Shown here: positions 1-64,000 of the stretch, one piece after another
Numbering within the stretch: position 1 is the first letter of the stretch
How the letters are laid out: each line of letters begins with the position of its first letter
NCBI GenBank assembly: GCA_951812955.1
Contig: OX638340.1
Span: forward strand, 3,392,001 to 3,456,000
Source of the DNA: an uncultured Gemmatimonadota bacterium
Lineage (GTDB): Bacteria > JAAXHH01
Length of the DNA: 64,000 bases
Direction of reading: 5' to 3'
Made by a program: the position numbers and the translations under genes
The notes under the pieces: model-generated
Databases searched by the model: none
What the model saw: the letters and a program-made list of their open reading frames with translations, nothing else
Told to the model about the DNA's origin: nothing

Positions 1-899
1 GACGTGCACCGTTCCCCGTTCAGGCTGTAGATCATGAATACCGTGGCGTCCAGGGCCCGGTCCAGATCCGCGTCGGCGAAGACGACCACCGGGTTCTTGC
101 CGCCCAGTTCGAAGTGCACCCGCTTGAGCGTATCCGCGCCCTGCCGCATGATGGCGCGGCCGGTCCGCGTGTCGCCCACGAATCCGACGGCCTTGATGTC
201 CGGGTGCTCGGTGAGCGCCCGACCCGTGGTTTCGCCGATCCCGTTGACCACGTTGACCACACCCGCCGGCACGCCGGCCTCATGGACCAGTTCGGCCAGC
301 CGCATGGCCGTGACCGGGCTCCACTCCGCAGGTTTGTGTACCACCGTGCAGCCGGCCGCCAGCGCGGGCGCCATCTTCCAGGTGCTGAGCATGAAGGGCG
401 TGTTCCAGGGCGTGATGATGCCCACGGGCCCGATGGGCTGCCTCAGGGTGTAGTTCAGGTGCCCGGCCGTTGGAAGCGCGAGCCCGTCCGATGCGCTCTC
501 GGCGCGGTCCGCGAAGAACCGGAAGTTCTCGGCGGCGCGCGACGCGGCCTTGGACATGAAACGGATAGGCTGGCCCGTATCATAGGTTTCCAGCAGGGCG
601 ATCTCTTCGCCGTGTTCCTCGATCAGGTCGGCGACCCGGTGCAGCAGCCGTTTTCGTTCCGTCCCCGGGGTGTCCCGCCAGTCTTCGAAAGCCTCCGTTG
701 CCGCACGGGCCGCGGTGTCGATCACCTCCGGTCCACCGTTCGCGACGGTGCACAGGAAGGAATTGTCGACCGGCGTGGCGTTCTCTAAGGATGCGCCTCC
801 TGCGGCTGGGACGGAGGAACCGCCGATGAGATGGCCGATGCCCTGTTCGCGGAACCGGGCGATGTGCCGCTCCGCTTTCGCCTGGTTCGGATGATTCGC
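1..899 (-). CDS. Aldehyde dehydrogenase family protein (HpaE-like). The 3' end lies outside the window. The 5' end is uncertain: no canonical in-frame start was found near the expected N-terminus.
   Basis: Manual minus-strand translation in the codon frame where low coordinate is divisible by 3 gives GPVGIITPWNTPFMLSTWK, FELGGKNPVVVF and IYSLNGERCT. These are the hallmark ALDH motifs. The N-terminal region HLIGGSSV...NATPVD aligns to HpaE-type enzymes. The ORF runs off the window start, so it is absent from the ORF track. Confidence 0.8.
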
Positions 900-913
900 C
901 GTGGCCTGGATTG

Positions 914-1669
914 CTATGATGCATCCTCCTTCAGACCGTCCACCACGTCGTTTTGCAGTGCGCCCAGGCCGTCCACCTCCAGCCGGAGCCGGTCCCCCGC
1001 GTGGATGTGGGAAATGCCCTCCGGCGTACCCGACCAGATCATGTCCCCTGGGCTCAGGGTCATGTACGCGGTGATGTACTCGATGAGTTCGGCCACGCTG
1101 TGGCGCAGGTCGCCCGACCAGCCCTCCTGGCGGAGTTCGCCGTTGACGTAAGTACGCAGGTGAACGTCCGTGGGATCGATTTCGTCCGCGGTGGTCAGGA
1201 AGGGACCCAGGGGACCGAAGGTGTCGAAACCCTTGGCCTTGATCGGCGGCCTGAAATAGTTGCTCACGAAGTCCCGTATCGTCAGGTCGTTTCCAATGGT
1301 GTAACCGCCCACGTAGTCCAGGGCGTACTCGGCCTTTACCTTGCGCGCCGGACGGCCGATCACGGCGACAAGTTCGCATTCGTAGTGCAGGTAATCGAAC
1401 TCAGGCGGGACGACGATCTTCGCACGGTGTCCGATGAAGGTCTGGGGCATCTTGTTGAACAGGATGGGCTCTTCGGGCAGGTCCAGGTTCAGTTCCTTCG
1501 CGTGCTCCGTGTATCCCAGCGCGACCCCGATGGCTTTGCTCGTATGGTCCACCGGAGGCAGGAACATGACGTCCTCCGGATCGTAAGCGACCGTGCCCAC
1601 CATGAGCTGTCCGTCTTCGTACACGGCCTCGAGTACCTGGCCGTTACAGGCGAACCGTGCAGTCTTCAT
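914..1669 (-). CDS. Fumarylacetoacetate hydrolase (FAH) family protein (2-keto-4-pentenoate hydratase / diketo-acid hydrolase-like)
   Basis: 251 aa ORF. FAH-fold signature: ...GYTIGNDLTIRDF...GKGFDTFGPLGP... Confidence 0.85.
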   Translation of the reverse strand: MKTARFACNGQVLEAVYEDGQLMVGTVAYDPEDVMFLPPVDHTSKAIGVALGYTEHAKELNLDLPEEPILFNKMPQTFIGHRAKIVVPPEFDYLHYECELVAVIGRPARKVKAEYALDYVGGYTIGNDLTIRDFVSNYFRPPIKAKGFDTFGPLGPFLTTADEIDPTDVHLRTYVNGELRQEGWSGDLRHSVAELIEYITAYMTLSPGDMIWSGTPEGISHIHAGDRLRLEVDGLGALQNDVVDGLKEDAS

Positions 1670-1681
1670 TTATACCCTCCG

Positions 1682-2551
1682 TCACACGTCATACCACGTG
1701 TCCACGCTATGCTCCAGTTCACCCGGCCGGGAATACCGCGTTTCCATGTCCCGTATCGCGCGTTCCACTTCCGTCGCGGCGGGAACGAGATCCCGCTGGC
1801 CGGCCGACAGGTCATAGACCGACCGCCCTTCCGTGGCAAGGGGACTGTCCAGGTCGATCCTCCCCGAGGGCCTGTGCTTGAGCAGGACAGTATAGGTGGC
1901 GCAGTAAAGGTCGGGGTCGTAGGCGCAAGGGGCCGCTTTCCTATTTTCGTCCACCAGGCCGAACCGCGCGGCCACCTCGCACAGGTCTTCCCACAGCGCG
2001 TACATGATGCCGGGTTGGGCGTCGCCTTTCTCCCGCTCGTGCAGGGGGCTGGCGCTCCGCGCCTTGCGTTGCGCCTCGATGAGCTGCCTTACCTGCCGGG
2101 AGGGCGTGGGAATGCCGAAGAAGGTCGATGTCTCGTCCATGAGATGGGATTCGACCGGGTCCGCTTCCCGGCGGACCAGTTCCACCAGCCGGTTGCCGAT
2201 GAGCGGTGTTTCCCCGATGAGGATGTGGCGGTCCTCCCGGTGCCGTTCCGCCCAGTCTCCGACCGCGCGCCGGGCCCACATGCCGACGGCCTTGCGGACC
2301 CCGGCGTGGGTGATTCCGTCCTGTTCGTGATAATGTTCCTTCACCCGGGCGTTTGTCAAGAACGGCAGCCGGCAGACGTCCCATTGGAGCAGGTGGGGCG
2401 TCCTGCCGCGGCCGTAGGCCAGGATGGCCAGTTGCTGCAGCAGCAGGCTCTTGCCGGTGCCCGGGAGTCCGGCCAGAAAAACCATCTTGCGGGTGTCCAC
2501 CAGGCTCCGGAGGGTCTGATACAGTCCGCTGTCCTCGGGAATCAGTAGCAT
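1682..2551 (-). CDS. P-loop NTPase (AAA_33 / gluconokinase-like kinase fold), function unknown
   Basis: Begins MLLIPEDSGLYQ... Walker A motif VFLAGLPGTGKSLL. The track ORF 1682..3439 is an Arg-rich spurious upstream extension that runs antisense through the next gene; the real start is the internal Met at 2551. Confidence 0.65.
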   Translation of the reverse strand: MLLIPEDSGLYQTLRSLVDTRKMVFLAGLPGTGKSLLLQQLAILAYGRGRTPHLLQWDVCRLPFLTNARVKEHYHEQDGITHAGVRKAVGMWARRAVGDWAERHREDRHILIGETPLIGNRLVELVRREADPVESHLMDETSTFFGIPTPSRQVRQLIEAQRKARSASPLHEREKGDAQPGIMYALWEDLCEVAARFGLVDENRKAAPCAYDPDLYCATYTVLLKHRPSGRIDLDSPLATEGRSVYDLSAGQRDLVPAATEVERAIRDMETRYSRPGELEHSVDTWYDV

Positions 2552-2577
2552 TATCCAGCCGGGTCCGCAGTCTCGGC

Positions 2578-4257
2578 CTATCCCGGCCCGTCTCCTCTCA
2601 CCCTGGGGCCTCGCTTGAACCGGTCCGCGTCCGGCATCTCGCCTACCGGGATCTCCACCACGGTCGGTCCATCTTCGGCGAACCCTTCGCGTATCGCCTC
2701 GCCCATCTCGCCGGGCGTGTGCGCCCGTAACCCCCTGGCGCCGAAGGATTCGACCAGCTTGACGAAATCGGGATTCCGCAGGTCGGACGCGATAACCCGG
2801 TTGCCGTACTGTTCCTTCTGCATCCGTTTCACGTTGCCGTAGGCATTGTCGTTGAATACGAGCGTGACCAGTCCGATGCCGTGCTGCACCGCCGTGGCCA
2901 GTTCCTGCACAGCGAACATGAACCCGCCGTCGCCGGCGATCGCCAGGACCGGTTTGTCCGGATGGGCGACCTTGACACCCAGCGCCGTGGGAAATCCCCA
3001 GCCCAGGGTGCCCTGGTAACCGGTGGATATGAAAGTATAGGGTTTGTACACCGGCATAACCTGCCGGCTTGCGTAGCCGACCTGGGTCAGCTCTTCCACG
3101 AAGATGCCGTCGTCGCCCAGTTCTTCGCGGATGACCCGGAGATAGGCGGCCTGGGGTTCCAGGGCGGCTGCGAGTTTTTCGTCTGTTTCTTTTTTTAATG
3201 CCAGCATCTCGGTTTTTAATGACGGCCGTCGCCGGTTGTGCTTCTCGACCAGGGGTATCAGCTGAGGCAGGGCGTCTTCGGTACGCGCCGTGATGGGCAG
3301 GTCCGGCATGGCGATCCGGTCGTGGGCGGCGCGATCCGCATCGATGCGGACGATGGTCAGGTCCTCGTCCACGCCCCAATTGAGTTGCGGGATCTCCATT
3401 CTGGATCCCAGGGCGAGGGCGACGTCCACCTTCGGCCACAGCCGGTGTCCCGACGGGTTGGTGATACTCAGGTAGTGGCGGCTGTCCAGCACGCCCCGTC
3501 CGGTGCGGTAGCTGATGACTGGCGCCTGGAGCAGTTCGGCGAGTTGCCGGACTTCTTCGGAAACGTTCATGGCGCCGCGGCCGACGAAGATCATGGGGTT
3601 CTCTGCGCGGCCGAGGATGCGCGCGGCCTGCGCCAGCGCTTCCGTGTCAACCGGGTCGGGCGATATGGGCAGCGGACCGGGAATGCGGTCCACCCGTCCC
3701 CCGGTCGCCAGTACGTCCCAGGGGCATTCCAGTCCCACGGGGCGCGGCCTGCCCGAATTCAGTTGCCGGATGGCCTCTGCCGTCCTGGACGGCGCCCCGG
3801 CGGTGCTGTCGATCCGGGCGGACCACTTGGTCAGGGACCGCAGCACGCCGAGCTGGTCGTTGATCTCGTGCAACTGGCCGACTCCGCGGCCGATAAACCT
3901 GGAAGGGATCTCGCCGGTCAGGCACAGGACCTTCGCGTTGGTGGCGTAGGACGTGCACAGGGCGCCGGTGCTGTTGAGAAACCCCGGTCCGGGCACCACG
4001 TTGTAGACGCCGGCACGGTCTGTCGAGAGGGCATACCCCAGGGCCATGTAGCCCGCGCCCTGTTCGTGGCGGGTGTGGATTACCCGGATATGGTCGCGGT
4101 GGTCGAAGAAGGCGTTGTAGAGCGCGTCGTTCTGCACGCCCGGCAGGCCGAAGACCGTTTCGATCCCATGGGATATCAGGGTACGGACGATCGCATCGGC
4201 GGTAGTCATTTCCTGCATGGAAGTCGAGGGAGCGGTAACGGCCGCGCGGTCGGTCAC
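2578..4257 (-). CDS. Thiamine-pyrophosphate-dependent enzyme, acetolactate-synthase-like family
   Basis: 559 aa. N-terminal pyrimidine-binding domain (ADAIVRTLISHGIETVFGLPG) and C-terminal TPP motif IAGDGGFMFAVQEL...NDNAYG. The start may be an internal Met at 4218. Overlaps the upstream gene stop by 4 nt. Confidence 0.85.
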   Translation of the reverse strand: MTDRAAVTAPSTSMQEMTTADAIVRTLISHGIETVFGLPGVQNDALYNAFFDHRDHIRVIHTRHEQGAGYMALGYALSTDRAGVYNVVPGPGFLNSTGALCTSYATNAKVLCLTGEIPSRFIGRGVGQLHEINDQLGVLRSLTKWSARIDSTAGAPSRTAEAIRQLNSGRPRPVGLECPWDVLATGGRVDRIPGPLPISPDPVDTEALAQAARILGRAENPMIFVGRGAMNVSEEVRQLAELLQAPVISYRTGRGVLDSRHYLSITNPSGHRLWPKVDVALALGSRMEIPQLNWGVDEDLTIVRIDADRAAHDRIAMPDLPITARTEDALPQLIPLVEKHNRRRPSLKTEMLALKKETDEKLAAALEPQAAYLRVIREELGDDGIFVEELTQVGYASRQVMPVYKPYTFISTGYQGTLGWGFPTALGVKVAHPDKPVLAIAGDGGFMFAVQELATAVQHGIGLVTLVFNDNAYGNVKRMQKEQYGNRVIASDLRNPDFVKLVESFGARGLRAHTPGEMGEAIREGFAEDGPTVVEIPVGEMPDADRFKRGPRVRGDGPG

Positions 4258-5225
4258 AGGTCGATCCGGTACAGGGGCTCCTGCCCCCGCGCGATCCGGT
4301 CGGTATTCTCGGCGGCCGCGGCGGCCCGGCGGCGTGATGTACCGTCCGTCACGCCGGCGATGTGGGGCGTAGCCACCACGTTCGGCAACTGGTAGACGGG
4401 CAGCGTCGAATCCGGAGGTTCCTGCGCGAACACATCGAGGCCGGCGCCACCGATCTTTCCGGCAACAAGGGCATCGTAAAGGGCCGCCTCGTCCACCAGG
4501 GCGCCCCGCGCCACGTTGATAATGCTCGCCGTCGGTTTCATGCGGCCCAGTTGCCGCGCATCGATGATATGGCGGGTTTCGTCGTTCAGGTGCAGGTGCA
4601 GGGAGAGGAAGTCGCTTTCGGCCACGACCCGGTCGAGATCGGCCGGCGTACCCATGAAGTCGGGCTGAATGTCGTCTAGCACATCGGATTCGATCTCGCG
4701 GACGTCAATACCCATGATCCGCATGCCGAAAGGCTTTGCCCTCCGCGCCAGCGCCTGGCCGCTCGCGCCGAATCCGACGATGCCCAGCGTCTGGTTTTCG
4801 AGTTCGTAGCCGAGCGGTCCGTAGAGTTGCCCCTCGCGGAAGTACTCCACCGCTTCCCGGTACCGCCTGGACAGCATGATCACGAACATCATGGCCGTTT
4901 CGGCCAGGGCGACGTCGCTGAAGAGTCCGGGCGTATTGGCCGTCGGGATGCCCTTCGTCTTGATATAGGACAGGTCGAAATTGTCGAAGCCCGTTCCCAC
5001 GATCTGCCACAGCCTGCAGTCGGTCGCGGCGTCCATCATTTCCCGCGTGCCCCGGCTGCCGCCCTGGTCGATCACCACGTCCATGCCGGCGAATTGCGGC
5101 GCCAGGGGCAGGTCGTCGTCGAGTTCCTTCAGTTCGTGCCGATCGCCGAGTGCCGCCTTGATGTTGTCGCACCATGGGGAGTAGATACGGCGCACGGGCA
5201 GCAGGATAACGTTCAGTCGATCCAT
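4254..5225 (-). CDS. D-isomer-specific 2-hydroxyacid dehydrogenase, NAD-binding
   Basis: 323 aa. Rossmann motif GIVGFGASGQALARRA and a catalytic region typical of the D-2-HADH family. Confidence 0.85.
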   Translation of the reverse strand: MDRLNVILLPVRRIYSPWCDNIKAALGDRHELKELDDDLPLAPQFAGMDVVIDQGGSRGTREMMDAATDCRLWQIVGTGFDNFDLSYIKTKGIPTANTPGLFSDVALAETAMMFVIMLSRRYREAVEYFREGQLYGPLGYELENQTLGIVGFGASGQALARRAKPFGMRIMGIDVREIESDVLDDIQPDFMGTPADLDRVVAESDFLSLHLHLNDETRHIIDARQLGRMKPTASIINVARGALVDEAALYDALVAGKIGGAGLDVFAQEPPDSTLPVYQLPNVVATPHIAGVTDGTSRRRAAAAAENTDRIARGQEPLYRIDL

Positions 5226-5234
5226 GTGAATTCC

Positions 5235-6107
5235 TCAATCCCCTTCTGGCTGATTTTCGATCAGGTCATCCACCGCCGCCGTATCCTGCACGTCGGTCCG
5301 GAACACCCAGGTGCCGTTCTTCACGTAATGTACCGCGAAAGCCAGGCGGGACCGGGTACGGGAACGGTTGGCGTAGGACCCGTGCACGGTCCTGCTGGTA
5401 AAGAACACGCCGCTGCCGCGGGGGACCGTCAACCGGACGAGGTCTTTTTCTTCTATGCCCACGACGTCGAAGGAGTAGAGTTTCTCGGTCCATTCGCGGC
5501 CGTCCGGCGAGCGCATGCCGTATTCACTCTCCCAGCTTACGTGCTCCGGATTGGTGTTCAGGCTCGTTTCGCGCAGGGCGTCCTTGTGGCTCCCCGGCGC
5601 CACGCACAGTCCGCCGTTCTCCGGGTCCGTATCGCTCATGGCGATCCAGCAGGCCATGAGGGTATCGGGTTCGTTGGGCAGGTAGTGGGAGTCCTGGTGA
5701 AGGGATATGCCGGCATCGCCCAGTTCTTCGCCCGGCCCGGCCGGTTGCTTGGCCATGTACATGGACTGCACGATGCGTGGCCGTCCGCCCAGGATCTGCG
5801 CGGCGACTCCCGCGACGTTCGGATGGGTGGCGAGTCCGCGCCAGTACGGATCGGATAGATGGGTACGGAGCCCTTGCCTCAGGGATTCTGCTTCCGGATC
5901 CGCCTGGTGACGCAGGAACGCTTCCACCTCGTCCGCAGACAGCAGGTCCGGGACGACGAGATAGCCATCCGCGTGAAACTGTTCGAGCTGCGTATCCTTA
6001 AGCTGGATGGGGGTGGTTTCCTTCGGCATGTTCGGCGGGACCTCACTGGATTCGAACGAAGGGATTGGGTCCGGGGAACTACATGCGCATGAGTCTGAAA
6101 CAATCAA
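5235..6107 (-). CDS. Phytanoyl-CoA dioxygenase (PhyH) family Fe(II)/2-oxoglutarate dioxygenase, paralog 1
   Basis: PhyH-like N-terminus (EQFHADGYLVVPDLLS) and an HxD iron motif (HQDSHY). The likely start is the internal Met at 6029. Confidence 0.8.
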   Translation of the reverse strand: MIVSDSCACSSPDPIPSFESSEVPPNMPKETTPIQLKDTQLEQFHADGYLVVPDLLSADEVEAFLRHQADPEAESLRQGLRTHLSDPYWRGLATHPNVAGVAAQILGGRPRIVQSMYMAKQPAGPGEELGDAGISLHQDSHYLPNEPDTLMACWIAMSDTDPENGGLCVAPGSHKDALRETSLNTNPEHVSWESEYGMRSPDGREWTEKLYSFDVVGIEEKDLVRLTVPRGSGVFFTSRTVHGSYANRSRTRSRLAFAVHYVKNGTWVFRTDVQDTAAVDDLIENQPEGD

Positions 6108-6179
6108 CTAAAGAAAACGGCCCGGAGAAGGCCGGTCAAGGAGTATGTCCCGGCCAGCCACCGCCGCGAATGCCGGACG

Positions 6180-7229
6180 CTACAACTGGTTGAGCAGCAT
6201 CAGTTCGCCGGGAAAGGGATGGAGGTAGGTCTGGTCTTTCAAGTAGGCGATGTCGAATTCGCGGACGTAGTGCCGCAGCATGACGACCGGGACGATCAGC
6301 GGGAGCAATTCCTCCCGGTAATTCTGAATCATGCGGGTCAGTTCCCGCCGGGTACGGCTGTCGAGCCGGTCGGAAACGTAGCCCGCCATGTGTTGCAACA
6401 CGTTGGTGTGGTTCCGCCGTGACGGGGTTCGTTTCATGACCGAGTTGAATTCGTCCAGGTAGGCATTCGCCAGGGCCTGGGTGGTCGCAAATCGTTCCGG
6501 TTTCGCCAGCAGCCGGCCGAGGCGGCGGGTGCCCTCCTGGCTGTGGGCCATGAGCAAGTACTTGTAGGCCCGGTGATATCCCATCAGCGATTCCCTGGTC
6601 AGGCCCGTAGTGACCAGTTGCAGCCAGCGGTAATAGGCGAACACCCGGCTGATGAAGTTCTCCCGGATCCTGAGGTTGTGCAACCGCTGCTCTTCTTCCA
6701 CCGGCAGATGGGGGAGGACTTCCATCAACCGGCGGGCGAATATGCCCCGCCCTTTTTTAAGTGTGGCGCCATCGGGCTGGACGACGGGTACGCGCTCCTT
6801 GCCGCAGGAGGGGGATCGGCTTTTCAGGATGTATCCGCTGAGCCTGGCCTGCTCCAGGGTCTGAACACGCTGCCGGGCGAACCAGTCCACCACGTCCGTG
6901 TGGTCGACGCCCGCCTTGGTCAGCATCCGGATGTCGCCGTCGACCCGCGTCAGCTGCACCGTCTCCCGCGGCATGCCCATGCCCGCCTCCACTTCCGGAC
7001 ATACCGGGACCCACTCCACGTACCGGCCGACCACGTCCACCAGGTAGTCGTCCCGTTTGTGCCCGCCGTCGTAGCGGACTCTCTCGCCGAGCAGGCAGGA
7101 GGAGATACCGATGCGCACGGGCAATTCGGCCCGGTGAATATCCAGCAGGGGTATTTCGCTCGAGGAAGTCCCGCCAAATACCGATTCGCTCATGATTCGT
7201 CCATTATGCTCTTCGCATTGCGGTTTCAC
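6180..7229 (-). CDS. DUF523 (TudS-like [4Fe-4S] desulfidase fold) fused to DUF1722 (YbgA-like)
   Basis: N-terminal GISSCLLGERVRYDGGHK...CPEV Cys pattern of DUF523, then a DUF1722-like C-terminal half. The likely start is Met at 7193. Confidence 0.7.
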   Translation of the reverse strand: MKPQCEEHNGRIMSESVFGGTSSSEIPLLDIHRAELPVRIGISSCLLGERVRYDGGHKRDDYLVDVVGRYVEWVPVCPEVEAGMGMPRETVQLTRVDGDIRMLTKAGVDHTDVVDWFARQRVQTLEQARLSGYILKSRSPSCGKERVPVVQPDGATLKKGRGIFARRLMEVLPHLPVEEEQRLHNLRIRENFISRVFAYYRWLQLVTTGLTRESLMGYHRAYKYLLMAHSQEGTRRLGRLLAKPERFATTQALANAYLDEFNSVMKRTPSRRNHTNVLQHMAGYVSDRLDSRTRRELTRMIQNYREELLPLIVPVVMLRHYVREFDIAYLKDQTYLHPFPGELMLLNQL

Positions 7230-7243
7230 TCATGATGCGCTCG

Positions 7244-7990
7244 CTACCATCGGTCGATGGCTCCGAGAAGCAGTTTCTGTTCCTTCGTTCCCTTTTCCCG
7301 TATGGCCGTCACCCGGGGTCCGTCGAAGGGTTCCCTGGACTTCATCCAGGCGTTCTGGTAGCACATGAGGCAGACACGGCGGTTCCGTTCCGACTGGTTG
7401 GCGGCCCCGCGGTGAAACAGCCAGCCGTCGAACAGGACGGCCTGTCCCGGCCTGGCCAGCACGTGTTTTTCATCGGGGAACCGGGCATGCGTCTCCGGCG
7501 GCTTGAAGGGCGCCCTGTGGCTGCCAGGCACGATGACGATAGGACCGTTCTCCATGGTCAGCTGGTCCAGGTAATATCCGCAGTTGACCTGTCCCGGCTC
7601 GTTGCCGTAAGGCGGCGGTTCCGGGTCTTTGGGCCAGGGAATGTCCCGGTGCCAGTTCTGGTCCGGCTCCCCGGGTTTAGTCACCCGCGCCGTCGCGCTG
7701 TGCAACTGCACGCAATTGCCCAGGATGGCCTTCATACGGTCCAGGACGGGCGGGTTGTCGAGGAGGAAGGCGAACCGGTCGTCTTCCTCAAGGAGTTGGT
7801 GCGTGAAGGACTCGCCGCGCCGCTGGTAGGTCTCGTCCAGGGCGTCCCGGAGCTGTTCGACCTGCGGGACGGTCAACGCGTCCTCCACCACGAGATAGCC
7901 CCACTTCCTGAAGAAGGCGGCTTCCCGTTCCAGTTCCGGCGTCAGGTCCGGATTCATCCGCGGACCGACGATTTCGGCGTCATATCCCAT
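7244..7990 (-). CDS. PhyH-family Fe(II)/2-oxoglutarate dioxygenase, paralog 2
   Basis: 248 aa. WGYLVVEDAL... and a WHRD iron-binding motif. Confidence 0.8.
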   Translation of the reverse strand: MGYDAEIVGPRMNPDLTPELEREAAFFRKWGYLVVEDALTVPQVEQLRDALDETYQRRGESFTHQLLEEDDRFAFLLDNPPVLDRMKAILGNCVQLHSATARVTKPGEPDQNWHRDIPWPKDPEPPPYGNEPGQVNCGYYLDQLTMENGPIVIVPGSHRAPFKPPETHARFPDEKHVLARPGQAVLFDGWLFHRGAANQSERNRRVCLMCYQNAWMKSREPFDGPRVTAIREKGTKEQKLLLGAIDRW

Positions 7991-8064
7991 AGGTATCCCT
8001 GGTCGGTCGCGCGCCTGCTGGCCGGCACGACCTCCGGCACGCTACACGCCGTCCGCTCGCGACA

Positions 8065-9189
8065 TCAGAAGAAGCCGAGGTCTTCCCGGGCCGCCCGACG
8101 GGCCGTCTCCTCGTCCAGCGTCACACCCAGGCCCGGCTTCATGGGCAGGTCGATGTGCCCGTTCCGGATCAGGTCTCTTTCCACCGTCAGCGTATTCCAA
8201 ACTTCGTTGTCCAGGTGATGGAATTCGAGCACCTGGAAGTTGGGCACCGCCGCGCACAGGTGACACACGGCCACCGTGCCGATGGGTCCACAGATGTTGT
8301 GGGGCGACAGGGGGATGTAGTACATGTCCGCCAGGTCGGCGATTTTCCGGCCCTCGAGCAGTCCACCCGCCTTGGCGTGATCGGGCGAGATGATGTCCGC
8401 CGCCTGCGCCTCGATGAGGTCCCGGAATCCGTGGCGCGTGTAGAAGTTCTCCCCGGTGCAGATGGGGACGCGGGTAGCCTGGGTCACTTTCGCCATGGCC
8501 TCGATGTTCTCCGGCGGCACGGGATCCTCCAGCCACATCAGGTCCAGGTCCTCGCAGGCGTAAGCCACCTTGAGTATGTCCACCGGGGCGTAATTCCAGT
8601 GGGCGTCGATGAGCAGGTCGGTATTGGGGTTCAGCGAATCCCGAAGTGCGGTGATGACGTCAATGAAGAAGGCCACGTCGTCGTTGCTGATGGTCCGGTT
8701 GTACCGGTCCCGCCGGTTCGGCCGCGGATCGATGTCGAACTTGATGGCGTCGAAGCCGCGTGCTTCAACGGCCCGGGCTTTCTCCACATAGGCTTCCGGC
8801 GTCTCGTCATCCCCTGCGTGGCAGTCGTTGTAAACGCGGATGCGGTCCCTGAACTTGCCGCCGAGCAGTTGCCAGATGGGCACGCCGCAGGCCTGTCCCG
8901 TGATGTCCCACAGGGCCATTTCAATCCCGCTGATGGCGCTCATGACCGCGCCCTGGTAGAAACCGGACGCCGACATGGAAGACATCATGTCGTGGAAGAG
9001 CTTGTCCACGTTCCGCGGGTCCTGGCCGATGAGCGCCCGGTCCCGCAGCCTCGGGTCGGTGACGATCTGGTGGACCCCGGCGCCGTGATAGGCTTCGCCG
9101 ATGCCGACCAGCCCCTCGTCGGTTTTGACTTTTACCAGTACCCAGGGCATGGGCTGGAGCAGCACGGCCCCCACGTGTGTGATTTTCAT
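8065..9189 (-). CDS. Enolase-superfamily (mandelate racemase / muconate lactonising enzyme) sugar-acid dehydratase-like protein
   Basis: Starts MKITHVG..., then GIGEAYHG, ALWDI, PIWQLLGG and KFDIDP. The pattern resembles D-mannonate/galactonate dehydratases. The track ORF extends 28 aa further upstream to 9273. Confidence 0.8.
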   Translation of the reverse strand: MKITHVGAVLLQPMPWVLVKVKTDEGLVGIGEAYHGAGVHQIVTDPRLRDRALIGQDPRNVDKLFHDMMSSMSASGFYQGAVMSAISGIEMALWDITGQACGVPIWQLLGGKFRDRIRVYNDCHAGDDETPEAYVEKARAVEARGFDAIKFDIDPRPNRRDRYNRTISNDDVAFFIDVITALRDSLNPNTDLLIDAHWNYAPVDILKVAYACEDLDLMWLEDPVPPENIEAMAKVTQATRVPICTGENFYTRHGFRDLIEAQAADIISPDHAKAGGLLEGRKIADLADMYYIPLSPHNICGPIGTVAVCHLCAAVPNFQVLEFHHLDNEVWNTLTVERDLIRNGHIDLPMKPGLGVTLDEETARRAAREDLGFF

Positions 9190-9327
9190 TTGGACTCCAT
9201 GACTGCCTGACTGCCGGACAATGGGTTCCCACGCTTCGCCCGCCCGATCCTCAAAGGTGCGAACGCGGTACACTAAAGACGCAAGCGCGGTACACTACAG
9301 CACGAGCGCGGTACATTCAGTAACCGA

Positions 9328-9939
9328 TCATTGCATCCTGGTCAGCGCGTCCCGGGCATTGAGATAGGGTACGGATCGCTCCAGGAACGTTTCAACCAGG
9401 TGACCGGGCGTGAGTTCGGAAGTATCGATGTCGAACTTTCGTTTGATCCAGGACTGCGCGACTTCCTCTTCGAACCGTTCCAGGACGTGCGGCACGTCCT
9501 CCGATGGAACCAACTGGCGTGGATGGGGATCCTGCTCCATGCGCCGCCGGATCACCTCGGGACGTGCGTGAAGATGGACCAGGATCGCGTCGCCGGGCAT
9601 GTCCGGTTCGTACTCACGCACCGCGATATTGATCCCCGGATAATAGTAACAGGGACCGTACACCATCTCCTCGATATGGAACCCGCCCAGGAGGATGTGG
9701 TCGAACTTGTGCATCAGCCGGACGTGGTACACGATCTGGAACCGCTGAAACCGTTCCTTTATGGCCGGCAGCATGTCGATGAAGCCCTGCTGCTCCTCCT
9801 CGTCGAGGTGGTAGGCGTCCGGGATGGTGAAGTGGTCGTCCAGGTGGTGATGAACGCCCCGCTCGTTCCCCCAGTTGTAGAGGCCGTCGATCAGCGTCGT
9901 GACCCCCGAGTATTCGCAGCCTGCGGCGATCAACCGCAT
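9328..9939 (-). CDS. Hypothetical protein. The N-terminal AGCEYSGVTTL resembles a sulfotransferase/P-loop PAPS-binding motif, but this is weak.
   Basis: 203 aa ORF with balanced composition, set inside a tightly spaced co-directional gene array. No confident family assignment. Confidence 0.5.
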   Translation of the reverse strand: MRLIAAGCEYSGVTTLIDGLYNWGNERGVHHHLDDHFTIPDAYHLDEEEQQGFIDMLPAIKERFQRFQIVYHVRLMHKFDHILLGGFHIEEMVYGPCYYYPGINIAVREYEPDMPGDAILVHLHARPEVIRRRMEQDPHPRQLVPSEDVPHVLERFEEEVAQSWIKRKFDIDTSELTPGHLVETFLERSVPYLNARDALTRMQ

Positions 9940-9970
9940 GGACGCTCCTTTCGTCGATATCGGAATGGTT

Positions 9971-11089
9971 TCAATCCAGTTCCTCGTAAGCCTGCGTATA
10001 CCGCTGCAGCGCGTCGTAATCCAGGTCGCAACCCAGTCCCGGCTTCATTGGCGTGGGCACGTGGCCGTCGACAAAGGTAATGGGTTCGAGGATCAGGTCG
10101 TCCTCCCGGGTCCACCCGCCGACGAAATCGGACGCCATGGTGCAGTTCGGCGCCGCGGCCGCGGCATGGACGAAGGAGGTGTCCGAAATCCCCAGGTCGT
10201 TTCCCGATCCGTGCCAGCACGGGAGTCCGGCCGAGGCGGCCGTGGCGGCATTGCGCTGGAAGCCGAACATGCTGCCACCCAGGTTTACGCAATCCACCAC
10301 GCCCCGGCCCCCGTCGGCCTGCAGGGCGCGGACCACGCCCGGCCCGTCTCCCAGGTGCATGGCCAGGGGGAAAGGGATGGCCCCGTGGATCTCTTCGTAA
10401 CCCTCGATATCGGACTTGGGTATGGGGTCCTCGAACACCTCCACGTTTCCCAGCGGTTCGAGGCGCCCCGCCAGTTCGATGGTCTGCGCGGCGGTGTAGA
10501 ACCGTTCGTTGGGGTCCACGGTCACCTTGAATCCGGGCCCCGCCACGTCGCGCATGGCCTTCAGGCGCTCGTACATGGGTTCCTCGAGCCGGCACTTGAT
10601 CTTGACCCCCGTAAACCCTTGCCGCATCCCTCGTTCCACGGCCCTGGCGCCGTCCTCCGGCGTCTGGTGGCCCATCCAGTAATCGGCGCGGACACGGTCG
10701 CGGACGGCGCCTCCGAGCAACGCATGCACGGGCAGTTCGCGGACCCGTCCCACGAGGTCCAGCACGGCCATCTCGAAGGCGTCGTACGCCGGACCGGTAC
10801 CTACCGTGATGTCGTCGGCCGCCCTTTCGGCCCGCCGTCCGAAGATATCCTGCGGGGCCACGTCCTCGGGGTCGCGGCCGATCAGCAGCGCCGCGCCTTC
10901 CCTGACCTCCTCGATGGGTACGCCGCGCCAGGTCTCCCCGATGCCCGAGAACTCGGTGTCCGTATCGACACGGATGATGTGCTTCGGGACCTCGTCCCAG
11001 CCGGCCTTCGCAGCGTATTCAGGGCTGTGGACGCGGCCCGGTATGGTGGGTACGACGACGGTCCAGACTGCAACGGATGTGATCTTCAT
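9971..11089 (-). CDS. Enolase-superfamily (MR/MLE) dehydratase-like protein, second paralog
   Basis: 372 aa. MKITSVAV... with the capping/barrel organisation of the MR/MLE family. Confidence 0.75.
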   Translation of the reverse strand: MKITSVAVWTVVVPTIPGRVHSPEYAAKAGWDEVPKHIIRVDTDTEFSGIGETWRGVPIEEVREGAALLIGRDPEDVAPQDIFGRRAERAADDITVGTGPAYDAFEMAVLDLVGRVRELPVHALLGGAVRDRVRADYWMGHQTPEDGARAVERGMRQGFTGVKIKCRLEEPMYERLKAMRDVAGPGFKVTVDPNERFYTAAQTIELAGRLEPLGNVEVFEDPIPKSDIEGYEEIHGAIPFPLAMHLGDGPGVVRALQADGGRGVVDCVNLGGSMFGFQRNAATAASAGLPCWHGSGNDLGISDTSFVHAAAAAPNCTMASDFVGGWTREDDLILEPITFVDGHVPTPMKPGLGCDLDYDALQRYTQAYEELD

Positions 11090-11122
11090 CCAGGACTCCC
11101 TGTTTGGGGCGAAAACGTCGCT

Positions 11123-12316
11123 TCAGTTGTTCCGCCACCCTGCGATAAAAGTGTCCACATTCAGGCAGGACGGCATTTCCTCGAAGTAGTAGTGCATGGG
11201 GTCCGACTGAAACCCTGGCACGTACTGTACGGTTTCTGATTGCACCATGCCGTCGAGTGGGGCGAAGCGCTGCCAGAGGGTGTCCAGTTCGCCGTCGGCA
11301 AACCGGGGTTTCAGGTCCTCGTCGTGCGATATGTCGCTGCCGTAGTGCGGCCGGACGGGATGTGCGGAGAACTTCATCTTGTAGACAATCTTGGACAGGA
11401 GCACGACGCACACGATACGCCCGATCTCGCCGGGGTGCAGCGCGGCAAGGCCTTCCTGGAAAGCGTCCTCGTCCCGGCCGATGACGGCGCGGAAAATGGA
11501 CTCTATCAGGTCTGACTCCTCGTCATACCTGCGCTTGACGTCCTCGAAAACGGCCTGCAGATCGGAGGGCAGGCATTCGGTGAAGGAGAGATCCCTGAAG
11601 GTGCGGTTGACGTAGGGGAAGATCGGACCGCCGTAGGACCGGTAGCCCAGGTGGATGGTGCGCCTCATCCGGGCGCTGTAATTGCTCCCCCAGTGCAGGA
11701 TCGTATTGGTATAGACCACCCCGTCGCCCGCATTCAACTCGACCTGGACGGCGCCGGGCAGTACCTCGCGGGGATTCCGTCCCAGGCAGCGGTTCTCTTC
11801 GGCCGTGTTCCCCCGTTGATGACTCTTCGGCACGACCCAGAGCACGTTGTCATCGTAGAGCGGGATGTTCCACTGGAGATAACCGGGGGCGTTGTGCAGC
11901 AGGTCATCCTGCAGGCCCCTGAGCGGCGCCTGGTCGATGGGATGTATGTCCCGGTGCCACGCCGCCGGACCGTGGTCTTCCACCGGGTTGCACATGAAGA
12001 AGAAACCGGTGTTTCCCGCGGCTTTCGCGTTCATGATGCGCCGGCTGACCCCCATGGTATGCTCGTGCAGGCCGAAGGCCATGGTATTGGCCGTGTCCTC
12101 GTCCACGAGGGATTCGAAGTTCAGCCGGGGCTGGGAACTGACCGCCCACTGGCCTCCGGGCGGATCGTCCGGTTTCCTTTCCCTGGCCCAGATTTCCTTC
12201 TGACGATCCACCATGCGCTCGAAGCTGTCCCTTAACGGGTCTAGCCAGTCAGGGGGAACCACCCCACGAAGCACGATGAAACCGTCTTCGAACAGTTTCC
12301 GAGGATCGAAATTCAT
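11123..12316 (-). CDS. PhyH-family Fe(II)/2-oxoglutarate dioxygenase, paralog 3 (long form)
   Basis: 397 aa. AAWHRDIHP iron motif and PhyH-like core. Confidence 0.75.
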   Translation of the reverse strand: MNFDPRKLFEDGFIVLRGVVPPDWLDPLRDSFERMVDRQKEIWARERKPDDPPGGQWAVSSQPRLNFESLVDEDTANTMAFGLHEHTMGVSRRIMNAKAAGNTGFFFMCNPVEDHGPAAWHRDIHPIDQAPLRGLQDDLLHNAPGYLQWNIPLYDDNVLWVVPKSHQRGNTAEENRCLGRNPREVLPGAVQVELNAGDGVVYTNTILHWGSNYSARMRRTIHLGYRSYGGPIFPYVNRTFRDLSFTECLPSDLQAVFEDVKRRYDEESDLIESIFRAVIGRDEDAFQEGLAALHPGEIGRIVCVVLLSKIVYKMKFSAHPVRPHYGSDISHDEDLKPRFADGELDTLWQRFAPLDGMVQSETVQYVPGFQSDPMHYYFEEMPSCLNVDTFIAGWRNN

Positions 12317-12599
12317 GTAAGGTTTACCGCAAAAAGATGCGACGCGGGACGATGCCCGCGCCGTAGAACAGGGTTAACGTTCAATCTACATCGGCCCATG
12401 GGAATGTCAAGAGTGGGAAGACACAAATTGCGTCTTTGTTTGACTCTGAGCCGGCACCGCCCTGAGACTGCCGCGTGGACGGGTATTTCGTCTTGCAGGA
12501 AGCCCGCCGCGAAATTAGATTACGGTCCTGTAATTCAATAAACCCTGGTCCGGTTCGTTTCCACGAATACCGGTTTTCTTCCTTGTCGACGGAGTGCTC

Positions 12600-13205
12600 A
12601 TGGCGGTCCAGAAAGACTGGTGCCGGTTTGTCCTGCTGCTCATCGACGTCCAGCGGGATTTCTGGCCGGAGGAGACGGCCGAGTCTTTCCCCGATTTCCC
12701 GTCGAACGTCGAACGGCTGCTCGAATATTGCCGCGTTTCCGGTCTCGACGTCGTCCACGTGCGTGCGGATTTCGAACCGGACGGATCGGACTGGATGACG
12801 CCCTATCGGATTAAGGGGGAAACACCCTGCATACGCGGCACGCGGGGTGTGGAGGTGCTGCCCTGCGCCATGGAAATGGACGGCGAACCCGTCCTGCGCA
12901 AGCGGACCTTCGACGCCTTCCTTCAGCCGGACCTATTATCCCGTTTACATCGTGCGCGTAAATCCTATATACTGATTGCGGGACTTGAGACCTCCGTCTG
13001 CGTGCTTCTTACCGCTGCTTCCGCCGTACAGCACGGGTTCCTGGCCGCGGTCGTCGCGGACTGCTGCGCCGACGATCCCGCCAGGCACGAGGCGGTGGTA
13101 AACGGATATCCCTTCATGTTTGACCGCACTACCCTCGCCAGGCTCGAAACCGACCACGACCGCTGGATGGACATGCTGAACAAGCTGCAGCATGCCGGAG
13201 GATGA
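12600..13205 (+). CDS. Isochorismatase-family cysteine hydrolase
   Basis: [12 protein letters not shown]... is typical of the isochorismatase fold. GGAG lies 5 nt before the ATG at 12600. The track start at 12594 is an upstream GTG. Confidence 0.75.
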
Positions 13206-14248
13206 CCGTGAACCATTTGAATGTAGGGATCGTCGGCCTCGGCTGGGTGGCCGGGGCGCACATCGACGCCTTCAAGGCCGTGACCGGGGCCGACGTTACC
13301 GCCGTATGCTCCCGGAGGAACCATGACGACGCGGAACTTTCCGCGCAGTTCGGCACGCCGCTGAAGTCCTGTGTCGATTATGGCGATCTGCTCGCCGATC
13401 CCGACGTCCACGTGGTCGACATCTGCACGCCCCACCCCTTCCACGCCGACCAGGCCGTGGCCGCCGCGGAGGCCGGCAAGCATCTCATCATCGAGAAGCC
13501 CATTGCCCTGACTCCCACGGACGCCGTGCGCATCCAGTCCGCCGTCGAGAAGGCCGGGGTGTGTGTCTGCGTCTGTTTCGAATGCCGGTACAGCGCGCAC
13601 TTCACCATGATCCGGTCCGTCATCGACCAGGGGCTGCTCGGTGATCTACACTACGCCGAAGTCGACTACTACCATGGCATTGGTCCCTGGTACGGGCAGT
13701 ACGGCTGGAACGTGAAAAAGGACATGGGCGGGTCCAGCCTGCTGACGGCGGGGTGCCACGCCCTGGACGCCCTTCTGTTCTTCATGGACGGCAAGGTGGA
13801 GGAAGTCACCAGCTACAGCACGAAGTCCTCCAGCCCCCACTTCGCGCCGTACGAGTACGATACCACGAGTGTTTCCATCCTGAGATTCGAGGGCGGCAAG
13901 CGGATCGGCAAGGTGACCTCCAGCATCGACTGTCTGCAGCCCTACTATTTCCACGTGCACCTGGTAGGTAGCGAAGGAAGCCTGCTGGACAATCGGTTCT
14001 ATTCGCATAAGCTCGATGGTCTGGACCGCAGCCGTTGGAGCACGCTCGAGACCTCCCTGATCGATTCGGGCGACGTCCAGGATCACCCTTACGAACCCCA
14101 GTTCCAGGCCTTCGTCGACAGTATCAACGGAGGCGGACCCATGCCGCTCACGGACATGCATACCGCCTACGAGTCGCACCGCGTCGTCTTCGCGGCCGAC
14201 CGTTCAGCTGCGGAGGGCCGGTCTGTGCGCCTGGACGAGGTGGACTAG
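13202..14248 (+). CDS. Gfo/Idh/MocA-family NAD(P)-dependent oxidoreductase
   Basis: [17 protein letters not shown] Rossmann N-terminus. Overlaps the previous gene by ATGA. Confidence 0.8.
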
Positions 14249-14279
14249 ACGGACCAGTAACCGAAATGGAGTAAGGGAC

Positions 14280-17087
14280 ATGCGGCAGGGCGACGCCATC
14301 CTGCATTACCGCATCGTAAAAAGCCTTGGTAAGGGCGGCATGGGCGAGGTCTACCTGGCCGAGGACACCCGCCTGAAACGGCAAGTCGCCCTCAAGGTGC
14401 TGCCGGAGGACCTGGCCCGCGACCCGGCGCTGCTGCAGCGGTTCCGTGTGGAGGCCGAGGCGGCCGCCAAGCTGAACCACCCGAATATCGCCCAGGTCTT
14501 CGCCACCGAAGAGGCGCGCCTGGAAGACGACCGTACCGGCAAGGACGGTGAACGAGGCGACAGCGGCCGTACCATTAACTTCATTACCATGGAATACGTG
14601 TCCGGACGGCCCCTTCATGAACACCTCTCCGGGAAGCCCCTCCCCCTCGATACGTTCTTCGACTGGTTCCTGCCCATTGCGGACGCCCTGGATCACGCCC
14701 ACGAGCGGGGCGTCGTGCACCGGGATATGAAACCTGCGAACGTCATGATTTCGGACGAAGGCGTCCCCAAGATCCTGGATTTTGGCCTGGCCCGGGTCGT
14801 CGCCGGGGCTTCCAATGAAACCGATGGCGGAGGACCGACGATCAGTCTTACGCAGGCCGGGGCCGTCATGGGCACCCCGGCGTACATGTCGCCCGAACAG
14901 GCGACCGGCAGCCACGGCGATCATCGGAGCGACATATTCAGCCTGGGCGTCATGATGTACGAGGCCCTGGCGGGCGCCCGGCCCTTCACCGGCGACAACT
15001 ACGTAACCGTCATCAGCAGTACCCTGAAAGATGACCCGGAGCCGGTGAGCAGCGGCAACGGCGAAGTGCCTCCCGCGCTGAACCGGGTCGTCCGTCGATG
15101 CCTTGGCAAGGACTCGAGGTCCCGCTACCAGTCCGTGCTCGACGTGAGACACGCCTTGGCCGACAGCCGGGAAGAATACGAGGCTGGAACCACCACCGGA
15201 ACGACCAGCGACGCTTCCAGGCCGGTACGGGCGGTTTTCCTCCTGCGGCGTCCCGAGGTGCTCGGAGCCTGCGCCGCGTGCCTGGTCGCCGGGGCGTTGA
15301 TCGTTGCGGCCTTGATGGGGGCATTCGAAGAAGAATCGGCCGCGCCGCTGCGCAGATTCCAGGTGAGCCTGGACAATCTGGGCCGGGACAACGCGGCAAT
15401 CTCTCCGGACGGATCGCTGCTTGCCTATGTGCGTGAAAACCGCCTCTGGGTGCGTTCCCTTGACCAGGACGAGGGCCGGGAGATTCCAGGTACCGACGAC
15501 ATAGAACAGATATTCTGGTCATCCGACAGCCGCCAGATCGGTTACCTGGTCAGACGATCGATCTGGAAGGTCGCGGCGGACGGCGGCGGACAGGTGCATC
15601 TCTGCGATTTGCCGGAACGTGATCTGAGGGGTATTTCCTGGGGCGGCGACGGCCGGATACTGTTCGCCATGGCCAGCATGAGATCCGGTGGGGGGCTTTA
15701 TGCCGTGTCTGACCAGGGCGGCGATCCGGACCGCCTGCTGGAACCGGATCCGGCGAATGCCGAAAGGGCGTTGCAGTCCCCGTTGAACCTGTCCGAGTAC
15801 GGCCTGCTCATGTACGCGGTGGTCACAGTCTCCGACGATCCGCAGGAGATCGCCGACCTGAGCGAACGTTACCGGGGAAACGGGGATCTGAGCATGGCGA
15901 TCTCCATGGCTCGAATCACCACGTCCCGCATTGCCGTGGAGTTTCCAGGTCCGTCCGGATCGCCCGGTTCCTCCCGCCGAATTCTTCCACTGGAGGGCGA
16001 TTTCCTTGCCGTAGCGGGATATGCGTCCGGCCACCTCCTGTACTACCGGGAGACCACGACCCATTCCGAGGATGATCTGTGGGCCGTGCCCTTTTCACCT
16101 CGGGTCGGTGAACTGACGGGCGAGGCCTTCAGGGTTGCCCGGCGCGTCAATACGCTCAGCGTGTCCGACAACGGGATCATGGTCTATCGGAAGTTGTCCG
16201 AGTCCCCGCAGCAACTGACCGTGGTCGACCGCCGCGGCCGGATCGAACGGATCATTGGCCAGCCCCAGGAAAGGATCACAGAACTGGTCCTGTCCCCCAC
16301 CGAAAAGCAAGTCATGGTGGAAAGCGAAGAAGGCGTCCTGGCCGCGCTGTGGCTGTACGAGATCGAAAGCGGTATCGGCAGCCGGCTTACCTCTGCGGAC
16401 TTGAACTACAGCCGGCCGAGCTTTACGCCCGACGGCGGTTCGGTCGTGTTTTCGGTTTCTCCGGCGGTGAATCCCGGACTTGCGCGCGGGAACGCGCTCT
16501 TCATGCGGATGGATCTGGACGTCCTGGACGAAATGAAACCCTTCTCGGCTGATTCGCTGAGGGGGTGGGCGCCCACGCTCTCGAGAGACGGCCAGTTCCT
16601 GGTTTACTTCCATCAGCGTCAGGTTCAGTTTATTTCCACGGAGGAAGGCGCCAAGCCCCAGGTGCTCGTGGATGGCCAGGGGAGGGTGGTGCAGACGGCC
16701 CTGTCCCCGGATAACCGATACCTGGCCTACGTATCGAACCAGGGGCCCGGCTGGCAGGTATACGTGACCGGGTTTCCCACTGGTACGGGGCGTTGGCAGG
16801 TTTCGTCGAACAGCGGCTGGACACCCCGCTGGAGTCCCTCGGGCGAAGAGCTGTTTTACGTGGAGGACAACCGGTTGATGGCCGTTCCTGTGGTGGATGG
16901 ACCCGGTTTCCGGTTCGGCCGTCCCGAAGCGCTCTTCGAAGGCGTCCAGGCGGGCGCAGATGACCTGCGGTTTCCCGGATACGAGGTCTCCGCCGGCGGG
17001 GAGTCGTTCATCATCGCGGCCAACGCGGAAGAAACCCGTCCATCCCTCACCATCGTGCAGAACTGGACGCGGGAATTCGACCCGTGA
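14280..17087 (+). CDS. Serine/threonine protein kinase with a C-terminal PD40/TolB-like beta-propeller
   Basis: 935 aa. Kinase motifs GKGGMGEVY, VALK and HRDMKPAN, then a TM segment and a long WD40-like/PD40 repeat region. Confidence 0.85.
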   Translation: MRQGDAILHYRIVKSLGKGGMGEVYLAEDTRLKRQVALKVLPEDLARDPALLQRFRVEAEAAAKLNHPNIAQVFATEEARLEDDRTGKDGERGDSGRTINFITMEYVSGRPLHEHLSGKPLPLDTFFDWFLPIADALDHAHERGVVHRDMKPANVMISDEGVPKILDFGLARVVAGASNETDGGGPTISLTQAGAVMGTPAYMSPEQATGSHGDHRSDIFSLGVMMYEALAGARPFTGDNYVTVISSTLKDDPEPVSSGNGEVPPALNRVVRRCLGKDSRSRYQSVLDVRHALADSREEYEAGTTTGTTSDASRPVRAVFLLRRPEVLGACAACLVAGALIVAALMGAFEEESAAPLRRFQVSLDNLGRDNAAISPDGSLLAYVRENRLWVRSLDQDEGREIPGTDDIEQIFWSSDSRQIGYLVRRSIWKVAADGGGQVHLCDLPERDLRGISWGGDGRILFAMASMRSGGGLYAVSDQGGDPDRLLEPDPANAERALQSPLNLSEYGLLMYAVVTVSDDPQEIADLSERYRGNGDLSMAISMARITTSRIAVEFPGPSGSPGSSRRILPLEGDFLAVAGYASGHLLYYRETTTHSEDDLWAVPFSPRVGELTGEAFRVARRVNTLSVSDNGIMVYRKLSESPQQLTVVDRRGRIERIIGQPQERITELVLSPTEKQVMVESEEGVLAALWLYEIESGIGSRLTSADLNYSRPSFTPDGGSVVFSVSPAVNPGLARGNALFMRMDLDVLDEMKPFSADSLRGWAPTLSRDGQFLVYFHQRQVQFISTEEGAKPQVLVDGQGRVVQTALSPDNRYLAYVSNQGPGWQVYVTGFPTGTGRWQVSSNSGWTPRWSPSGEELFYVEDNRLMAVPVVDGPGFRFGRPEALFEGVQAGADDLRFPGYEVSAGGESFIIAANAEETRPSLTIVQNWTREFDP

Positions 17088-17142
17088 CCGGTGCGGTCCG
17101 GGCCGCACCGGGCTTCAACGGTTACAGAATCGAGGTGTGAAT

Positions 17143-17670
17143 TTGGAAGCACTCAAGCAGAAGATCCGCAACGTCCCCGATTTTCCCATTCCCGGGATCA
17201 ACTTCAAGGACGTGACCACGCTCTTCAAGGATCCGTCCGCCTTTCGTATGGCGGTGGATCGTTTCGTCACGGAGTACGCGGACAAATCCATCGATCTCGT
17301 GGCCGCCATCGAGGCCCGGGGGTTCATCCTGGCGCCGGTGCTGGCCTACCATATGGGTATGGGTATCGTCCCTCTTCGCAAACCGGGAAAGCTCCCCGCG
17401 GAGACCCGTCGGATCGAATACGACCTGGAATACGGCACGGACGCCCTCGAAATGCACCTGGACGCCGTGGGACCAGGGAATCGCGTGCTCATCGTAGACG
17501 ACCTGCTGGCCACGGGGGGAACGGCGGCGGCGGCCTGCCAGCTGGTCGAGGACGCGGGCGGGATCGTGGCCGGCGTGGGATTCCTGATCGAGTTATCCTT
17601 CCTTGACGGCCGCAAGCGTCTGGACGGCCGCCCTGTATTTTCGCTCCTGGAATACGGTTCCGACGAATAA
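17143..17670 (+). CDS. apt: Adenine phosphoribosyltransferase
   Basis: LEALKQKIRNVPDFPIPGINFKDVTTL... and the PRPP-binding VLIVDDLLATGGTA. The start is TTG at 17143 or GTG at 17137, preceded by an AGGTG RBS. The track ORF 16897..17670 is an upstream extension. Confidence 0.85.
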   Translation: MEALKQKIRNVPDFPIPGINFKDVTTLFKDPSAFRMAVDRFVTEYADKSIDLVAAIEARGFILAPVLAYHMGMGIVPLRKPGKLPAETRRIEYDLEYGTDALEMHLDAVGPGNRVLIVDDLLATGGTAAAACQLVEDAGGIVAGVGFLIELSFLDGRKRLDGRPVFSLLEYGSDE

Positions 17671-17710
17671 CGCCGCACATCGACCCGGCAACCTGCGTTC
17701 AATCACGCCA

Positions 17711-18772
17711 TCAATCCGACATCAGTCGTTCCGCCTCCTCGATTACACGCCGTGATTCGAGATCCTCCATGCACGCATGGGTACCGTAGCGGCATGCCCG
17801 GTCCCCATGCAGGCTGCAGGGACTGCAGGGAAGGTCGAGCGTTACGGCGGCGTCCGCCGGCCCGAGGGGGGCGAACCCCAGCCGGGGATGTGTGGCGCCG
17901 AACACGCCGACGACCGGCGTACCCACGGCTGTCGCCACGTGCATGGGACCGGAATCGTTGCTGACCAGGAGTCCGCAGCGCCGCACGGCCGCGGGCAGCA
18001 GCGAGAGATCAGTCGTTCCGGTCCAGTCCACGGCCGGGCTCTTCATGGCGCGGGCCACCTCGCCTGCGACGGTACGGTCCTCCTCGCTGCCAAGAAGCAA
18101 CACCCTCATGTCGCGGGATTCCGCCACGTGGTCGGCGACCTCGGCAAACCGCTCCGGAAGCCAGTGTTTCGGACCGTGCGAGGCGCCGGGCGCCACCCCG
18201 AGTACCGGGACCCCGGGGCCGATACCGGCATCCGCCAGCCGTTCCTCCACCCACGCCACCGCCCGGGCGTCGACATTCAGTTCCGGCAGCCGCTTCTCTT
18301 CTGCGCCTTGTGCGCCATCAAGATGGGACGCACCGACTGGATCGAGCTGATCGAGTGTCGCAAGGTAGCGGTCGACCGTATGGGGCACAACCGCGGCACC
18401 GCCGGGCTTTCGAACGATGGCCATCCGGGAGAGCCGGCGCTTATCGTACCGGACGACCCGCCCCGCGTTGCCAGCCAGCGACACCAGCCGGCTGCGCAGG
18501 TTCCCATGCAGGTCGGTCACCAGGTCGTATTTTCTTCGCCGTATGCGGGAGATAAGGCGCGTGAGCCCCTTCGCGGGTTCCAGGCGCTCCACCTCGTTTA
18601 CACCGGGCAACGCGCGAGCCAGGCCGACGTATTCCGAACGCGTAAGAAAGTCGATTTCCGCGTCGGGCCAGATTCTGCGAACCGCTCGCGTAACCGGCGA
18701 GGTCAGCACGATATCGCCCATTGAACTGAACCGGATGACCAGGATGCGGGATGGGGATTCGGACGGGGTCAT
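17711..18772 (-). CDS. Glycosyltransferase family 9 (ADP-heptose:LPS heptosyltransferase-like)
   Basis: RILVIRFSSMGDIVLTSPV N-terminus and a C-terminal VSNDSGPMHVATAVGTP motif. Confidence 0.8.
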   Translation of the reverse strand: MTPSESPSRILVIRFSSMGDIVLTSPVTRAVRRIWPDAEIDFLTRSEYVGLARALPGVNEVERLEPAKGLTRLISRIRRRKYDLVTDLHGNLRSRLVSLAGNAGRVVRYDKRRLSRMAIVRKPGGAAVVPHTVDRYLATLDQLDPVGASHLDGAQGAEEKRLPELNVDARAVAWVEERLADAGIGPGVPVLGVAPGASHGPKHWLPERFAEVADHVAESRDMRVLLLGSEEDRTVAGEVARAMKSPAVDWTGTTDLSLLPAAVRRCGLLVSNDSGPMHVATAVGTPVVGVFGATHPRLGFAPLGPADAAVTLDLPCSPCSLHGDRACRYGTHACMEDLESRRVIEEAERLMSD

Positions 18773-18827
18773 TGAATCACGCCCCCTAGGTACGCGTTCT
18801 TACGGAAGGAATGGGCCGGTTTGCGCC

Positions 18828-19850
18828 TTATCCCAGTTGTTCGCCCACCGCCTCAACGGCCATATCCACGGTAATGCCAGTAAGGTCGCAGAGGGGACCG
18901 CGTTCGCAGGTCGGACACTGCCCGTCGGGCGGCAGCAGGTTTTTGTCCCGTCCGCCCAGGGGCCGCCACCGCTGCGGAGACCTCGCAGGCAACGGGCAGA
19001 AGATGGATACCGTGGGGACGCCCAGCGCGCCCGCCAGGTGCATGGGACCCGTGCTGCTGCACACCAGGAGATCCATTTCACCGACCACCGCGATGAGTTC
19101 GTCCAGCGAAAGCCGCCCCGCAAGGGAAAGGGCGGGTCCGTCCAGCGCGGACATGATCGTCCGGGCGAGATGGTCTTCCTCCGCGCTGCCGGTGACGACG
19201 ATTTTCGCGCCATGGCGGTCCTGCAACCGTTTTGCCAGTGCGCCGTACCGCTCGGCCGTCCAGTTCGGGGCGTTCCCGCCGTTACCGGGATGAATGCCGA
19301 TGACCGGAATCCCTTCCGCCGAGCCCAGTACCGCGCGGGCTTCAAGCCGCTTCCGCTCCTGCACCTCGATCAGGGTCCCCCTACCCGGTTCCCGGGCGTC
19401 GAGGGCACGGGCAAGGTCCAGGCAGTAGTCCGATTCGTGCCGGAGGGGTTCGTAACCGTCGCGGCTGATCGACCGCGTAAAGGTCAGCGCCTGGTATATC
19501 GTCCGGCCCACGCCGACGCGGCGCGGAATGCCTGCCAGGAAGAGCATCCAGGCATGGCGCATGGTCGGCATGAGCATCAGGGCCGTGTCGAATCGATGGG
19601 ACCTGAGAAGCCGCACCTGTTCCAGGAAACCCGCCGGGCCGCGATGACCGTCATCCGGGTCGTCCGCGATCACGGCGTCGAGAACGGGGTTTCTTTCGGC
19701 CACCGCTCGGGTGTAGGGATGTACCATCATGGCGAGGTAGGCTTCCGGCCAGCGATGCCGGAGGGCGTTGATCACCGGCAGAGACAGCACCACGTCTCCG
19801 ACCCGGTCGGGTCTGATCACGAGGATCCGGGGTGAGGTTGCCTGTTCCAT
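18828..19850 (-). CDS. Glycosyltransferase family 9 (heptosyltransferase-like), second paralog
   Basis: RILVIRPDRVGDVVLSLPV...CSSTGPMHLAGALGVPTV. The likely start is the internal Met at 19850; the track ORF runs to 19910. Confidence 0.8.
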   Translation of the reverse strand: MEQATSPRILVIRPDRVGDVVLSLPVINALRHRWPEAYLAMMVHPYTRAVAERNPVLDAVIADDPDDGHRGPAGFLEQVRLLRSHRFDTALMLMPTMRHAWMLFLAGIPRRVGVGRTIYQALTFTRSISRDGYEPLRHESDYCLDLARALDAREPGRGTLIEVQERKRLEARAVLGSAEGIPVIGIHPGNGGNAPNWTAERYGALAKRLQDRHGAKIVVTGSAEEDHLARTIMSALDGPALSLAGRLSLDELIAVVGEMDLLVCSSTGPMHLAGALGVPTVSIFCPLPARSPQRWRPLGGRDKNLLPPDGQCPTCERGPLCDLTGITVDMAVEAVGEQLG

Positions 19851-19887
19851 CGGCGATCCACCGTCGCTCCCGCGGCCTGTCGTCTTT

Positions 19888-21126
19888 CTACGCCTTCCGG
19901 GATTCGGCAAGGCGCAGTTGTCCGCATGCCGCGTCGATGTCCCTGCCGCGTTCCCGCCGCATGGTCAAGTGCAGTCCGCCCGCCCGCAACGCATCCGCAA
20001 AGACCGTCCGGCGGTATTCGTCGGGGGTTTCGTAGGGCAGGCCGCGCACCGGGTTATAGGGAATCAGATTCAGCTTGCATTTGTCCTTTTTCAGCAGCCG
20101 AACAAGGTGTTCCGCGTCCTGGAACCGGTCGTTCACGCCCTTGAGCAGGACATATTCATAGGTGATGATCCGGTCGGTCACCCCGGTGTAGTGGCGACAG
20201 GCCTTCATGAGCTGCTTGAGGGGATAACGCCGGTTGATGGGGACGATCTCGGAACGGGTTCGGTCGTCGGCGGCATGGAGGGACACGGACAACTCGAACT
20301 GGATCTTCTCGTCGGCCAGCTGGTAGATCTTGGGAACGAGGCCGCTGGTGGACAGCGTGATTCTGCGGGCGCCGATGCCGAGTCCCCAGTCGGCGTTGAT
20401 GATCCGTACGGCCCTGAGCACCTGGCTGTAGTTGGCGAGCGGCTCCCCCATGCCCATTACGACGATGTTGTTTATTGGACGGTCATCACCGGCCAGCTTC
20501 CTGACCTGGACGACCTGGTCGACGATTTCGGCCGACGTCATGTTGCGCGCCAGGCCCTCCAGCCCGCTCGCGCAGAAACGGCAGCCGATGGCGCACCCCA
20601 CCTGCGTGGAGATGCAGAGCGTGTTGCGCCGCGAACCGCCGATCAACACCGTCTCCACCTTCTGGCCGTCCCCGAGTTCGAACAGGTACTTCATGGTCGG
20701 ACCGTGGCGCGACTTCGACTGTTGGACGATGGTCAACGGGTTCAGGCAGGCGCGGTCCGAAAGTTCGGCCCGGAATGACCGGGACAGGTTGGTCATTTCC
20801 TCGAATGAGCCCACGGCCTTCTTGTATACCCATGAGGCGATCTGGCCGGCCCGATAGGCCGGTTCGTTCATCTCCGCGACGATCCGCGAGATCTCCGGCA
20901 GCGTCAGGCTCCTCAGATCCGGTTTGCCGCGCGCCGCCGTTCGTGATGTCGGTGCCTGCATGGTCAACTCCGATTTCCTCAGATCCGGTCTGCCGCGCGC
21001 CGCCGTTCGTGATGCCGGTGCCTGCATGATCAACTCCGATTTCCTCAGGTCCGGTTTGCCGCGCGTCGCCGTCCGTGATGCCGGTGACCGCATGGTCAAC
21101 TCCGATCTCCACAAAACCGGTTGCAA
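19888..21126 (-). CDS. rlmN: 23S rRNA (adenine2503-C2)-methyltransferase RlmN (radical SAM). The N-terminal extension is built from three 22-aa tandem repeats.
   Basis: CAIGCRFCASG radical-SAM motif and an RlmN-like core. Alternative in-frame Met starts at 21093, 21027 and 20961 lie inside the 66-nt DNA repeat. Confidence 0.8.
   Translation of the reverse strand: MQPVLWRSELTMRSPASRTATRGKPDLRKSELIMQAPASRTAARGRPDLRKSELTMQAPTSRTAARGKPDLRSLTLPEISRIVAEMNEPAYRAGQIASWVYKKAVGSFEEMTNLSRSFRAELSDRACLNPLTIVQQSKSRHGPTMKYLFELGDGQKVETVLIGGSRRNTLCISTQVGCAIGCRFCASGLEGLARNMTSAEIVDQVVQVRKLAGDDRPINNIVVMGMGEPLANYSQVLRAVRIINADWGLGIGARRITLSTSGLVPKIYQLADEKIQFELSVSLHAADDRTRSEIVPINRRYPLKQLMKACRHYTGVTDRIITYEYVLLKGVNDRFQDAEHLVRLLKKDKCKLNLIPYNPVRGLPYETPDEYRRTVFADALRAGGLHLTMRRERGRDIDAACGQLRLAESRKA
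20911..21108. repeat. Tandem repeat, 66-nt unit in 3 copies (about 90% identical), inside the 5' end of rlmN
   Basis: Units begin at 20911, 20977 and 21043 (cctcagatccggtttgccgcgcgccgccgttcgtgatg...). They encode repeated MxxPxSRTAxRGxPDLRKSEL. Confidence 0.8.
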
Positions 21127-21377
21127 GATACGGCGGATCGAACCCGTTGTCTATGGAAAAGCGGTGAAGGCGCGCCGGTCGCGATCGCACCTTCAGCCCG
21201 TATACTATAGGCATGACGGCCCGGCAACGCCAAGGTTGACATTTTGCTTGTTTTCGACCTCCCGCCCGCGTATATTTTCGTCGGAAGGCAAACTGGCATG
21301 AACACAGGCTTAAGGGGTCTGCGACGTAGCGCGTCGACGCGAGGAACGCAAGGACTCCGTAGCGGAGGATTGAAAAA

Positions 21378-21554
21378 ATGGCTAAGGACAGAAGCTTTGC
21401 GGCCAAGATGGCCAAGGGGACCGACAAGGATCAGGAAGAGCAGATCCAGACCGTGCTGCTGGTCAAACCCGTCAAGTCGGAAGAAGGCCACTACAAGTTC
21501 AAGCGCACGATAACCAAGTTGACCCCCGAGAACAAGAAGGCCCTCGGCGTCTGA
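21378..21554 (+). CDS. DUF4295-family small protein (58 aa)
   Basis: Below the ORF-track size cutoff. A GGAGG RBS lies 8 nt upstream. MAKDRSFAAKMAKGTDKDQ...KPVKSEEGHYKFKRT resembles the small Lys-rich DUF4295 proteins of Bacteroidota. Confidence 0.55.
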   Translation: MAKDRSFAAKMAKGTDKDQEEQIQTVLLVKPVKSEEGHYKFKRTITKLTPENKKALGV

Positions 21555-21605
21555 GACCAGGCCGCCCCCGGAACCGACCTCCCTTCAATACCGCAACGGG
21601 CCGCG

Positions 21606-22358
21606 TCAGAACAGGCCGTTGACGAGCGTGTCCCGTTCCTCCGACAACTGCAGGATGCTAAGCAGGTTGTTGACCGCATGGATCGCGAGGGGGACGTAGA
21701 GCGAACCGGTGCGTTCCCGAGCGAAGCCGAGCAGGATGCCGATCAGCGCGATCAGCACGAGGAAATACTGGTCGTACTGGCCGACGTGCAGCAGCGTCCA
21801 CAGTAGTGTTGTGACCGCGATCGTACCCCACGCGCCAATCCTCGTCCGGCGCAGCCCTTCGAACATAAACCCCCGGAACAGCACTTCTTCGAAAACCGGC
21901 GCGGCGATCACGAGCGCGACCCAGAGCATCATCGTGTATCGCGTGGTTTCTATGATCGTTTCCATCACCGGCGGCACGGGCGAGCGTCCGAGTTCGACCG
22001 TTGCCAGGTCGGCGAGTAGCAGCAGCAAGACGGCGAAAACCAGCCAGCCAAGCAGGGTCGCGGTGCGGACCGGTACAAGAGCCAGCCAGGATTTCGGGTC
22101 GACGCCCCGCGCGAGACCGAGGGCGAGCAAAACCAGGAACGTGCAGGGTACGGCGGAGAAAATGACGCCAAGGGCGACCAGGTCACCCATGCGCGCCGCG
22201 GGGTCCAGCCCCAGCATGGCCATCGCCGCGACGGTGGCGGCGATTTGCAGAACCAGGTACGTGCCCAGGATCAGCGCGGTGGAAACAAGGGTGAACCTGA
22301 GTCGGGGCGGAGCGGACGGGCCTTGCGGTTCAATGGCGTTCAGGGGTGTTTCGTTCAT
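21606..22358 (-). CDS. CPBP-family (CAAX) intramembrane metalloprotease
   Basis: Multi-TM protein with EEVLFRG and HxxxN motifs. Confidence 0.8.
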   Translation of the reverse strand: MNETPLNAIEPQGPSAPPRLRFTLVSTALILGTYLVLQIAATVAAMAMLGLDPAARMGDLVALGVIFSAVPCTFLVLLALGLARGVDPKSWLALVPVRTATLLGWLVFAVLLLLLADLATVELGRSPVPPVMETIIETTRYTMMLWVALVIAAPVFEEVLFRGFMFEGLRRTRIGAWGTIAVTTLLWTLLHVGQYDQYFLVLIALIGILLGFARERTGSLYVPLAIHAVNNLLSILQLSEERDTLVNGLF

Positions 22359-22415
22359 GAAGAATTGCCGGGCGTATCGGTGTCTTTGACGGGCCGGCCA
22401 GGGCCCGACACTGGC

Positions 22416-23678
22416 TTAGAGTATGGCCCGGAAAATGTAGAAAAAGACGATTGCCAGCAGGGCGCCGACGGGTACGGTGATGATCCAGGACGCCGCGATT
22501 CTTCCGAGGATGCTCAGGTCGAGGGCCTTGACGCCTTGGGCCAAGCCTACGCCCATGACGCCGCCGACCAGGGTTTGGGTCGTCGAAATGGGCAGGCCGA
22601 GTCGGCTGGCCAGCACAATAGTAACGGCCGCCGCGAACTCGGCCGAATAGCCCCGGGTGGGCGTCAGTTCCGTGATCTTGGTCCCGATGGTCGCCATGAC
22701 GCGGTATCCCATGGTCGCCAGCCCGATGACGATGCCGACGCCACCGACCAGCAGGAGCCAGCTGGGTACCTGGGACTCGGGGTTGACCACGCCCGACTGG
22801 CTGATATTCACCACCGCCGCAAGCGGTCCGATGGCGTTCGCCACATCATTGGAACCGTGGGCGAAGGCTACGGCACAGGCGCTCATGATCTGGAGCACGC
22901 CAAACATCTTCTCGACCACGGCCATTTGCGCATCGCCAGAGGACGGATCTTCGGATTCGGCACCCGGCCGGTTACCGATCATGCCAAGCAGAAAGTGACC
23001 CGCGATCACCGCGAAGAGGCCCAGGATACTGGACCAGAGCAGGGATTCCATCAGGGAGAGATCCAGGTCTATATTCTTGAGTCCCTTGAACAGGGTGACC
23101 AGCGAAATCACGATGACGACGCAGAAAATGTAGAGCGGCGCCCATTTCCGGGTCCGCCGCACCGGGTCCGGATGGCGGAGGATCGTCCACTTGATCGCAC
23201 TGAAAATCAGGTAGGCCAGGATGCCCGACAGGAGGGGTGACACGATCCAGGAAGCCACGATCTGGATCAGTTGATCCCACTGCACGACGCTGACACCGAA
23301 GGCGACGATGCCGAAACCGGCGATGGCGCCCACGATCGAGTGGGTGGTCGACACCGGCCATCCCAGCCGTGATGCGACAATGAGCCACGTTCCGGCGGCC
23401 GTGAGCGCCGCGAGCATGCCGTAGACGATGAGTTCGGGTGCAGCTGCGGAGATCTGCGGGTCGAGGATGCCTCCCCGCACGGTCTTGGTGACCTGCCCTC
23501 CCACCAGGAAGGCGCCGAGGAATTCGAGCACCCCGGCGATGAGGATGGCCTGCTTGATGGTGAGCGCCTTGGAGCCCACGGAGGTACCCATGGCGTTCGC
23601 CACGTCGTTCGCGCCGATGGAAAAGGCCATGTAAAGGCCGAGTACCACGGCAAGAATCAGCGTAAAATCGGGCCCCAT
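22416..23678 (-). CDS. Inorganic phosphate transporter, PiT family
   Basis: Duplicated GANDVANA / GSNDVANA PiT signature motifs. 420 aa polytopic membrane protein. Confidence 0.9.
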   Translation of the reverse strand: MGPDFTLILAVVLGLYMAFSIGANDVANAMGTSVGSKALTIKQAILIAGVLEFLGAFLVGGQVTKTVRGGILDPQISAAAPELIVYGMLAALTAAGTWLIVASRLGWPVSTTHSIVGAIAGFGIVAFGVSVVQWDQLIQIVASWIVSPLLSGILAYLIFSAIKWTILRHPDPVRRTRKWAPLYIFCVVIVISLVTLFKGLKNIDLDLSLMESLLWSSILGLFAVIAGHFLLGMIGNRPGAESEDPSSGDAQMAVVEKMFGVLQIMSACAVAFAHGSNDVANAIGPLAAVVNISQSGVVNPESQVPSWLLLVGGVGIVIGLATMGYRVMATIGTKITELTPTRGYSAEFAAAVTIVLASRLGLPISTTQTLVGGVMGVGLAQGVKALDLSILGRIAASWIITVPVGALLAIVFFYIFRAIL

Positions 23679-23821
23679 GGTCCCTTCTTACTCCCTGTTA
23701 GCAAGGTACGATTTCAGGATGATGTTTCGGAAGGCATGGACCGGAACCTTCAGGTGAGCACAATATAAAGTGCAGTACCGGGAGCGCCACGTTTATTTTG
23801 TATCTGAACCCCAGATACAGT

Positions 23822-25513
23822 TCAGTACTTCAACCCGGTGTACAAAGACTCATCCACGTGGGCGACCAGGACACGCGCTTCGCGGTCATGCACCCACCGC
23901 GCGACGGCGTTGCGGGTTTCTTCCAGTGTGCGGACGGCCTCGGCGCCGACCCCGAATCCTTCGGCGACCCTGACCCAGTCCACCGGTGCGAAATCGACGC
24001 CGGTCTCGGGCAGCCCGCGCGCCTGCTGGGCGATCTTGATGACGGCCAGCGAAGCGTCGTACAGGACGACGAGCAGGGGCGCCATACCGGTCCGATTAAT
24101 GGTTTCGAGTTCCTGTACCATCATGGCGAAGGCGCCATCACCGGTCACGGCTGCGACGGGACGGTCGGGATGGACCGTCGCGGCGCCCATGGCCGCGCCC
24201 ACGCCGTAACCCATGGATGAAAGTCCGTTGGACATGAGCAAGGTGTCCGGTCCGGGCGCCAGCCATCGCTGACCCATGACGTTCTTGTGGGCTCCCACGT
24301 CCGACGAGACGATGGCGTCCTCCGGCAGGGCCTCTTGCAGGACGCCGACCAGGTGATAGGGCGACATGCCGCCCGGTCCCACCGTAGCCGGCGGGTGGTA
24401 CATCGCGTCGACCCGCGCGCGCAGGTATCGAATGTCGTCGTCCGTCCACGCGCTTCGCCCGGTGTACTCCGCCGCGATGCGGTCCAGCAGGTCTGAGACG
24501 TCACCCACGCAGCAAGCGGGTGGGCTGTAGGCGCCGAAGCTTACGGGGGCGTTGGCGACCACGTGCAAGGGTGCGTCGAAGTGCCAGAGCCGGGAGATCT
24601 CCACGGGATCGAAGCCGATGCCCAGGACGCAGTCGCTTTGCTCGATCTGTTCGATGATGCGATCTTCGCCCGCGGCCGGCGCGATCGTGCCCAGGAATCC
24701 CTTCCCGCGTTCGTCCGCGATCCCCTTCGCCTGCACGGTCGTAGTATAGGGTATGCCCGTGTCCCGAAGGAAACGGCGCACGGCCGGCGCGTCCCCCGGG
24801 CCGTCCATTGCGATGCCGACTACGGCAATGGGTCGTTCCGCACCGTTCAGGCTGGCGAGTATGCGGGGAAAATCGGATTCGTCCGCCTGGACCGGCGGAG
24901 GCGGACGGCCTGGTCCGGCCTGCCCGGCGGCTTCCTGAAGAAAAGGATCGGGGCCGGCATCCCGATTCGCGGATTCGTCAGAGACCGGCTTCCCCGCCAG
25001 GTCGGACGGCAGGGCCAGGTAGACCGGGCCCCGCGGCGGGCCGGCGGCGACGGACAGGGCGGTTTTAACGGTATCTTCGATCCGGGCTTCTTCCAGGTCG
25101 ACGGACCAGCGGGTGATGGGCCTGAACAGATCGACCAGGGGCAGGTTCTGCTTGTTGCTGCGGTGGTGCCGCCCGGTCGCTGTCCGCGCGGAAATGGCCA
25201 GTACCGGATCCCGGTCAAGGTAGGCGGTCCCGGCGCCAAGGACCAGGTTGCAGGCGCCAGGGCCCAGGGTCGCGACGCACACCCCGGGGATCCCGGTCAG
25301 CCGACCCGCGGCGGCGGCCATGAACGCCGCCGTGGATTCGTGGCCGGTCAGGACGAACCGAATGCCCGCGCCTTCGAGCGCGTCGATCAGTTCCAGCACT
25401 TCCCCGCCGGGATGTCCAAAGGCGAAGCGGACGCCGGCGTCATGCAGGGTGTGCGCGATGACCGCCGCACCGGTTGGGCCAGGGTTCAATCGGTCGTCCT
25501 TGGTAGTGGTCAT
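23822..25513 (-). CDS. Thiamine-pyrophosphate-dependent enzyme, acetolactate-synthase-like
   Basis: 563 aa. TPP-binding region VTGDGAFAMMVQELET and an ALS-like N-terminal domain. Confidence 0.8.
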   Translation of the reverse strand: MTTTKDDRLNPGPTGAAVIAHTLHDAGVRFAFGHPGGEVLELIDALEGAGIRFVLTGHESTAAFMAAAAGRLTGIPGVCVATLGPGACNLVLGAGTAYLDRDPVLAISARTATGRHHRSNKQNLPLVDLFRPITRWSVDLEEARIEDTVKTALSVAAGPPRGPVYLALPSDLAGKPVSDESANRDAGPDPFLQEAAGQAGPGRPPPPVQADESDFPRILASLNGAERPIAVVGIAMDGPGDAPAVRRFLRDTGIPYTTTVQAKGIADERGKGFLGTIAPAAGEDRIIEQIEQSDCVLGIGFDPVEISRLWHFDAPLHVVANAPVSFGAYSPPACCVGDVSDLLDRIAAEYTGRSAWTDDDIRYLRARVDAMYHPPATVGPGGMSPYHLVGVLQEALPEDAIVSSDVGAHKNVMGQRWLAPGPDTLLMSNGLSSMGYGVGAAMGAATVHPDRPVAAVTGDGAFAMMVQELETINRTGMAPLLVVLYDASLAVIKIAQQARGLPETGVDFAPVDWVRVAEGFGVGAEAVRTLEETRNAVARWVHDREARVLVAHVDESLYTGLKY

Positions 25514-25603
25514 TCAATCAGCATGTGACGTCTATGGAAGGTACACGCGAACCGACCAGGACATGAACGTGGAGTGATGCCGAGGCGCCGCCGTCCGATT
25601 CGC

Positions 25604-26968
25604 TCAGTCGGAAGTGACCAGGTCTCCTCGCCGGAGATGGATCCGGTCGAAGCTGTCGGAGGAGATGACGTAGTACCACTGGGCGAAACGTGCGTTCAGG
25701 TCGGCGGAGGTCCGGCGCCCCGTATCGACGTTCCGCTGCCACGCTTCGTGTTTTTCCTGCAGGTCGGCGTTAGTCCGGTCGGCGTCGGTCCAGAGCGAGT
25801 CCGGCCGATTCTGGAAAGTCAGGTCGTCCGGCCTGCGCGGTTCCGGAAACGAGGCAGCGTCGAAACCGGTCGTGATGAACAGGTACCGGTTCTCGCCCGG
25901 TCCGACCGGACCGCCGGTCCCGGCTGCGCCCGTGCCGGCCGTAAGTCCATCGCCGGCGCCGTACGCGATCTCGCCGAAGCGCAGCGTGTATAGCACGCCG
26001 TCCCTGGTGCGGACCTGGGCCTCTCCCTCGTTGGAGACCAGTTGGCCGTCCCGGGTAAAGAAGTAACCCTTTTCCTGTAGGGAGGCCATATCGCTTCGCG
26101 TGATGCCGATGCCTTCGTCGTTGTCCTCCAGGCTCCTCGAAAGGCCGGCGGGCTTGGGACGGACGCCGACGATGGTCAGTTCGTCCAGGGCCTTGAGCAG
26201 GTCTTCCATCTTTACCTCGTCGACCAGCTGCCCGCTCCGCATGCGATTGACCGTCCAGTCGGTGTCTCCGCGGGTCAGGACGATCGTGTCGCGCTGGTTC
26301 AGGACCCTGGTGCGTTCGTCGATGGAGTAGTCCTTCAGGGTCACCTGCTCGATCCGGTCCGGGTCCACCTCCAGCAGGTCCTGCTCGATCCAGTCGCCGA
26401 ACCGGGACGAGACGTCCACGTCGAAGCGCGCCGCGTAGGTCCTTTTCTGGCCTGGCACCCGGAGGTAGCGGTACCTGCCCTCCCGCCCGGGCACGTTTTT
26501 GCCGATGATCAGGTCGGCGAGCAGGTTGTCGTTCCCGTCCTTTATCGTCACGCGCTTGCCTCGTCCGGCCAGCGAGGCGACGGATTCGTCCAGCGGGTCC
26601 ACCACGCCCAGGGCCTCATGGTCCGAGGCGACCTCGGCGACCACGTCGTCCTTGCGGGCCTCGATGAGACCGGCGGCGGTACGGGCCAGACGGTCCCGGT
26701 CATCCGCGGGGTAGTTGTGGTGGGACGGGATCCGCCAGCGCGTACCCTTGAACACCACATTGAAAGCGTCCACGCGGCCGGTCACCTCGTCGAAGTCGAT
26801 GACCTCCAGCGAAGCCGCTTCGTTGGGATCGGCGAATGCTGGAAAGAAGGCCTCGCCACGGTCGGAGAAAGCTTCAGGCGTAGGGTCCGCCGGCGCAACC
26901 AGAAATGCGGCGACGGTCACCACCGCGGCGGCGGCGACAAAGGCCAGGGTCTTGCGGATTTCATTCAT
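25604..26968 (-). CDS. DUF4340-domain protein (partner of GldG-type ABC transporter components)
   Basis: N-terminal signal/anchor, 454 aa. Sits immediately downstream of a GldG-like gene. Confidence 0.6.
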   Translation of the reverse strand: MNEIRKTLAFVAAAAVVTVAAFLVAPADPTPEAFSDRGEAFFPAFADPNEAASLEVIDFDEVTGRVDAFNVVFKGTRWRIPSHHNYPADDRDRLARTAAGLIEARKDDVVAEVASDHEALGVVDPLDESVASLAGRGKRVTIKDGNDNLLADLIIGKNVPGREGRYRYLRVPGQKRTYAARFDVDVSSRFGDWIEQDLLEVDPDRIEQVTLKDYSIDERTRVLNQRDTIVLTRGDTDWTVNRMRSGQLVDEVKMEDLLKALDELTIVGVRPKPAGLSRSLEDNDEGIGITRSDMASLQEKGYFFTRDGQLVSNEGEAQVRTRDGVLYTLRFGEIAYGAGDGLTAGTGAAGTGGPVGPGENRYLFITTGFDAASFPEPRRPDDLTFQNRPDSLWTDADRTNADLQEKHEAWQRNVDTGRRTSADLNARFAQWYYVISSDSFDRIHLRRGDLVTSD

Positions 26969-26975
26969 GGTCGGC

Positions 26976-29708
26976 TCAGCTCCTCAACCGGCGCGCGGCG
27001 GCTGCGGCTTCGTTCTCCCGCCGCCTTCTCCTTACGAATATGAATACGCCCAGGAGGAATACAGGCACGGGCGGCAACAGGGCGGCCAGGTTCTTTATGG
27101 TATTCTGAATCAATCGAATCTGGCCTTCCATCATTTCCTTGCTGGCCTGGATCCGGGCTTCCTTTTCTGCCTCGATATTGGTCTTCAGGGTTTCGAACCG
27201 ACGGTTCTCCAATTCCTCCAGGTTGCGGACCATGATCATCCGGGTCTGCTCGTCCAGGTCGGTCCGCTGGCGGACCTCGTCCACACGGGCCGTGAGCCGG
27301 CGGCGGGCCTGGTCCAGGGCCGCCTGCGCCTCCTGTTCGGCCGTGTCCTCGTCCGTGACCCGCTGCTGCGTGTACGCCAGGGTCTGCCTTTCGACCGTCT
27401 CGAGCGTCCGGTACCGTACCCGCTTGCTGCGAAGTGCGATGAAGGATTCGTCCCCGGCCAGGACGTCCATAGCGTTCAGGAAGAAGGTCACGTTGTCGAA
27501 ATTCAGTCCCGCGGCGCCCATGCGACGGATATCGAAGAACTGCTGCGACGCGAAATCCACGTCGGCCACGACGACCAGGTTGACAGGCGCGGTCATCCCG
27601 GTGTCGAGCCCGTCGACCGTGCCGGAGTCTGTCTCGTCACCGCCCGCCGCGCCGCCGGCCTCCGCGAAACCTGTTACGCGGGCCGCCATCGTGTAGGCAT
27701 GCTCGCTCGCCCGCCGGGGCACGTTGGAAAGGACCAGTTGCGAGCCCCCGAAGAAGTTGCGCTGCACGAGTTGGGAATAAACTGTAAGCCCCGATGCCAC
27801 TCCGCTCTGCACGAGGGGCTCGAAGGCGTAGCCGCCGGTCCCGGCGGGTTGCAACCGGCCCGGGAAGATGAAGACGAGTTCCTGCAGCGAGGCGGTGCTG
27901 GCCGCTTCTCCATTGAACGTGTCCGGGTTCTCGTTGCCCGGAGAGGCGAAGACCACTTCCGGCGGCAGATGAGCCATGCCCGGGTGGGGATTATAGCGGT
28001 CCCACACGATCAGCCCGGCATTCCATTCCACGCCGAATCTTCGCAGTAGGCCCTGGATATCGCCCTTGGGCGTCGGCGCAGGCTGCTGGTTGCCGGCGAA
28101 GGGATTGTTGCCCGCGCCCTTCTGCTCCGAGGGAGAAAGGGTCAGGTTGAAGGACGGCAGGGGATCCACGAGGAGCAGGGTGGGATGGCCCTCTTCGATG
28201 TAATCGGAAAGCCGGTCCATTTCTTCCTGCGCCAACGTGTTGGGCAGGGCGACCATGAGCGCGTCGAGATCGTCCGGATAGTCTTCCTGCGGCTGGACCT
28301 GCACCACGTCGTATTGCTTGCGCAGCTCCTCGGTCATGGCCCAGGGCTGCCGGCTCTGCATGGTGTTGAAATCGAATCCACCGAAGAGCCGAACGTCCGT
28401 GGTTAATATGCCGATTTTTGCGCGGTCCGCGCGGGCGACCACACGCAGGCTGCGCACCAGTTCATATTCTACGGGCAGCCCGGAATCCAGGAACCCGATG
28501 ACCCGTTCCTCCGGACCGCAGGTGACGGCTATCCCGGCGAACACATTTGTAAATCCCGAACGGGCGCTTCGAAGATCCGGCAGCTCTCGGGGCGTGATGC
28601 CGAATCGTTCCCGGGCTTCGCGGGCCTCCGGGGTATACATCTCGGTTTCCTCGATCCGCACCTGGACACGGGAGCCTCCCGCGGCGTCCAGCTCCTTGAG
28701 GACGTCCACCAGGTTAGAACGGGTCTGCACGTAGGATTCCGGCACCTCGGGGCTTACGAAGGCCTGGATGTACACGGGCCGTTCCGGGTCCAGTTCTCCC
28801 AGCATCTGCACGGTCTCGTCGGAGAGCGAATGGAGGCCTTCGGCGGTTACGTCAAGGCGTAGGCCCGCCCGGCCCAGAATGACGTTCAGTCCAATGACCG
28901 CTGCGACGAGCGCCGCCGTCCGCACGCCATGATGGATTCCCATCCGGTAGCCCCCGACCTGCGCGGGCCAGTGGCGGCGGCTGATCAGCACCACGTTCAG
29001 ATACAGCATGAGTCCCGTGACCGAAACGAAATGGACCAGGCCGGAGATACTCACGACGCCGCGCGCGAAGTCATCGAAGGCGCTGAAGAGGCCTAGAGGT
29101 GAGAGCAGGTCGCGCAGCCCCTCGCTGACACCGCTCGTTATGGAGCCTATCAGCACGAAGACTGCGCAGAACAGGGCGCCGAGGATGAAGGCGATGGTCA
29201 CGTGAGCAGTCAGCAGGGACGCCAGCATGCCGACGGAGATGAGGGCGGCTCCGGCGAACCAGTAACCCAGGTAGTTGCCCGCCATGAGCCCGAGGTCGGG
29301 ACTCCCGAGAAACATCAGAACCAGCACGTGGGTCAGCGAGAGCGCGAGCGAGGCCGTATAGACGCCCAGCACCGCGAGGTATTTGCCCAGGACGATTTCC
29401 AGGTCCGTGGCGGGCAGGGTAAGCAGCAGTTCATCCGTTCCCTGCCGTGTTTCCTCGGCCCAGACGCCCATGGTCAGCGCGGGTACGAAGAAGAGAAGCA
29501 GGTAGGGGAACACGGCGTTCAACTGATCGAGATTGGCCAGGTTGTTCAGGAAGAACTGGACCTGCCAGAACGCGGCGGCCGCGCTGAGGAAGATGAACAG
29601 GGTGACGAAGACGTATCCTGTGGGATTGCTGAAGGCCAGGCGCATGTCGCGGCGGGCGATGGCCGCAATAACCCTCCCGTTGAGTCGGCCGAGCAGTCCG
29701 ATGTTCAT
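26976..29708 (-). CDS. Fused ABC-2 permease (GldF-like) and GldG-like ABC-transporter auxiliary component
   Basis: 910 aa. Six N-terminal TM helices of an ABC-2 permease, a large extracytoplasmic GldG-like domain, and a C-terminal anchor helix. Confidence 0.7.
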   Translation of the reverse strand: MNIGLLGRLNGRVIAAIARRDMRLAFSNPTGYVFVTLFIFLSAAAAFWQVQFFLNNLANLDQLNAVFPYLLLFFVPALTMGVWAEETRQGTDELLLTLPATDLEIVLGKYLAVLGVYTASLALSLTHVLVLMFLGSPDLGLMAGNYLGYWFAGAALISVGMLASLLTAHVTIAFILGALFCAVFVLIGSITSGVSEGLRDLLSPLGLFSAFDDFARGVVSISGLVHFVSVTGLMLYLNVVLISRRHWPAQVGGYRMGIHHGVRTAALVAAVIGLNVILGRAGLRLDVTAEGLHSLSDETVQMLGELDPERPVYIQAFVSPEVPESYVQTRSNLVDVLKELDAAGGSRVQVRIEETEMYTPEAREARERFGITPRELPDLRSARSGFTNVFAGIAVTCGPEERVIGFLDSGLPVEYELVRSLRVVARADRAKIGILTTDVRLFGGFDFNTMQSRQPWAMTEELRKQYDVVQVQPQEDYPDDLDALMVALPNTLAQEEMDRLSDYIEEGHPTLLLVDPLPSFNLTLSPSEQKGAGNNPFAGNQQPAPTPKGDIQGLLRRFGVEWNAGLIVWDRYNPHPGMAHLPPEVVFASPGNENPDTFNGEAASTASLQELVFIFPGRLQPAGTGGYAFEPLVQSGVASGLTVYSQLVQRNFFGGSQLVLSNVPRRASEHAYTMAARVTGFAEAGGAAGGDETDSGTVDGLDTGMTAPVNLVVVADVDFASQQFFDIRRMGAAGLNFDNVTFFLNAMDVLAGDESFIALRSKRVRYRTLETVERQTLAYTQQRVTDEDTAEQEAQAALDQARRRLTARVDEVRQRTDLDEQTRMIMVRNLEELENRRFETLKTNIEAEKEARIQASKEMMEGQIRLIQNTIKNLAALLPPVPVFLLGVFIFVRRRRRENEAAAAARRLRS

Positions 29709-30583
29709 TCGTCCGCCTCCCCGTTCGTCGCCTTCGAGTTCGCTGCGCCCCCGTTTATTTTGTCCCCTTTTGCCGTGTCCCGGCTCGTCGCTTCCCCGTT
29801 CGCCGTGTCCTCACCTGCCAGCCCGGCGGCGGTTTCGTCAAAACGGGTCTCCTCGCCGCTGGCTTCGGACGATGCCGAACCATTCCCGGTCAATGCGTAA
29901 AAGGATTCTTCCAGCGTACCGTCCCGCTGCAGCGTGTCGGGCGTGCCGTCGAAGACCAGCCGGCCTTCGTGGATCAGCAGCACACGGTCGGCGATGGCGT
30001 CCACTTCCTGGAGGATATGGGTAGACAGGAGTACGGTCTTGGTCTGCCCGAGCAACCGGATGTCCTGCCGGAAATCCCGGATCTGGTTGGGGTCGAGGCC
30101 GGCAGTCGGCTCGTCCATGATGAGCACGTCGGGATCATGAAGCAGGGCCTGAGCCAGGCCGACCCGCTGTTTGTTGCCCCTGGACAGCTTGTCTATGGGT
30201 TTTTCGAGGGCTTGGTCCAGGCTGCACCGGTCGATGACGTAGTCCAAGCGCCTGGTCAAGAGCCCACGCTCGAGACCCCGGGCCTCGCCGAAGAACCGCA
30301 ACAGTTCCAGCGGCGTCATGTTCTGGTACAAAGGACCGTTTTCAGGGAGGTAGCCCAGGTGCCGCGACATGGCGAGACGGTCCCGCCGCACATCAAATCC
30401 GGCGATGGACGCGCTGCCGGCGCTGGCGCCCAGGTAACCGCTGAGGATCTTCATCGTCGTGGACTTGCCTGCGCCGTTTGGACCCAGGAACGCCACGATC
30501 TGACCGTCGGGTATTTTAAAGGAGATGTCTTGCACGGCGACAAAGGAACCGTAGTACTTGCATAGTCCCTTTGCTTCGATCAT
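29705..30583 (-). CDS. ABC transporter ATP-binding protein (GldA-like)
   Basis: Walker A GPNGAGKST, signature LSRGNKQRV and Walker B LIMDEP. The likely start is the Met of MIEAKGL at 30583; the track ORF extends to 30739. Confidence 0.85.
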   Translation of the reverse strand: MIEAKGLCKYYGSFVAVQDISFKIPDGQIVAFLGPNGAGKSTTMKILSGYLGASAGSASIAGFDVRRDRLAMSRHLGYLPENGPLYQNMTPLELLRFFGEARGLERGLLTRRLDYVIDRCSLDQALEKPIDKLSRGNKQRVGLAQALLHDPDVLIMDEPTAGLDPNQIRDFRQDIRLLGQTKTVLLSTHILQEVDAIADRVLLIHEGRLVFDGTPDTLQRDGTLEESFYALTGNGSASSEASGEETRFDETAAGLAGEDTANGEATSRDTAKGDKINGGAANSKATNGEADE

Positions 30584-30863
30584 TGTTCTTTCGGACACCC
30601 CGGTTCTCGCTCCTTTGCTTGCGTCATAAGCAGATGTCCGCATGCTAATCGCGTCGTTTTTTCGCGGCGTCGAATAATAACAAAGGGTCTTACGCCGTGT
30701 CAAGTCTGTAATCGCGGAACCAGCGAAATTACTTGACATAACGGCTAAAATAGCATAGTTTTATAGACTGAAATACCTTAGAGAATTCTGCTCATGTTGC
30801 ACAATCTTTGGATTGGTTCACCTGCCTTAGGGACTGGTCCATCTACCTCGTGACGAGTCCGGT

Positions 30864-31133
30864 ATGAAACTCCTTACGTTCTCCTCCATCCTGGTATTTG
30901 CCTTTCTTCTTACCAGTCCGCCGCATCATTGCCACGGACTGGATCAGGGCGCTGCAATTGCAGACCAATGCCAGGGTTGCCTTTTCGGCGGCGCATCCTC
31001 CGCGGTGCTCGAAAAGTCGCCTTCTACGCTCTCTGGGCACGAGTTTGTCGCCACCGTGGCCGACGCGCCGGAGCCTGGGCATCCCCAGGCACGGAACGCG
31101 CAGCACCGGAACCGCGCACCGCCCCTTTCCTGA
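30864..31133 (+). CDS. Hypothetical small secreted protein with HHCHG / CQGC motifs
   Basis: 89 aa. The hydrophobic N-terminus MKLLTFSSILVFAFLL is signal-peptide-like. Sits in an AT-rich intergenic island. No SD. Confidence 0.3.
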   Translation: MKLLTFSSILVFAFLLTSPPHHCHGLDQGAAIADQCQGCLFGGASSAVLEKSPSTLSGHEFVATVADAPEPGHPQARNAQHRNRAPPLS

Positions 31134-31526
31134 CCTGACACCCCGCAGGATCCGGCCGATCGCCCGACCCATAGGGCACGGCCCGCGACCACTTCAGGAC
31201 TTGCACGATTCATATCGTCCAGTCCTCTGTCCTCAACGATAGCATTAAAATAGTTCGGATGACGCCGCTGGCAAGTGGTCGAGGGTGAATTTCCTTCGAA
31301 GAAACCAGTGTTCCACCAAGCGGCTTAGACGAGTTCGGTACCAGATCCAGCGGTTCTAAATCAGGTCATCCCGGGCAGGTCACCTGTTTGAGCAGGGCGA
31401 GCCTTGACGCTCTCGTCTCCGACGGGTTGAAACCGATGTTATGAGCATGATCTTAAGAAGCAGTTCGATACACAAGGCAGATGCAGTTCAACTTACGCAA
31501 CGCAGCAAAAAGAGAGGAAGTTCGAT

Positions 31527-32165
31527 ATGTTCAGGCATCGCTGGAACGTACTGTCAATCCTTACCGCCGCGGTATTTGTCTCCGCCGCGCTGACGTTTGC
31601 ATGTGCGGACGATGAAGACACCAGTCCGACCGGTCCTTCCGAACCGAACGGACAGGATGAGGACGACCATGGACCGGGCGAAGAAGAGCTCATTACGACG
31701 CTCGAAATCACACTTACGCCCAGTGGCGGGGGAGCGCCGTACACCGTGCGGTGGCGGGACTTGGACGGCTTAGGCGGCAACCATCCGGTCGTGGACAGGA
31801 TTGAGCTAGACGCGGGTACGGTTTACAATGGCACGGTACGGGTGTTGAACGAAACCGAGAGCCCGCCGGAGAATATCACCGAGGAGGTGGAGGAGGAAGC
31901 CGAGGCCCACCAGTTCTTCTATGCCACCCTGGGCGGTTTTTCACCGGCCTCCGTTACCTACGCGGACAAGGAATCCGATTACGTAACGAACTCGGGCGCC
32001 GATCATCCAGTAGGAATCGCATTTACTCTTTCTGTACCCGAAAACGCGGCGAACGGCGAGCTTCGGGTCACGCTGAGTCACTATGATGACACACCCAAGG
32101 ATGGTGTGAACCCGAGCGACGAGACGGACATCGACGTGATTTTCCAGGTCTTTGTGCGCCCGTAG
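31527..32165 (+). CDS. Lipoprotein (lipobox LTFAC), probable partner of the downstream TonB-dependent receptor
   Basis: Signal peptide plus Cys lipobox, an acidic low-complexity linker, and a beta-rich C-terminal domain. RBS AGAGAGGAAG. Confidence 0.65.
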   Translation: MFRHRWNVLSILTAAVFVSAALTFACADDEDTSPTGPSEPNGQDEDDHGPGEEELITTLEITLTPSGGGAPYTVRWRDLDGLGGNHPVVDRIELDAGTVYNGTVRVLNETESPPENITEEVEEEAEAHQFFYATLGGFSPASVTYADKESDYVTNSGADHPVGIAFTLSVPENAANGELRVTLSHYDDTPKDGVNPSDETDIDVIFQVFVRP

Positions 32166-32216
32166 TACGATCGCAGTTGTGAACTTATCGAGGAAACGCG
32201 CGCCAGGGATATACAT

Positions 32217-34568
32217 ATGAACGTAACAAGAATCCTGTGTGCCATCCTGGCGATTGCCTTGTCCGGCATCGTTATTCTCGCAGAGGCGCGGGCCGCCACG
32301 GTGCGCGGCAAGGTGCTGGACGAGACCGGCGAGCCGTTACAGGCCGTGACCGTTGCCTTTTCCGTACTAGAAATCGGGACGTTCACAGACGAGCGTGGCG
32401 AATTCCGCCTGGAGAATGTACCGCAGGGCAGCCACACAATCGAATTTCGATTCGTCGGCTACCGGACGATCCGAAGCGAGATCCTCGTCACCGAAAACAG
32501 GGCGACCGCGCTCGAAGTAACCATGGAGCCGGAACCCCTTATCGGCGAGGAGGTCACCGTAACCGGCGACCGCGACCTGGCAGGAGAACTCACGGGTTCC
32601 AGCCAGTCCGTACTCGTACTGCCCCCTTCGGCCCTGGAAGAACGCCGCGGCCAGACGCTGGGCGAGACGCTGGAGTCCCTGCCGGGCGTGTCCAGCCTGA
32701 CCACGGGTCCCGCTGTTTCAAAGCCCGTGCTGCGCGGCGTTCACAGCGCTCGGGTGCTGGTGCTCAACGCCGGGATTACCCAGGAGGGACAGCAGTGGGG
32801 CGGGGACCACGCCCCGGAGATCGATCCCTTTTCACCGGCTCGCATCGAGGTACTCAAAGGCGCCGCCAGTGTTCAATATGGCGCCGGCGCCATCGGAGGG
32901 GTCATTCGCATCGAACCCCCGGAACTGCCCACGAGACCGGGAATCGGCGGCAGGATAAACTCGAACCTGTTTTCTAACAACAGGCAAGGCGCAGGTTCCG
33001 TGATGGTACAGGGCGCCCTGCGCCGCCTGGCGGGACTCAAGTGGCGGGTGCAGGGAAGCCTGCGGCGCGCGGGGAACGCCCGGGCGCCGGTCCACGTCAT
33101 CCGGAATTCCGGTTTCGACGAGCGGGACTATTCCGCCGCCCTGGGCCTGACGACGGACTGGATGGACACCGAAGCTTATTTCAGCCATTTCGGTACCTGG
33201 ATCGGGATATTCAAAGGCGCCCACATCGGCAATACCACGGACCTGAGAAGGACCATCGAACGGGGCGACCCGAGCATCGTGGGCTCCTTCACCTACGAAA
33301 TCGACAACCCTCGCCAGCGGGTGGATCACGACCTGCTGTCGCTTCGGTCCCTGATACGTTTAGGGAGAAAGGGCAATCTCGAGCTTCGTTACGGCCAGCA
33401 GTACAACCGGCGTGAGGAGTGGGACTCCCAGGCCCGGGGCGGCGGAGCGCCGCCGAAACCCGGCTTCTCCCAGGGCCTGCAGACCCATAGCGGGGAAATG
33501 ATCTTCCAGCACCGCAACATTGGTAACTGGTACGGCAAATTCGGCGTCAGCGGCATGCGCCAACGAAACACGCGCTTCACCACAGGGTTTCTGATTCCGG
33601 ACTTTCAGGCCTACAGTTTCGGCGTGTTTGCCCTGGAATCCTGGACTAAGGGCAGGGCCACGGTAGAGACCGGGTTGCGCTATGACTACCGGTGGATGGA
33701 GATCTACTCTAACGAGGGGCGTCGCGCCACCGAGATTGTCGAGGGGGGCATCCACACCTACAGCAACGTGACGGGGGTGCTTGGCCTGATCTACGAACTG
33801 GCCCCGACCCTGGCAATTGCCGCAAACGTCGGCCGGGCCTGGCGTCCGCCGGGGGTGAACGAGTTGTACAGCCACGGTGTCCATCACGGGACGGCACAAT
33901 TCGAGGTCGGGGACAAGGAACTGGGCACGGAAGCAAGCCTGAATACGGACCTCACCCTGCGTTACCGAGGGGAACGGGGCCGCGGCGAACTGGGGGTATT
34001 TCGTTCGCAATACAGTAATTTCATCTCGCTTTTGCCGGCAGACGACCTCGTCTTGACAATTCGGGGCGCATTCCCTAAATTCACCTACGTCCAATCCAAC
34101 GCGGTAATACAGGGATTCGACGGGTACCTCGAGTACGATCTGACGAGGTATATGGACACCTACCTGTCCGCCTCCCTCGTCCGGGGGCGGGATACGGCCG
34201 AAGACCAGCCCCTGTACCAGATGCCGTCCACCCGGTTAATCGCCGGCCTGGATTTCCATCTGCCCACTACCGGGCGACTACTGGAGGCCGGGATCGGGTT
34301 CGAAGGACGCTTCGTCATGCAGCAGAAAAGCTTTCCCGAAGGAATCGATTACGCGGACCCTCCGGCCGGCTACAGCCTCTTCGACGTACACCTGCACGCG
34401 GAATTCGCCGTAGCCGACCAACCGGTTCGCATGCAATTCGGAGTACATAACCTGTTCAATGAGCGGTACCGGGACTACCTGAGCCGTTTCAGGTACTTCA
34501 TTGACAACCCGGGCCGCAACATAACTTTCGGCTTGTCCATTCCCTTCGGACAGCCCATGGAGGAATAG
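32217..34568 (+). CDS. TonB-dependent outer-membrane receptor with N-terminal carboxypeptidase-regulatory-like domain
   Basis: Signal peptide, then a CarbopepD_reg-like segment (TVRGKVLDETGEPLQAVTV), plug and barrel motifs, and a C-terminal aromatic residue. Confidence 0.85.
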   Translation: MNVTRILCAILAIALSGIVILAEARAATVRGKVLDETGEPLQAVTVAFSVLEIGTFTDERGEFRLENVPQGSHTIEFRFVGYRTIRSEILVTENRATALEVTMEPEPLIGEEVTVTGDRDLAGELTGSSQSVLVLPPSALEERRGQTLGETLESLPGVSSLTTGPAVSKPVLRGVHSARVLVLNAGITQEGQQWGGDHAPEIDPFSPARIEVLKGAASVQYGAGAIGGVIRIEPPELPTRPGIGGRINSNLFSNNRQGAGSVMVQGALRRLAGLKWRVQGSLRRAGNARAPVHVIRNSGFDERDYSAALGLTTDWMDTEAYFSHFGTWIGIFKGAHIGNTTDLRRTIERGDPSIVGSFTYEIDNPRQRVDHDLLSLRSLIRLGRKGNLELRYGQQYNRREEWDSQARGGGAPPKPGFSQGLQTHSGEMIFQHRNIGNWYGKFGVSGMRQRNTRFTTGFLIPDFQAYSFGVFALESWTKGRATVETGLRYDYRWMEIYSNEGRRATEIVEGGIHTYSNVTGVLGLIYELAPTLAIAANVGRAWRPPGVNELYSHGVHHGTAQFEVGDKELGTEASLNTDLTLRYRGERGRGELGVFRSQYSNFISLLPADDLVLTIRGAFPKFTYVQSNAVIQGFDGYLEYDLTRYMDTYLSASLVRGRDTAEDQPLYQMPSTRLIAGLDFHLPTTGRLLEAGIGFEGRFVMQQKSFPEGIDYADPPAGYSLFDVHLHAEFAVADQPVRMQFGVHNLFNERYRDYLSRFRYFIDNPGRNITFGLSIPFGQPMEE

Positions 34569-34571
34569 TAA

Positions 34572-36878
34572 ATGTCTTGGATCTGCGCCTGCATGTATGA
34601 TTTATTCGCCTGCGTGCGCGCACCGGCTGCGCCTTGCATCAAGCGTGCGGCGACCGCGTTCTGTATGGTCGCGCTGCTGTCTATGCAGTCCGCAGGCACT
34701 GCATCGGCACAGGAGCGGGAACTCGTACCCCTTCGCATCCTGGAATCGCTGCACATGGACGGGGTGCTGGACGAGGGCATCTGGCAGAACGCCCTGGCGG
34801 CCAGCGGTTTCACCCAGCAGCGTCCCGACGAAGGGCAGCCATCGACCGAGCGGACCGAGGTGCGGGTCCTCTACGACGAGCAGACCCTGTACATCGGCGT
34901 ATGGGCCTACGACTCGGACCCTACCCAGATTATCGCCACCCAGATGGCCCGGGACGGCGATCTGGCCGACGACGACTACTTCCAGATCATCCTGGATACG
35001 TATATGGACCGGCAGAACGGCATTCTTTTTGCCACCAATCCCGACGGCGCCCGCTATGACGCCCAGGTCCGCAACGAAGGCCGGTCAGAGGGGCGCTTCA
35101 ATACCAACGTCCTGACGGACTGGAACGGCGTGTGGGACGTATACACCTCCCGGAACGAGGAGGGGTGGTACGCCGAGATGGCCATTCCCTGGAGCACGCT
35201 GCGCTTTGAAACCGGCGATGACGTCGATTTCGGCATAAACCTGGAGCGCCAGATCCGCCGCCGCAACGAACAGGCCTTCTGGGCGCCCGTCATCCGGCCT
35301 TTCAACATCTCCCAGGTGTCGGTTGCCGGGACCCTGGCGGGCATGAACCTTACGCGGCACGACCACCGCTACCTGCAGGTCACCCCCTATTCACTGGGCG
35401 GCGCCACCTGGACGTTCCAGCCCGGGACGACCGAACGGGACGACGACTTCGATGGCGGGGTGGACGTCAAGTACGGCCTGACCAACAACCTGTCGCTCGA
35501 CCTGACGTACAACACGGATTTCTCCCAGGTGGAAGTGGACGACGCGCAGGTCAACCTCACCCAGTTCAACCTGTTCTTTCCCGAAAAGCGGGCTTTTTTC
35601 CTCGAGAACGCCGGGCTGTTCCGCTTCGGCGTGGCCCGGGAGACGGAGTTGTTCTACAGCCGAAACGTCGGCCTGGTGCGCGACGCAAGCGGAACCTTGA
35701 GACAGGTGCCGATAACCGGCGGCGGCCGGCTGACGGGCAAGGCTGATCGCACGAACCTGGGCTTGCTGCTCATGCGGACGGGTGACGAGCGGTTCGGGGA
35801 CAACAAGATCGAGGACAATATTTACGCTGTGGCGCGGGTCAGCCAGGACGTGGGCGAGAAATCAAATGTCGGGTTCATTCTGACCAATCAGCGGGTCGGC
35901 GGAGGGGACTACAACCGGGCGGCCGGTGCCGATTTCAACCTGGCCATCGGACCGAAACTGGCCGTCAGCGGTTTCCTCGCCGGGACCACCTTTGAACAAG
36001 GCGAAAGCAGCGAATCGGGTTTCGCGGGACGGCTGTGGTCGCGCTGGAACGGTCCGCTGTGGCAGTTCGAGGGTCTCTACATGGGCGTGTCCGAGTTCTT
36101 CGATCCCGGTATGGGTTTTTTCAGCCGCAGGTCCCTGGCCCGGAACTTCGGCGGGTTTCACGAGGTTTCCGCCCGTGCGTTCTTTACGCCCGAGCCCACG
36201 AACAGCATCGTCCGGCGGTACTTTCCCCATATCGTGCTGTCCGCCACTTTCGGGGACGACGGCACGCAACTGACCCGGCGGGAACACTACCACTGGGAGT
36301 TGTTCTTTACCGGGGGCGAACAGGCGGGGATCACGCTGGACCGCGCATACCGTCGAATCAGCGCGGACACCCGGCCCATCCTGGGCGTCAAGTTGCCGGT
36401 GGGGAATTACACCGATGCGTCAACGCGCATGCACTACACGACGAACCTGAGCAAGCCGCTGTTCGCCGACTTTCAGCTTATCCTGGGACAATACATCAAC
36501 GGCGACCGCCGCTCGCTGAATCTCGAAGGCGGCGTGCGAACCGGGTCGAAGTTCGCGATCGGACCCCGGTACGAGCTGAACGACGTGACGCTCACCGATA
36601 CCGCCAATATGGAGCGGGAGGTCACCACCCACCTCTTCGGCGTCAGGACCAGCTATTCCTTTTCACCCGATGTATCGCTCAACGCGCTGGTGCAGTGGGA
36701 TACCAACCAGGACCGGTTCGTATCGAATTTCCGGTTCAACTACATCATCAGTCCCGGCAGCAATCTTTACGTCGTGTACAACGAGAACCGCGACAACGGG
36801 GACATGACGGACGCCCTGCTGGGCGATCCGCTGGACCGGACACTGATCGTCAAGCTGGCCTACCTGTTCGATATTTGA
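34572..36878 (+). CDS. DUF5916 / carbohydrate-binding-family-9-like domain protein (secreted)
   Basis: 768 aa. The N-terminal CBM9-like region (DGVLDEGIWQNALAASGF...YDEQTLYIGVWAYD) is typical of this family. The start may be an internal Met at 34593 or 34665. Confidence 0.65.
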   Translation: MSWICACMYDLFACVRAPAAPCIKRAATAFCMVALLSMQSAGTASAQERELVPLRILESLHMDGVLDEGIWQNALAASGFTQQRPDEGQPSTERTEVRVLYDEQTLYIGVWAYDSDPTQIIATQMARDGDLADDDYFQIILDTYMDRQNGILFATNPDGARYDAQVRNEGRSEGRFNTNVLTDWNGVWDVYTSRNEEGWYAEMAIPWSTLRFETGDDVDFGINLERQIRRRNEQAFWAPVIRPFNISQVSVAGTLAGMNLTRHDHRYLQVTPYSLGGATWTFQPGTTERDDDFDGGVDVKYGLTNNLSLDLTYNTDFSQVEVDDAQVNLTQFNLFFPEKRAFFLENAGLFRFGVARETELFYSRNVGLVRDASGTLRQVPITGGGRLTGKADRTNLGLLLMRTGDERFGDNKIEDNIYAVARVSQDVGEKSNVGFILTNQRVGGGDYNRAAGADFNLAIGPKLAVSGFLAGTTFEQGESSESGFAGRLWSRWNGPLWQFEGLYMGVSEFFDPGMGFFSRRSLARNFGGFHEVSARAFFTPEPTNSIVRRYFPHIVLSATFGDDGTQLTRREHYHWELFFTGGEQAGITLDRAYRRISADTRPILGVKLPVGNYTDASTRMHYTTNLSKPLFADFQLILGQYINGDRRSLNLEGGVRTGSKFAIGPRYELNDVTLTDTANMEREVTTHLFGVRTSYSFSPDVSLNALVQWDTNQDRFVSNFRFNYIISPGSNLYVVYNENRDNGDMTDALLGDPLDRTLIVKLAYLFDI

Positions 36879-37004
36879 TAAAGTCGCATTTAAGGCTGGA
36901 TCTTCGCGCGGCCGGGTCGCAACGTGCGGCCGGGTCGCAAACGGTGGCGCGAAAAAACCTTCCTGCAGTCCGACTCGGGACCACTACATGCTCGGGATCA
37001 CTTC

Positions 37005-37364
37005 ATGAACGTACTCGGCGGATCACTCACCGGCTGTTCGACGGACCCCCTGACCGGGTTCTACCGTGACGGAGCGTGCAATACCGGTTCGGGCGATTCC
37101 GGCGTCCACGCCGTCTGCGCGGTGATGACCGAGGAGTTCCTGGTTTTTTCCAAGGCGACCGGAAACGATCTCAGCACACCCGTGCCGGCCTTCGGCTTCC
37201 AGTGCCTCAAACCCGGTGACCGCTGGTGCGTGTGCGTGAACCGGTGGAAAGAGGCCTACGACGCGGGCGTGGCGGCGCCGGTCGTACTGAGCGCCACCCA
37301 CATCATGGCCCTGGAGTTCGTGACAATGGACGAATTGCGGGCGTGTGCCGTTGAAGAGGCCTAG
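37005..37364 (+). CDS. DUF2237-family protein
   Basis: MNVLGGSLTGCSTDPLTGFYRDGAC... matches the conserved N-terminus of DUF2237. The track ORF 36924 start is an upstream extension. Confidence 0.6.
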   Translation: MNVLGGSLTGCSTDPLTGFYRDGACNTGSGDSGVHAVCAVMTEEFLVFSKATGNDLSTPVPAFGFQCLKPGDRWCVCVNRWKEAYDAGVAAPVVLSATHIMALEFVTMDELRACAVEEA

Positions 37365-37418
37365 GAAGAAGCTAGGGAGAGGCGTAGGGAGAGGCGTAGG
37401 CTGATCTGTTTTATTTCC

Positions 37419-37449
37419 TTGATTTTACCGGACGTACTCATTAAATTTG
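37419..37449 (+). promoter_or_regulatory. Candidate Bacteroidota-type sigma-A promoter (-33 TTG, -7 TAAATTTG) upstream of rpmG
   Basis: TTG at 37419-37421, a 20-nt spacer, then TAAATTTG at 37442-37449. This matches the TTG...TAnnTTTG consensus. Confidence 0.35.
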
Positions 37450-37503
37450 AGCGCTGATTGGTAAAACCGGCATTCTGAAGATACGTTCGCCTGGGAGTAC
37501 AGC

Positions 37504-37665
37504 ATGGCCAAGAGCAAAAACCGTGACCTCGTAAAACTCAAGAGCACGGAAAGCGCGCATTGTTACTACACGAAGAAGAACCGGCGTAACACGACCGCCC
37601 GCGTGGAACTCAAGAAGTACGATCCCACGCTGCGGCGGCACGTCATGTACCGGGAGACGCGGTAA
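37504..37665 (+). CDS. rpmG: 50S ribosomal protein L33
   Basis: 53 aa, below the track cutoff. [53 protein letters not shown]. Confidence 0.9.
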
Positions 37666-37688
37666 CGGCGTTCCTGGAGGTTTATCCG

Positions 37689-37928
37689 ATGTCAAGAAAA
37701 TGCAAGTTGACCGGAAAAGGACCCCTGGTCGGCTACAACATTTCCCACGCACATAACAAGACCAAGCGGCGTCAGTATCCCAATCTCCAGCTGAAGCGTA
37801 TCTACGTGCCCGAACTGGGCCGGACGGTGCGCATCAAGATGTCCGTCAGCGCCCTGCGGACGGTCACGAAGATCGGGCTGATGCCTTTCCTGAAGAAACA
37901 GGGACTGCGGCTGCAGGACGTGCTGTAG
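37689..37928 (+). CDS. rpmB: 50S ribosomal protein L28
   Basis: [33 protein letters not shown]... is the L28 signature. Confidence 0.9.
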
Positions 37929-37939
37929 AATCCGGTCTC

Positions 37940-38455
37940 ATGTCATCGAAAAGCGCTTCGTTCCACAAATCCCTCGCCGCCGAGCGCGGGCCTCTGGGCG
38001 TCGCCGTCGTAACGGTGAGCGATTCCCGCACGCCTGAAACCGATACCAACGGAAATTACCTCAAGGGGTGCATCGAAGAAGCGGGCCACCGGGTCGCCGG
38101 CTACCGGCTGATCCGGGACGAGCCGGACGAGGTGGCGGCCGCCCTTGAATCGTCGACCGGCGAGGACGTGCAGGTCGTGATATTCAACGGGGGCACCGGG
38201 ATCTCCCGGCGGGACCGGACCTTCGACGTGCTGGACCGCAAGCTGGAAAAGCCCCTTCCCGGATTCGGCGAGATCTTTCGCATGCTCAGTTACGAACAGG
38301 TCGGTTCCGCGGCCATGATGTCCCGCGCCACGGCAGGCGTGTACCGCAACACGGTGGTCATCTCCACGCCCGGCTCTCCCGCCGCGGTGAAACTCGCCTG
38401 GGAGAAACTGATCGCACCGGAAATCTCCCACATGGGCTGGGAACTGACCCGGTAG
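37940..38455 (+). CDS. Molybdenum cofactor biosynthesis protein B / MogA-family protein
   Basis: [10 protein letters not shown]...[16 protein letters not shown] is MoaB/MogA-fold. Confidence 0.8.
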
Positions 38456-38572
38456 TCGCCGCAAGCTTCCGCGGACCGGGAACCGAACTGGTGGTCTTCG
38501 ATGGCGGGAACCTGCCCCTTATCGCCGCGGATCGGATCATTTTAAAAGCCGTTTCTACCCACGGAGGTCTTC

Positions 38573-40051
38573 ATGCTTTCTCCGCACCAAGGCAACATAC
38601 TTGGGATCGCGCGCAAGGCGATCCTGCCCTTTTCTCTGTCTTTTATCCTGGCGGCTACACTGGCTGTCGCGCTGGCGATTTCAGCGATCTTCCCCCGCGA
38701 AGTCCGCGCCCAGACCCAGACCGAGGACGAGCAGACTGTCACTGCCATCTTCAATGAACGGTTGACGACAGGCGAGATGTACTACCTCCTCGAAGACCTG
38801 TGCAAGAGCATTGGACCGCGCCTGAGTGGTTCCGAAGGCGCAGAACGGGCCGTGGCATGGGCCAAAGAGGTGATGGAAGGCTACGGATTCGACCGCGTGT
38901 ACCTCCAGGAAGTCATGGTGCCCCATTGGGAACGGGGCGATCCGGAGCAGGTGCGGATCGTCGACGTCGAGGAAGGGATGATCGAGCTGCGTGCCCTGGC
39001 CATCGGCGGATCGGTGCCGACCGCGCCGACGGGGATCACGGCTCCGGTGGTCGTGGTCCACTCCATCGAAGAAGTGGAGGAACTCGGACGCGATGCCATT
39101 GAAGGGAAGATCGTTTTCTATAACCGTGCGTTCGACCAGACCGTGATCGGAACGGGAGCCGGATATGGCGGGGCGGTGGGACAGCGGTCCGCCGGTCCGT
39201 CCCAGGCTGCGAAGTATGGCGCCGTGGGCGTCGTAATCCGTTCGGTCGCCTCTAACTTCGACGACGCGCCCCACACCGGCGGCCTGCGTTATCTCGCGGA
39301 CGTGGAGCGCATCCCCGCCGCGGCGCTGGGTTTCCAGTCCGCCGACCGGCTGGTCCGAGTGCTAGAGGAGCAGCCCGACGCCCGGCTTTTCATGCATCTT
39401 TCCAGCAAGTGGCATCCCGACGCCCTGTCGCATAACGTGATCGGCGAGATCCGGGGCAGCGAACGGCCGGACGAGATCATCCTGGTGGGCGGCCACCTCG
39501 ATTCGTGGGACGTGGCCGAAGGCGCCCATGACGACGGCGCCGGCAGCGTCCACGCCATCGGCGTGCTGCGTACCTTCATGAAACTGGGCATACGGCCCCG
39601 GCACACCATCCGGGCCGTCCTGTTCATGAACGAGGAGAATGGTCTCCGCGGCGGCATCAAGTACGCCGAGGTGGCGAAGGAAACGGGTGAGAAGCACCTG
39701 ATCGCCCTGGAGAGCGACGCGGGCGGATTCAGTCCCAGGGGATTCGGCGCGTCCGTCGACGATGATGTCCTCGAACGGTTCCGCTCGTGGCTGCCCCTCT
39801 TTCCCCAGAACACGATCTCCTATATCAACAAGGGCGGTGGCGGGGCCGACATCGGTCCGCTACGACGGGAGACGGGCACGCCGACCATCGGATTCATCCC
39901 GGATTCGCAGCGGGCGTTCGACTACCACCACGCGCCCACCGACGTTTTCGAGGCGGTGAACCGCCGGGAACTGGAACTGGGTGGTGCGTCCATTGCCTCG
40001 CTCATCTACCTGATCGACAAGTACGGCCTCAAGGGCGAGATGGCCCAGTAA
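38573..40051 (+). CDS. M28-family zinc aminopeptidase with PA domain (secreted)
   Basis: Signal peptide. HLDSWD...HDDGAGS...FMNEENGLRGG metal-binding motifs of M28 peptidases. Confidence 0.8.
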   Translation: MLSPHQGNILGIARKAILPFSLSFILAATLAVALAISAIFPREVRAQTQTEDEQTVTAIFNERLTTGEMYYLLEDLCKSIGPRLSGSEGAERAVAWAKEVMEGYGFDRVYLQEVMVPHWERGDPEQVRIVDVEEGMIELRALAIGGSVPTAPTGITAPVVVVHSIEEVEELGRDAIEGKIVFYNRAFDQTVIGTGAGYGGAVGQRSAGPSQAAKYGAVGVVIRSVASNFDDAPHTGGLRYLADVERIPAAALGFQSADRLVRVLEEQPDARLFMHLSSKWHPDALSHNVIGEIRGSERPDEIILVGGHLDSWDVAEGAHDDGAGSVHAIGVLRTFMKLGIRPRHTIRAVLFMNEENGLRGGIKYAEVAKETGEKHLIALESDAGGFSPRGFGASVDDDVLERFRSWLPLFPQNTISYINKGGGGADIGPLRRETGTPTIGFIPDSQRAFDYHHAPTDVFEAVNRRELELGGASIASLIYLIDKYGLKGEMAQ

Positions 40052-40085
40052 GATGCCCGGTAGGAAGCCCGGTAGGAAGAGGGCG

Positions 40086-40676
40086 ATGAAGACTTTCCGG
40101 ATCCTCCTTTGCCTCCTGTTCGTTCCCGCGGTCGAGCCGGTTTTGGACCTAGTCCTGGGTCCGGCATCGGTCCTGGGTCCGGCCCCAGTATTGGGTCCGG
40201 TATCGGTCCTGGGTCCGGCCACTGCGCAGGCCCACGTGTTCTATGTGAGTATCGTCCGGGTCAAATGGAACGCGGAGGAAGCGCGTCTCGACGTGACCGT
40301 GCGGATTTTCACGGACGACCTGGAGGAGGCCATCCTGGCGGAAGGCGGCCCGCGACTGCGGCTCTGGACCGACCAGGCACGGGAAGACCGCGACCGGCAC
40401 GTTGCGGACTACCTGCTTTCCAGGATGGCCTTCCGTGTCAACGGCCAAGAGCGCGAGTTGGCCTATACCGGAATGGAGGACGCGCTTGACGCCACGGCCT
40501 GTCTGGTGCAGATTACGAATGTGGACCGGGTGGAAACGATCGAGGTCGAGAACCGGATCCTGATCGATATGTTCGACACACAGGCCAACGTGATGCGGTT
40601 CGAAGTCGGCGGCGAGAAGAAGTACGTAAACCTGGGCAAGGGAACCGTCAAGGGCCTGGTCCGCTTCGGTTCCTGA
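40086..40676 (+). CDS. DUF6702-like secreted protein (HupE-associated). Its signal-peptide region is expanded by 15-nt tandem repeats.
   Basis: HVFYVSIVRVKWN...VRIFTDDLEEAI conserved core. A GP(x)SVLGPA repeat run lies at about 40140-40210. The start is the Met of MKTFRILL; the track ORF begins at 40053. Confidence 0.5.
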   Translation: MKTFRILLCLLFVPAVEPVLDLVLGPASVLGPAPVLGPVSVLGPATAQAHVFYVSIVRVKWNAEEARLDVTVRIFTDDLEEAILAEGGPRLRLWTDQAREDRDRHVADYLLSRMAFRVNGQERELAYTGMEDALDATACLVQITNVDRVETIEVENRILIDMFDTQANVMRFEVGGEKKYVNLGKGTVKGLVRFGS

Positions 40677-40729
40677 GGATGTGGCACCGAGCCCTGTCGG
40701 CGGTCCGTCTATGGCGCCGGACGGAGCTC

Positions 40730-40862
40730 GAATGTGACCGATCCGCGTCGCCGGCTGGATCCCGAATGTGACCTATCTGCTGCGACGGCCGAACTTGATG
40801 TGACCGATCCGCGGGGCCGGCCGAATTCGAATGTGACCGGTCCGCGGCGATGGCCAGAATTA
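40730..40862. repeat. Tandem repeat, ~33-34 nt unit in 4 degenerate copies, intergenic upstream of hupE
   Basis: GAATGTGACC(G/T)ATCCGCG... cores begin at 40730, 40764, 40796 and 40829. Confidence 0.7.
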
Positions 40863-40872
40863 TGGCGGGAAG

Positions 40873-41445
40873 ATGTCTGAATTTCAAGTCTATCTGCAAA
40901 TCGGTTTCGACCATATATCGGACCTGAACGCCTACGATCACATCGTTTTCATCATCGCCCTGTGCGCCGCCTATCCGCTGAACCGGTGGCGCTCGGTGCT
41001 TCTGCTCGTTACGGCTTTCACGATCGGGCACTCGATCACCCTGGCGCTGGCCACGATGCGCGTCATACTGGTCCCATCGGACTTGGTCGAGACGCTGATC
41101 CTATTGACGATACTGGCGACCTGCCTGATGAACGTTTACCGGCCGTTCGAGGGCAAAATCGGCCGCAAGACAAGTTACGGACTGGCCCTGTTCTTCGGCC
41201 TGATCCACGGCCTGGGTTTCTCGAACTACCTGAGGGCGCTTCTCGGCATGGAGGAATCGATCATCGTGCCGCTCCTGTCCTTCAACATCGGGCTGGAACT
41301 GGGCCAGTTGATGATCGTGGGGCTCTTCACGGTCGCAGCCTTCGTGTTTCTCAGGGTGCTCGGAACGCCGCACCGACAATGGAACCTGTTCGTATCGGGC
41401 GCGGCCGCAGGTGTTTCAGCCATGTTGCTGTTGGGGGCGGGTTGA
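40873..41445 (+). CDS. HupE/UreJ-family membrane protein (probable Ni/Co transporter)
   Basis: 190 aa, 6 TM. Conserved GHSITLA and HGLGFS motifs. Confidence 0.8.
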   Translation: MSEFQVYLQIGFDHISDLNAYDHIVFIIALCAAYPLNRWRSVLLLVTAFTIGHSITLALATMRVILVPSDLVETLILLTILATCLMNVYRPFEGKIGRKTSYGLALFFGLIHGLGFSNYLRALLGMEESIIVPLLSFNIGLELGQLMIVGLFTVAAFVFLRVLGTPHRQWNLFVSGAAAGVSAMLLLGAG

Positions 41446-41646
41446 AAAGCTGCCGGGGCGGGTTGGCATAGGGGTTGAACATGGCGACGGGACTGGCCTG
41501 ATCCGCGGAGCGGTCGAACTGAACTGGGACAAGTTGTAGAGCTGCCGGGATGAGTTGCGCATGGCGCCGCCCGGGTCGGATCTGCATCGCATCAAGTAAG
41601 CGCTGCATCCGAAAGTCGAATCTCGTGATATGGAGGACGCACCATC

Positions 41647-42075
41647 GTGACGCTGGACACGACGATAGAAGAAGTGCTGGAAGACTTCGAATACCTGGAT
41701 GACTGGGAAGAACGCTACCAGGAAATCATCGACCTGGGCAGGAAGCTGCCGGTCCTGGACGATTCCTACAGGACGGAAGCGTACCGGGTCAAGGGATGCG
41801 TGAGCCAGGTCTGGTTCGTACCCCACGTCGCGGATACCCTGCCGCCCACCATCTCCTTCCAGGCCGACAGCGACGCCCATATAGTCCGCGGCCTCGTGGC
41901 CATCCTGCTCATGGTCTACTCGGGCAAGACCGCGCGCCAGATCCTGGAAGCCGATATCGAAGGCATCTTCAACAGGCTGGACCTCGCGTCCCACCTCAGC
42001 CCAAGCCGAAGCAATGGTTTCCGGTCCATGGTGAAGAAGATCCGGTCCATCGCGGACGCCGCAATGGCAAACTAG
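41647..42075 (+). CDS. sufE: Cysteine desulfuration protein SufE
   Basis: VKGCVSQVWFV... with the active Cys. GGAGG RBS. GTG start. Confidence 0.8.
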   Translation: MTLDTTIEEVLEDFEYLDDWEERYQEIIDLGRKLPVLDDSYRTEAYRVKGCVSQVWFVPHVADTLPPTISFQADSDAHIVRGLVAILLMVYSGKTARQILEADIEGIFNRLDLASHLSPSRSNGFRSMVKKIRSIADAAMAN

Positions 42076-42103
42076 CTCCTACCTGCCTGATCATCCCCTC
42101 ATC

Positions 42104-42262
42104 GGAACCGTCGCGGCCACTGACCACAGGACTCGATCACGGTTCCGTCGCGGCCACATGACTCGGTCACGGTTCCGTCGCGGCCACATGACTCGGGCAA
42201 GGTTTCGTCGCGGCCACAGGACTCGGGCAAGGTTCCATCGTGGCCACTCAACTCGGCCAATT
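42104..42262. repeat. Tandem repeat, 30-nt unit in about 5 copies, between convergent sufE and an aldo/keto reductase
   Basis: GGTTCCGTCGCGGCCACATGACTCGGTCAC-like units begin at 42104, 42141, 42171, 42201 and 42231. Confidence 0.8.
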
Positions 42263-42299
42263 TACAGTATTATCCACTCGACCCTGTCACGGTGCAGTC

Positions 42300-43250
42300 C
42301 TATCCACCCAATTCGGACACGAGCCCATCGAGTTGCGTTCGATGTTCGTCGGACAGTTCCCAACCCACTGAGTCGACGTTCTGCTCGACCTGGGCCGGTC
42401 GCGTTGCACCGCACAGGACCGACGTGATGCCGGGCTGCCGGGACGTCCAGTGGATGACGAGCTGGGCGAGGGATTTGCCATATTCATCCGCGATAGACTT
42501 CATTCGGCCGAGCATGTCGAGGGTTCGGGCCAGTTCCTCCCCCTGGAACCTGGGATCGTCGTTGCGTGAGTCGCCTTCCGGAAACCGGTGGCCCCTTCCG
42601 TATTTGCCTGTCAGCAGGCCCTTGTACAGCGGCCAGTAGGAGATCACCCCGATGTTGTTATCGCGGCAGTGGGGGAGAATCTGAGCCTCGATGTCGCGGA
42701 TGAGCATGTTGTAGGGCGGCTGATCCGAGTGCAGCGGCGCATGGCGTGCGAAGTCCTCCATTTGCGCCACGTCGTAATTGCTTACGCCAATCGCCCGGAT
42801 CTTGCCCTGTTCTTTCAGTTCGGCCAGGGTGACTGCCGTTTCCTCAAAGGGTGTGTTCTCGTCCGGCGCGTGCACCTGGTACAGGTCGATGTAGTCCGTA
42901 TTCAGACGTCGCAGACTCTCCTCGACCTGCTCCAGGACGCGTTTCCTGGAGCTGTCGCGCAGCAGCGTGGTGCCGTCCCAGTACAGTCCGCATTTCGTCG
43001 CAAGGACGATCTCGTCCCGTCGGCCTGAGATAGCCCGGCCTACCAGTCGTTCCGATTCGCCGCTGCGCCCGTACATGTAGGCGGTGTCGATGAGGGTTAT
43101 CCCGCCGTCCATGGCGCTTTCCAGCGCAGCCAGGGACGCGTTGTCGTCGATTCCGGTCCATCCGACGCCGGCCATAGGCCAGCAGCCCATGCCGATGACC
43201 GATACCGACAATCCCGATTCACCGAGCGCTCTGTATTCCATATTCGCCAT
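42300..43250 (-). CDS. Aldo/keto reductase family oxidoreductase
   Basis: MANMEYRALGESGLSVSVIGMGCW... with the AKR catalytic Tyr/Lys context. The track ORF 42300..43571 is an upstream extension. Confidence 0.8.
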   Translation of the reverse strand: MANMEYRALGESGLSVSVIGMGCWPMAGVGWTGIDDNASLAALESAMDGGITLIDTAYMYGRSGESERLVGRAISGRRDEIVLATKCGLYWDGTTLLRDSSRKRVLEQVEESLRRLNTDYIDLYQVHAPDENTPFEETAVTLAELKEQGKIRAIGVSNYDVAQMEDFARHAPLHSDQPPYNMLIRDIEAQILPHCRDNNIGVISYWPLYKGLLTGKYGRGHRFPEGDSRNDDPRFQGEELARTLDMLGRMKSIADEYGKSLAQLVIHWTSRQPGITSVLCGATRPAQVEQNVDSVGWELSDEHRTQLDGLVSELGG

Positions 43251-43411
43251 CCTTTGACGGAAGATCCGGGCACGTTCAGGTCCGTCCGGAGAAGGCCGGC
43301 GGACCGCCCGCGATCGATACGATTTCCAATTGACGAGGTGGGGCGGGAAACATATATTGAATGTAATTACGTGTTCCCGGTACGGTAGAATATACCACGT
43401 AACTTTTAAGC

Positions 43412-43472
43412 ATTCAATCGATATAGACCAGGAAACTGCAGCATAGACCAGGAAACTGCAGTATATACCAGG
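43412..43472. repeat. Tandem repeat, 20-21 nt unit in 3 copies, intergenic
   Basis: ATAGACCAGGAAACTGCAGC occurs twice, followed by a degenerate third copy. Confidence 0.6.
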
Positions 43473-43586
43473 AATAGGCAGTGACCGGCCTTCGGTTGCG
43501 CTCAATCGGTCGACCAGCCGGCAGTTAACTCCGGTAAATCCGAAAAATCTCATAAATCTCATAAATCCCATGGCAGGGAGGTAGAT

Positions 43587-44234
43587 ATGTTGAAAACCGG
43601 TTTAACCCTGATGGTCGCGATGGTTCTTGCGGCGTCTCCGGCAATGGCGGGTTCTCCGACGGTTACCGGCGATTACGTGGAAGTGCGCTCCAACCACATC
43701 CTGGGCGGCGGCTGCACCTATTCGGCGGAAGCCGGCGGCGATGCCAACCAGGCCGTCGTGGCGTGGCGCGTCCGTGACGGAGCGCTGGCCGATCTGTCCG
43801 TCGTTGCCGTCATTCTCGGGAAAGGCAACCTGCAACTCGGTCACCATGCACGCGAAACCGTGCTGCTGATCGACAGCCGGGCCACGCCGACCCAGCGCCA
43901 GGTCTTGAAGAGCACCTTCACGGCACGCTACGGCGAACTTTTCGGTACGGTGAAGACGGTGAAACCCACCGACATTTCCTTCCGCCACGACGGCGGGGAC
44001 ACCTACGCGGTTTCGGTGGACGGCCAGGTTCGCGTTTCTACCCGGACCATGGTTGCGACCGACCATGAGCCCAACTGCGACCGCATGGTTTGGTACGATC
44101 CCTTCACGAAGGACGCGTCGGCTTCGCTGGTCCAGACCGCGGCCCACGCATACAGCGGATCTGACCTGATCGCCACGTGGAGCATCCCGAACAAGCGCAG
44201 CGCTTACGTGGGAACCTTCTCCTTCACGCCGTAA
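43587..44234 (+). CDS. Hypothetical secreted protein
   Basis: Signal peptide MLKTGLTLMVAMVLAASPAMA. Strong RBS GGGAGGTAG. 215 aa. Confidence 0.6.
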   Translation: MLKTGLTLMVAMVLAASPAMAGSPTVTGDYVEVRSNHILGGGCTYSAEAGGDANQAVVAWRVRDGALADLSVVAVILGKGNLQLGHHARETVLLIDSRATPTQRQVLKSTFTARYGELFGTVKTVKPTDISFRHDGGDTYAVSVDGQVRVSTRTMVATDHEPNCDRMVWYDPFTKDASASLVQTAAHAYSGSDLIATWSIPNKRSAYVGTFSFTP

Positions 44235-44377
44235 ACTGAATCGGCGACCATGAACCAAGATAAGAAGCCGGCGAGGCGGTGTTCGTTCGCCGGCTTCTGT
44301 TATTTATCTACTTAGTCTCTTGATATCTATCTACTTAGTCTAAGGACGGAGAGCAGACCACGGCGCTCGGACTCCTA

Positions 44378-45214
44378 TTGCTGATCACCGCGACCGTCGT
44401 TACGTCGTGCTTCGGCCTGATTCTAAAATCCGCCCACCACAACGGACGAAATGCACTGGCGGTGGGCAGCCTGAATTACGGCGCGGGCGCCGTAATCTCC
44501 GGCCTGCTAATGCTCTTTGACACGGGCTGGGTCTGGCACGGGACCACCATACTGATCGGTGCGGCCAGCGGATTCTTCTATTTCGTAGCCTTCCGATTTC
44601 TGATCCAGGCGCTTCTGCAGGGCGGCGTCGCCGTTACCCTGGCGATCGTTCGCCTGTCCGTCCTGATCCCCATCCTCTGTTCCATCGTAATCTGGTATGA
44701 AGTCCCCAATCTGCCGCAGATTGCGGGAATCATCACGGTTTGCCTCGCACTGCCGCTCCTGACACTCGGCGTGGGCAGGCAGTCCGATCTGTCGCTGCGC
44801 GGCGTCGCCTGGCTGGTCGGAGCCCTCTTCATCACCACGGGATTCTGTCACCTGTCACCGAAGGTATTCAGCGAACTCGCGCCGCAGAGCCAGATGTCGC
44901 TCTACCTATTCTCACTCTTTGCCGTATCCGGATTCATGGGGCTGTGCTACATCTGGTACAAACCGATCCGGGTGCGACTGCCAGAAGTGTGGTGGAGCGG
45001 CATACTGGGCGCGTGCAACGTCGCGGGGACCTGGCTCCTCGTTCTCACGCTCAAGTTCCTCCCCGGTACCGTCGTCTTTCCTTTCGTCAGCGCGGTCGGC
45101 CTTGTCATCACCACGCTCGTGGCTATATTGTACTGGAAAGAACAGGTTCGCAGACTCGCCTACGTCGGCATCGGCCTGACCCTGTTAGCGGTCGTCCTTG
45201 TGAACAGCGGCTGA
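44378..45214 (+). CDS. EamA/DMT-superfamily membrane transporter
   Basis: 10-TM hydrophobic profile with a duplicated EamA-like architecture. TTG start. Confidence 0.6.
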   Translation: MLITATVVTSCFGLILKSAHHNGRNALAVGSLNYGAGAVISGLLMLFDTGWVWHGTTILIGAASGFFYFVAFRFLIQALLQGGVAVTLAIVRLSVLIPILCSIVIWYEVPNLPQIAGIITVCLALPLLTLGVGRQSDLSLRGVAWLVGALFITTGFCHLSPKVFSELAPQSQMSLYLFSLFAVSGFMGLCYIWYKPIRVRLPEVWWSGILGACNVAGTWLLVLTLKFLPGTVVFPFVSAVGLVITTLVAILYWKEQVRRLAYVGIGLTLLAVVLVNSG

Positions 45215-45242
45215 GGCAGGCGGCGATCCGTACGACTGACCG

Positions 45243-45345
45243 CGCGTCGGCGGCGAATCCGCGTTGATTACCGAGCGCGTTGGCGGCGAATCCGCGTCGA
45301 TTGGTGAGCGCGTCGGCGGCGAATCCGCGTTGATTTCCGAGCGCG
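45243..45345. repeat. Tandem repeat, 33-nt unit in 3 copies, intergenic upstream of the PfkB-SIS gene
   Basis: CGCGTCGGCGGCGAATCCGCGTTGATTACCGAG units at 45243, 45276 and 45309. An AT-rich promoter-like region follows. Confidence 0.8.
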
Positions 45346-45531
45346 GTCTGCTATATATGTAAAACACAATTTGAATGTTGATTCTTATTTTGATCAATGT
45401 TGACAATATAAAAATCCACGTTTCTAGATAAAGCGGCCACCCGCGTGTTACAACCGCGAGTATCGGGCGCAACTACGCAACACGGAGCGGAAGTACCACT
45501 CCCCCGCGCAGTGCCTTAGAGGTGATATTTC

Positions 45532-47271
45532 GTGATCCTGGACATTGACCGCACAGGCAGGATAGTGGGCATCGGCAGCAACGTCATGGACGTGATCTAT
45601 CGGGTAAACCGAATCGCGGGACCGGAGGAAAAAACCTATATCCTGCCGAATGAACATGGCGCGGTCGTGACCGAGGTAACAGGCGGCGTGACGCTGAACC
45701 ATCTGGCGTGGACGGCCCAGATGGGCGTCCCCGCCGGTCTTTTTGGATTTCAAGGGGACGACCGGTTCGGCGCTATGATCCGGGACGAAATGGACCGCCA
45801 CGGTATCGATCGGTCGGCCGTTCGGGTCCTCGAGGGCCGCGCATCCGGTTTTTCGGTGGTGAACGTGGCCGACGACGCGGACCGGGCAATTTACATGGCC
45901 CGCGCTCTGACGGCGGAGACCTCGGCTGCGGACGTAGAGACGTATTTTGCCGGGTACATTTGTTCCGCCGCGATGGTGACGACGGAAATATCCCAACTCC
46001 CGCTGGACGCCGTTATCGCGGTCCTGCGCATAGCCCGCGAGGCTGGCGTGCCGACCGTGCTGGACGTGGACGTCCCGCCGGAATTCGCCACCGAAGTGGC
46101 CGGACTCGGTTCCGCCGAAGATTTCGAAGAGGCCCTGCGTCTCGCCGACGTCGTGAAACCCGCCAAGGCCGCCGCATCGCAGATAGCAGCAGCCGAGAGT
46201 TCAGAGGAACGGGCCGAGCGTATTTTCAACCGGTACGGCGCCCGGCTGGTGGCCATCACCGAAGGGGCGCAAGGTTCGGTCGTCACCGACGGGAAGCAGA
46301 CGATCCGCACGCCTGCGAAACCCGTGGAAGCCCGGGACACCACCGGCGCGGGAGATGCCTTTCTGGGCGGCCTGATTGCGGGTATATACCACGGATTTGC
46401 GTTACAGGACATCGCATCGCTCGCCAATGCCTGCGGCGCTGTATGTTGCCGCATCCCGGGGGCCTTCCCGCAACTGGGTTCGAGCCGGGACGACGTTATC
46501 AGCCTGTACGAAGGCACTCCGATTCCTGCCGGGACCGCATCGGAATCGGTTGCAGGTCCGGAACCTGGGATCATCCCGGAGTCGGGGATCGTCCCGCAGT
46601 CGGAGATCGTCCCGCAGTCGGGGGTTGTGACCGAAAGCCTTGACGATTCCGGTTCAGCGACCGCGGGTGCAGCCGGCCTGAATGCCGTGCGGCGGACCGC
46701 TGCCGCCCTTTCCGGACTGTATGACGGCATGTCTGACACCTACTTTGACGAAGCCGTCGCGATTATCCGGAAGGCAGAAGCGGCCGGCGGGCGCGTACAC
46801 GTCACCGGTGTGGGGAAGTCCCGGCACATCGGCCACAAGCTGGCGGCCACGCTGCAGAGCACGGGAACGAAGGCGTATTTCCTCGATCCAGTCGACTGCA
46901 ACCACGGAGACAGTGGACAGGTAGCGGAAGGGGACGTGGTCGTCGCCCTGTCTCACAGCGGGGAGACGGAGGAACTGATGGCAGCCGTTGAAACCCTCGC
47001 CGCGATCGGTGCGATACTCATCGCAATCACCGGGCACGCCGCATCCAGTCTGGCCCGTTCGAGTGCGGCGACCCTGCACGTTCCCGTTGACCGCGAAGGC
47101 GGTCCCCTGGGACTCGCGCCGACCGTGAGCACGTCCTGCCAACTCGCCGTGGCCGACGGACTCGCCATGGCCCTGAAGGCCTGCCGTGGGTTTACCCGGG
47201 AAGACTTCGCCCGGTACCATCCCGGCGGGCGTATTGGAAGGCAACTGCGGGACAGTGAAGCCGAAAACTGA
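45532..47271 (+). CDS. Fusion protein: N-terminal PfkB-family carbohydrate kinase plus C-terminal SIS (KpsF/KdsD-like sugar-phosphate isomerase) domain
   Basis: PfkB motif DTTGAGDAF in the N-terminal half. SIS motif VTGVGKSRHIGHKLAATLQSTGT...ALSHSGETEEL in the C-terminal half. The linker carries 15-nt tandem repeats (PESGIVPQSEIVPQSGVV). GTG start with an AGGTGA RBS. Confidence 0.75.
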   Translation: MILDIDRTGRIVGIGSNVMDVIYRVNRIAGPEEKTYILPNEHGAVVTEVTGGVTLNHLAWTAQMGVPAGLFGFQGDDRFGAMIRDEMDRHGIDRSAVRVLEGRASGFSVVNVADDADRAIYMARALTAETSAADVETYFAGYICSAAMVTTEISQLPLDAVIAVLRIAREAGVPTVLDVDVPPEFATEVAGLGSAEDFEEALRLADVVKPAKAAASQIAAAESSEERAERIFNRYGARLVAITEGAQGSVVTDGKQTIRTPAKPVEARDTTGAGDAFLGGLIAGIYHGFALQDIASLANACGAVCCRIPGAFPQLGSSRDDVISLYEGTPIPAGTASESVAGPEPGIIPESGIVPQSEIVPQSGVVTESLDDSGSATAGAAGLNAVRRTAAALSGLYDGMSDTYFDEAVAIIRKAEAAGGRVHVTGVGKSRHIGHKLAATLQSTGTKAYFLDPVDCNHGDSGQVAEGDVVVALSHSGETEELMAAVETLAAIGAILIAITGHAASSLARSSAATLHVPVDREGGPLGLAPTVSTSCQLAVADGLAMALKACRGFTREDFARYHPGGRIGRQLRDSEAEN

Positions 47272-47290
47272 AGGTTCAGGAAGGAACGCC

Positions 47291-48199
47291 ATGATTGCCG
47301 AAGCACCGAAAGCAAATACCGAAACACCCGAAATAAGACTGATCGCTTTCGATCAGGACGATACGGCCCTGCTGCCCGACGGCAAGCCCTCCTCCGAGGG
47401 TTTGGCCGCCATCGAAGCCGCTCTCGACCAGGGACTGATCGTGAGCTCCGTGAGCGGCCGCAACATAGATCGCAGCGGCGAGCCCTTCAGCGGCGCTCGT
47501 CAGCTGTTCGACCGGCTCTACCTGATCGCCAACAACGGCGGGATCATACTCGGGCCAGCCGAAGGGGGCCGAAGACCGCTGCTGTTCGAAAAGCGCATGT
47601 CTACCGGCGCTTTCCTGGACCTGCTCGACTTCATCGAAGAAAACGGTTTCAATTTCGTATACAGCTGGCTGCGCGTGACGGAGGCCGGTCCCCTGGACAG
47701 CGTAATAGCCGACCGGTATACTCCGTCCATCGCAGCCATAGAGGAGCAGAGCCGCGCCGCCGTCGACCGGGACGACGACCTGCTGGCGAAACTGAGACAG
47801 GGCGCATACCCGCCGCCGCCCAAGATGCTGATTCTTCCAGGCCTGGAACGGCGCGAGGCGGTGCTGTCGGAGTTGAAGGCCCGTTTCGACTCCCGTCTCT
47901 ACCTCGTCAAGACGAATCCGGACCGGATCGAAGCCATGCACGCCGACGTCAACAAGAAGGTCGCCGTGGAGTTCATCGCGCGCGAGCACGGAATATCCCT
48001 CAATAACGTGATGGCAGTCGGGGACGGCGACAACGACCTGCCCATGCTCTTCAACGCGGGCCTGGGGGTGATCATGGAAAACGCCCAGGACGCGGTCAAA
48101 GAAGCGGGCCGGGCGCAAGGTCTGGTCATTGCTCCGCCGAACCACGAGAACGGCTTTGCCTGGGCGGTACGTCGATACGCGTTAAACAACGGCCGTTAA
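47291..48199 (+). CDS. Cof-type HAD-IIB phosphatase
   Basis: IAFDQDDT...(DxD motif)...VMAVGDGDNDLPM. RBS AGGAAGG. The track ORF 47186 start is an upstream extension. Confidence 0.8.
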   Translation: MIAEAPKANTETPEIRLIAFDQDDTALLPDGKPSSEGLAAIEAALDQGLIVSSVSGRNIDRSGEPFSGARQLFDRLYLIANNGGIILGPAEGGRRPLLFEKRMSTGAFLDLLDFIEENGFNFVYSWLRVTEAGPLDSVIADRYTPSIAAIEEQSRAAVDRDDDLLAKLRQGAYPPPPKMLILPGLERREAVLSELKARFDSRLYLVKTNPDRIEAMHADVNKKVAVEFIAREHGISLNNVMAVGDGDNDLPMLFNAGLGVIMENAQDAVKEAGRAQGLVIAPPNHENGFAWAVRRYALNNGR

Positions 48200-48325
48200 G
48201 CGGCGACTGTTGAACCGCGACCGTCGAGCGGTAGCTGATGAGCGGGACGCGTCGATTCGTGTAATAACGACGGACGGTGGCCGGCATACCGGACCGTGCC
48301 CGCGGCTCTAACGGAACTCCTCCCC

Positions 48326-50284
48326 ATGACCACTTCCCTTCTTGATCATCTTAGATCTTCCCTGCTGGTGGCTGATGGCGCGAGCGGAACCATGCTGTAC
48401 GCCCGCGGCGTTCCGATAGAGGTCTGTTTCGACGAGATCAACCAGAGCCGACCCGACCTGATCCGGCGTATCCACGAGGAATACGTGGATGCGGGAGCCG
48501 GTCTGATCGAGGCCAACACCTTCGGGGCCAATGCCCTGTCTCTCTCCAAGTACAACCTCGAGGACCAGGCGGAATCACTGAACGCCCGCGGCGTCGAGAT
48601 CGCCCGGGCGGCGGCAGGATCCCGGGCCTACGTAGCGGGGGCCGTCGGGCCGGCCCGCGGCCTACCCCACCTGGAATACACCGAAGCGGACTACGACAGG
48701 GTCTACCGTGAACAGATCTCGGCCCTGGCCGGCGGCGGTGCGGACGCGATCATCCTGGAGACCTTCCTCCGGCTCAATGAACTGACCGGGGCGCTGGCGG
48801 TCTGCCGCGACGTCTGCGACCTCCCCGTGATCTGCCAACTCGCGGTGGACCAGTCGGGACAGACCGATGACGGGTACGGCGTCGCGAATGCCTTCGATCA
48901 ACTGCGCGCGGCCGGCGCCGACGTGGTGGGGGTGAACTGCCGCAGCGGCCCCAAGGGCCTGCTGGACGCGCTTGCGCCGGTTCCCCTTGAGGATGGGCTC
49001 ATCCTCTCGGCCTTCCCCAACGCAGGCTCCCCGGTATACGTGGACGGACGATTCATCTACGAGGCTACGCCCGAGTACTTCGCAACGAGCGCGCTCCGGC
49101 TGCGCGACCAGGGCGTGCGCCTGATCGGCGGGTGCTGCGGGACCATGCCCGATCACGTCCGGGCCATGGCCCAGGCGCTCGAAGGCAGGGAGATCGTCAC
49201 GCGGAAGAAGGTCGTCCCGGTGGCAGTCCGAGCTCCGGCCAGCAAGGCCAGCACGGCCAGCAAGGCTCCCCCGGCCCGCCCTGACCGCCCTGGCCGACCG
49301 ACTCGTCCTGGCCGTCCCGACCAACCTGGTCAGCCTGACCACACTGACTATCCGCCGCGCAAACCCCCGGCGGCCGAACCGTCGATCGTGGACCTGGTCC
49401 GCAAGCGGGTGACCGTCATCGTTGAGCTCGACCCGCCCCGTGACCTGGACCACGAACCCATCGTAAGGGGCGCCATGGCCCTGAAGGAGGCGGGCGCCGA
49501 CGCCTTGACCATGGCCGACAATTCCCTCGCCGTCACGCGGATCAGCAACATGGCCATGGGACAGATCGTCAAGGAGGAAGCGGGTATCCGGCCGCTGTTG
49601 CACATCACCTGCCGGGACAGGAACCTGGCCAGCCTGCAGTCCCAGGTGCTCGGCCTGCATGCCCTGGGTATCGACCACGTCCTCGCCGTCACGGGCGACC
49701 CCGTCAAATTCGGCGATCAGCCGGGAGCCAGCAACGTCTACGACGTTTCCTCATTCGAACTGATCAGACTAATAAAGCAAATGAACGAGGGAGTGGGTTT
49801 TTCGGGCCGGCCCTTAAACGGCAAAACCGGATTCACCGTCGCGGCGGCCTTCGACCCCAATGGTACCAACCTGGACAGAAGGATCCGGAGGCTGGAACGA
49901 AAAGTCGAGGCAGGCGCCGACCTGATCATGACGCAACCGCTGTTCGACCGACGCCAGGCCAGGGCGCTTTACGAAGCAACCCGCGATGCCGGCGTCCCCA
50001 TACTGCCGGGCGTCATGCCCCTGGTCAGCGAAGGAAACACGGAATTCCTCCACAACGAAGTACCGGGATTCGTGGTGACCGACGACGTTCGTGCGCGCAT
50101 GGCCCGCGCGGGCCGGGGTAGAAAGGCCCGACGGGAGGGCATCGCAATCGCCAGGGAGATCATCGAATCCGTCCTGACCTACTTCAACGGTCTATACCTG
50201 ATCACGCCCTTCAACCGTTATCCCATGACGGTGGAGCTGACGGAATTCGCCCTGCAGGGCGTTGAACGCTCCGAATCCCGATAG
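48326..50284 (+). CDS. Bifunctional homocysteine S-methyltransferase / 5,10-methylenetetrahydrofolate reductase
   Basis: N-terminal Hcy-binding domain (GGCCGT Zn-binding Cys triad region). A Pro-rich linker. C-terminal MTHFR domain (LHITCRDRN..., PGVMPL). Confidence 0.8.
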   Translation: MTTSLLDHLRSSLLVADGASGTMLYARGVPIEVCFDEINQSRPDLIRRIHEEYVDAGAGLIEANTFGANALSLSKYNLEDQAESLNARGVEIARAAAGSRAYVAGAVGPARGLPHLEYTEADYDRVYREQISALAGGGADAIILETFLRLNELTGALAVCRDVCDLPVICQLAVDQSGQTDDGYGVANAFDQLRAAGADVVGVNCRSGPKGLLDALAPVPLEDGLILSAFPNAGSPVYVDGRFIYEATPEYFATSALRLRDQGVRLIGGCCGTMPDHVRAMAQALEGREIVTRKKVVPVAVRAPASKASTASKAPPARPDRPGRPTRPGRPDQPGQPDHTDYPPRKPPAAEPSIVDLVRKRVTVIVELDPPRDLDHEPIVRGAMALKEAGADALTMADNSLAVTRISNMAMGQIVKEEAGIRPLLHITCRDRNLASLQSQVLGLHALGIDHVLAVTGDPVKFGDQPGASNVYDVSSFELIRLIKQMNEGVGFSGRPLNGKTGFTVAAAFDPNGTNLDRRIRRLERKVEAGADLIMTQPLFDRRQARALYEATRDAGVPILPGVMPLVSEGNTEFLHNEVPGFVVTDDVRARMARAGRGRKARREGIAIAREIIESVLTYFNGLYLITPFNRYPMTVELTEFALQGVERSESR

Positions 50285-50424
50285 TCAGCCAGCGCTGCCG
50301 GCAAGGCAACCAGCCCGGCCGGACACCGGCGAGTCCGGCAATCAGCGCGTCCGAAAATCGGTGTGTCCGAATACGTGAGCCTGCGCGGCCGGAATTCAGC
50401 GCGTCCCGGATCGCACCGGCGCGG

Positions 50425-52458
50425 TCAGGAAGCCGGCCGATTGCGGTAGTAAAGGTAGGATACGGCGGTGAGGATAGCGCTCAGGGCGAGGAAGCCGATG
50501 ATGCGATACAGCGTGTCCAGCATCATGAGGTCGAAGACGAAGGCTTTCACCACGGTGCATCCGAAGTAGACGATGGCCGCGGCGCGAAGTGCCCGGATAT
50601 CCAGCAAACGCCCGAGGAGCATGACGAGGGTCGCGCCAATCAGCCAAACGCCCGAAACGGCCAGCTGGCGCAAGTTTTCCAATTGATTCAGCGAACCATC
50701 CCCAAGTGTGATGATCCGGTACTGGAAATAGCTCAGGATTTCCACCGTACCCCAGACCAGGAGAAGAAACGACCAGGCCACGTGAAAGATCGAAAACAGC
50801 ACGCGGTCACGCCTCGTTTCGTCGCTCCTCGTTTCCTCGCTCCTCGTTTCGTCGCTCCCTGTTTCCTCGCTCCTCGTTTCATCGCGGCCCTGCAGCATGC
50901 CGGCGCAGACAAGCAGCAGTCCTCCCACCACCCAGTAAGCACCGGTGCGCAACGATAGAATCGGCACATAAGCAGAAACGAGGTTGGACACGATCGTCCC
51001 GCCGTGGAGGAATATCGCTACGAACGAAAGGGCAGCCAGTGCCGTCCCGGCGTGACGGACCGGTCGCGTGCCGTAGTGGACACCAAACCAGAACAACGCG
51101 AAGGCTTCGAGGGCCCAGGCAATGATCACGCCGTAACTGAAGAAAAAGCTTATCGGTGCGAGCACCGCAAGCAGCACGGCTACCGTCGCGTGCTCCGCGG
51201 CCGCGGGCCGGTCATCGGTTCGCCGGACAATCCACGCCGTGAGCCCGAAGTACACCAGCGATAGGACCGCGGTCGCGACACCCCCGGAATAGTCCGCAGC
51301 GTGCTGCTCGTACTGAAACTGGACGCCGAAAAAGTCCCACAGGCCTTCCGTGTGCCACGTAAGGCGCATGAGCATCACGTAGTAGCCCAGTACGTTGATC
51401 GCTATTGCCGCCCGCCGCCACCACCTGTTCCCCGGGTCGCCCGTGACCGAGCGCAAGAGGTTCGTCCCCGCAAACAGCATCCACCAAAGCGTCAAAAAGG
51501 CCAGGGCGGTTCCGAGACCTTCGGGCAGGTCCGCCCGGAACGACCAGGTCAGGTAGATTCCGTAAGTGGCCGCGACAGCCAGCAGTTCGAGCAGCCGCCA
51601 TCTGCGCCGCCTCACCAGGATGGCGATCAGGCCGGCGTCGAGCAGCGTAAGGTATACGAAGAGACCGAGGGTGTTCAGTTCGGCCGTGACGAGGAGGAGG
51701 GGGGTCAGGAATCCGCCGGCCCATCCCAGCAGGGCGATGGCCCGCGCGTCGTAGTACAGGGAAATCAGCAGGGCGGCGGCCGTTACCAGGGTCATGAGGA
51801 AAAAGGCGACGGGCTGCGGCACAAGATGGTAGAAGTCGAAAGCTGCGTAGATCGACAGGTATAGAATCGCCACGCCCGCGCCGGTCAGCCCATGGGAGAA
51901 AACGGACATTTGACGCCGATGGAATCGGTAGCCACCGGCGATCAGCAACATGCCGGCCGCTCCGCCCAGGATCACGCGCGCGGTTTCATTCAACCAGTCG
52001 TTGTCGAAAGCATATTTCAGGAAGAATCCCGCGGCGAGAATGAGCGCCAGGGCGCCCGCACGGTTCAACAGCTTGCCGCCGAAAAGAATCTCCCACTCTT
52101 CTCGGGTGCGTGGCCGCAGCATGTGGGCAACCCGGCCGGGCGTTCGATGCGGTACGGGTTCACTCGCCAGTGCCCCTCCCGCCAGTGCCCCTCCCGCCAG
52201 TGCCCCTCCCGCTAGTGCCCCTCCCGCCGCCGGAGATTCCTCCGTTGTTTCTTCTATCGTTTCTTTTGCCGTTTCCTTCGTGGTCTCTTCCGTTTCTTCT
52301 GTCGTCTCCTCAACTCCCCGTCCGGCTGGCGCCGTACCGGTTGTCCCGGTCTTCCGTCTTATGACCTCCTCGAGTTTCCGGACTCGTCCCGATAGAGACA
52401 GGTACGTCCCGACGAGGAAAAGGATTAGCAAGATGTTGAAAACGATCAGTAGTTCCAT
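50425..52458 (-). CDS. DUF2339-domain polytopic membrane protein
   Basis: 677 aa with many TM helices. An N-terminal coiled/low-complexity region carries in-frame 15-nt tandem repeats (GGALA in 4 copies, EETTE-like repeats). Confidence 0.65.
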   Translation of the reverse strand: MELLIVFNILLILFLVGTYLSLSGRVRKLEEVIRRKTGTTGTAPAGRGVEETTEETEETTKETAKETIEETTEESPAAGGALAGGALAGGALAGGALASEPVPHRTPGRVAHMLRPRTREEWEILFGGKLLNRAGALALILAAGFFLKYAFDNDWLNETARVILGGAAGMLLIAGGYRFHRRQMSVFSHGLTGAGVAILYLSIYAAFDFYHLVPQPVAFFLMTLVTAAALLISLYYDARAIALLGWAGGFLTPLLLVTAELNTLGLFVYLTLLDAGLIAILVRRRRWRLLELLAVAATYGIYLTWSFRADLPEGLGTALAFLTLWWMLFAGTNLLRSVTGDPGNRWWRRAAIAINVLGYYVMLMRLTWHTEGLWDFFGVQFQYEQHAADYSGGVATAVLSLVYFGLTAWIVRRTDDRPAAAEHATVAVLLAVLAPISFFFSYGVIIAWALEAFALFWFGVHYGTRPVRHAGTALAALSFVAIFLHGGTIVSNLVSAYVPILSLRTGAYWVVGGLLLVCAGMLQGRDETRSEETGSDETRSEETRSDETRRDRVLFSIFHVAWSFLLLVWGTVEILSYFQYRIITLGDGSLNQLENLRQLAVSGVWLIGATLVMLLGRLLDIRALRAAAIVYFGCTVVKAFVFDLMMLDTLYRIIGFLALSAILTAVSYLYYRNRPAS

Positions 52459-52684
52459 GATCGTGCATACTAAGCCCCCCGAAGGCGCCGTGTCAAGTTA
52501 CTCCTCCGGTCTCGAGATCCTGGCGGCGGTGTGATCACATCTCTGGAGAATCCGGGATCGTTGACATGGTTCATACAGCCGTCTATATTCCGTTCGCTTG
52601 CCGATACACACCTTAGTGAACAAGCGAAAGTGAATAAGCGGATCCTTCGCGGAATCGAATTCAATAAGTTTCAGAGAGGAGCCT

Positions 52685-53776
52685 TTGATGTCCACGGTCT
52701 ATCGCGTCGGCATAATCGGGTGCGGCAGCATCTCGCACCTCCACATGAAGGGATACCTGGGCGAAGAGCGGTTCGAGGTCGTCGCACTATCGGACCCGGT
52801 TGCCGAGGCCAGGAAGGATTTCGGTGACCGCTACGGAATCGAAAAACGCTATGCCGATGTCCGTGAGATGATGGACACCGAGGGCCTGGACGTCGTCAGC
52901 ATCTGCACCTGGCACAAGCTGCACGCCCCCCTGACCATCGCCGCCTGCGCGCGTCGGCCGAAGGCCATCCTGTGCGAGAAGCCCATGGCCGTCAACATGG
53001 GGGAGTGCGACGAGATGATGATCGCGGCGCGGCGGAACGACGTGAAGCTCGCCATCGCCCACCAGCGCCGTTTCAATCCGGTCTGGACCGACGCCCGGAA
53101 CCTGGTGGCGGAAGGGGCGATCGGCGACGTGCGCCACGTCCACTGCAGTGGCAGCCAGGGCCTGCTGAACGACTGCTCCCACATGTTCGATTTCATGCGC
53201 TACGTCCTGGGCGATCCCGCGCCGGAGTGGGTGATGGGGAACATCGAACGCAAGACCGACCGGTACGAGCGGGATATCCGCATCGAGGACCGCAGCGCGG
53301 GAATCGTGGGCTTTGACAACGGCGCCGTGGGACAACTCCTGCAGGAGCTTCATCCGGAACGCCGCCAGGGCGGTTACCTCTACGGAACTGACGGCATGAT
53401 GGACGTGAACGAGCAGCGCGTTCTGCTTATCAATTCGAAGACCGGCGGCTGGGAGGAACGGCCGTCCACCGGCGAGGATCCGAGTGTGGGCCAGGCCGTG
53501 GAACTGGCTGACTGGATCGAAGGCAAGTCGGAACACCGGGGAGAGGCCTCGAACGGCCGGGCTGCCGTGGAGATCATCATGGGGATCTACGAGTCGGCGC
53601 GGCTTCACGAGGTCGTCCAGATGCCCGTGCGCACCCACAGTTCGCCCATCGAGGAAATGCTCGAGGCTGGCGACCTGCCCGTGGAACGCCCCGGCCGGTA
53701 CGACATTCGCGCCTTCCTCCTGCGCGGGGAGTCCATGCAGGGTGAGGAGCCGGACGAAGAAGATGAGGAAGAATGA
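52685..53776 (+). CDS. Gfo/Idh/MocA-family oxidoreductase
   Basis: RVGIIGCGSISHLHMKGY Rossmann N-terminus and an acidic C-terminal tail. Confidence 0.8.
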   Translation: MMSTVYRVGIIGCGSISHLHMKGYLGEERFEVVALSDPVAEARKDFGDRYGIEKRYADVREMMDTEGLDVVSICTWHKLHAPLTIAACARRPKAILCEKPMAVNMGECDEMMIAARRNDVKLAIAHQRRFNPVWTDARNLVAEGAIGDVRHVHCSGSQGLLNDCSHMFDFMRYVLGDPAPEWVMGNIERKTDRYERDIRIEDRSAGIVGFDNGAVGQLLQELHPERRQGGYLYGTDGMMDVNEQRVLLINSKTGGWEERPSTGEDPSVGQAVELADWIEGKSEHRGEASNGRAAVEIIMGIYESARLHEVVQMPVRTHSSPIEEMLEAGDLPVERPGRYDIRAFLLRGESMQGEEPDEEDEEE

Positions 53777-53789
53777 CCGGTCACGGTCC

Positions 53790-53868
53790 CGTGACCACGC
53801 TCAGACCGACGAGACCCGCGACCACGCTCAGACCGACGAGGCCCGTGACCACGCTCAGCAGGGCGAAG
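53790..53868. repeat. Tandem repeat, 27-nt unit in 3 copies, intergenic
   Basis: CGTGACCACGCTCAGACCGACGAGACC-like units at 53790, 53817 and 53844. Confidence 0.75.
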
Positions 53869-53930
53869 TTCGATCCGAGGCGGATATCGGCGGAGCAGGC
53901 GACGGTGCACAGATCGGCGAAGCACGCAAA

Positions 53931-54929
53931 ATGGCGGAGATCGGCCGAACGGGGTTGATGGTCAGCCGCCTGGGTCTGGGCGGCGCACCGCTGGCCGGTC
54001 TGTACCAGGGGGTTTCCGACGAGCAGGCCTCCCGGGTTGTGAACACCTACCTCGATCACGGCCCCGGATTTATCGACACGGCCCCGCTCTACGGCAGCGG
54101 CGTGAGCGAGACAAGGTTGGGCGCCGTACTATCGGAGCGAGTCCGCAATGCGCGCGTATTCTGCGACGGTCGCGGTTCCTTTGTGCTCGCCACCAAGGTG
54201 GGCCGCCTCCTCGTGCCCGACCCGGCGCGGGACCAGGACGTGTGGTCTGAGGATCTCCCGCCCGTCGGCCCCGTCTTCGACTACAGCTACGACGGCACGC
54301 TACGGTCTCTCGATGAGAGTCTCGCTCGCCTTGGCCTGGATAAGGTGGATATCCTCCATATCCACGACCCGGACAACCACTACGATGAGGCGATGAGGGG
54401 CAGCTACCGGGCGCTCGTAAGAATGCGCGACGAGGGAGTCATCCGGGCGGTCGGCGTTGGCATGAACCAGGCGAAAATGCTGGCCCGTTTTTCCCAGGAA
54501 GGTGACTTCGACTGTTTTCTTTGTGCGGGCAGATACACCCTGGTGGACCACACGGCGCTCAAGCGGCTGCTGCCCCTGTGCGAAGAACGCAAGATCAGCC
54601 TCATTATCGGCGGGCCCTACAACAGCGGCATCCTGGCGCAGGGCGCTGTGGAAGGGGCGAAGTTCGATTACCGGAAAGCACCGCCCGGGATCGTGGAGCG
54701 GGTTCGTCGCGTCGAAACGGTGTGCGGCCGCCACGGCACGCCCCTGAAGGCGGCGGCGCTGCAGTTCCCCCTGGCCCATCCAGCGGTGGCAGCGGTCATT
54801 CCGGGTGCGCGTTCGCCTGAGGAAGTGGATGAGAACGTGGCGATGGCGGAGTTTGAGATTCCGGCGGATTTCTGGGCGGAACTTCGACAGGAAGGGTTGA
54901 TCCCTGACGAGGCGCCCACGCCCGGATAG
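53931..54929 (+). CDS. Aldo/keto reductase family oxidoreductase
   Basis: MAEIGRTGLMVSRLGLGGAPL... N-terminus. The track ORF 53484 start is a long Arg-rich spurious extension. Confidence 0.8.
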   Translation: MAEIGRTGLMVSRLGLGGAPLAGLYQGVSDEQASRVVNTYLDHGPGFIDTAPLYGSGVSETRLGAVLSERVRNARVFCDGRGSFVLATKVGRLLVPDPARDQDVWSEDLPPVGPVFDYSYDGTLRSLDESLARLGLDKVDILHIHDPDNHYDEAMRGSYRALVRMRDEGVIRAVGVGMNQAKMLARFSQEGDFDCFLCAGRYTLVDHTALKRLLPLCEERKISLIIGGPYNSGILAQGAVEGAKFDYRKAPPGIVERVRRVETVCGRHGTPLKAAALQFPLAHPAVAAVIPGARSPEEVDENVAMAEFEIPADFWAELRQEGLIPDEAPTPG

Positions 54930-55128
54930 TGAAGTAGGTCGCATGTATATCTAAAAACGCGGAAAAATATATTGTCAATATTGATGAAAATAACAATCAA
55001 CCTATAAATCCGGTTTTGATATATATGAGGGACGCCCCTCGCCACGGTCCGCTGCCGGTAGTGTGCGCCTCGCGCCCGGCTGGCTCCGTGCCCCTCAGTC
55101 CGCGAAACGCACTTGAAAGGAGATCCCA

Positions 55129-55485
55129 ATGACCGCATCTGAGAACGCATCTGAAGCCACTCCCCAACGCTATGGCATGGTCCTCAAGGTCAAGCCTGAC
55201 CGGATCGAGGAATACAAGGCATACCACGCCGAGGTCTGGCCCGGCGTTGCGAAGAGGATCACGGAAAGCAACATCACCAACTACTCCATCTATCTGAAGG
55301 ACGATTACCTCTTCTCCTATTTCGAGTACGTCGGGGACGATTTCGAGGCGGACATGGCTAAAATGGCCGCCGACCCGGTCACGCAGGAGTGGTGGGACGT
55401 GATGATGCCGATGCAGGACCCCCTGCCAACGCGGAAGGAAGGCGAATGGTGGGCGAATATGGAGGAAGTCTTTCACCAGGATTGA
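55129..55485 (+). CDS. rhaM: L-rhamnose mutarotase (RhaM/DUF718 family)
   Basis: MVLKVKPDRIEEYKAYHAEVWPGV...YSIYL...EWWDVMMPMQ. RBS AAAGGAGA. Confidence 0.75.
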   Translation: MTASENASEATPQRYGMVLKVKPDRIEEYKAYHAEVWPGVAKRITESNITNYSIYLKDDYLFSYFEYVGDDFEADMAKMAADPVTQEWWDVMMPMQDPLPTRKEGEWWANMEEVFHQD

Positions 55486-55778
55486 GTACAAACACTTCCC
55501 AGACGGACTTTCATATGTTCGTTCGTCTTAGACCGTTGCCAATGAACCGATTGTCGATTATGTTTTCGGGTACTACCCATCCGGTATTGTTTGAGAAATA
55601 ACAGTCCGGTATTGTGCGAGTACTACTCATCCGGCATCGTGCGAGTAATTCTTTTCAGGTATTGAATGAACGCACCAATGATAAGGTTTGAGAAAAGTTA
55701 ATGATGAGATTAAAGAAGAGTTTTAAAAGAAAACTCAGGATATCATAGGAAAACATAGGAGAACATAGGAGAACGTCC

Positions 55779-56672
55779 ATGGCCCTGACTGAAGCGCAAC
55801 TGGCTGAATTCCACGACCGCGGATTGGTGGTCGTGGAAGACGTGCTGGCCGACGCCGATCTCGATCCCGTGATCGACGCGATGACGGAGTATGTCGACCT
55901 GCAGGCACGGAAACTGCAGGCCGAGGGCAAGATCGCCGACCTGCATGAAGACGAACCCTTCCTGACACGATACGCCCGGTTGTTCGCCCAAAGCACGGAG
56001 ATCGGCCACGGGATGGATATCTACGACCTGCGGGCGAAGGCGGTCTTCGATTTCCTGCGGAACGACAACCTGCTCGACGCCGTGGAATCCCTGGTGGGAT
56101 CCGAAATCACCTGCTCGCCGATCCAGCACCTGCGGGCCAAGCCGCCGTCCCGCCTTGACGCCAGCCCGTCCTATAACGTGCCCTGGCACCAGGATTCCGG
56201 GGTGAGCTGGGCGGAGTCCGACAAGACCCTGGCGCTGACCTGCTGGCTGCCCCTCGTGGACGCCACGGTGGAGCGGGGCTGCCTGGAGGTGATCCCGGAC
56301 GTGATCAAGGTCGGCCATCTCGACCACGTGTCGGACGCCGGAACGCGTATAAAACCGGACCTCATGCCCGAGACCGAAGCGCTACCGGCTGAAGTGCGCA
56401 AGGGCGGGGTCGTTTTCCTGAGCCAGTATACACCGCACCGTTCGACGCCCAACCTGACGCAGTGGGATGTGCGCTGGAGCCTTGACCTGCGGTACGTGGC
56501 CTACGGTGAGCCGACTGGGCGGCCCTTCTTTCCCGATTTCTGCGTGCGGAGCCGCACCCATCCTGAACGGGTCCTGACCGATCACCAGGTCTGGGCCGAC
56601 AGCTGGGTCGCGGCCCTTGAGGAACAAATACGCAATCCCAAGCAGGCCCACCGTGTCGCCCAGGAACCCTGA
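55779..56672 (+). CDS. PhyH-family Fe(II)/2-oxoglutarate dioxygenase, paralog 4
   Basis: EFHDRGLVVVEDVL... and the PWHQD iron motif. Confidence 0.8.
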   Translation: MALTEAQLAEFHDRGLVVVEDVLADADLDPVIDAMTEYVDLQARKLQAEGKIADLHEDEPFLTRYARLFAQSTEIGHGMDIYDLRAKAVFDFLRNDNLLDAVESLVGSEITCSPIQHLRAKPPSRLDASPSYNVPWHQDSGVSWAESDKTLALTCWLPLVDATVERGCLEVIPDVIKVGHLDHVSDAGTRIKPDLMPETEALPAEVRKGGVVFLSQYTPHRSTPNLTQWDVRWSLDLRYVAYGEPTGRPFFPDFCVRSRTHPERVLTDHQVWADSWVAALEEQIRNPKQAHRVAQEP

Positions 56673-56940
56673 GGACACCTGATCCAAGAGGCACACCATG
56701 CTTTGAGGCCTGACCTCAGGCGCCAGGTTCGGCGCCCTTCTCGGCAGTCTGATCATTCCCGGTCTGGGACAGTTGTACCAGGGTCGCAGGCCGGCCGCGG
56801 TCATACACTTCATCCTCGCGGTCGTGATCTGGTTGATCGGCTACGGCTGGATCGTTCATCTGTATTCCGCGGTCGACGCGGCATTTCAGGCACCGCGCGG
56901 CGAAGGCTGCAAAACGTAAACCTTACAGTCCTGGTTACGG

Positions 56941-57056
56941 TGAACGCATCGGCGCCCGCCGGCAGGGGTGCGCGTCTCTGATCGCATCGGCGCCCGCTGG
57001 CAGGTGCGCGTCTATGAACGCATCGGTGCTCGCCGGCAGGGGTGCACGTCTGCGAA
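56941..57056. repeat. Tandem repeat, ~37-nt unit in 3 copies, intergenic upstream of the NHL-repeat gene
   Basis: GAACGCATCGGCGCCCGCCGGCAGGGGTGCGCGTCT-like units at 56941, 56979 and 57015. Confidence 0.75.
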
Positions 57057-57098
57057 CCATAAACCAGACAAACCACATTCAACAGGAAGAGGTCATGC

Positions 57099-57965
57099 AT
57101 GAGTTTCGGTAACGGGGCCTACAGGTACGAGGTGCAGGAAAACTGGTGGAAGCTTCCTGAAGGGTGGTCCTTCGGATGGATAACCGGAGTCGCCTGCGAT
57201 TCAAAGGACCAGGTGTACGTCTATTCCCGAAGCGAGCATCCCCTGGTGGTCTTCGACCGCGACGGAACGTTTGTCAAGACCATCGGCGACGGCATACTGA
57301 AGGACGCTCATGGTATATACATCGACGGAGAGGACAACATCTTCCTGGTCGACTGGCTGGACCACTGCGTCCGCAAGTTCGACGCGGACGGGAACCAGGT
57401 CCTGGTGATTGGCACGCCCGGTGTTCCGAGCGACAACGACGGTGATCCTTTCCGCAAGCCGACGGAAGCGGTCGTCGCGCCGAACGGAGATATCTACGTG
57501 TCCGACGGGTACGACAACGCCCGGGTACACCGGTACGACGCCGAAGGGAACCACATCCACTCCTGGGGCAGCTGGGGTGACGGCCCCTCCCAGTTCGCGC
57601 TGAGCCACTGCGTCCGCATTGACCGGCATGACCGGCTGTGGGTGTGTGATCGTGAAAACCAGCGCATCCAGCTATTCGACCTGGAAGGCAAGTTTATCGA
57701 GGAGCGACACGTTCCTGGCAAACCCGACACCGTCTACTTTGATCCGGTAGAAGATATAGCGTACGTGGCCGAGCTGGAACAACAGGTGGGTATCTACACC
57801 CTGGACGGCGACCTGGTCAGCAGCTGGGGCGGCGGTAAGCGGAGCGATCGGCCGGGCGAATTCGCCGGCTGTCCCCACGGCATCTGGATGGACTCCCACG
57901 GCGACCTCTATGTCGGCGAAGTTCAGGCCGACGCCAGGCTGCAGAAGTTCGTGAGATCGAGGTAA
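57099..57965 (+). CDS. NHL-repeat beta-propeller protein
   Basis: Repeated ...G.F..P.G.A.D..G..YV.D..N.R...D motifs over 288 aa. Confidence 0.75.
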   Translation: MSFGNGAYRYEVQENWWKLPEGWSFGWITGVACDSKDQVYVYSRSEHPLVVFDRDGTFVKTIGDGILKDAHGIYIDGEDNIFLVDWLDHCVRKFDADGNQVLVIGTPGVPSDNDGDPFRKPTEAVVAPNGDIYVSDGYDNARVHRYDAEGNHIHSWGSWGDGPSQFALSHCVRIDRHDRLWVCDRENQRIQLFDLEGKFIEERHVPGKPDTVYFDPVEDIAYVAELEQQVGIYTLDGDLVSSWGGGKRSDRPGEFAGCPHGIWMDSHGDLYVGEVQADARLQKFVRSR

Positions 57966-58070
57966 TTAGGCAATCGAGGACACTCGGCGACCGAGGTAAT
58001 CCGGCAATCGAGGACACTCGGCGATCGAGGTAATTCGGCAATCGAGGACACTCGGCGACCGAAGTAATAC
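57955..58070. repeat. Tandem repeat, 33-nt unit in about 3.3 copies, beginning at the NHL gene stop codon
   Basis: CGAGGTAAT(T/C)(A/C)GGCAATCGAGGACACTCGGCGAC units at about 57960, 57993 and 58026. Confidence 0.8.
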
Positions 58071-58210
58071 GTGCGATCGGGGGAATACGCAGTACGGTTC
58101 CGGTCGACGAGTCCTCAGGTCCTACAGATTCCCTTCTGGCCCTGCAATTCCACGTAGCAGATCCCTTCTAGGTTTAGACCAGGATTCACCAAAACCTCCG
58201 GCTGCTGGAA

Positions 58211-60613
58211 ATGACCGATACTGACGAACGACATCGTGATACCCGCACGGACCGAGACCGGCTCGTGAGGCTGAGCCAGGCCAGTCTGCGCATAAGCGAA
58301 AGCCTGGATGTCGATACCGTGCTGCACGAGGTCGTGGAGAGCGCGTGCGAATTAACGGGTGCCGCAGCCGGGGGGATCGTCGCGGTGGATCACACAGGAA
58401 GTGTAAAGGATTTCGTTACGTATGGGGTGCGTCCCGAGGAGTACCAGAAGTGTCTTGACCTGCCGATCGGACCGAGATTGTGGGAAACCCTTCGCCGGTT
58501 GACGCAACCGCTAAGAATCAACGACCTTTCGTCCCATCTCGTATCGCAGGGTTTTCCTGACGATCCATGGCTGGCCCGGAGCTTTCTGGGTGTGCCTGTT
58601 CGGCATCAGGGCGATTTCATCGGATTCTTCTGTCTTACCGACAAGAGAGCTGGTGAGACCTTCACTGACGAAGACGAGGGGATCCTGGTCCTGTTCGCTT
58701 CTCAGGCCGCCGCCGCGATTGTCAATGCCCGCAGGCATGGCGAAATGCAGCGGGCAAGGGCCGACCTCGAAGTTTTGATCGACACCTCTCCCGTGGGTGT
58801 AGTGGTATTCGATGCCAGAACCGGAAAAATAACATCGTATAACCGGGAGACGCAACGCATTGTGGAGGAGCTCCTGGATCCTGGCCAGCCGACCGAAGAA
58901 CTAATGGACATACTCAGTGTGCAGCGCGCCGATGGACGTGAGATCGTGCTGGAGGACTCCGATCCGGCCGAGGTGTTCATGGACGCCACGGCGATCCGGG
59001 CCGAGGAGATTGTCCTCGTCGTTCCGGACGGACGAAAAATATCCACGCTGGTCAACGCCACCCCGATCTGCACCGAAAAGGGCGAGGTGGAGACGGTGGT
59101 CGTCACCTTGCAGGACATGACGTCCCGGGAGGACCTCGAGCGCATGCGTACCCAGTTCCTGGGCATGGTGAGTCACGAACTGAGAGCGCCGCTTACGTCG
59201 ATCAAGGGTTGCGCGGCTACTGCGTTGGGGACCCCGTCGATACTGGATCCGGCCGAGGTCCGGCAGTTTTTCCGCATCATCGATGAACAGGCGGATAACA
59301 TGCGTGAACTGATCGGCGACCTGCTGGATGCGGTCCACATCGATACAGGCACACTGTCTGTAACCCCGGAACCTGTGGAACTGGCTATCATGCTGGACCA
59401 GGCCCGTAACATGTACTTGAGCAGCGGAAGGAGAAGTCCGGTCAGTGTTGATCTGCCGGCTGATCTGCCGAAGGTGAAGGCGGACCGGCAGCGCGTCATA
59501 CAGGTGCTGGTGAATCTCCTATCCAATGCCTCCCGGCACGCGCCCGAGTCGTCTACGATACGGGTACAGGTGGTGCAGGAAGACTACCATGTAGCAATTT
59601 CAGTAATCGACGAGGGCCGGGGGATACCAGAGGATCGCCTGCCCCACCTGTTCCAGAAATTCGTTCAAAGTGGCCGGGAGGACCGCGGCCGCGGCGTAGG
59701 GGAGGGCCTCGGGCTGGCGATATGCAAGGGTCTGGTAGAAGCGCATGGTGGCCGAATCTGGGCTGAAAGCGAAGCCGACGGACTCGGCACGCGATTCACG
59801 TTTACTTTACCCGTGGTTGAAGTGGCCAAAGCAGAATTCGAAGTGACTTCAACAGGGCCCGAAGTGACTTCAACAGGGTCCGAAGTGACTTCAGCACGGG
59901 AGAAAGAGGGCAAGGATCGGAGAGTCCGGCATACGCCTTGCATACTCGCGGTGGATGACGATCCGATGGCTCTGGGACAGATCCGGGAGATCCTCAAGGG
60001 CGCGGGATTCACGCCACTTATCACGGGAGATCCCAAAGAGGTGCCGGACCTGATAGAAACCCGTCAGCCCGACCTGGTACTGCTGGATCTGCTGCTGCCG
60101 AAGAGCGATGGGATCGAACTGATGCAAAGCGAGCCTGCCTTGGCTGATCAGCCGGTCATCTTCCTGTCGGCGTACGGCCGGGACGAGACCATAGTCAAGG
60201 CCCTGGAAGTGGGTGCGGTCGACTACATAGTCAAGCCGTTCTCACCGTCGGAACTCGTGGCCAGGATACAGTCGGCACTTCGTAAGCATGACAGCGCGCC
60301 AGAGCCATTTCAGTCCGGCAGTCTCTATATCAACTATGAAGAACGGAATGCCGTTCTGGATGGCCGGCCACTGAAGCTGACCGCCACCGAGTACGGTCTG
60401 CTCAGGTTGCTTTCAGTCAACGCGGGTCGGGTGGTCACCCATGACAAGCTGCTACGTAGTGTGTGGCGGTCGAGTAAACCTGGTGACGCCCGGGTGGTGC
60501 ACGCGTTCGTGAAGAAACTCCGCCAGAAGCTGGGCGATGAAAGCAGCAATCCTACCTACATTTTCACCGAACACCGGGTTGGCTACCGAATGGCACGACC
60601 GGATGATGCATAA
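58211..60613 (+). CDS. Hybrid signalling protein: GAF, PAS, HisKA/HATPase_c, receiver, and OmpR-type winged-helix DNA-binding domain
   Basis: H-box SHELRAPLTSI, an ATP lid (...GLGLAICKGLVEAHGG), receiver Asp (VLLDLLLP...) and a C-terminal trans_reg_C (YIFTEHRVGYRM). An in-frame 21-nt x3 repeat (EVTSTGP) lies between the kinase and receiver. Confidence 0.85.
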   Translation: MTDTDERHRDTRTDRDRLVRLSQASLRISESLDVDTVLHEVVESACELTGAAAGGIVAVDHTGSVKDFVTYGVRPEEYQKCLDLPIGPRLWETLRRLTQPLRINDLSSHLVSQGFPDDPWLARSFLGVPVRHQGDFIGFFCLTDKRAGETFTDEDEGILVLFASQAAAAIVNARRHGEMQRARADLEVLIDTSPVGVVVFDARTGKITSYNRETQRIVEELLDPGQPTEELMDILSVQRADGREIVLEDSDPAEVFMDATAIRAEEIVLVVPDGRKISTLVNATPICTEKGEVETVVVTLQDMTSREDLERMRTQFLGMVSHELRAPLTSIKGCAATALGTPSILDPAEVRQFFRIIDEQADNMRELIGDLLDAVHIDTGTLSVTPEPVELAIMLDQARNMYLSSGRRSPVSVDLPADLPKVKADRQRVIQVLVNLLSNASRHAPESSTIRVQVVQEDYHVAISVIDEGRGIPEDRLPHLFQKFVQSGREDRGRGVGEGLGLAICKGLVEAHGGRIWAESEADGLGTRFTFTLPVVEVAKAEFEVTSTGPEVTSTGSEVTSAREKEGKDRRVRHTPCILAVDDDPMALGQIREILKGAGFTPLITGDPKEVPDLIETRQPDLVLLDLLLPKSDGIELMQSEPALADQPVIFLSAYGRDETIVKALEVGAVDYIVKPFSPSELVARIQSALRKHDSAPEPFQSGSLYINYEERNAVLDGRPLKLTATEYGLLRLLSVNAGRVVTHDKLLRSVWRSSKPGDARVVHAFVKKLRQKLGDESSNPTYIFTEHRVGYRMARPDDA

Positions 60614-60892
60614 AGAGTGGATTTTCGACGAACTGAAGTGTGAATTACCGACAACGTAATGTGTGGATTTACGACGGAACGCACTTCTTTGAATACGATC
60701 AGTCCATTACGGCATCGGGCCGCTCCTCCTGACCTGTCGATGCACCTTTCCTGCTGGAAGCTATTTCACCGGTAATTGTCTTTCCATGTGGCCCCCTCAC
60801 TTTCTCCTTGATAATATCCCTGCCGTTTCATCATTTTAGCTATTCGTTTTTGACACTCCATTGATACTCCTGACTCCAGTATAGGGGCGTTC

Positions 60893-61723
60893 ATGCGTAT
60901 CATCGACCCCCACACCCACGTCTGGATCAACGACCCCGCCTTTCCCTGGCCGGCGGAAAGTACAGGCCAGGTCCCCGAGGACAGGACGGCGGAGATGCTC
61001 CTTGACCTGATGGACCGTCACGGCGTGGAGAAGACTGTCCTGGTTCAGTATATCGGATTCCGATGGGACAACTCGTACGTGTCCCACGTTCTGCGCAAGT
61101 ACCCCGACAAATTCGCTGGGGTCTGCCGCGTCAATCCCGAAGATCCGGCCGCGCCGGACCACCTGAGCCACTGGGTGGAAGAACACGGATTCCAAGGGGT
61201 GCGGCTCAGCCCCTCCGCGGGACCGGAAGGAGACTGGTTCACGGGTCCCCTCATGCCGCCGATCTTCCGGCGCGCCGAGGACCTTCGTGTACCACTGCTC
61301 ATGCTCACGCGTCCCGGACGTCTTACGGACCTGGCCCGGCTTTTGGACCGCTTTCCGGATCTCGACGTGGTCGTGGACCACATGGCCGACGCGCGCCCCG
61401 ACCGTCCGGAGGAGATCCGGGCCGTCCTCGACCTGGCGCGGTACCCTAACGTCTACGTGAAGATCAGCCATACGTGGTCCATTTCGAATCAGGACTATCC
61501 CTGGCCGGACACCCATGACATGGTCGAGGCGGTATACCAGGCCTTCGGAGGACGCCGTATCATGTGGAGCACCGACTGGCCTGTCTGCCTCCCGAAGGCC
61601 GATTACGGCCAGACCCTTTCCGTCGTCCGCGACGAGATGCGGTTCATCTCACCTGAAGATCTGGTCCGCGTGCTGGGTGGCACGGCCCTGGGGCTGTGGA
61701 CCTTCGAAGATCGGAAGGCCTGA
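60893..61723 (+). CDS. Amidohydrolase-2 family metal-dependent hydrolase (sugar lactonase / LigI-like)
   Basis: IDPHTHVW...HxH N-terminus and a TIM-barrel hydrolase pattern. Confidence 0.75.
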   Translation: MRIIDPHTHVWINDPAFPWPAESTGQVPEDRTAEMLLDLMDRHGVEKTVLVQYIGFRWDNSYVSHVLRKYPDKFAGVCRVNPEDPAAPDHLSHWVEEHGFQGVRLSPSAGPEGDWFTGPLMPPIFRRAEDLRVPLLMLTRPGRLTDLARLLDRFPDLDVVVDHMADARPDRPEEIRAVLDLARYPNVYVKISHTWSISNQDYPWPDTHDMVEAVYQAFGGRRIMWSTDWPVCLPKADYGQTLSVVRDEMRFISPEDLVRVLGGTALGLWTFEDRKA

Positions 61724-61850
61724 AGTGATCAATCGGCCAGGGGCACGATTCCAGGGCACGCTGCCGGGCCGCATGCGGAATGGTCACCGCGTGAACCTTG
61801 ATTATATTAGTCGGAAGAGTCATGGCAGTTCTCGAATAAAAAACTTAAAA

Positions 61851-61874
61851 CCGCAGAAACTGCGGCATTTTCGG
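61851..61874 (+). terminator. Candidate Rho-independent terminator after the amidohydrolase gene
   Basis: CCGCAG-aaa-CTGCGG hairpin followed by cATTTTcgg. Confidence 0.45.
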
Positions 61875-62013
61875 TATCCGCAGCAACTTTAGCATCTGGA
61901 GTACCAGTAGCATCCGCGTGAACCGCGTGAACCGCGTCAACTGCGGCACCTGTAGCAACCACGGCATCGATAGCATATGATGAACGCACGATATCACGCT
62001 CAAAGGAGTACCC

Positions 62014-62781
62014 ATGAATATCCTGATCACCGGCGCCGCGAGCAGGCTGGGACAAGCGGTGGCCGAGGCCCTTCAAGGCCACATGCTTCGCCTCATGGAC
62101 GAGTCGCCCGTCGACCTGCCCGGGGAGGGCGATACCGTCGACGTGCCTGCGGAAAGCGATTCCGTCGAAGGCAGCCTGCTGGACCAGGACTTCGTATGGC
62201 GGGCGGTCCGCGGCATGGAAGCCGTCATCCACACGGGCGAGCCTCCTCAGGACCTTCCCGAGTCCGACGTGGAGCGCGAGAAGCACCTCCTGGAACTGGC
62301 TACGAGGGGCACCCACCAGCTCTTCAAGGCCGCTGTGGAGGTCGGCGTCAAGCGCTTCGTCTACGGCGGAACCCTCGACCTCTTCCGGCCCTATCCCGAC
62401 GATGTTTACATCAGCGAGCTTTGGAAGCCGCTGCCCGAACCGGACATGCCGGCCATGTCCCGCTATCTGGGAGAGCACACCGCCCGGGAATTCGCCCGGG
62501 ACTACATGGTGACGGTCACGGGGCTTCGTCTGGGGACGCTGGTCTGCGAGGAGGAAGTCGCCGGCCAGGCGCCCGACCTGCTGTGGCTGGACTACCGCGA
62601 CGCCGCCCAGGCCTTCAAACTGGCCCTGGAGCGCGACGCCTCGGACCAGGTATGGTGGACGAGCCGTTACGCCATTTACCACGTCTGCGCCGACCTGGAG
62701 AATCCGAAATACCTCATCAACCAGGCCCGCAACCTCGGCTACGCGCCGGTCCACAACTTCGCCGCAAACTGGAAGGACTGA
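62014..62781 (+). CDS. NAD(P)-dependent epimerase/dehydratase-family (atypical SDR) protein
   Basis: MNILITGAASRLG Rossmann motif. RBS AAAGGAG. Confidence 0.75.
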   Translation: MNILITGAASRLGQAVAEALQGHMLRLMDESPVDLPGEGDTVDVPAESDSVEGSLLDQDFVWRAVRGMEAVIHTGEPPQDLPESDVEREKHLLELATRGTHQLFKAAVEVGVKRFVYGGTLDLFRPYPDDVYISELWKPLPEPDMPAMSRYLGEHTAREFARDYMVTVTGLRLGTLVCEEEVAGQAPDLLWLDYRDAAQAFKLALERDASDQVWWTSRYAIYHVCADLENPKYLINQARNLGYAPVHNFAANWKD

Positions 62782-62906
62782 GGCGCGGCAACGGAAATGA
62801 AATCCCGGAGCGGCCATGGCCTGCCGGTCGTTGTAACCGGCCGTAGTAAACGGTAGTTGCACCGGCCGCGCTAGTCCGGCGTTTCAACAATCGTGAGGAG
62901 ACGTAC

Positions 62907-63629
62907 TTGAAGAAAATCCTGCTGCTTGGCGCGTCCGGACTCATCGCGCCACATATCATCCCTGTGCTTGAGAAGGATTACGACCTGCGGCTGGCCGACA
63001 TCAAGGACCATCCGGACGGAAAACCGATCCAAACCGTGGACGTGCGCGACTACGGCCAGGTGCGTGAGGCCGTGGAGGGCATGGACGCGGTCATGAATTT
63101 CACGGTCCTGCGCCATGACGACACGCTCAGTTTTCAGGTCAATACCATCGGGGCGTGGAACGTCATGAAAGCGGTGGCCGACGCCGGCATCAAGAAAGTG
63201 ATCCATACCGGTCCAGCCCAGACGCTCCTGTTGTATGCCCATGATATGGACGTCCCGGTCGACGCTCCCGACGCGCCGTCCAGCGACTACTACTTCATCA
63301 CCAAGCATCTTTCAAACGAGATCGTCCGGAGCTTCGCCCGGCGGCACGAAATCCACACGGTCTGCTACCTGTTCCAGGGCCTGGCGCCCCGGCCGACTGA
63401 ACCCGCCAGCAAAACGTCGACCCGGGACTTCCTCATCATCTATGACGACCTGGCCGTGGCCTGCCGCCAGGGACTCGAACTCCCTTCGGTGCCCGGCTTC
63501 TACCAGGCGTTCAACCTGCACAGCCATTACGGGCCGGGCAAGTACAACCTGGAAAAGGCAGAGCGCATCCTGGGATACGCCCCGCAGGAGGCCTGGTGGG
63601 ATTGGCAGCGGAGGCCGACGGAAGATTGA
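62907..63629 (+). CDS. NAD(P)-binding epimerase/dehydratase-like (atypical SDR) protein, second paralog
   Basis: KILLLGASGLIAPH. TTG start with a GAGGAG RBS 6 nt upstream. Confidence 0.7.
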   Translation: MKKILLLGASGLIAPHIIPVLEKDYDLRLADIKDHPDGKPIQTVDVRDYGQVREAVEGMDAVMNFTVLRHDDTLSFQVNTIGAWNVMKAVADAGIKKVIHTGPAQTLLLYAHDMDVPVDAPDAPSSDYYFITKHLSNEIVRSFARRHEIHTVCYLFQGLAPRPTEPASKTSTRDFLIIYDDLAVACRQGLELPSVPGFYQAFNLHSHYGPGKYNLEKAERILGYAPQEAWWDWQRRPTED

Positions 63630-63756
63630 GGTTGGTGGACCTGGCAGCGGCGGCCAGTGGATCAGCGGACGCAGGATTCGGTTGTTTTAAGTAGCGTGGG
63701 GACGGGAACAGGTATTAAGGAGTTGACCAACGACGGGTAATTATGCAGTGTCTATT

Positions 63757-63984
63757 TCATCCAACGTTCGACACCGAACTCAGGCCTCTCAAGAACCAAC
63801 CTGCCAGAACACCGACGATAGCAATGATGATCTTAAGTACATGATCCACTGTTCTCTCTCGACGACGTACACCTTCTTCCAATCGTCCAATTGATCGACC
63901 TATTTCCAGGATGCCCGTATCAAAAGAAGAGCTATGTGACCGTTGTGCTAATTGTTCAAGTATTCCTCTGATATCCTGACTCAC
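63757..63984 (-). CDS. Hypothetical small protein with C-terminal TM helix, in a low-GC segment
   Basis: 75 aa. GTG start with an AGGAG RBS. Local GC is about 48%, against about 65% for the rest of the window. Confidence 0.3.
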   Translation of the reverse strand: MSQDIRGILEQLAQRSHSSSFDTGILEIGRSIGRLEEGVRRRERTVDHVLKIIIAIVGVLAGWFLRGLSSVSNVG

Positions 63985-64000
63985 CCTACAGCTCCTGGAG

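Follow-up and report, generated by a model that had tools for sequence, protein, structure and literature searches.

The question raised by this locus is why so many short tandem arrays, built from units of unrelated sequence, lie between its genes. The window is the whole stretch of 64,000 nt that was analysed, from an uncultured Gemmatimonadota bacterium, and a sequence-only reading of it had listed seven such arrays within some 20 kb, suggesting either a lineage-specific slippage or recombination property or repeated regulatory sites. At a probability of roughly three in four, the arrays are products of microhomology-mediated tandem duplication and slippage, filtered by selection, and are mutational in origin rather than parts of a system. 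For the most part they resemble neutral traces of a tandem-duplication process that is unusually active and clade-wide.

All seven listed arrays were recovered by Tandem Repeats Finder (TRF) with minor shifts in coordinates and period, and all seven are intergenic. The first (40713..40849; 34 nt x4.1) lies between the stop codon of a DUF6702 gene at 40676 and the start of hupE at 40873. About 1.3 copies are present at this site in L016, the closest relative, and an array occupies the slot in only two of 19 genomes, the two arrays being unrelated in sequence. A 30-nt unit in about five copies (42104..42260, of which TRF reports 42124-42260 as x4.1, with a diverged first copy from 42104) fills the convergent slot between the stop codons of sufE (42075) and an aldo/keto reductase gene (42300). 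This slot holds a 37-nt x2.4 version in L016 and is 5-224 nt long in most relatives; with intervening non-orthologous genes included, it reaches a maximum of 1093 nt and five unrelated unit families. The next array (43422..43474; 20 nt x2.7), also found in L016, sits in the divergent slot between the starts of the aldo/keto reductase gene (43250) and a DUF1326 gene (43587). A 33-nt x3.2 array (45242..45345) begins 28 nt past the EamA stop codon at 45214, ahead of conserved AT-rich DNA and the start of the PfkB-SIS gene at 45532. L016 has 3.9 copies of its unit and a second relative, L084, has 2.4, and every copy within a given genome shares a genome-specific base, which is a mark of concerted evolution. 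Between the stop of a GFO-type oxidoreductase gene (53776) and the likely start of an aldo/keto reductase gene (ATG at 53932, from sequence and Pfam coverage) there is a 27-nt x2.6 array (53788..53858), the site being single-copy in L016. Two arrays flank the NHL gene. One (56941..57051; 36-38 nt x3.0) separates its start at 57099 from the stop, at 56919, of a possible small membrane ORF. The other (57956..58068; 34 nt x3.3, 17-nt half period) begins within the final codons of the gene, which its first unit provides together with the stop codon. It has no match in L016, whose NHL C-terminus is different.

TRF found about ten arrays in the window beyond those seven, some of them between genes. 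For example, a 22-nt x2.6 array (9260..9315) between two minus-strand genes overlaps the start of an enolase-superfamily gene (8065-9273); among strains of a related species the length of the orthologous slot ranges between 28 and 113 nt. A 66-nt x3.2 array (20910..21122, minus strand) at the 5' end of an rlmN-like gene can be read either as upstream DNA or, since the ORF at 19888-21126 is open throughout it, as three in-frame 22-residue repeats that extend the N-terminus. A 32-nt x2.0 duplication (50305..50369) occupies the convergent slot between a homocysteine methyltransferase/MTHFR gene and a DUF2339 gene. A 25-nt x3.1 array (55570..55647), which L016 shares, is followed at 55677-55774 by 23-nt x2 and 10-nt x4.6 repeats in which the ribosome-binding stretch ahead of the PhyH start (55779) is duplicated. 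Finally, a 23-nt x2.9 array (60611..60676) begins at the stop codon of a hybrid histidine kinase gene.

The other overlooked arrays lie inside genes, and each is in-frame. On the plus strand, TRF placed an 18-nt x3.8 array (40152..40219) in the N-terminal region of the DUF6702 protein, where L016 has 4.6 copies and L084 has 6.8, and an 18-nt x2.9 array (46569..46621) in the linker of the PfkB-SIS protein, where L016 differs by an 18-nt indel. The minus-strand DUF2339 membrane protein gene contains two, a 15/30-nt array (50812..50885) and a 15-nt x4.3 array (52165..52228), which differ from L016 by indels of 30 and 45 nt, respectively. The gene map further assigns a 21-nt x2.6 array (59839..59893, plus strand) to the hybrid histidine kinase gene and a 27-nt x2.3 array (62108..62168, plus strand) to an epimerase-family gene.

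Do these arrays belong to one family of repeats? The earlier statement that they share no core was borne out: all-against-all alignments of the units score no better than alignments of shuffled units, and no k-mer common to the arrays was found. Shared 5-7-mers and restriction or Dam-type 4-mers reflect general GC-richness only, with GATC in 23 of 86 units. Across the window and the clade loci searched, no unit matches anything other than the place it occupies and the orthologous position in the closest relative. Dispersed families of the REP, MITE or MIRU kind, in which the same unit occurs at many loci, intrinsic terminators and structured RNAs can together be given almost no credence as explanations, even though the arrays are intergenic and one third of those in co-directional slots start at or just past a stop codon. 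Folding of 11 arrays gave no consistent structure beyond the effect of composition (z-scores scattered between -2.4 and +1.6); a scan for terminator and promoter consensus sequences found terminator-like sites at the level of shuffled sequence (18 against 15.2 expected); and Rfam and tRNA scans of the window returned no matches. CRISPR arrays were rejected as well, as the copies are contiguous and unique spacers are missing.

The earlier impression that the density is atypical proved correct, as it lies far above both chance and control loci. The window belongs to a clade of sponge- and coral-associated MAGs labelled Latescibacterota or Gemmatimonadetes. In this clade, TRF detected 136 arrays with units of at least 15 nt in 482 kb, or 2.8 per 10 kb, in loci that are all syntenic with the window and, being orthologous, are not independent samples; five additional clade loci gave 17 arrays in 32.7 kb. 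Such arrays account for 11% of the intergenic DNA of the clade. Control loci from other phyla had about 30-fold fewer (10 arrays in 1.03 Mb and 4 in 0.69 Mb, about 0.06-0.1 per 10 kb). Contigs from P0092, P0081 and P0031, considered as a lifestyle control from other sponge symbionts but counted only as further controls from other phyla, had none in 119 kb; contigs from P0057, considered for the same purpose, have no evident sponge link. The closest sister group (68-79% amino acid identity, 52% GC) has the same gene order, intergenic DNA that is at least as abundant, and no arrays in 77.9 kb. Perfect duplications with units of at least 15 nt number 55 in the clade and none in block-shuffled sequence. 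The excess depends on unit length, being absent at 6-8 nt, about 3-fold at 9-11 nt and 13-28-fold at 15-19 nt, while units of 20-49 nt account for 26 perfect duplications in the clade against 0-1 in controls. The distinct territory behind these figures is ~85 kb: it consists of the 64-kb window together with orthologous loci from relatives, plus ~10 kb on the upstream side, the outside region being reached through protein P0001. "Genome-wide" is therefore an extrapolation. Our literature search did not find this property described, even in a paper that deals specifically with genomes of sponge-associated Latescibacterota.

The arrays also turn over quickly. Twenty of 27 orthologous slots contain an array in at least one genome, and a single slot can hold up to 5-6 unrelated unit families across genomes, or none. 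Relatives at ~93% identity have one copy at sites with about 3-4 copies in the window, and arrays contain 82 of the 184 indels, 9-400 nt in length, that distinguish the members of close genome pairs. Variants specific to a genome and common to all of its copies again indicate concerted evolution. Copy number differs between the window and both L016 and L084, and also at strain level, as a check proposed with the original list had asked. For instance, among ten loci of one species, from strains with 98.3-99.1% identity, four slots differ; a 19-nt array is present at 4-6 or more copies, and a 40-nt duplication occurs in five strains and is missing in two (L161 and L163). Single-copy alleles occur at the same site in L016 (at 40713 and 53788) and in L161 and L163 (the 40-nt duplication), in a comparison that is unpolarised as to gain or loss. 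With head-to-tail units of about 10-100 nt and copy numbers that vary among strains and relatives, the arrays are VNTRs, or bacterial minisatellites. That they could be artefacts of assembly is scarcely credible: N runs do fall exactly at some arrays in short-read scaffolds, but the same arrays appear in independent assemblies, in contig-level MAGs as well as complete chromosomes, and their variants are consistent with phylogeny.

The placement of the arrays points to selection. All 50 arrays in coding sequence have a unit length divisible by three, whereas intergenic units are spread over the residue classes mod 3 (30/30/19). Although the genes were called with a crude home-made caller, the calls are supported by Pfam hits and by this 50/50 in-frame result. 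Array density is highest in convergent slots (2.89 per kb), intermediate in co-directional slots (1.45) and lowest in divergent slots (0.79), and 20 of 60 arrays in co-directional slots overlap the upstream stop codon. Duplications that span a stop codon would be tolerated because the protein still terminates at the first copy.

This placement also bears on whether the arrays are functional, either as repeated binding sites for regulators or as contingency loci that adjust how strongly nearby genes are expressed. Promoter tandem repeats are known to tune expression in pathogens (PMC1853098), many arrays are found either no more than 50 nt from a start codon or in divergent slots, and at least 8 species have retained a 19-nt array 5' of a small gene. 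As a general explanation, however, repeated regulatory sites find no support in the data, and we regard functional arrays as improbable. Their density is highest in convergent slots free of promoters and lowest in divergent promoter slots; any given slot is usually occupied in a minority of genomes, often by unrelated sequence; and in-frame arrays produced by the same process are found in unrelated housekeeping genes. Conserved AT-rich sequence resembling promoters adjoins the arrays and does not lie within them. Two further checks suggested at the outset were negative: searches of k-mers and unit alignments yielded no shared protein-binding core, and unit length is not phased at 10.5 bp (Rayleigh p=0.65), nor, for intergenic units, at 3, 10, 10.5 or 11 nt (p>0.3). 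Arrays of regulator-binding sites or iterons, with a shared core, a promoter location and helical phasing, were thus rejected. Some arrays have nonetheless endured across many species, and one of them, a 19-nt array downstream of the DUF2339 gene found in at least 8 genomes, may have gained a function.

The junctions point to a mechanism. In a small sample of 26 strictly two-copy perfect duplications, 38% have microhomology of at least 3 nt against 6% expected, and 19% have none against 54% expected, so that identical junction bases exceed chance. A few bases of microhomology are present at most junctions, and in this the process resembles microhomology-mediated tandem duplication, which has been proposed as the main route to tandem repeats and whose rate rises upon loss of the flap nuclease Rad27 (10.64898/2026.02.28.708716). 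In the proposed sequence of events, local single-copy stretches, mostly of 15-60 nt and up to about 130 nt, would be duplicated in tandem unusually often in this clade. Once two copies exist, slippage or unequal exchange could expand, contract and homogenise them, giving arrays of 2-8 copies that differ between species and strains. Selection would then allow only in-frame units to survive within genes; between genes, persistence would be best at 3' ends and in convergent slots, and worst in divergent promoter regions. The local origin of units, their independent births per slot, copy-number polymorphism, the in-frame filter, the excess of microhomology and the restriction to one clade are observed.

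The clade might instead duplicate DNA at an ordinary rate and purge it weakly, as a host-restricted symbiont with a small effective population size would retain slightly harmful insertions with no mutator involved. The names of the clade MAGs indicate sponge and coral hosts, the sister group looks free-living and marine, and the arrays are located where harm should be least. Against this stand an ordinary coding density (87%), the array-free sister group with at least as much intergenic DNA, a 13-fold or greater excess of duplications that are perfect and therefore young, strains at 98-99% identity that already differ at several arrays, and in-gene in-frame arrays that are about 12 times denser than all arrays of control genomes. 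Weak purging is, on balance, unlikely. Duplication itself is probably raised, and not only the retention of its products. There is good support for the suggested lineage-specific slippage or recombination property: all sampled clade genomes have the excess, which is missing in the sister group and other phyla; coding DNA is affected too (by in-frame units only); and copy number varies between strains. The cause could be an altered replication or repair function, such as lagging-strand flap processing or single-strand exonucleases. More tentatively, and somewhat less likely than not, the clade ancestor may have gained a heritable "tandem-duplication mutator" state that persisted through speciation and still seeds minisatellites, amounting to about a thousand per 3.9-Mb genome when 2.8 arrays per 10 kb is extrapolated. 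Candidate causes are changed lagging-strand flap processing (the DNA polymerase I 5' nuclease or a paralogue) or loss of a single-strand exonuclease; Pfam searches detected no repair gene in the window.

Comparable systems are known. The VNTRs of Burkholderia pseudomallei are likewise head-to-tail, mostly intergenic and variable in copy number between strains, with non-triplet units kept out of genes. This species, the one useful baseline found in a literature search for tandem-repeat densities across prokaryotes, has been called unusually repeat-rich at 0.86 arrays per 10 kb, compared with 2.8 here (only units of at least 15 nt, 2-5 copies). The present arrays show no excess of 6-8 nt units and none has a second site. 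MIRUs are a sequence family at about 40 loci, whereas the arrays here are mutually unrelated and derived from local sequence. The two are alike in being intergenic or operon minisatellites tens of bases long with strain-variable copy number (PMC3635867). Microhomology-mediated tandem duplication provides a mechanistic likeness, in that a few identical flanking bases lead to a two-copy duplication and then to an array; microhomology is present in about 80% of the young duplications here, the same proportion as in 10.64898/2026.02.28.708716. That process is described as universal and rare, whereas here its fixed products exceed their frequency in other bacteria about 30-fold, and in one clade only. 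In yeast, rad27 mutants reportedly accumulate duplications that resemble the 10-130 nt unit range found here (Tishkoff et al., in 1997).

Should the excess hold genome-wide, the clade would be among the most minisatellite-rich bacteria described, with about three times the array density of B. pseudomallei and much longer units. If the mutator reading is true, the clade would mirror yeast rad27 mutants in naturally occurring bacteria, and would keep supplying in-frame protein repeats and untranslated-region variation in a symbiont. The control of tandem-duplication rates in bacteria has so far been approached mainly via laboratory mutants; since the sister group is without the trait, a comparison of replication and repair genes could reveal a factor that controls them. 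On a practical level, short-read metagenome bins have scaffold gaps at the arrays, which also yield strain markers and in-frame repeat insertions in ordinary proteins.

The base composition of the arrays is a point against the proposed explanation. Their GC content is 63%, equal to that of coding DNA and compared with 55% in other intergenic DNA, and they are skewed toward A over T on the sense strand of flanking genes; both features fall outside the predictions of the duplication model.

Tandem Repeats Finder (TRF), run on the whole window, recovered all seven minisatellites that a sequence-only reading had described between 40730 and 58070, with slight shifts in coordinates and periods. These head-to-tail arrays are located at 40713–40849 (34 nt x4.1), 42124–42260 (30 nt x4.1, with a diverged copy ahead, from 42104), 43422–43474 (20 nt x2.7), 45242–45345 (33 nt x3.2), 53788–53858 (27 nt x2.6), 56941–57051 (36–38 nt x3.0) and 57956–58068 (34 nt x3.3). 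All seven are indeed intergenic, the array at 57956 beginning within the final codons of an NHL gene and providing its stop codon. The array at 53788 is flanked by the stop codon of an oxidoreductase gene and the likely start ATG of a reductase gene at 53932. TRF also detected intergenic arrays at 9260, 20910 (66 nt x3.2), 50305, 55570 and 60611, and six in-frame arrays within genes (40152, 46569, 50812, 52165, 59839 and 62108). Since an rlmN-like ORF remains open throughout 20910–21126, the array there may encode an N-terminal extension of three 22-residue repeats instead of being DNA upstream of the gene. A shorter, 10-nt unit containing a ribosome-binding stretch (CATAGGAGAA) occurs in ~4.6 copies at 55729–55774, directly ahead of the PhyH gene, whose start codon is at 55779.

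Relatives were found with the homocysteine-methyltransferase/MTHFR protein of the window as query against a set of genomes, one for each species. The scan gave ~20 loci at 82–95% amino-acid identity, from MAGs that carry the label Candidatus Latescibacterota or Gemmatimonadetes, and its matches include complete chromosomes of ~3.9 Mb. Isolate names (APA_bin, IRC1_bin, SB0665_bin, Plut) suggest sponge or coral hosts for several of these MAGs, which together with the window are referred to here as the clade. All of the ~20 loci are syntenic with 37–63 kb of the window; they sample one and the same region and are therefore not independent, the distinct territory amounting to ~85 kb overall.

With a period of at least 15 and a TRF score of at least 70 as the counting criterion throughout, the window holds 17 arrays in 64 kb (2.7 per 10 kb), the clade loci 119 in 430 kb (2.8 per 10 kb), and extra clade loci from metagenomes 17 in 32.7 kb (5.2 per 10 kb). 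By comparison, the surroundings of the same gene in other phyla (57 loci) gave 10 arrays in 1.03 Mb (0.097 per 10 kb), 69 further metagenome loci gave four in 0.69 Mb (0.058 per 10 kb), and nine loci around another gene gave none in 119 kb. The closest sister group, which shares 68–79% amino-acid identity and part of its gene order with the clade, has no arrays in 77.9 kb, where ~22 would be expected at the clade rate (calculated Poisson probability ~3e-10), and at least as much intergenic DNA. The lineage-specific property suspected in the sequence-only reading is thus well supported: arrays are dense in the clade, far fewer in other phyla and absent from the sampled sister group. For reference, Burkholderia pseudomallei, which has been called unusually repeat-rich, has 0.86 arrays per 10 kb, mostly of 6–9-bp units (PMC1853098). 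GC content is ~52% in the sister loci (L020, L081, L083, L085, L086, L104 and L119) vs ~62% in the clade, and this rise coincides with the appearance of arrays. Composition alone does not explain the excess, because high-GC controls also lack arrays. An assembly artefact is excluded, as the same arrays recur in independent assemblies.

The arrays share no core sequence, as had been claimed. All-against-all alignment scores of the window's units fall in the range of shuffled units, and no 5–7-mer is common to the clade's 86 non-coding (intergenic or straddling) units, the commonest 6-mers occurring in at most 14% of them and mirroring GC-richness. The only matches to each window unit are at the site it occupies and at that site's orthologue in the closest relative. 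For eleven arrays, folding z-scores range between -2.4 and +1.6 with no consistent RNA structure, terminator-like sites are not enriched (18 vs 15.2 in shuffled sequence), and Rfam and tRNA scans of the window gave no matches. Readings of the arrays as a dispersed element, as terminators or as RNAs each fail their own defining tests and were rejected. Rayleigh tests for phasing of unit length at 3, 10, 10.5 and 11 nt were all negative (p>0.3).

Placement was examined for the 136 arrays of the window and clade loci, of which 79 are intergenic, 50 coding and seven straddling a gene end. Every coding array (50/50) has a period divisible by three, whereas intergenic periods are spread over the three residue classes (30/30/19). 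Density is 12.6 per 10 kb in intergenic DNA vs 1.19 per 10 kb in coding DNA, and the coding arrays alone reach ~12 times the overall control density. Only two arrays fall in the operon-dense first 37 kb of the window, but per intergenic length (~6.6 per 10 kb) this stretch is within two-fold of the clade mean. In the clade, 11% of intergenic DNA consists of arrays, which occur in 68 of the 205 slots (intergenic spaces) of at least 100 nt. They are most frequent in convergent slots (2.89 per kb), followed by co-directional (1.45) and divergent ones (0.79). In co-directional slots of the clade loci, 20 of 60 arrays overlap the stop codon of the preceding gene, and array GC is 63%, as in coding DNA, vs 55% for the rest of intergenic DNA. 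Arrays are also A>T skewed when read on the sense strand of the genes beside them (38 vs 18 arrays, p ~0.003–0.01). The periods and the placement fit a process acting everywhere, with its products then filtered by selection, and not promoter elements. As a general role, the repeated regulatory sites offered in the sequence-only reading are contradicted by four tests (motif, phasing, placement and conservation), although some arrays may individually influence adjacent genes.

Arrays differ between relatives in presence and copy number. L016, the window's closest relative (~93% DNA identity), has ~1.3 copies at the 40713 site vs four in the window, one copy vs 2.6 at 53788, and a 37-nt x2.4 version vs 30-nt x5 at 42124; some of its arrays have no counterpart in the window. 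Comparison of six pairs of close genomes gave 184 indels of 9–400 nt, and 82 of these fall within an array of whichever genome has the extra DNA. An array is present in at least one genome in 20 of 27 orthologous slots, usually in a minority of genomes, and up to 5–6 unrelated unit families occur in a single slot. For example, the convergent sufE/reductase slot, 5–224 nt long in most relatives, holds unrelated arrays in the window and L016, L003, L006, L007 and L010. Where arrays persist, their copies are homogenised within each genome: in the window, L016 and L084, all copies of the 33-nt array at 45242 share a base specific to their genome, and eight genomes have 2–8 copies of a 19-nt array lying downstream of the DUF2339 gene, the three in L006 being identical. 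The slot between the methyltransferase/MTHFR and DUF2339 genes (loci L002–L018, ~11900–12800) contains in most relatives a small minus-strand gene composed mainly of in-frame repeats of 21–129 nt. Its size is very variable (137–298 residues; e.g., 75 nt x7.9 in L014), and it is missing at window 50285–50424 and in L016, L013 and L070.

Copy number also varies among strains. Ten contigs of one related species (one of 3,931,107 bp), reached via a protein with 96% identity to the FAA-hydrolase of the window, share 98.3–99.1% identity and extend ~10 kb past the window's start, a territory with two arrays in ~9 kb. These strains differ in copy number at four slots: copies of a 19-nt array number from 4 to at least 6, one strain departs from the rest by a single unit in a 23-nt array, the counterpart of the window's 9260 slot spans 28–113 nt, and a 40-nt duplication is present in five strains (L162, L164–L167, ~4419–4495) and missing from two. 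The latter takes in the stop codon of one gene plus the initial 24 nt of the gene that follows, yields a 9-codon mini-ORF before the real start, and has a few junction bases without a source in the single-copy allele. In short-read scaffolds, N runs (scaffold gaps or masking) coincide exactly with arrays (L070 ~3165–3260; L160 ~3083–3180, 4370–4460 and 16480–16580), and arrays probably fragment metagenome bins of the clade.

Perfect tandem duplications in the clade show no excess over controls at units of 6–8 nt, are ~3x controls at 9–11 nt, ~5x at 12–14 nt and 13–28x at 15–19 nt, and number 14 vs 0–1 at 20–29 nt and 12 vs 0 at 30–49 nt; block-shuffled clade sequence has none at 15 nt or more. 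In 26 strictly two-copy perfect duplications (unit of at least 10 nt), junctions without microhomology account for 19% vs 54% expected, and those with at least 3 nt for 38% vs 6% expected. This microhomology excess matches the model of microhomology-mediated tandem duplication, and the proportions reported for it, in preprint 10.64898/2026.02.28.708716, which also reports more duplication upon loss of the flap nuclease Rad27. Because of this match, the arrays are best read as fixed products of such duplication plus slippage: DNA would frequently be duplicated through microhomology, the products fixed, and slippage would act afterwards. A change in how the clade replicates or repairs its DNA would be the cause. 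Weak purging, by which a host-restricted symbiont would simply retain duplications, is a possible contributor. We infer that the duplication rate itself is raised, since perfect (young) duplications are in excess, strains differ, coding density is ordinary and the sister group's intergenic DNA is array-free. The arrays would be of greater interest were a replication or repair gene found to be altered specifically in the clade.

Taken singly, the arrays are bacterial minisatellites of the ordinary kind; the unusual features are their clade-wide density, long-unit spectrum and absence from the sister group. No description of the clade's array excess was found in the literature, and in a paper on sponge-associated Latescibacterota genomes the word “repeat” is used solely of protein domains and CRISPR.

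A crude gene map from a self-trained codon-usage caller gave 53 genes and 88% coding DNA in the window. Pfam backs the called genes, which have a mix of ordinary metabolic and housekeeping functions; none of those annotated is a mobile or repair gene. At 57956–60892, ~2.9 kb lack a counterpart in L016 or any other relative and encode a hybrid histidine kinase/response regulator (58211–60613; GAF-PAS-HisKA-HATPase-REC-Trans_reg_C). This insertion has a tandem array at each end and an altered NHL C-terminus; in relatives, an amidohydrolase gene directly follows the NHL gene. The 928 nt at 30599–31526, which lie upstream of genes for a small secreted-looking protein and for a TonB-dependent receptor, contain no confident gene; the upstream ABC ATPase ORF could reach 30739. 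Finally, the gene caller missed a possible ORF for a small membrane protein at 56773–56919 (TTG start, 48 residues), and relatives have a 58–65-residue gene in the same slot.

Follow-up and report, generated by a model that had tools for sequence, protein, structure and literature searches.

In the ADP-heptose pathway a SIS isomerase (GmhA), a PfkB kinase (HldE, itself a fusion protein) and a HAD phosphatase (GmhB) are brought together. D-arabinose and Kdo are plentiful in bacterial envelopes, as in mycobacterial arabinan and LPS cores; what is known of D-arabinose catabolism comes chiefly from side reactions of fucose enzymes, and to our knowledge the recycling of either sugar by environmental bacteria is poorly known. 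Enzymes of the NAL family interconvert Kdo with D-arabinose and pyruvate, KDO aldolase being EC 4.1.2.23. Related sets of activities occur in phage UDP-D-arabinofuranose synthesis, where a single-domain arabinose-5-phosphate isomerase (API) is encoded alongside a kinase and a HAD phosphatase and D-arabinose-5-phosphate (A5P) is central (PMC13326640), and in the Rbl locus of Citrobacter rodentium, a catabolic operon with the FGGY D-ribulokinase RblK, the KpsF-like isomerase RblI and an ABC transporter (PMC12307932). AraL, a low-specificity HAD phosphatase encoded in the Bacillus subtilis arabinose operon, is active on A5P and has been proposed to serve detoxification (PMC3207120).

The locus described here lies in a window of 64 kb, by which we mean the whole stretch of DNA that was analysed. 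It encodes a PfkB kinase joined by a flexible linker to a single SIS domain, followed by a HAD phosphatase. The features referred to below are:

17711-18772 and 18828-19910, minus strand: two GT9 genes, about 26 kb from the fusion gene
43587-44234, plus strand: DUF1326 protein of 215 aa with an N-terminal signal-peptide-like segment (Pfam DUF1326, 8.9e-10)
44378-45214, plus strand: EamA/DMT-superfamily membrane transporter of 278 aa (Pfam EamA, 9e-09)
45242-45345, no strand assigned: 33-bp tandem repeat of 3.2 copies; the spacer in which it lies separates the EamA and fusion genes by 317 bp
45532-47271, plus strand: fusion ORF of 579 aa (PfkB kinase, flexible linker, single SIS domain)
45565-46464, plus strand: kinase domain with ribokinase fold, aa 12-311 (Pfam PfkB, 5.4e-41)
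46537-46656, plus strand: disordered inter-domain linker, aa ~336-375 (AlphaFold2 pLDDT <50)
46663-47247, plus strand: SIS domain of KpsF/KdsD/c3406 type without CBS, aa ~378-572 (NCBIfam KpsF 1.7e-48, KdsD 1.8e-47)
47291-48199, plus strand: Cof-type HAD-IIB phosphatase of 302 aa (Pfam Hydrolase_3, 2.7e-33)

The likeness to the ADP-heptose pathway is limited: here the SIS domain is of API type, the HAD protein belongs to class IIB and not IIIA, there is no adenylyltransferase and the RfaE score is 50 against 345. Of the phage pathway only the API finds a counterpart, the kinase being a PfkB protein, the HAD protein class IIB and a nucleotidyltransferase absent from the window; the phage Afh kinase, in contrast, is APH-like and fused to a nucleotidyltransferase rather than to an isomerase, and the phage HAD protein is GmhB-like (PMC13326640). 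The present locus resembles the Rbl locus in combining genes for a pentose kinase, an SIS isomerase like KpsF and a transporter, but the Rbl kinase is an FGGY protein, the genes are unfused, the substrate is D-ribulose and the isomerase is off-pathway and dispensable (PMC12307932). Like araL, the HAD gene would be a gene for a sugar-phosphate phosphatase inside a pentose catabolic operon (PMC3207120), although it belongs to another HAD subclass and its role is suggested by analogy only.

The fusion ORF runs uninterrupted from a GTG start, preceded by the ribosome binding site GAGGTGA at 45519-45525, to a TGA stop at 47269-47271. No stop or frameshift lies between the PfkB and SIS domains, so that the fusion proposed in the first-pass annotation stands as one continuous ORF, and the same two-domain architecture recurs in >120 clusters at 90% identity. 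AlphaFold2 models two confident domains separated by a disordered segment at aa 336-375. Judged from these sequences, the kinase-isomerase fusion is a real and widely conserved family, which at 50% identity falls into about 35 clusters and spans at least 6 phyla. The architecture is thus common and conserved but, as the first-pass annotation had supposed, apparently undescribed: literature searches on PfkB+SIS fusions, D-arabinose kinase and Kdo catabolism yielded no characterisation of the family, and the D-arabinan paper does not, in its supplements, assign its 'putative isomerase and kinase' to families. Among the matches listed from scans of genome and metagenome contigs, most were distant PfkB kinases and close Gemmatimonadota genomes did not appear.

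The repeat-expanded linker is also genuine. At 46558-46629 the hexapeptides PEPGII, PESGIV, PQSEIV and PQSGVV are encoded by four 18-bp units that keep the reading frame, and TRF reports a period of 18 with about 3 copies and 84-91% matches. Linkers of relatives measure 24-108 aa with unrelated repeat units and are variable even between near-identical relatives. Tandem repeats abound throughout the genome that carries the fusion gene. Because unit and length vary in this way and the genome is full of such repeats, the linker is nothing special.

Both domain assignments, PfkB kinase and KpsF/KdsD-type SIS, were confirmed by Pfam and NCBIfam matches. The kinase domain scores 141.3 bits against the PfkB profile PF00294 (cut-off 25.8), and its best PDB matches, by sequence as well as by structure, are ribokinases, Foldseek placing 1rkd first (TM 0.84). 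It shares with ribokinase RbsK (1rkd, 8cqx, 4x8f) the fold, the GG motif, the sugar-binding Asp, Asn and Glu, TxGxxG and the catalytic/anion-hole motif DTxGAGD. In alignments to 8cqx and 4x8f residues D20, G51-G52, N56, E152 and D269-TTGAGD275 are kept, and G51-G52 and D269-T-T-G-A-G-D275 are invariant across 40 sequences. However, identity to RbsK is only 23-28%, and V18 and V53 replace its N14 and K43. The NXXE motif, which binds Mg2+ and phosphate and is regarded as a hallmark of the ribokinase family, is missing: K209-P-A-K212-A-A stands in its place, ribokinase PNETEA aligning with PAKAAA, and no fused or stand-alone member of the kinase sub-clade has an acidic residue at this position. 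The chemistry or substrate of the kinase may therefore differ from that of ribokinase. The sub-clade also carries motifs of its own that RbsK lacks (GGVTLNHLAW, RAIYM and TEISQLP). Scores against the ribokinase equivalogs TIGR02152 and PRK11142 (104.5 vs 299.65 bits and 85.1 vs 341) do not make it a ribokinase proper; the highest NCBIfam kinase match is the keto-deoxy-acid kinase IolC (112 bits, marginally over ribokinase), and matches to ribose-1-P kinases are weak. The RfaE domain I model TIGR02198 reaches 50.2 bits against a cut-off of 345 over aa 206-310 only, and no cytidylyltransferase-like domain, which would be expected of HldE/RfaE, was found in the fusion protein in the NCBIfam search.

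The SIS domain is matched by Pfam SIS over aa 421-546 (1.9e-23) and by the NCBIfam KpsF/GutQ model (TIGR00393) over aa 420-572 with 165.6 bits, under the cut-off of 203.7. Since this match is confined to model positions 1-153 of 268, the CBS pair is missing, and Pfam detects no CBS domain in the fusion protein, which is thus not a full-length KpsF/GutQ with tandem CBS. Its PDB matches include 5uqi (2.7e-37), which we take to be c3406 of E. coli CFT073, 2xhz (7.9e-32), from KdsD of E. coli (SIS domain), and 3etn of B. fragilis (1.9e-21); identity to solved APIs is 45-47%, or about 45% when the full length of the SIS domain is counted. The motifs GVGKS, HGDxG, SxSGET, E..PLGLAPT.ST and YHPGG align with the PDB APIs, including 2xhz, and K429, H458, E481, E522 and H563 align with the catalytic K59, H88, E111, E152 and H193 of KdsD, all five being invariant in 40 sequences. 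The single-SIS APIs 5uqi and 3etn share these residues and likewise have no CBS pair; they differ in that the fusion SIS forms the C-terminal half of a 579-aa kinase fusion and has HGDSG where the known APIs have HGDLG. No GmhA model was among the 25 NCBIfam matches listed and no GmhA chain among the PDB matches, and SIS_2 of Pfam gave only 23 bits, under its cut-off. By its motifs and profile matches, the domain is of the arabinose-5-phosphate-isomerase type and not of the GmhA type. On the model scores, an identity of the fusion domains with GmhA or HldE was rejected. KpsF-like SIS proteins of other specificities exist, which counts against the reading favoured below, and the KpsF-like Listeria protein 3fxa is annotated only as 'SIS domain protein'.

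These data directly support the domain architecture, the partner genes, the intactness of the catalytic motifs and the family's conservation. The reading we favour, to which we would give a little less than an even chance, is a bifunctional catabolic or salvage enzyme that converts a free pentose, probably D-arabinose, to A5P and then to D-ribulose-5-phosphate (Ru5P), with the HAD protein as overflow phosphatase. The N-terminal ribokinase-fold domain would phosphorylate a free pentofuranose at the primary hydroxyl at the expense of ATP, the best candidate substrate being D-arabinose, to give A5P; the C-terminal SIS domain, held on its disordered tether, would isomerise A5P to Ru5P for entry into the pentose phosphate pathway. 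The HAD-IIB protein would be a broad sugar-phosphate phosphatase that drains surplus phosphosugar, in the manner suggested for AraL of the B. subtilis arabinose operon. The DMT-type transporter encoded upstream would probably be the route of sugar entry in this lineage. The kinase-isomerase of other phyla would be fed by an enzyme of the GH172 α-D-arabinofuranosidase family or, alternatively, by a divergent, KDO-aldolase-like pyruvate aldolase of NAL/DHDPS type that splits Kdo into D-arabinose and pyruvate. We infer the direction of flux and the phosphatase role, and read the substrate from gene context and the intersection of partner specificities. The API-type SIS domain with its invariant catalytic residues and the ribokinase fold and motifs of the kinase support the catabolic reading, as does the precedent of AraL, a low-specificity HAD phosphatase; the lack of NXXE and of N14 and K43 equivalents, together with IolC as top NCBIfam kinase match, speaks against it.

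Partner genes elsewhere in the family bear on this reading. An aldolase-like gene (divergent pyruvate aldolase, NAL/DHDPS-type) lies immediately upstream in 15/15 loci of the 38-46% clade and accompanies the fusion in Myxococcota, Binatia and Acidobacteriota; in one case (P0144) the aldolase is fused with the kinase-isomerase. Its protein carries the GTTGE, Tyr and Schiff-base Lys motifs, and 2r91, a KD(P)G aldolase of the NAL family, is among its PDB matches. A GH172 family gene follows the fusion directly in two loci (L007, with an 8-nt overlap, and L092); enzymes of family GH172 act as exo-α-D-arabinofuranosidases or as α-D-fructofuranosidases (PMC10509167). The reverse SIS/PfkB order occurs in P0162, P0166 and P0244, a reverse-order fusion adjoins an ABC sugar transporter, and there is an unfused operon of SIS and canonical ribokinase linked to a LacI regulator; the family's partners also include transporters of the ABC or DMT type and a LacI regulator. 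Fusions in the two orders are independent and tie the kinase and isomerase activities together. Where kinases of the sub-clade stand alone, their genes are flanked by those for nucleoside hydrolases and for DMT sugar transporters. The aldolase, GH172 and ABC-transporter partners, the fusions in both orders with the unfused LacI-linked operon, and the stand-alone kinases placed where nucleoside hydrolases release free pentose all favour catabolism. On the other hand, aldolase and GH172 feeder genes were not found in the clade of this window, and GH172 also frees fructose, both of which count against it.

These partners would also suit a catabolic enzyme for another sugar. A KdgK/IolC-like kinase could convert Kdo to Kdo-8-P, from which the aldolase would free A5P, or the kinase and isomerase could handle ribose, ribulose, fructose or mannose, in which case some sugar phosphate other than A5P would be the substrate of the SIS domain. 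The IolC match (112 bits), sugar-contact residues unlike those of ribokinase, and the cleavage of phosphorylated substrates by NAL-family KD(P)G aldolases such as 2r91 agree with this, and the aldolase-kinase-SIS triple fusion would fit an order of kinase, aldolase and isomerase; moreover, fructofuranose is freed by GH172 enzymes (PMC10509167) and ribose by the nucleoside hydrolases beside the stand-alone kinases. But the aldolase is absent from the window and its clade, the SIS catalytic set and best matches are those of bona fide A5P isomerases, ribose-5-P and fructose-6-P need no dedicated additional isomerase, and fused consecutive steps from kinase to isomerase make the simpler reading. 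We regard another sugar as unlikely.

Supply of A5P for Kdo and LPS is very improbable. The SIS domain, which is KdsD-like, would then be the organism's KdsD and the kinase would salvage D-ribulose or D-arabinose for Kdo synthesis, in a host phylum that is diderm-type and presumably needs Kdo. A D-ribulokinase gene does adjoin that of a KpsF-like isomerase in Citrobacter, but this isomerase is dispensable for growth on D-ribulose (PMC12307932). No kdsA, kdsB or kdsC is found nearby, members of the fusion family have GH172, aldolase and ABC-transporter partners as well, and there are many canonical KdsD-type proteins with SIS and CBS domains, which form families of their own.

The adjacent gene indeed encodes a Cof-type HAD phosphatase, as first annotated. 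The protein scores 116.2 bits against PF08282 (cut-off 20.9) and 99.5 bits against TIGR00099, under the subfamily cut-off of 137, and carries the HAD motifs DQDDT (aa 21-25), SGR (aa 55-57) and GDGDND (aa 244-249). Its PDB neighbours (YidA, PfHAD1 and BT4131-like) are class IIB enzymes, and no class IIIA model (GmhB/KdsC type) appeared among 19 NCBIfam HAD matches. The gene starts at ATG 47291 rather than at the mechanically called GTG 47186. As it begins 19 nt past the fusion stop codon with a ribosome binding site (AGGAAGGA, 47278-47285) and no terminator in the gap, co-transcription with the fusion gene is plausible. In L004, L089 and L090 the HAD start overlaps the fusion stop by 1-4 nt, an arrangement indicating translational coupling in close relatives. 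So tight a coupling would be unusual for a mere safety valve, and a phosphatase as the conserved partner in the enzyme's own clade would oppose a 5-kinase unless it were an overflow valve; both points weigh against the catabolic reading.

The same points favour a heptose-like anabolic route, in which the SIS domain would convert Ru5P to A5P, the PfkB domain would phosphorylate C1 to Ara-1,5-P2, as HldE/HldA do on heptose-7-P, and the HAD protein would release D-Araf-1-P for activation by a nucleotidyltransferase encoded elsewhere and use in a glycan. This is the only order in which kinase and phosphatase are not antagonistic, the HAD gene shows translational coupling to the fusion gene in all close relatives, PfkB kinases of pentose phosphates exist (with weak NCBIfam ribose-1-P kinase matches here), and phage UDP-D-arabinofuranose synthesis uses the same chemistry, from API through the kinase AfhE and the HAD phosphatase AfhF to a pyrophosphorylase (PMC13326640). 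Because of the non-opposing order and the phage precedent, the sequence of isomerase, anomeric kinase and phosphatase suggested at first is kept, as a rival only. We hold it to be quite unlikely: nucleotidyltransferase and glycosyltransferase genes are absent from the locus and from about 35 related loci, and neither is linked to it in the window, the GT9 genes being 26 kb distant; the HAD protein is YidA-like class IIB and not GmhB-like class IIIA; the RfaE match is weak and partial; and neither the aldolase, GH172 and transporter partners nor the nucleoside-hydrolase context of the stand-alone kinases fits.

The surroundings of the locus were also considered. The EamA and, upstream of it, DUF1326 genes are kept in L004, L088, L089 and L090, but this lineage retains long-range synteny (ribosomal protein genes, SufE and M28 peptidase), so that the adjacency is weak evidence. 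Homology of EamA to the DMT sugar transporters encoded next to stand-alone kinases was rejected, there being no significant similarity, and searches with the DUF1326 protein gave no PDB relative and no structural or family clue. In marine relatives a Methyltransf_32 gene is inserted upstream. An AT-rich stretch after the 33-bp repeat (45346-45430) may hold the fusion gene's own promoter, a sigma-70 scan of it showing nothing convincing. Riboswitches or other RNA elements were rejected, Rfam giving no match at E ≤ 1 in the 317-bp spacer or before the downstream YitJ-like gene. The latter, a homocysteine S-methyltransferase/MTHFR gene, is conserved but missing in L004; methionine/MTR salvage, which this gene and the inserted Methyltransf_32 gene had suggested, was rejected on account of its absence there and because a SIS aldose-ketose isomerase requires free C1/C2 and a distal phosphate.

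The two GT9 genes on which a link to LPS or glycan precursors had been based are present, but that link was rejected for their distance, their opposite strand and the more than 20 unrelated genes between (among them RlmN, PHO4, an ABC transporter, a TonB receptor and ribosomal proteins). No Kdo, heptose, nucleotidyltransferase or kdsA/kdsB/kdsC genes occur within the 64-kb window, which is rich in sugar-catabolic genes; this, and the lack of envelope-sugar genes near the locus, supports the catabolic reading. With an API-type SIS domain, a class IIB HAD protein and catabolic partners of the fusion in other phyla, the precursor route is not sustained. Most likely the fusion channels scavenged pentose, for instance D-arabinose, into central metabolism rather than into cell-envelope sugar synthesis.

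Were the anabolic route true after all, it would be a cellular counterpart to the phage UDP-arabinofuranose pathway. A conversion of D-arabinose to A5P and Ru5P, if true, would be unlike the FucI/FucK-type, D-ribulokinase and oxidative routes. It is doubtful, though not far-fetched, that we are dealing at once with an undescribed phosphorylate-then-isomerise route of this kind, with the orphan KDO aldolase (EC 4.1.2.23) in the NAL/DHDPS-like partner, an activity for which we found no assigned gene in the literature searched, and with a new PfkB specificity and mechanistic class in the NXXE-less sub-clade, which is of mechanistic interest. If true, kinase-isomerase and interchangeable feeders (aldolase, GH172, transporters) would form a compact funnel from D-arabinose and Kdo to the pentose phosphate pathway, hundreds of genes whose sole label is 'PfkB family kinase' or 'SIS domain protein' could be better annotated, and there would be a first genetic handle on the scavenging of Kdo and D-arabinan by bacteria.

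The kinase and the sugar-phosphate isomerase are encoded by a single gene, as the first-pass annotation had proposed, and this gene is closely followed by one for a phosphatase:

45532-47271, + strand: PfkB-SIS fusion, an uninterrupted ORF of 579 aa, GTG start codon at 45532 with GAGGTGA ahead of it, TGA stop codon at 47269-47271
47291-48199, + strand: Cof-type HAD-IIB hydrolase (Hydrolase_3, 2.7e-33), true start at ATG 47291, 302 aa

Both Pfam domains lie in the same frame of the fusion, PfkB at residues 12-311 (5.4e-41) and SIS at residues 421-546 (1.9e-23), and a search for an overlooked stop codon or frameshift between them detected neither. In view of these E-values and of more than 120 homologous clusters with identical architecture, chance, frameshift and misassembly can be excluded. 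An AlphaFold2 model with 40 family members predicts two confident domains, most 10-residue blocks exceeding a pLDDT of 90. The HAD gene, whose adjacency was likewise confirmed, begins 19 nt after the fusion stop codon, is preceded by AGGAAGGA and is separated from the fusion by no terminator-like site. Its product retains motifs I, II and IV, its orthologue at the related locus L088 also has 302 aa, and its PDB relatives (YidA, PfHAD1, BT4131) are generic sugar-phosphate phosphatases.

An exhaustive search of 1.84 billion representatives with phmmer produced 682 matches at E <= 1e-30. In the top 150 of these, full-length PfkB-SIS proteins make up about 35 clusters at 50% identity, three proteins show the reverse order SIS-PfkB (P0162 and P0166, confirmed by Pfam, and P0244, deduced from match positions) and two carry an extra N-terminal domain. 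The source names comprise Gemmatimonadetes (~80% identity, probably the phylum of the window), Zixibacteria, Latescibacteria, Poribacteria, Myxococcota, Binatia and Acidobacteriota, and automated annotation at JGI gives 'arabinose-5-phosphate isomerase GutQ / sugar kinase'. The architecture suspected to be unusual is thus that of a widespread family, of which the window locus is one ordinary member, but we found no characterised PfkB-SIS fusion in the literature searched. No PDB entry spans both halves (Foldseek, TMq <= 0.46). Each component falls into an established superfamily (PfkB, API-type SIS or Cof-type HAD), while the fusion itself is uncharacterised.

The two domains are connected by the repeat-expanded linker noted previously, which consists of four in-frame 18-bp units encoding PEPGII, PESGIV, PQSEIV and PQSGVV. 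Residues 336-375 fall below pLDDT 50 in the AlphaFold2 model, which predicts a flexible tether. The linker varies more than any other segment of these proteins, measuring 24-29 aa in relatives of 60-66% identity and up to 108 aa in the homologue P0074; P0001, 97% identical to the window fusion, has one hexapeptide unit fewer, and the repeat units of different lineages are unrelated (GVEPV; PGAAS in two to six copies; GPVTAATGPDDA). There are about 30 tandem-repeat arrays in the 64 kb of the window, both coding and intergenic, the latter including:

45242-45345, and near 9260, 37355, 40713, 42124, 43422, 50305, 55570, 56941, 57958 and 60611: tandem repeats between genes, period 20-38 bp

The first of these (33 bp, 3.2 copies) lies in the 317-bp spacer between the transporter gene and the fusion and is followed by an unusually AT-rich stretch of 85 bp. 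Since linker length and units vary and arrays are this numerous, the repeat is the mark of a genome prone to slippage, acting on a tether free of constraint, and is not a functional feature. The intergenic arrays could be REP-like elements, regulatory sites or slippage debris. Repeat-expanded linkers are frequent in this genome. A YitJ-like bifunctional homocysteine S-methyltransferase/MTHFR (48296-50284, +), kept downstream of the HAD gene in several relatives and absent in L004, has a Pro-rich repeat linker at ~49235-49276, and a DUF2339 membrane protein (50425-52458, -) contains short peptide repeats (GGALA x4, ETRSEET-like). A 66-bp tandem repeat (20910-21122, 3.2 copies, 89% matches) at the 5′ end of an RlmN-like radical-SAM ORF (19888-21126, -) precedes the RlmN_N domain, which starts at residue 70, and could represent an N-terminal repeat extension or a mis-assigned start codon.

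The C-terminal part of the fusion falls into the KpsF/GutQ/KdsD group of NCBIfam (1.7e-48, 1.8e-47 and 4.1e-45). Because the match covers model positions 1-153 of 268 alone, the CBS pair of canonical KdsD is missing; in this respect the domain differs from KdsD and GutQ and resembles single-domain arabinose-5-phosphate isomerases (APIs). The PDB chains that match it best are APIs of one domain or API domains in isolation (5uqi, 2.7e-37; the E. coli KdsD SIS domain 2xhz, 7.9e-32; B. fragilis API 3etn, 1.9e-21), with which the motifs GVGKS, HGDxG, SxSGET, E..PLGLAPT.ST and YHPGG can all be aligned. No GmhA-type model is among the 25 NCBIfam matches listed, nor any GmhA-type structure among those from the PDB. 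Residues K429, H458, E481, E522 and H563 are invariant in 40 sequences down to 45% identity; they correspond to K59, H88, E111, E152 and H193 of KdsD. An enzyme of this type might simply provide a housekeeping supply of D-arabinose-5-phosphate (A5P) for Kdo, which we regard as highly improbable. The entry 5uqi is named as a MurNAc-1-P uridylyltransferase match in PMC13326640, probably through an error of citation; the PDB copy used here has it as a 198-aa 'phosphosugar isomerase', and it is the top SIS match.

The best matches of the kinase domain are ribokinases, both by sequence (PDB 8cqx, 4x8f and 1gqt) and by structure (Foldseek top hit 1rkd, TM 0.84), and it remains far under all equivalog cut-offs of NCBIfam (IolC, 112 bits; ribokinase, 104 bits). 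D20, G51-G52, N56, E152, T243/G245/G248 and D269-TTGAGD275 are invariant. NXXE, a defining PfkB motif, is missing, PAKAAA being aligned to PNETEA of ribokinase, and valine occupies both positions equivalent to the ribose contacts N14 and K43. The same peculiarities, with the motifs GGV.xN, R.IYM, TE.SQLP and LKP.K/R.A as their signature, define a sub-clade that includes stand-alone kinases of ~325 aa. D-arabinose is the C2 epimer of ribose; if N14 and K43 of ribokinase contact the O2/O3 side of ribose, the loss of both contacts would be consistent with D-arabinose as substrate.

Within the window's own clade (at least 59% identity: the window, L088, L004, L089 and L090) the gene order is AKR (- strand), DUF1326, an EamA/DMT transporter, Methyltransf_32 in marine relatives, the fusion and HAD-IIB. 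The adjacency of DUF1326, EamA and AKR counts for little, because a longer synteny is kept here (L33, L28, MoCF, M28 peptidase, SufE). The HAD start codon overlaps the fusion stop codon by 1-4 nt in L004, L089 and L090, and coupling of this kind speaks for a genuine functional connection to the phosphatase. The Methyltransf_32 gene lies between EamA and the fusion in the marine/Zixibacteria-like relatives (L090:7196-8017, L089:6017-6811), and in L090 it overlaps the fusion start codon. The mechanical AKR ORF of the window (42300-43571, -; 423 aa) extends ~110 aa beyond its 313-aa orthologues in L004 and L088, and the true start is probably near 43241 (MANMEYRALG...).

More distant relatives have other partners. 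In the Acidobacteriota clade (~45% identity) a GH172 gene directly follows the fusion in L007 (8-nt overlap) and L092, and a GH127-like gene precedes it in L093-L095; GH172 comprises exo-alpha-D-arabinofuranosidases and alpha-D-fructofuranosidases (PMC10509167). Genes for stand-alone kinases of the sub-clade are flanked by those for IU-type nucleoside hydrolases on one side and for DMT sugar transporters (PF06800/PF07168) on the other. The two activities have also been combined independently, in a reverse-order SIS-PfkB fusion with a canonical-looking kinase ahead of an ABC sugar transporter (L097:5271-6857) and in an actinomycete (Catelliglobosispora, L023:10001-11496), where a divergent LacI regulator lies beside separate genes for an API-type SIS protein and a canonical ribokinase.

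A gene of 355-380 codons lies directly 5′ of the fusion in all 15 loci of a Myxococcota, Binatia and Acidiferrales clade (L008-L016 and L098-L103, 38-46% identity). Its product (for example L010:8915-9982) has a very divergent, class I aldolase-like NAL/DHDPS fold (profile versus PDB, 5.5e-9); GTTGE is present, LYDNADIA contains a conserved Tyr and RGIKVSA the Schiff-base Lys. A member of this family is also the N-terminal domain of a triple fusion (P0144, L096:5165-7852, 895 aa; hhalign 7e-56), and a degenerate copy without the catalytic motifs is found at the N-terminus of P0133. NAL-family aldolases interconvert Kdo with D-arabinose and pyruvate (PMC4016182), and the divergent upstream family is a candidate for the orphan KDO aldolase (EC 4.1.2.23, cited in PMC12199768). 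The sugar phosphorylated might be one other than D-arabinose, including Kdo itself in the aldolase-linked clade (kinase, then aldolase, then API), although we consider this unlikely.

The recurring partners, namely glycosidase, pyruvate aldolase, nucleoside hydrolases, transporters and LacI repressor, either liberate or take up free sugars or indicate sugar catabolism. The proposed link to an LPS or glycan precursor is not supported. The two GT9 genes are indeed in the window (17711-18772 and 18828-19910, both minus), but 26 kb from the locus, separated from it by genes for RlmN, PHO4, an ABC transporter, a TonB receptor, ribosomal proteins and others, and no nucleotidyltransferase or glycosyltransferase partner was found in the ~35 loci inspected. 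Window genes around the fusion are mostly sugar or sugar-acid catabolic, with dense groups at 2578-14248 and 52685-63629 that include two enolase-superfamily (MR_MLE) dehydratases, four PhyH-family dioxygenases, two GFO/IDH/MocA oxidoreductases, AKR-type aldo-keto reductases, RhaM mutarotase, Amidohydro_2, an NHL/SGL-like propeller, a 2-hydroxyacid dehydrogenase and TPP enzymes, a set that resembles non-phosphorylative pathways of the fucose, rhamnose or arabinose type. An 800-aa protein encoded at 58211-60613 (+) is a complete two-component pathway in one polypeptide (GAF, PAS, HisKA, HATPase_c, receiver and OmpR-type DNA-binding domain).

Since an API-type SIS domain needs a 5-phosphate pentose with free C1 and C2, the fused kinase must make this substrate or consume the product. 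The data establish the architecture, the motifs, their conservation and the partner genes; we infer that flux runs in the catabolic direction and that the substrate is D-arabinose, because this sugar fits API specificity, the products of GH172, the chemistry of the aldolase and a furanose kinase similar to ribokinase. The kinase would convert D-arabinose and ATP to A5P and the SIS domain A5P to D-ribulose-5-phosphate, so that the fusion would join two consecutive steps. HAD-IIB may act as an overflow valve by analogy with AraL, which hydrolyses A5P among other substrates and for which such a role was proposed (PMC3207120). An anabolic, heptose-like order of isomerase, anomeric kinase and 5-phosphatase would be the chemically neatest use of all three activities, and phage UDP-D-Araf synthesis provides an exact precedent for it (PMC13326640); it is nevertheless improbable, as the loci have no nucleotidyltransferase, the HAD belongs to the wrong subclass, the kinase matches HldE-type kinases poorly and the partners of orthologous fusions are catabolic.

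The catabolic reading with D-arabinose would make the family a testable new funnel for the breakdown of this sugar, and possibly of Kdo, built around a kinase sub-clade that lacks NXXE, a motif considered a hallmark of the PfkB family.

Follow-up and report, generated by a model that had tools for sequence, protein, structure and literature searches.

The region at 52685-63629 of the window, the 64,000-nucleotide stretch of DNA analysed here, may be a lineage-conserved neighbourhood of enzymes that oxidise sugars and cleave lactones, with the upper module of an L-fucose/L-galactose-type pathway, a reading to which we give an even chance. The sensor-regulator gene embedded in it is a recent strain-specific insertion. 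All nine ORFs and the domain families that a first-pass annotation had assigned to them were verified by Pfam (Table 1). None of the enzymes of the cluster, including the Gfo/Idh/MocA oxidoreductase, reached an NCBIfam equivalog cutoff. Beyond the window end, the SDR pair is followed by a gene for a 6-phosphogluconolactonase-like propeller and then by one for an acyl-CoA synthetase (ACS).

Table 1. Features of the cluster, in window coordinates.
Feature	Position	Strand	Basis
Gfo/Idh/MocA NAD(P)-dependent oxidoreductase, 363 aa	52685..53776	+	Pfam PF01408/PF22725
Aldo/keto reductase (AKR), candidate L-fucose/L-galactose-type aldose 1-dehydrogenase, 332 aa	53931..54929	+	Pfam PF00248
AT-rich promoter/operator-like element, conserved, upstream of the mutarotase gene	54975..55009	+	Spacer alignment
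FucM-type L-fucose mutarotase (RhaM superfamily), 118 aa	55129..55485	+	PF05336
PhyH-family Fe(II)/2-oxoglutarate dioxygenase, 297 aa	55779..56672	+	PF05721
Six-bladed NHL beta-propeller with PAL active-site pattern	57099..57965	+	PF01436
Strain-specific insertion of ~2.8 kb bearing the regulator gene	57960..60790	+	blastn vs relatives
GAF-PAS-HisKA-HATPase_c-REC-Trans_reg_C (OmpR/PhoB winged-helix) single-polypeptide sensor-regulator, 800 aa, cytoplasmic	58211..60613	+	Pfam
Amidohydrolase-2, candidate aldonolactonase, 276 aa	60893..61723	+	PF04909
Udh-like (uronate dehydrogenase) compact extended SDR, partner 1	62014..62781	+	PF01370 'Epimerase' family
Udh-like compact extended SDR, partner 2	62907..63629	+	PF01370 'Epimerase' family

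The upper L-fucose/L-galactose-type module is made plausible by three proteins taken together: the mutarotase, the AKR and the amidohydrolase. The mutarotase matched the PDB entries 7BYW/7BYU ('L-fucose mutarotase') over its full length, with 125 bits and ~53% identity, whereas L-rhamnose mutarotases gave only 33-36 bits and the YiiL equivalog cutoff was not reached (53 vs 99.6). The family given earlier holds; a specificity for rhamnose is not supported. The nearest solved relatives of the AKR are plant L-galactose dehydrogenases (7EZI, 8SCC and 7LH6; 100-114 bits), and a tetrad D49/Y54/K89/H133-135 could be picked by eye from the sequence, without a reference alignment. Its ORF was listed as 53484-54929, but everything ahead of the ATG at 53931 is a spacer made of a 27-nt tandem repeat, which makes this ATG the most likely start. 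To our knowledge, the bacterial L-fucose dehydrogenases characterised to date are classical SDRs. As for the amidohydrolase, the residues H7-x-H9, D162-H163 and D228 are retained, and it is an unassigned relative of the L-fucono/L-rhamnono-lactonase group, in agreement with the lactonase fold proposed for it. The protein is remote from, and equidistant to, BmulJ_04915 (4DLF), LigI and 6UVZ, and scored 59 bits against the L-fucono-1,5-lactonase equivalog (cutoff 400). Poribacteria, Chloroflexi, Zixibacteria and Opitutales all have homologues of it with 65-72% identity, in varied and often unrelated contexts, which include enolase, DHDPS and SGL genes directly beside it (L006) and sulfatases nearby (L048/L049).

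No other protein in the cluster is as well conserved as the Gfo/Idh/MocA oxidoreductase (86-97% identity among syntenic loci). Its listed start is TTG, with an ATG one codon downstream, and an 11/12 promoter-like match lies near the gene at 52561-52589. Spacers in the window are long (125-430 nt). When the AKR-mutarotase spacers of relatives were aligned, an AT-rich block of ~70 nt proved conserved, with variable GC-rich repeats on either side; in the window it carries a perfect palindrome, TCAATATTGA, at 54975-54984 and a TATAAAT at 55003-55009. The AT-rich, repeat-containing spacers pointed out previously do exist; however, tandem repeats occur in spacers throughout the window (41 TRF rows), so that they are no special mark of this cluster.

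The sensor-regulator has no N-terminal transmembrane segment, and its motifs are intact (H322 H-box, N/G1/G2 boxes, D626 and K675). It had been proposed as a possible controller of the cluster; its distribution does not support such a resident role. Only the window and two further strains (L001 and L065), all three near-identical, carry it at this position; it is absent there from more than 25 syntenic relatives, including those whose cluster proteins are 88-97% identical. By blastn, L008 and L009 have just a ~110 nt spacer at the site, and to the right of the insertion the amidohydrolase gene is still preceded by its ancestral ~100 nt. The inserted segment begins on the left with a tandem repeat (34 nt x 3.3), and a second one (23 nt x 2.9) follows the stop codon. 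The GC3 of the regulator gene is 0.67 vs 0.77-0.85 for neighbouring genes, its architecture is common to at least 120 full-length homologue clusters, and a homologue with 61% identity is found in an unrelated gene context in Ca. Palauibacter. Relatives without the regulator gene keep the AT-rich element that precedes the mutarotase gene. The regulator gene is a recent arrival, and the spacer that took it up is one of several in this lineage that are open to foreign genes. If working, the protein would respond to a ligand in the cytoplasm, pass phosphate to its own receiver domain and bind DNA in dimeric form.

The gene order Gfo-AKR-FucM-PhyH-NHL-amidohydrolase-SDR-SDR-lactonase-ACS is common to ~22 genome loci and several metagenome loci, which fall into two lineages with 67-97% identity. 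The host is uncultured and sponge-associated, and its nearest genomes carry labels of Gemmatimonadetes or Ca. Latescibacterota. The upstream flank (EamA, PfkB-SIS and HAD genes) is syntenic as well, so the conserved order may in part reflect general collinearity rather than function. This raises the possibility that the region is a collinear mosaic serving no single pathway, composed of independent units (Gfo-AKR, FucM, PhyH, NHL, amidohydrolase, and the SDR pair with lactonase and ACS). Such a view would fit the long and variable spacers, which in different relatives have received the regulator or unrelated lipoprotein genes (Big_2/LRR-type), the amidohydrolase and SDR pair that stand alone in other phyla, and the promoter-like element that FucM has of its own. 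Nevertheless, we consider it unlikely, since three lineages of differing GC content (53-62%) keep the same families together, and in more distant ones (L085, L090 and L091) NHL genes are again accompanied by PhyH, AKR and Gfo genes. In the third lineage (L072/L077) the families are tightly spaced and accompanied by genes for a sulfatase, a UxaA/GarD-family dehydratase, an SGL lactonase, an enolase-family dehydratase and a NanM-like Kelch protein.

A second alternative, also unlikely and ranking next, is that uronate or sugar-phosphate oxidation is the core function, with the SDR pair producing a lactone that the 6-phosphogluconolactonase-like propeller, perhaps together with the NHL protein or the amidohydrolase, would open. 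Both SDRs are atypical, as the first-pass annotation had it. Partner 1 has Y151xxxH155 in place of YxxxK and so lacks the catalytic Lys; among 120 sequences of its family Y151 is present in 119, and at position 155 L is the most frequent residue (100), ahead of H (11), Q (5) and R (2). Partner 2 has a canonical Y129xxxK133, and YxxxK is present in all of its orthologues and in distant pairs; it is probably the catalytic subunit of what is probably a heteromer of the two. The gene pair is conserved across phyla, and in L067, L068 and L069 partner 2 always follows immediately after partner 1 among otherwise unrelated neighbours. For both proteins, every PDB sequence match at E<=0.001 is of the extended-SDR 'epimerase' type, and the best NCBIfam match is Azf (NAD-dependent glucose-6-phosphate dehydrogenase), which for partner 1 spans the full length. 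Partner 2 matched the uronate dehydrogenase 6MFH (E=1.8e-8), and the best size-matched folds for the AF2 model of partner 1 (pLDDT 90.4) were 3RFT, 3AY3 and 6MFH, all uronate dehydrogenases (TM 0.70-0.74). The role of 2-keto-3-deoxy-acid 4-dehydrogenase foreseen for one of them does not agree with this Udh/Azf-like character. Uronate or sugar-phosphate oxidation would also suit lineage L002, where the two SDR genes, the gene of the PF10282 lactonase and that of ACS follow one another at distances of 16, 92 and 0 nt, and the GarD-like dehydratase of the L072 cluster. On the other hand, the scores lie far below the cutoffs, both for the SDRs against Azf (66 and 35 bits vs 400) and for the lactonase as 6PGL-like (210 bits vs 500, 185 vs 370), there are other loci in which the SDR pair has no lactonase beside it, and the FucM-type mutarotase and the L-galactose-dehydrogenase-like AKR would be left unexplained.

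The PhyH dioxygenase, which retains H137-x-D139 and H220, is indeed the fourth of its family in the window (the others lie at 5235-6107, 7244-7990 and 11123-12316), and its weak matches among solved relatives, EvdO2, SnoN and SnoK, act on sugar moieties. The NHL protein matched peptidyl-alpha-hydroxyglycine alpha-amidating lyase (PAL; 3FVZ, E=4.5e-21): its 'DAHGIYID' (H71), 'SDGYDNAR' (Y138) and 'LSHCV' (H170) align with 'LPHGLSID', 'SDGYCNSR' and 'VPHSL' of PAL, and its 'DRENxRIQ' (R185) with an identical motif. Across 49 homologues with identity down to 24%, H71, Y138, H170, R185 and H260 never vary. The protein is a candidate metal-dependent lyase or lactone-cleaving enzyme. It is conceivable that PhyH, NHL, AKR and acyl-CoA synthetase degrade a non-sugar host metabolite, for example of N-acylglycine type or containing a lactone, by hydroxylation and then lyase cleavage, with the sugar-like enzymes being secondary. 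The invariant PAL-like residues, the recurrence of PhyH genes beside NHL homologues and AKR in the distant lineage L085 (order PhyH-x-NHL-AKR), the ACS and thiolase genes downstream in L002, and Virginiamycin B lyase among the structural neighbours of the NHL model all lean this way. We hold this to be improbable, because DRENxRIQ and xPHG are in part general features of NHL repeats, the single-sequence model whose top folds were NHL propellers and PAL is of low confidence (pLDDT 64), and FucM, the AKR and the sulfatase/dehydratase context point to sugars.

Least probable of all is the original proposal that the region and a first cluster in the window together make up a complete Sphingomonas/Burkholderia-type L-fucose/L-rhamnose route controlled by the embedded regulator. 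Every enzyme family it named is present in the window, including two enolase-superfamily genes, an FAH and a partial ALDH in the first cluster (minus strand, 1 to ~880, truncated by the window start); the upper-module homologies do indicate fucose-type sugars, and the related L072 cluster does contain dehydratases. However, the first cluster lies 38 kb away on the opposite strand with unrelated genes between, its ALDH fragment is HpaE-like (439 bits), and its FAH, which exceeds the HpaG C-terminal cutoff, scored only 156 bits against the L-rhamnonate-route hydrolase (cutoff 500). Enolase 1 is closest to 2QQ6, an uncharacterised protein, no chain named L-fuconate dehydratase is among its 60 best listed matches, and RhamD scores are low (110-112 bits); judged by these matches, the best enolase of the first cluster is neither FucD- nor RhamD-like. 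Moreover, the two enolases of the window share just 32% and 27% identity with the L072 enolase, the Udh-like SDRs differ from the classical SDR type of a 1- or 4-dehydrogenase, and the regulator belongs to the cluster in three near-identical strains only. Neither the L-rhamnose branch nor completion by the first cluster is supported.

The plausible part of the L-fucose-type route is its upper module. Within the pathway framework for the non-phosphorylative route (PMC11199699), it is plausible that the cluster includes the first three steps, with substrates predicted from homology: the FucM-type mutarotase would provide the correct anomer, the L-galactose-dehydrogenase-like AKR would oxidise C1 to give the lactone, and the amidohydrolase-2 enzyme would open the lactone to the aldonate. 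The cluster at 52685-63629 does not encode the lower pathway (a dehydratase, then either an aldolase or a 4-dehydrogenase and hydrolase): dehydratase, 4-dehydrogenase, hydrolase and aldolase are absent from it, and the scanned window ORFs yielded no transporter, fucosidase or dehydratase. Further units nearby are the Gfo/Idh/MocA oxidoreductase, the SDR pair, the PhyH dioxygenase and the PAL-like NHL propeller. A role in sugar-acid catabolism is supported by the L072 cluster, where a sulfatase, two acid-sugar dehydratases and an SGL lactonase accompany the same families.

Pfam scans confirmed all the genes that the first-pass annotation had listed in the second cluster, together with their positions (Table). 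That annotation had also proposed that these genes and the first cluster jointly make up a non-phosphorylative route for L-fucose or L-rhamnose, possibly controlled by an embedded sensor-regulator; the observation of gene content stands, whereas the pathway interpretation is supported in part. Our preferred reading is that the cluster encodes the upper half of an oxidative route of the fucose type, together with accessory oxidation and lactone-cleaving units. It lies in a plastic part of the genome of a sponge symbiont. The GC content of the window is ~62%. Its closest genome records were all assembled from metagenomes and carry the label Gemmatimonadetes or Ca. Latescibacterota (amidohydrolase match 83–94% identical); many of them were judged to be of sponge origin from their isolate names (sponge metagenome projects). 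According to the near-identical contig L001, a PF10282 lactonase, a 785-aa acyl-CoA synthetase (ACS) and Big_2/LRR proteins follow beyond the window end. Our literature search returned nothing specific on any such cluster described from sponge symbionts.

Table. Features of the two clusters and examples of spacer repeats (window coordinates)
Feature	Position	Basis	Remark
Gfo/Idh/MocA	52685-53776	Pfam	
AKR	53484-54929 (ORF)	Pfam	likely true start ATG at 53931; ORF upstream of it is a 27-nt tandem repeat spacer
RhaM-family protein (FucM)	55129-55485	Pfam	
PhyH	55779-56672	Pfam	
NHL propeller	57099-57965	Pfam	
GAF-PAS-HisKA-HATPase_c-REC-Trans_reg_C protein	58211-60613	Pfam	800 aa
Amidohydro_2	60893-61723	Pfam	
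SDR 1	62014-62781	Pfam	short PF01370 protein
SDR 2	62907-63629	Pfam	short PF01370 protein
First cluster	1-14248		partial ALDH (minus strand, window edge), FAH, PRK08266-type TPP enzyme, 2-hydroxyacid dehydrogenase, three PhyH, two enolase-superfamily proteins, isochorismatase, second Gfo
Spacer repeat	53788-53858		
Spacer repeat	55570-55647		
Spacer repeat	56941-57051		
Spacer repeat	57958-58068		
Spacer repeat	60611-60676		

None of the cluster proteins reached an NCBIfam equivalog cutoff. The RhaM-family protein aligned over its full length with the L-fucose mutarotase of PDB 7BYW/7BYU (125 bits, ~53% identity) and is of the FucM type (RhaM superfamily) used in the L-fucose pathway. L-rhamnose, the other sugar initially proposed, is not supported, since the same protein scored only 33–36 bits against L-rhamnose mutarotases and fell below the YiiL cutoff (53 versus 99.6). 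Nor do the enzymes of the LRA1–4 L-rhamnose route appear: the two window enolases scored 110 and 31.5 bits against a cutoff of 393 bits for L-rhamnonate dehydratase, and the PDB matches of the SDRs were all of the extended-SDR "epimerase" type, not LRA1-like. For the AKR, which had no equivalog match, plant L-galactose dehydrogenases were the best solved relatives (100–114 bits). In the amidohydrolase (PF04909), HxH and Asp motifs are retained. Its distance from BmulJ_04915 (4DLF), an L-fucono-1,5-lactonase, is as large as that from LigI and from 6UVZ, and it scored 59 bits against the L-fucono-1,5-lactonase equivalog (cutoff 400).

In the described non-phosphorylative L-fucose route, FucM, L-fucose 1-dehydrogenase, the lactonase BmulJ_04915 and L-fuconate dehydratase are followed either by an aldolase or by a KDF 4-dehydrogenase and a hydrolase (PMC11199699). 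Because the RhaM-family protein, the AKR and the amidohydrolase correspond to the FucM, 1-dehydrogenase and lactonase of this scheme, sequence comparison makes it plausible that they form an upper module for sugars of the L-fucose type (L-fucose, L-galactose or D-arabinose configuration). The likeness covers the mutarotase, a candidate C1-oxidising dehydrogenase and a PF04909 amidohydrolase. On the other hand, the dehydrogenase candidate is an AKR resembling plant L-galactose dehydrogenases instead of a classical SDR, the amidohydrolase lies far under the equivalog score, and the cluster has additional genes for PhyH, the PAL-like NHL protein, Gfo and the Udh-like SDR pair. Homologues of the amidohydrolase with 65–72% identity occur in Poribacteria, Chloroflexi/Anaerolineae, Zixibacteria and Opitutales, in varied contexts with no conserved neighbours (including loci L027–L061). 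Such unusual conservation across phyla points to strong constraint or to horizontal spread. The neighbourhoods told little about function in most cases, the exceptions being L006, with enolase, DHDPS and SGL genes, and two Poribacteria loci (L048 and L049) with sulfatase genes nearby.

The lower half of the route is missing from the cluster. Pfam detected no dehydratase of either FucD or UxaA type among the ORFs between 52685 and 63629, and the cluster encodes neither a KDF 4-dehydrogenase with an FAH-type hydrolase nor a KDF aldolase. The first cluster does not fill this gap as had been suggested: it lies 38 kb away on the opposite strand, behind heptosyltransferase, phosphate-transporter, ABC-transporter, TonB-receptor and other unrelated genes, and its ALDH and FAH are HpaE/HpaG-like. 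Its FAH, 51 kb away and the only one present, passed the HpaG C-terminal cutoff (282 versus 276) and reached 156 of the 500 bits needed for the L-rhamnonate-route hydrolase, while the ALDH fragment scored 439 bits against HpaE over the 279 positions present. A pairing of HpaE with HpaG is typical of aromatic meta-cleavage and not of a sugar route. For window enolase 1, the closest among the matches listed was the uncharacterised 2QQ6; within the 60 best, L-rhamnonate dehydratases ranked ~46th and no chain was named L-fuconate dehydratase. Overall, the chemistry of the first cluster seems closer to aromatic meta-cleavage or to the alpha-oxidation type than to a route for sugars.

In tblastn searches, the order Gfo-AKR-FucM-PhyH-NHL-amidohydrolase-SDR-SDR-lactonase-ACS was kept in ~22 genome loci at 82–97% identity, and again in a second lineage at 67–86%. 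In a third lineage (L072, L073, L077 and L079; GC 53%) the cluster is compact and its spacers are short; the order is AKR, a possible cytochrome c (below the Pfam cutoff), FucM, an unknown protein, PhyH, sulfatase, UxaA/GarD-family dehydratase (minus strand), NHL, SGL lactonase, amidohydrolase, enolase-family dehydratase, NanM-like Kelch protein, SDR and SDR. This arrangement, which has both a UxaA-family and an enolase-family dehydratase as well as a sulfatase beside the homologues of the upper module, is the strongest support for catabolism of sugar acids, possibly originating from sulfated glycans. We considered orthology between the L072 dehydratases and the first-cluster enolases and ruled it out; the enolase of L072 shares only 32% and 27% identity with the two in the window, so it provides no link between the two window clusters.

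The upstream flank (EamA, PfkB-SIS and HAD) is also syntenic. At 45532-48199, a gene for a fusion of PfkB kinase with a KpsF/GutQ-type SIS domain precedes one for a Cof-type HAD phosphatase. Gfo lies immediately next to them in the lineage of L002 and L025; in the window clade two genes are inserted in between, a MetH-like/MTHFR fusion and a DUF2339 gene. Another local feature is found in L077 (6401-7809), where a 250-aa HisKA-HATPase_c ORF just upstream of NHL is followed by a 131-aa ORF with a weak, sub-threshold match to "two-component regulator propeller"; the two may be remnants of another two-component sensor.

The proposed control of the cluster by its embedded regulator is not supported by the comparison with relatives, since the adjacency is not conserved. 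In two loci whose cluster proteins are 88–97% identical (L008 and L009), the NHL and amidohydrolase genes are separated by ~110 nt. The window has ~2.8 kb (57960 to ~60790) in place of this gap, with the ancestral ~100 nt upstream of the amidohydrolase gene retained on the right side. Besides the window, this insertion is common only to L001 and L065, both from one sample. The GC3 of the regulator is 0.67, as against 0.77–0.85 in its neighbours. All its catalytic motifs are preserved (H322, N box, G1 box, G2 box, D626 and K675), and there is no transmembrane segment before the GAF domain. The same architecture was found in at least 120 homologue clusters (~785 aa), including a homologue in an unrelated context in Ca. 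Palauibacter. In L017 and L024, paralogues occur downstream, at a few kb from the cluster. We conclude that the regulator is a recent arrival and at most a candidate controller of the cluster. The closest described concept is the Bacteroides hybrid two-component system (HTCS), which combines sensor, HK, REC and DNA-binding output in one polypeptide (PMC11253607). The regulator likewise has HK, REC and a DNA-binding output in one chain, but it differs in having cytoplasmic GAF and PAS domains where HTCS have a periplasmic sensor and a membrane anchor, an OmpR/PhoB winged helix (Trans_reg_C) in place of AraC, and no conserved adjacency to would-be targets; overall, it does not belong to the Bacteroides type. 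Nothing specific on HK-REC-OmpR fusions was found in the literature.

The AT-rich region at 54950-55100, suggested as a binding site for the OmpR domain, has a different character. Upstream of FucM, at 54975-55009, a perfect 10-bp palindrome (TCAATATTGA) and TATAAAT form a promoter-like block that is kept across the clade, whereas the surrounding sequence is not. As the block is also conserved in relatives without the regulator, it predates the insertion, and it does not resemble an OmpR-type direct repeat. The palindrome is a candidate operator for a dimeric repressor. The other upstream regions were too divergent in alignments for conserved elements to be read, and a scan for consensus promoters and terminators gave counts near the shuffled expectation, with one strong promoter-like site, upstream of Gfo.

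The whole window is dotted with tandem repeats of 9–66 nt (41 TRF rows). Most fall in spacers; two are in frame, in the regulator linker (59839-59893) and in a surface loop of the first SDR (62108-62168). Their copy number varies between near-identical strains. We rejected these repeats as regulator sites, given that they are found in spacers throughout the window and that L065 lacks most of the 23-nt repeat which follows the regulator gene. Spacers in the window cluster are 125–430 nt long. In relatives, unrelated lipoprotein genes occupy the FucM–PhyH spacer or the one that separates the second SDR from the lactonase (L012, 4156-6708; L016, 2108-5686 and 12656-16675; L017, 5743-7095; L023, 1264-7239). 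The encoded proteins (200–2000 aa) share similar N-termini ([quoted passage not shown]). The frame as a whole lacks a good start codon and may be a decayed gene for a small membrane protein.

The NHL protein aligned to the PAL domain of PAM (3FVZ, E=4.5e-21), and its motifs containing H71, Y138, H170 and R185 fall on PHGLSID, SDGYCNSR, VPHSL and DRENGRIQ of PAL, which we take to hold two zinc-binding His, the catalytic Tyr and the active-site Arg. These four residues and H260 (blade 6), presumed to be the third His and located outside the stretch aligned to PAL, are invariant in 49 homologues, down to 24% identity. In a single-sequence model of low confidence (pLDDT 64), NHL propellers and PAL were the top folds; a whole-library search with this protein was swamped by giant NHL-repeat proteins. 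Homologues with 54–60% identity adjoin PhyH and AKR (L085), AKR (L091) or Gfo (L090). The protein may cleave lactones, or it may serve as a PAL-like lyase in a step that follows the PhyH hydroxylase. It shares with PAL the six-bladed NHL propeller, the motif match and an adjoining hydroxylase gene, but it is bacterial and cytoplasmic, its context is one of sugar acids, and its partner is an Fe(II)/2-oxoglutarate PhyH-type dioxygenase, unlike the copper monooxygenase of PAM. The literature offered nothing specific on bacterial PAL-like enzymes.

The two SDRs are 24% identical to each other. In SDR 1, Tyr151 is invariant and the canonical Lys is missing; the window clade has His (H155), and across 120 homologues this position is mostly Leu (100), followed by His (11), Gln (5) and Arg (2). 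SDR 2 keeps YxxxK everywhere. The genes are adjacent in three unrelated genomes, from a 4-nt overlap to an 86-nt gap, with all other neighbours different. The AlphaFold model of SDR 1 (pLDDT 90.4) best matched uronate dehydrogenases (Udh) of equal size (TM 0.70–0.74, ~20% identity), and the best NCBIfam match of both SDRs was Azf glucose-6-phosphate dehydrogenase. Udh and Azf both oxidise C1 to yield a lactone. The Udh-like fold, the Azf match and the gene pairing therefore make the SDRs candidates for a heteromeric C1-oxidising dehydrogenase. A role as 2-keto-3-deoxy-acid 4-dehydrogenase, one of the two first suggested for them, does not fit these Udh/Azf-like PF01370 proteins. Like Udh (3RFT, 3AY3) and haloarchaeal Azf, they have a compact extended-SDR fold (~250 residues, TM ~0.7) and, in the second protein only, YxxxK; a lactonase gene lies downstream of the pair. 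In contrast, identity is ~20%, scores are far under the family cutoffs, sequence matches to uronate dehydrogenases reach only 25–38 bits, and the genes form a conserved pair in which one partner has Leu, His, Gln or Arg in place of the catalytic Lys, which suggests a heteromer with one non-canonical subunit.

A further reading, which we regard as improbable, joins both observations: PhyH and NHL would form a bacterial hydroxylate-then-cleave pair, and the SDR pair an undescribed heteromeric dehydrogenase with one Lys-less subunit. By analogy, PhyH and NHL would act like the two halves of PAM, with an Fe(II)/2-oxoglutarate hydroxylase; they would strip a substituent from a modified sugar or N-acyl compound derived from sulfated host or algal glycans, and the product would then enter the AKR/lactonase oxidation route.

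Three targets for enzyme discovery emerge from the cluster, namely the PAL-like NHL enzyme that accompanies PhyH and AKR genes, the paired SDRs, present across phyla, of which one lacks the Lys, and the large family of single-chain GAF-PAS-HK-REC-OmpR regulators. The last also teaches that a regulator found in the middle of a cluster cannot be presumed to control it. Finally, if the upper module oxidises L-fucose or L-galactose, with a dehydrogenase of the AKR type and a lactonase from an unassigned subfamily, it would show by what means abundant, uncultured symbionts of sponges exploit sulfated glycans rich in fucose without a phosphorylation step.
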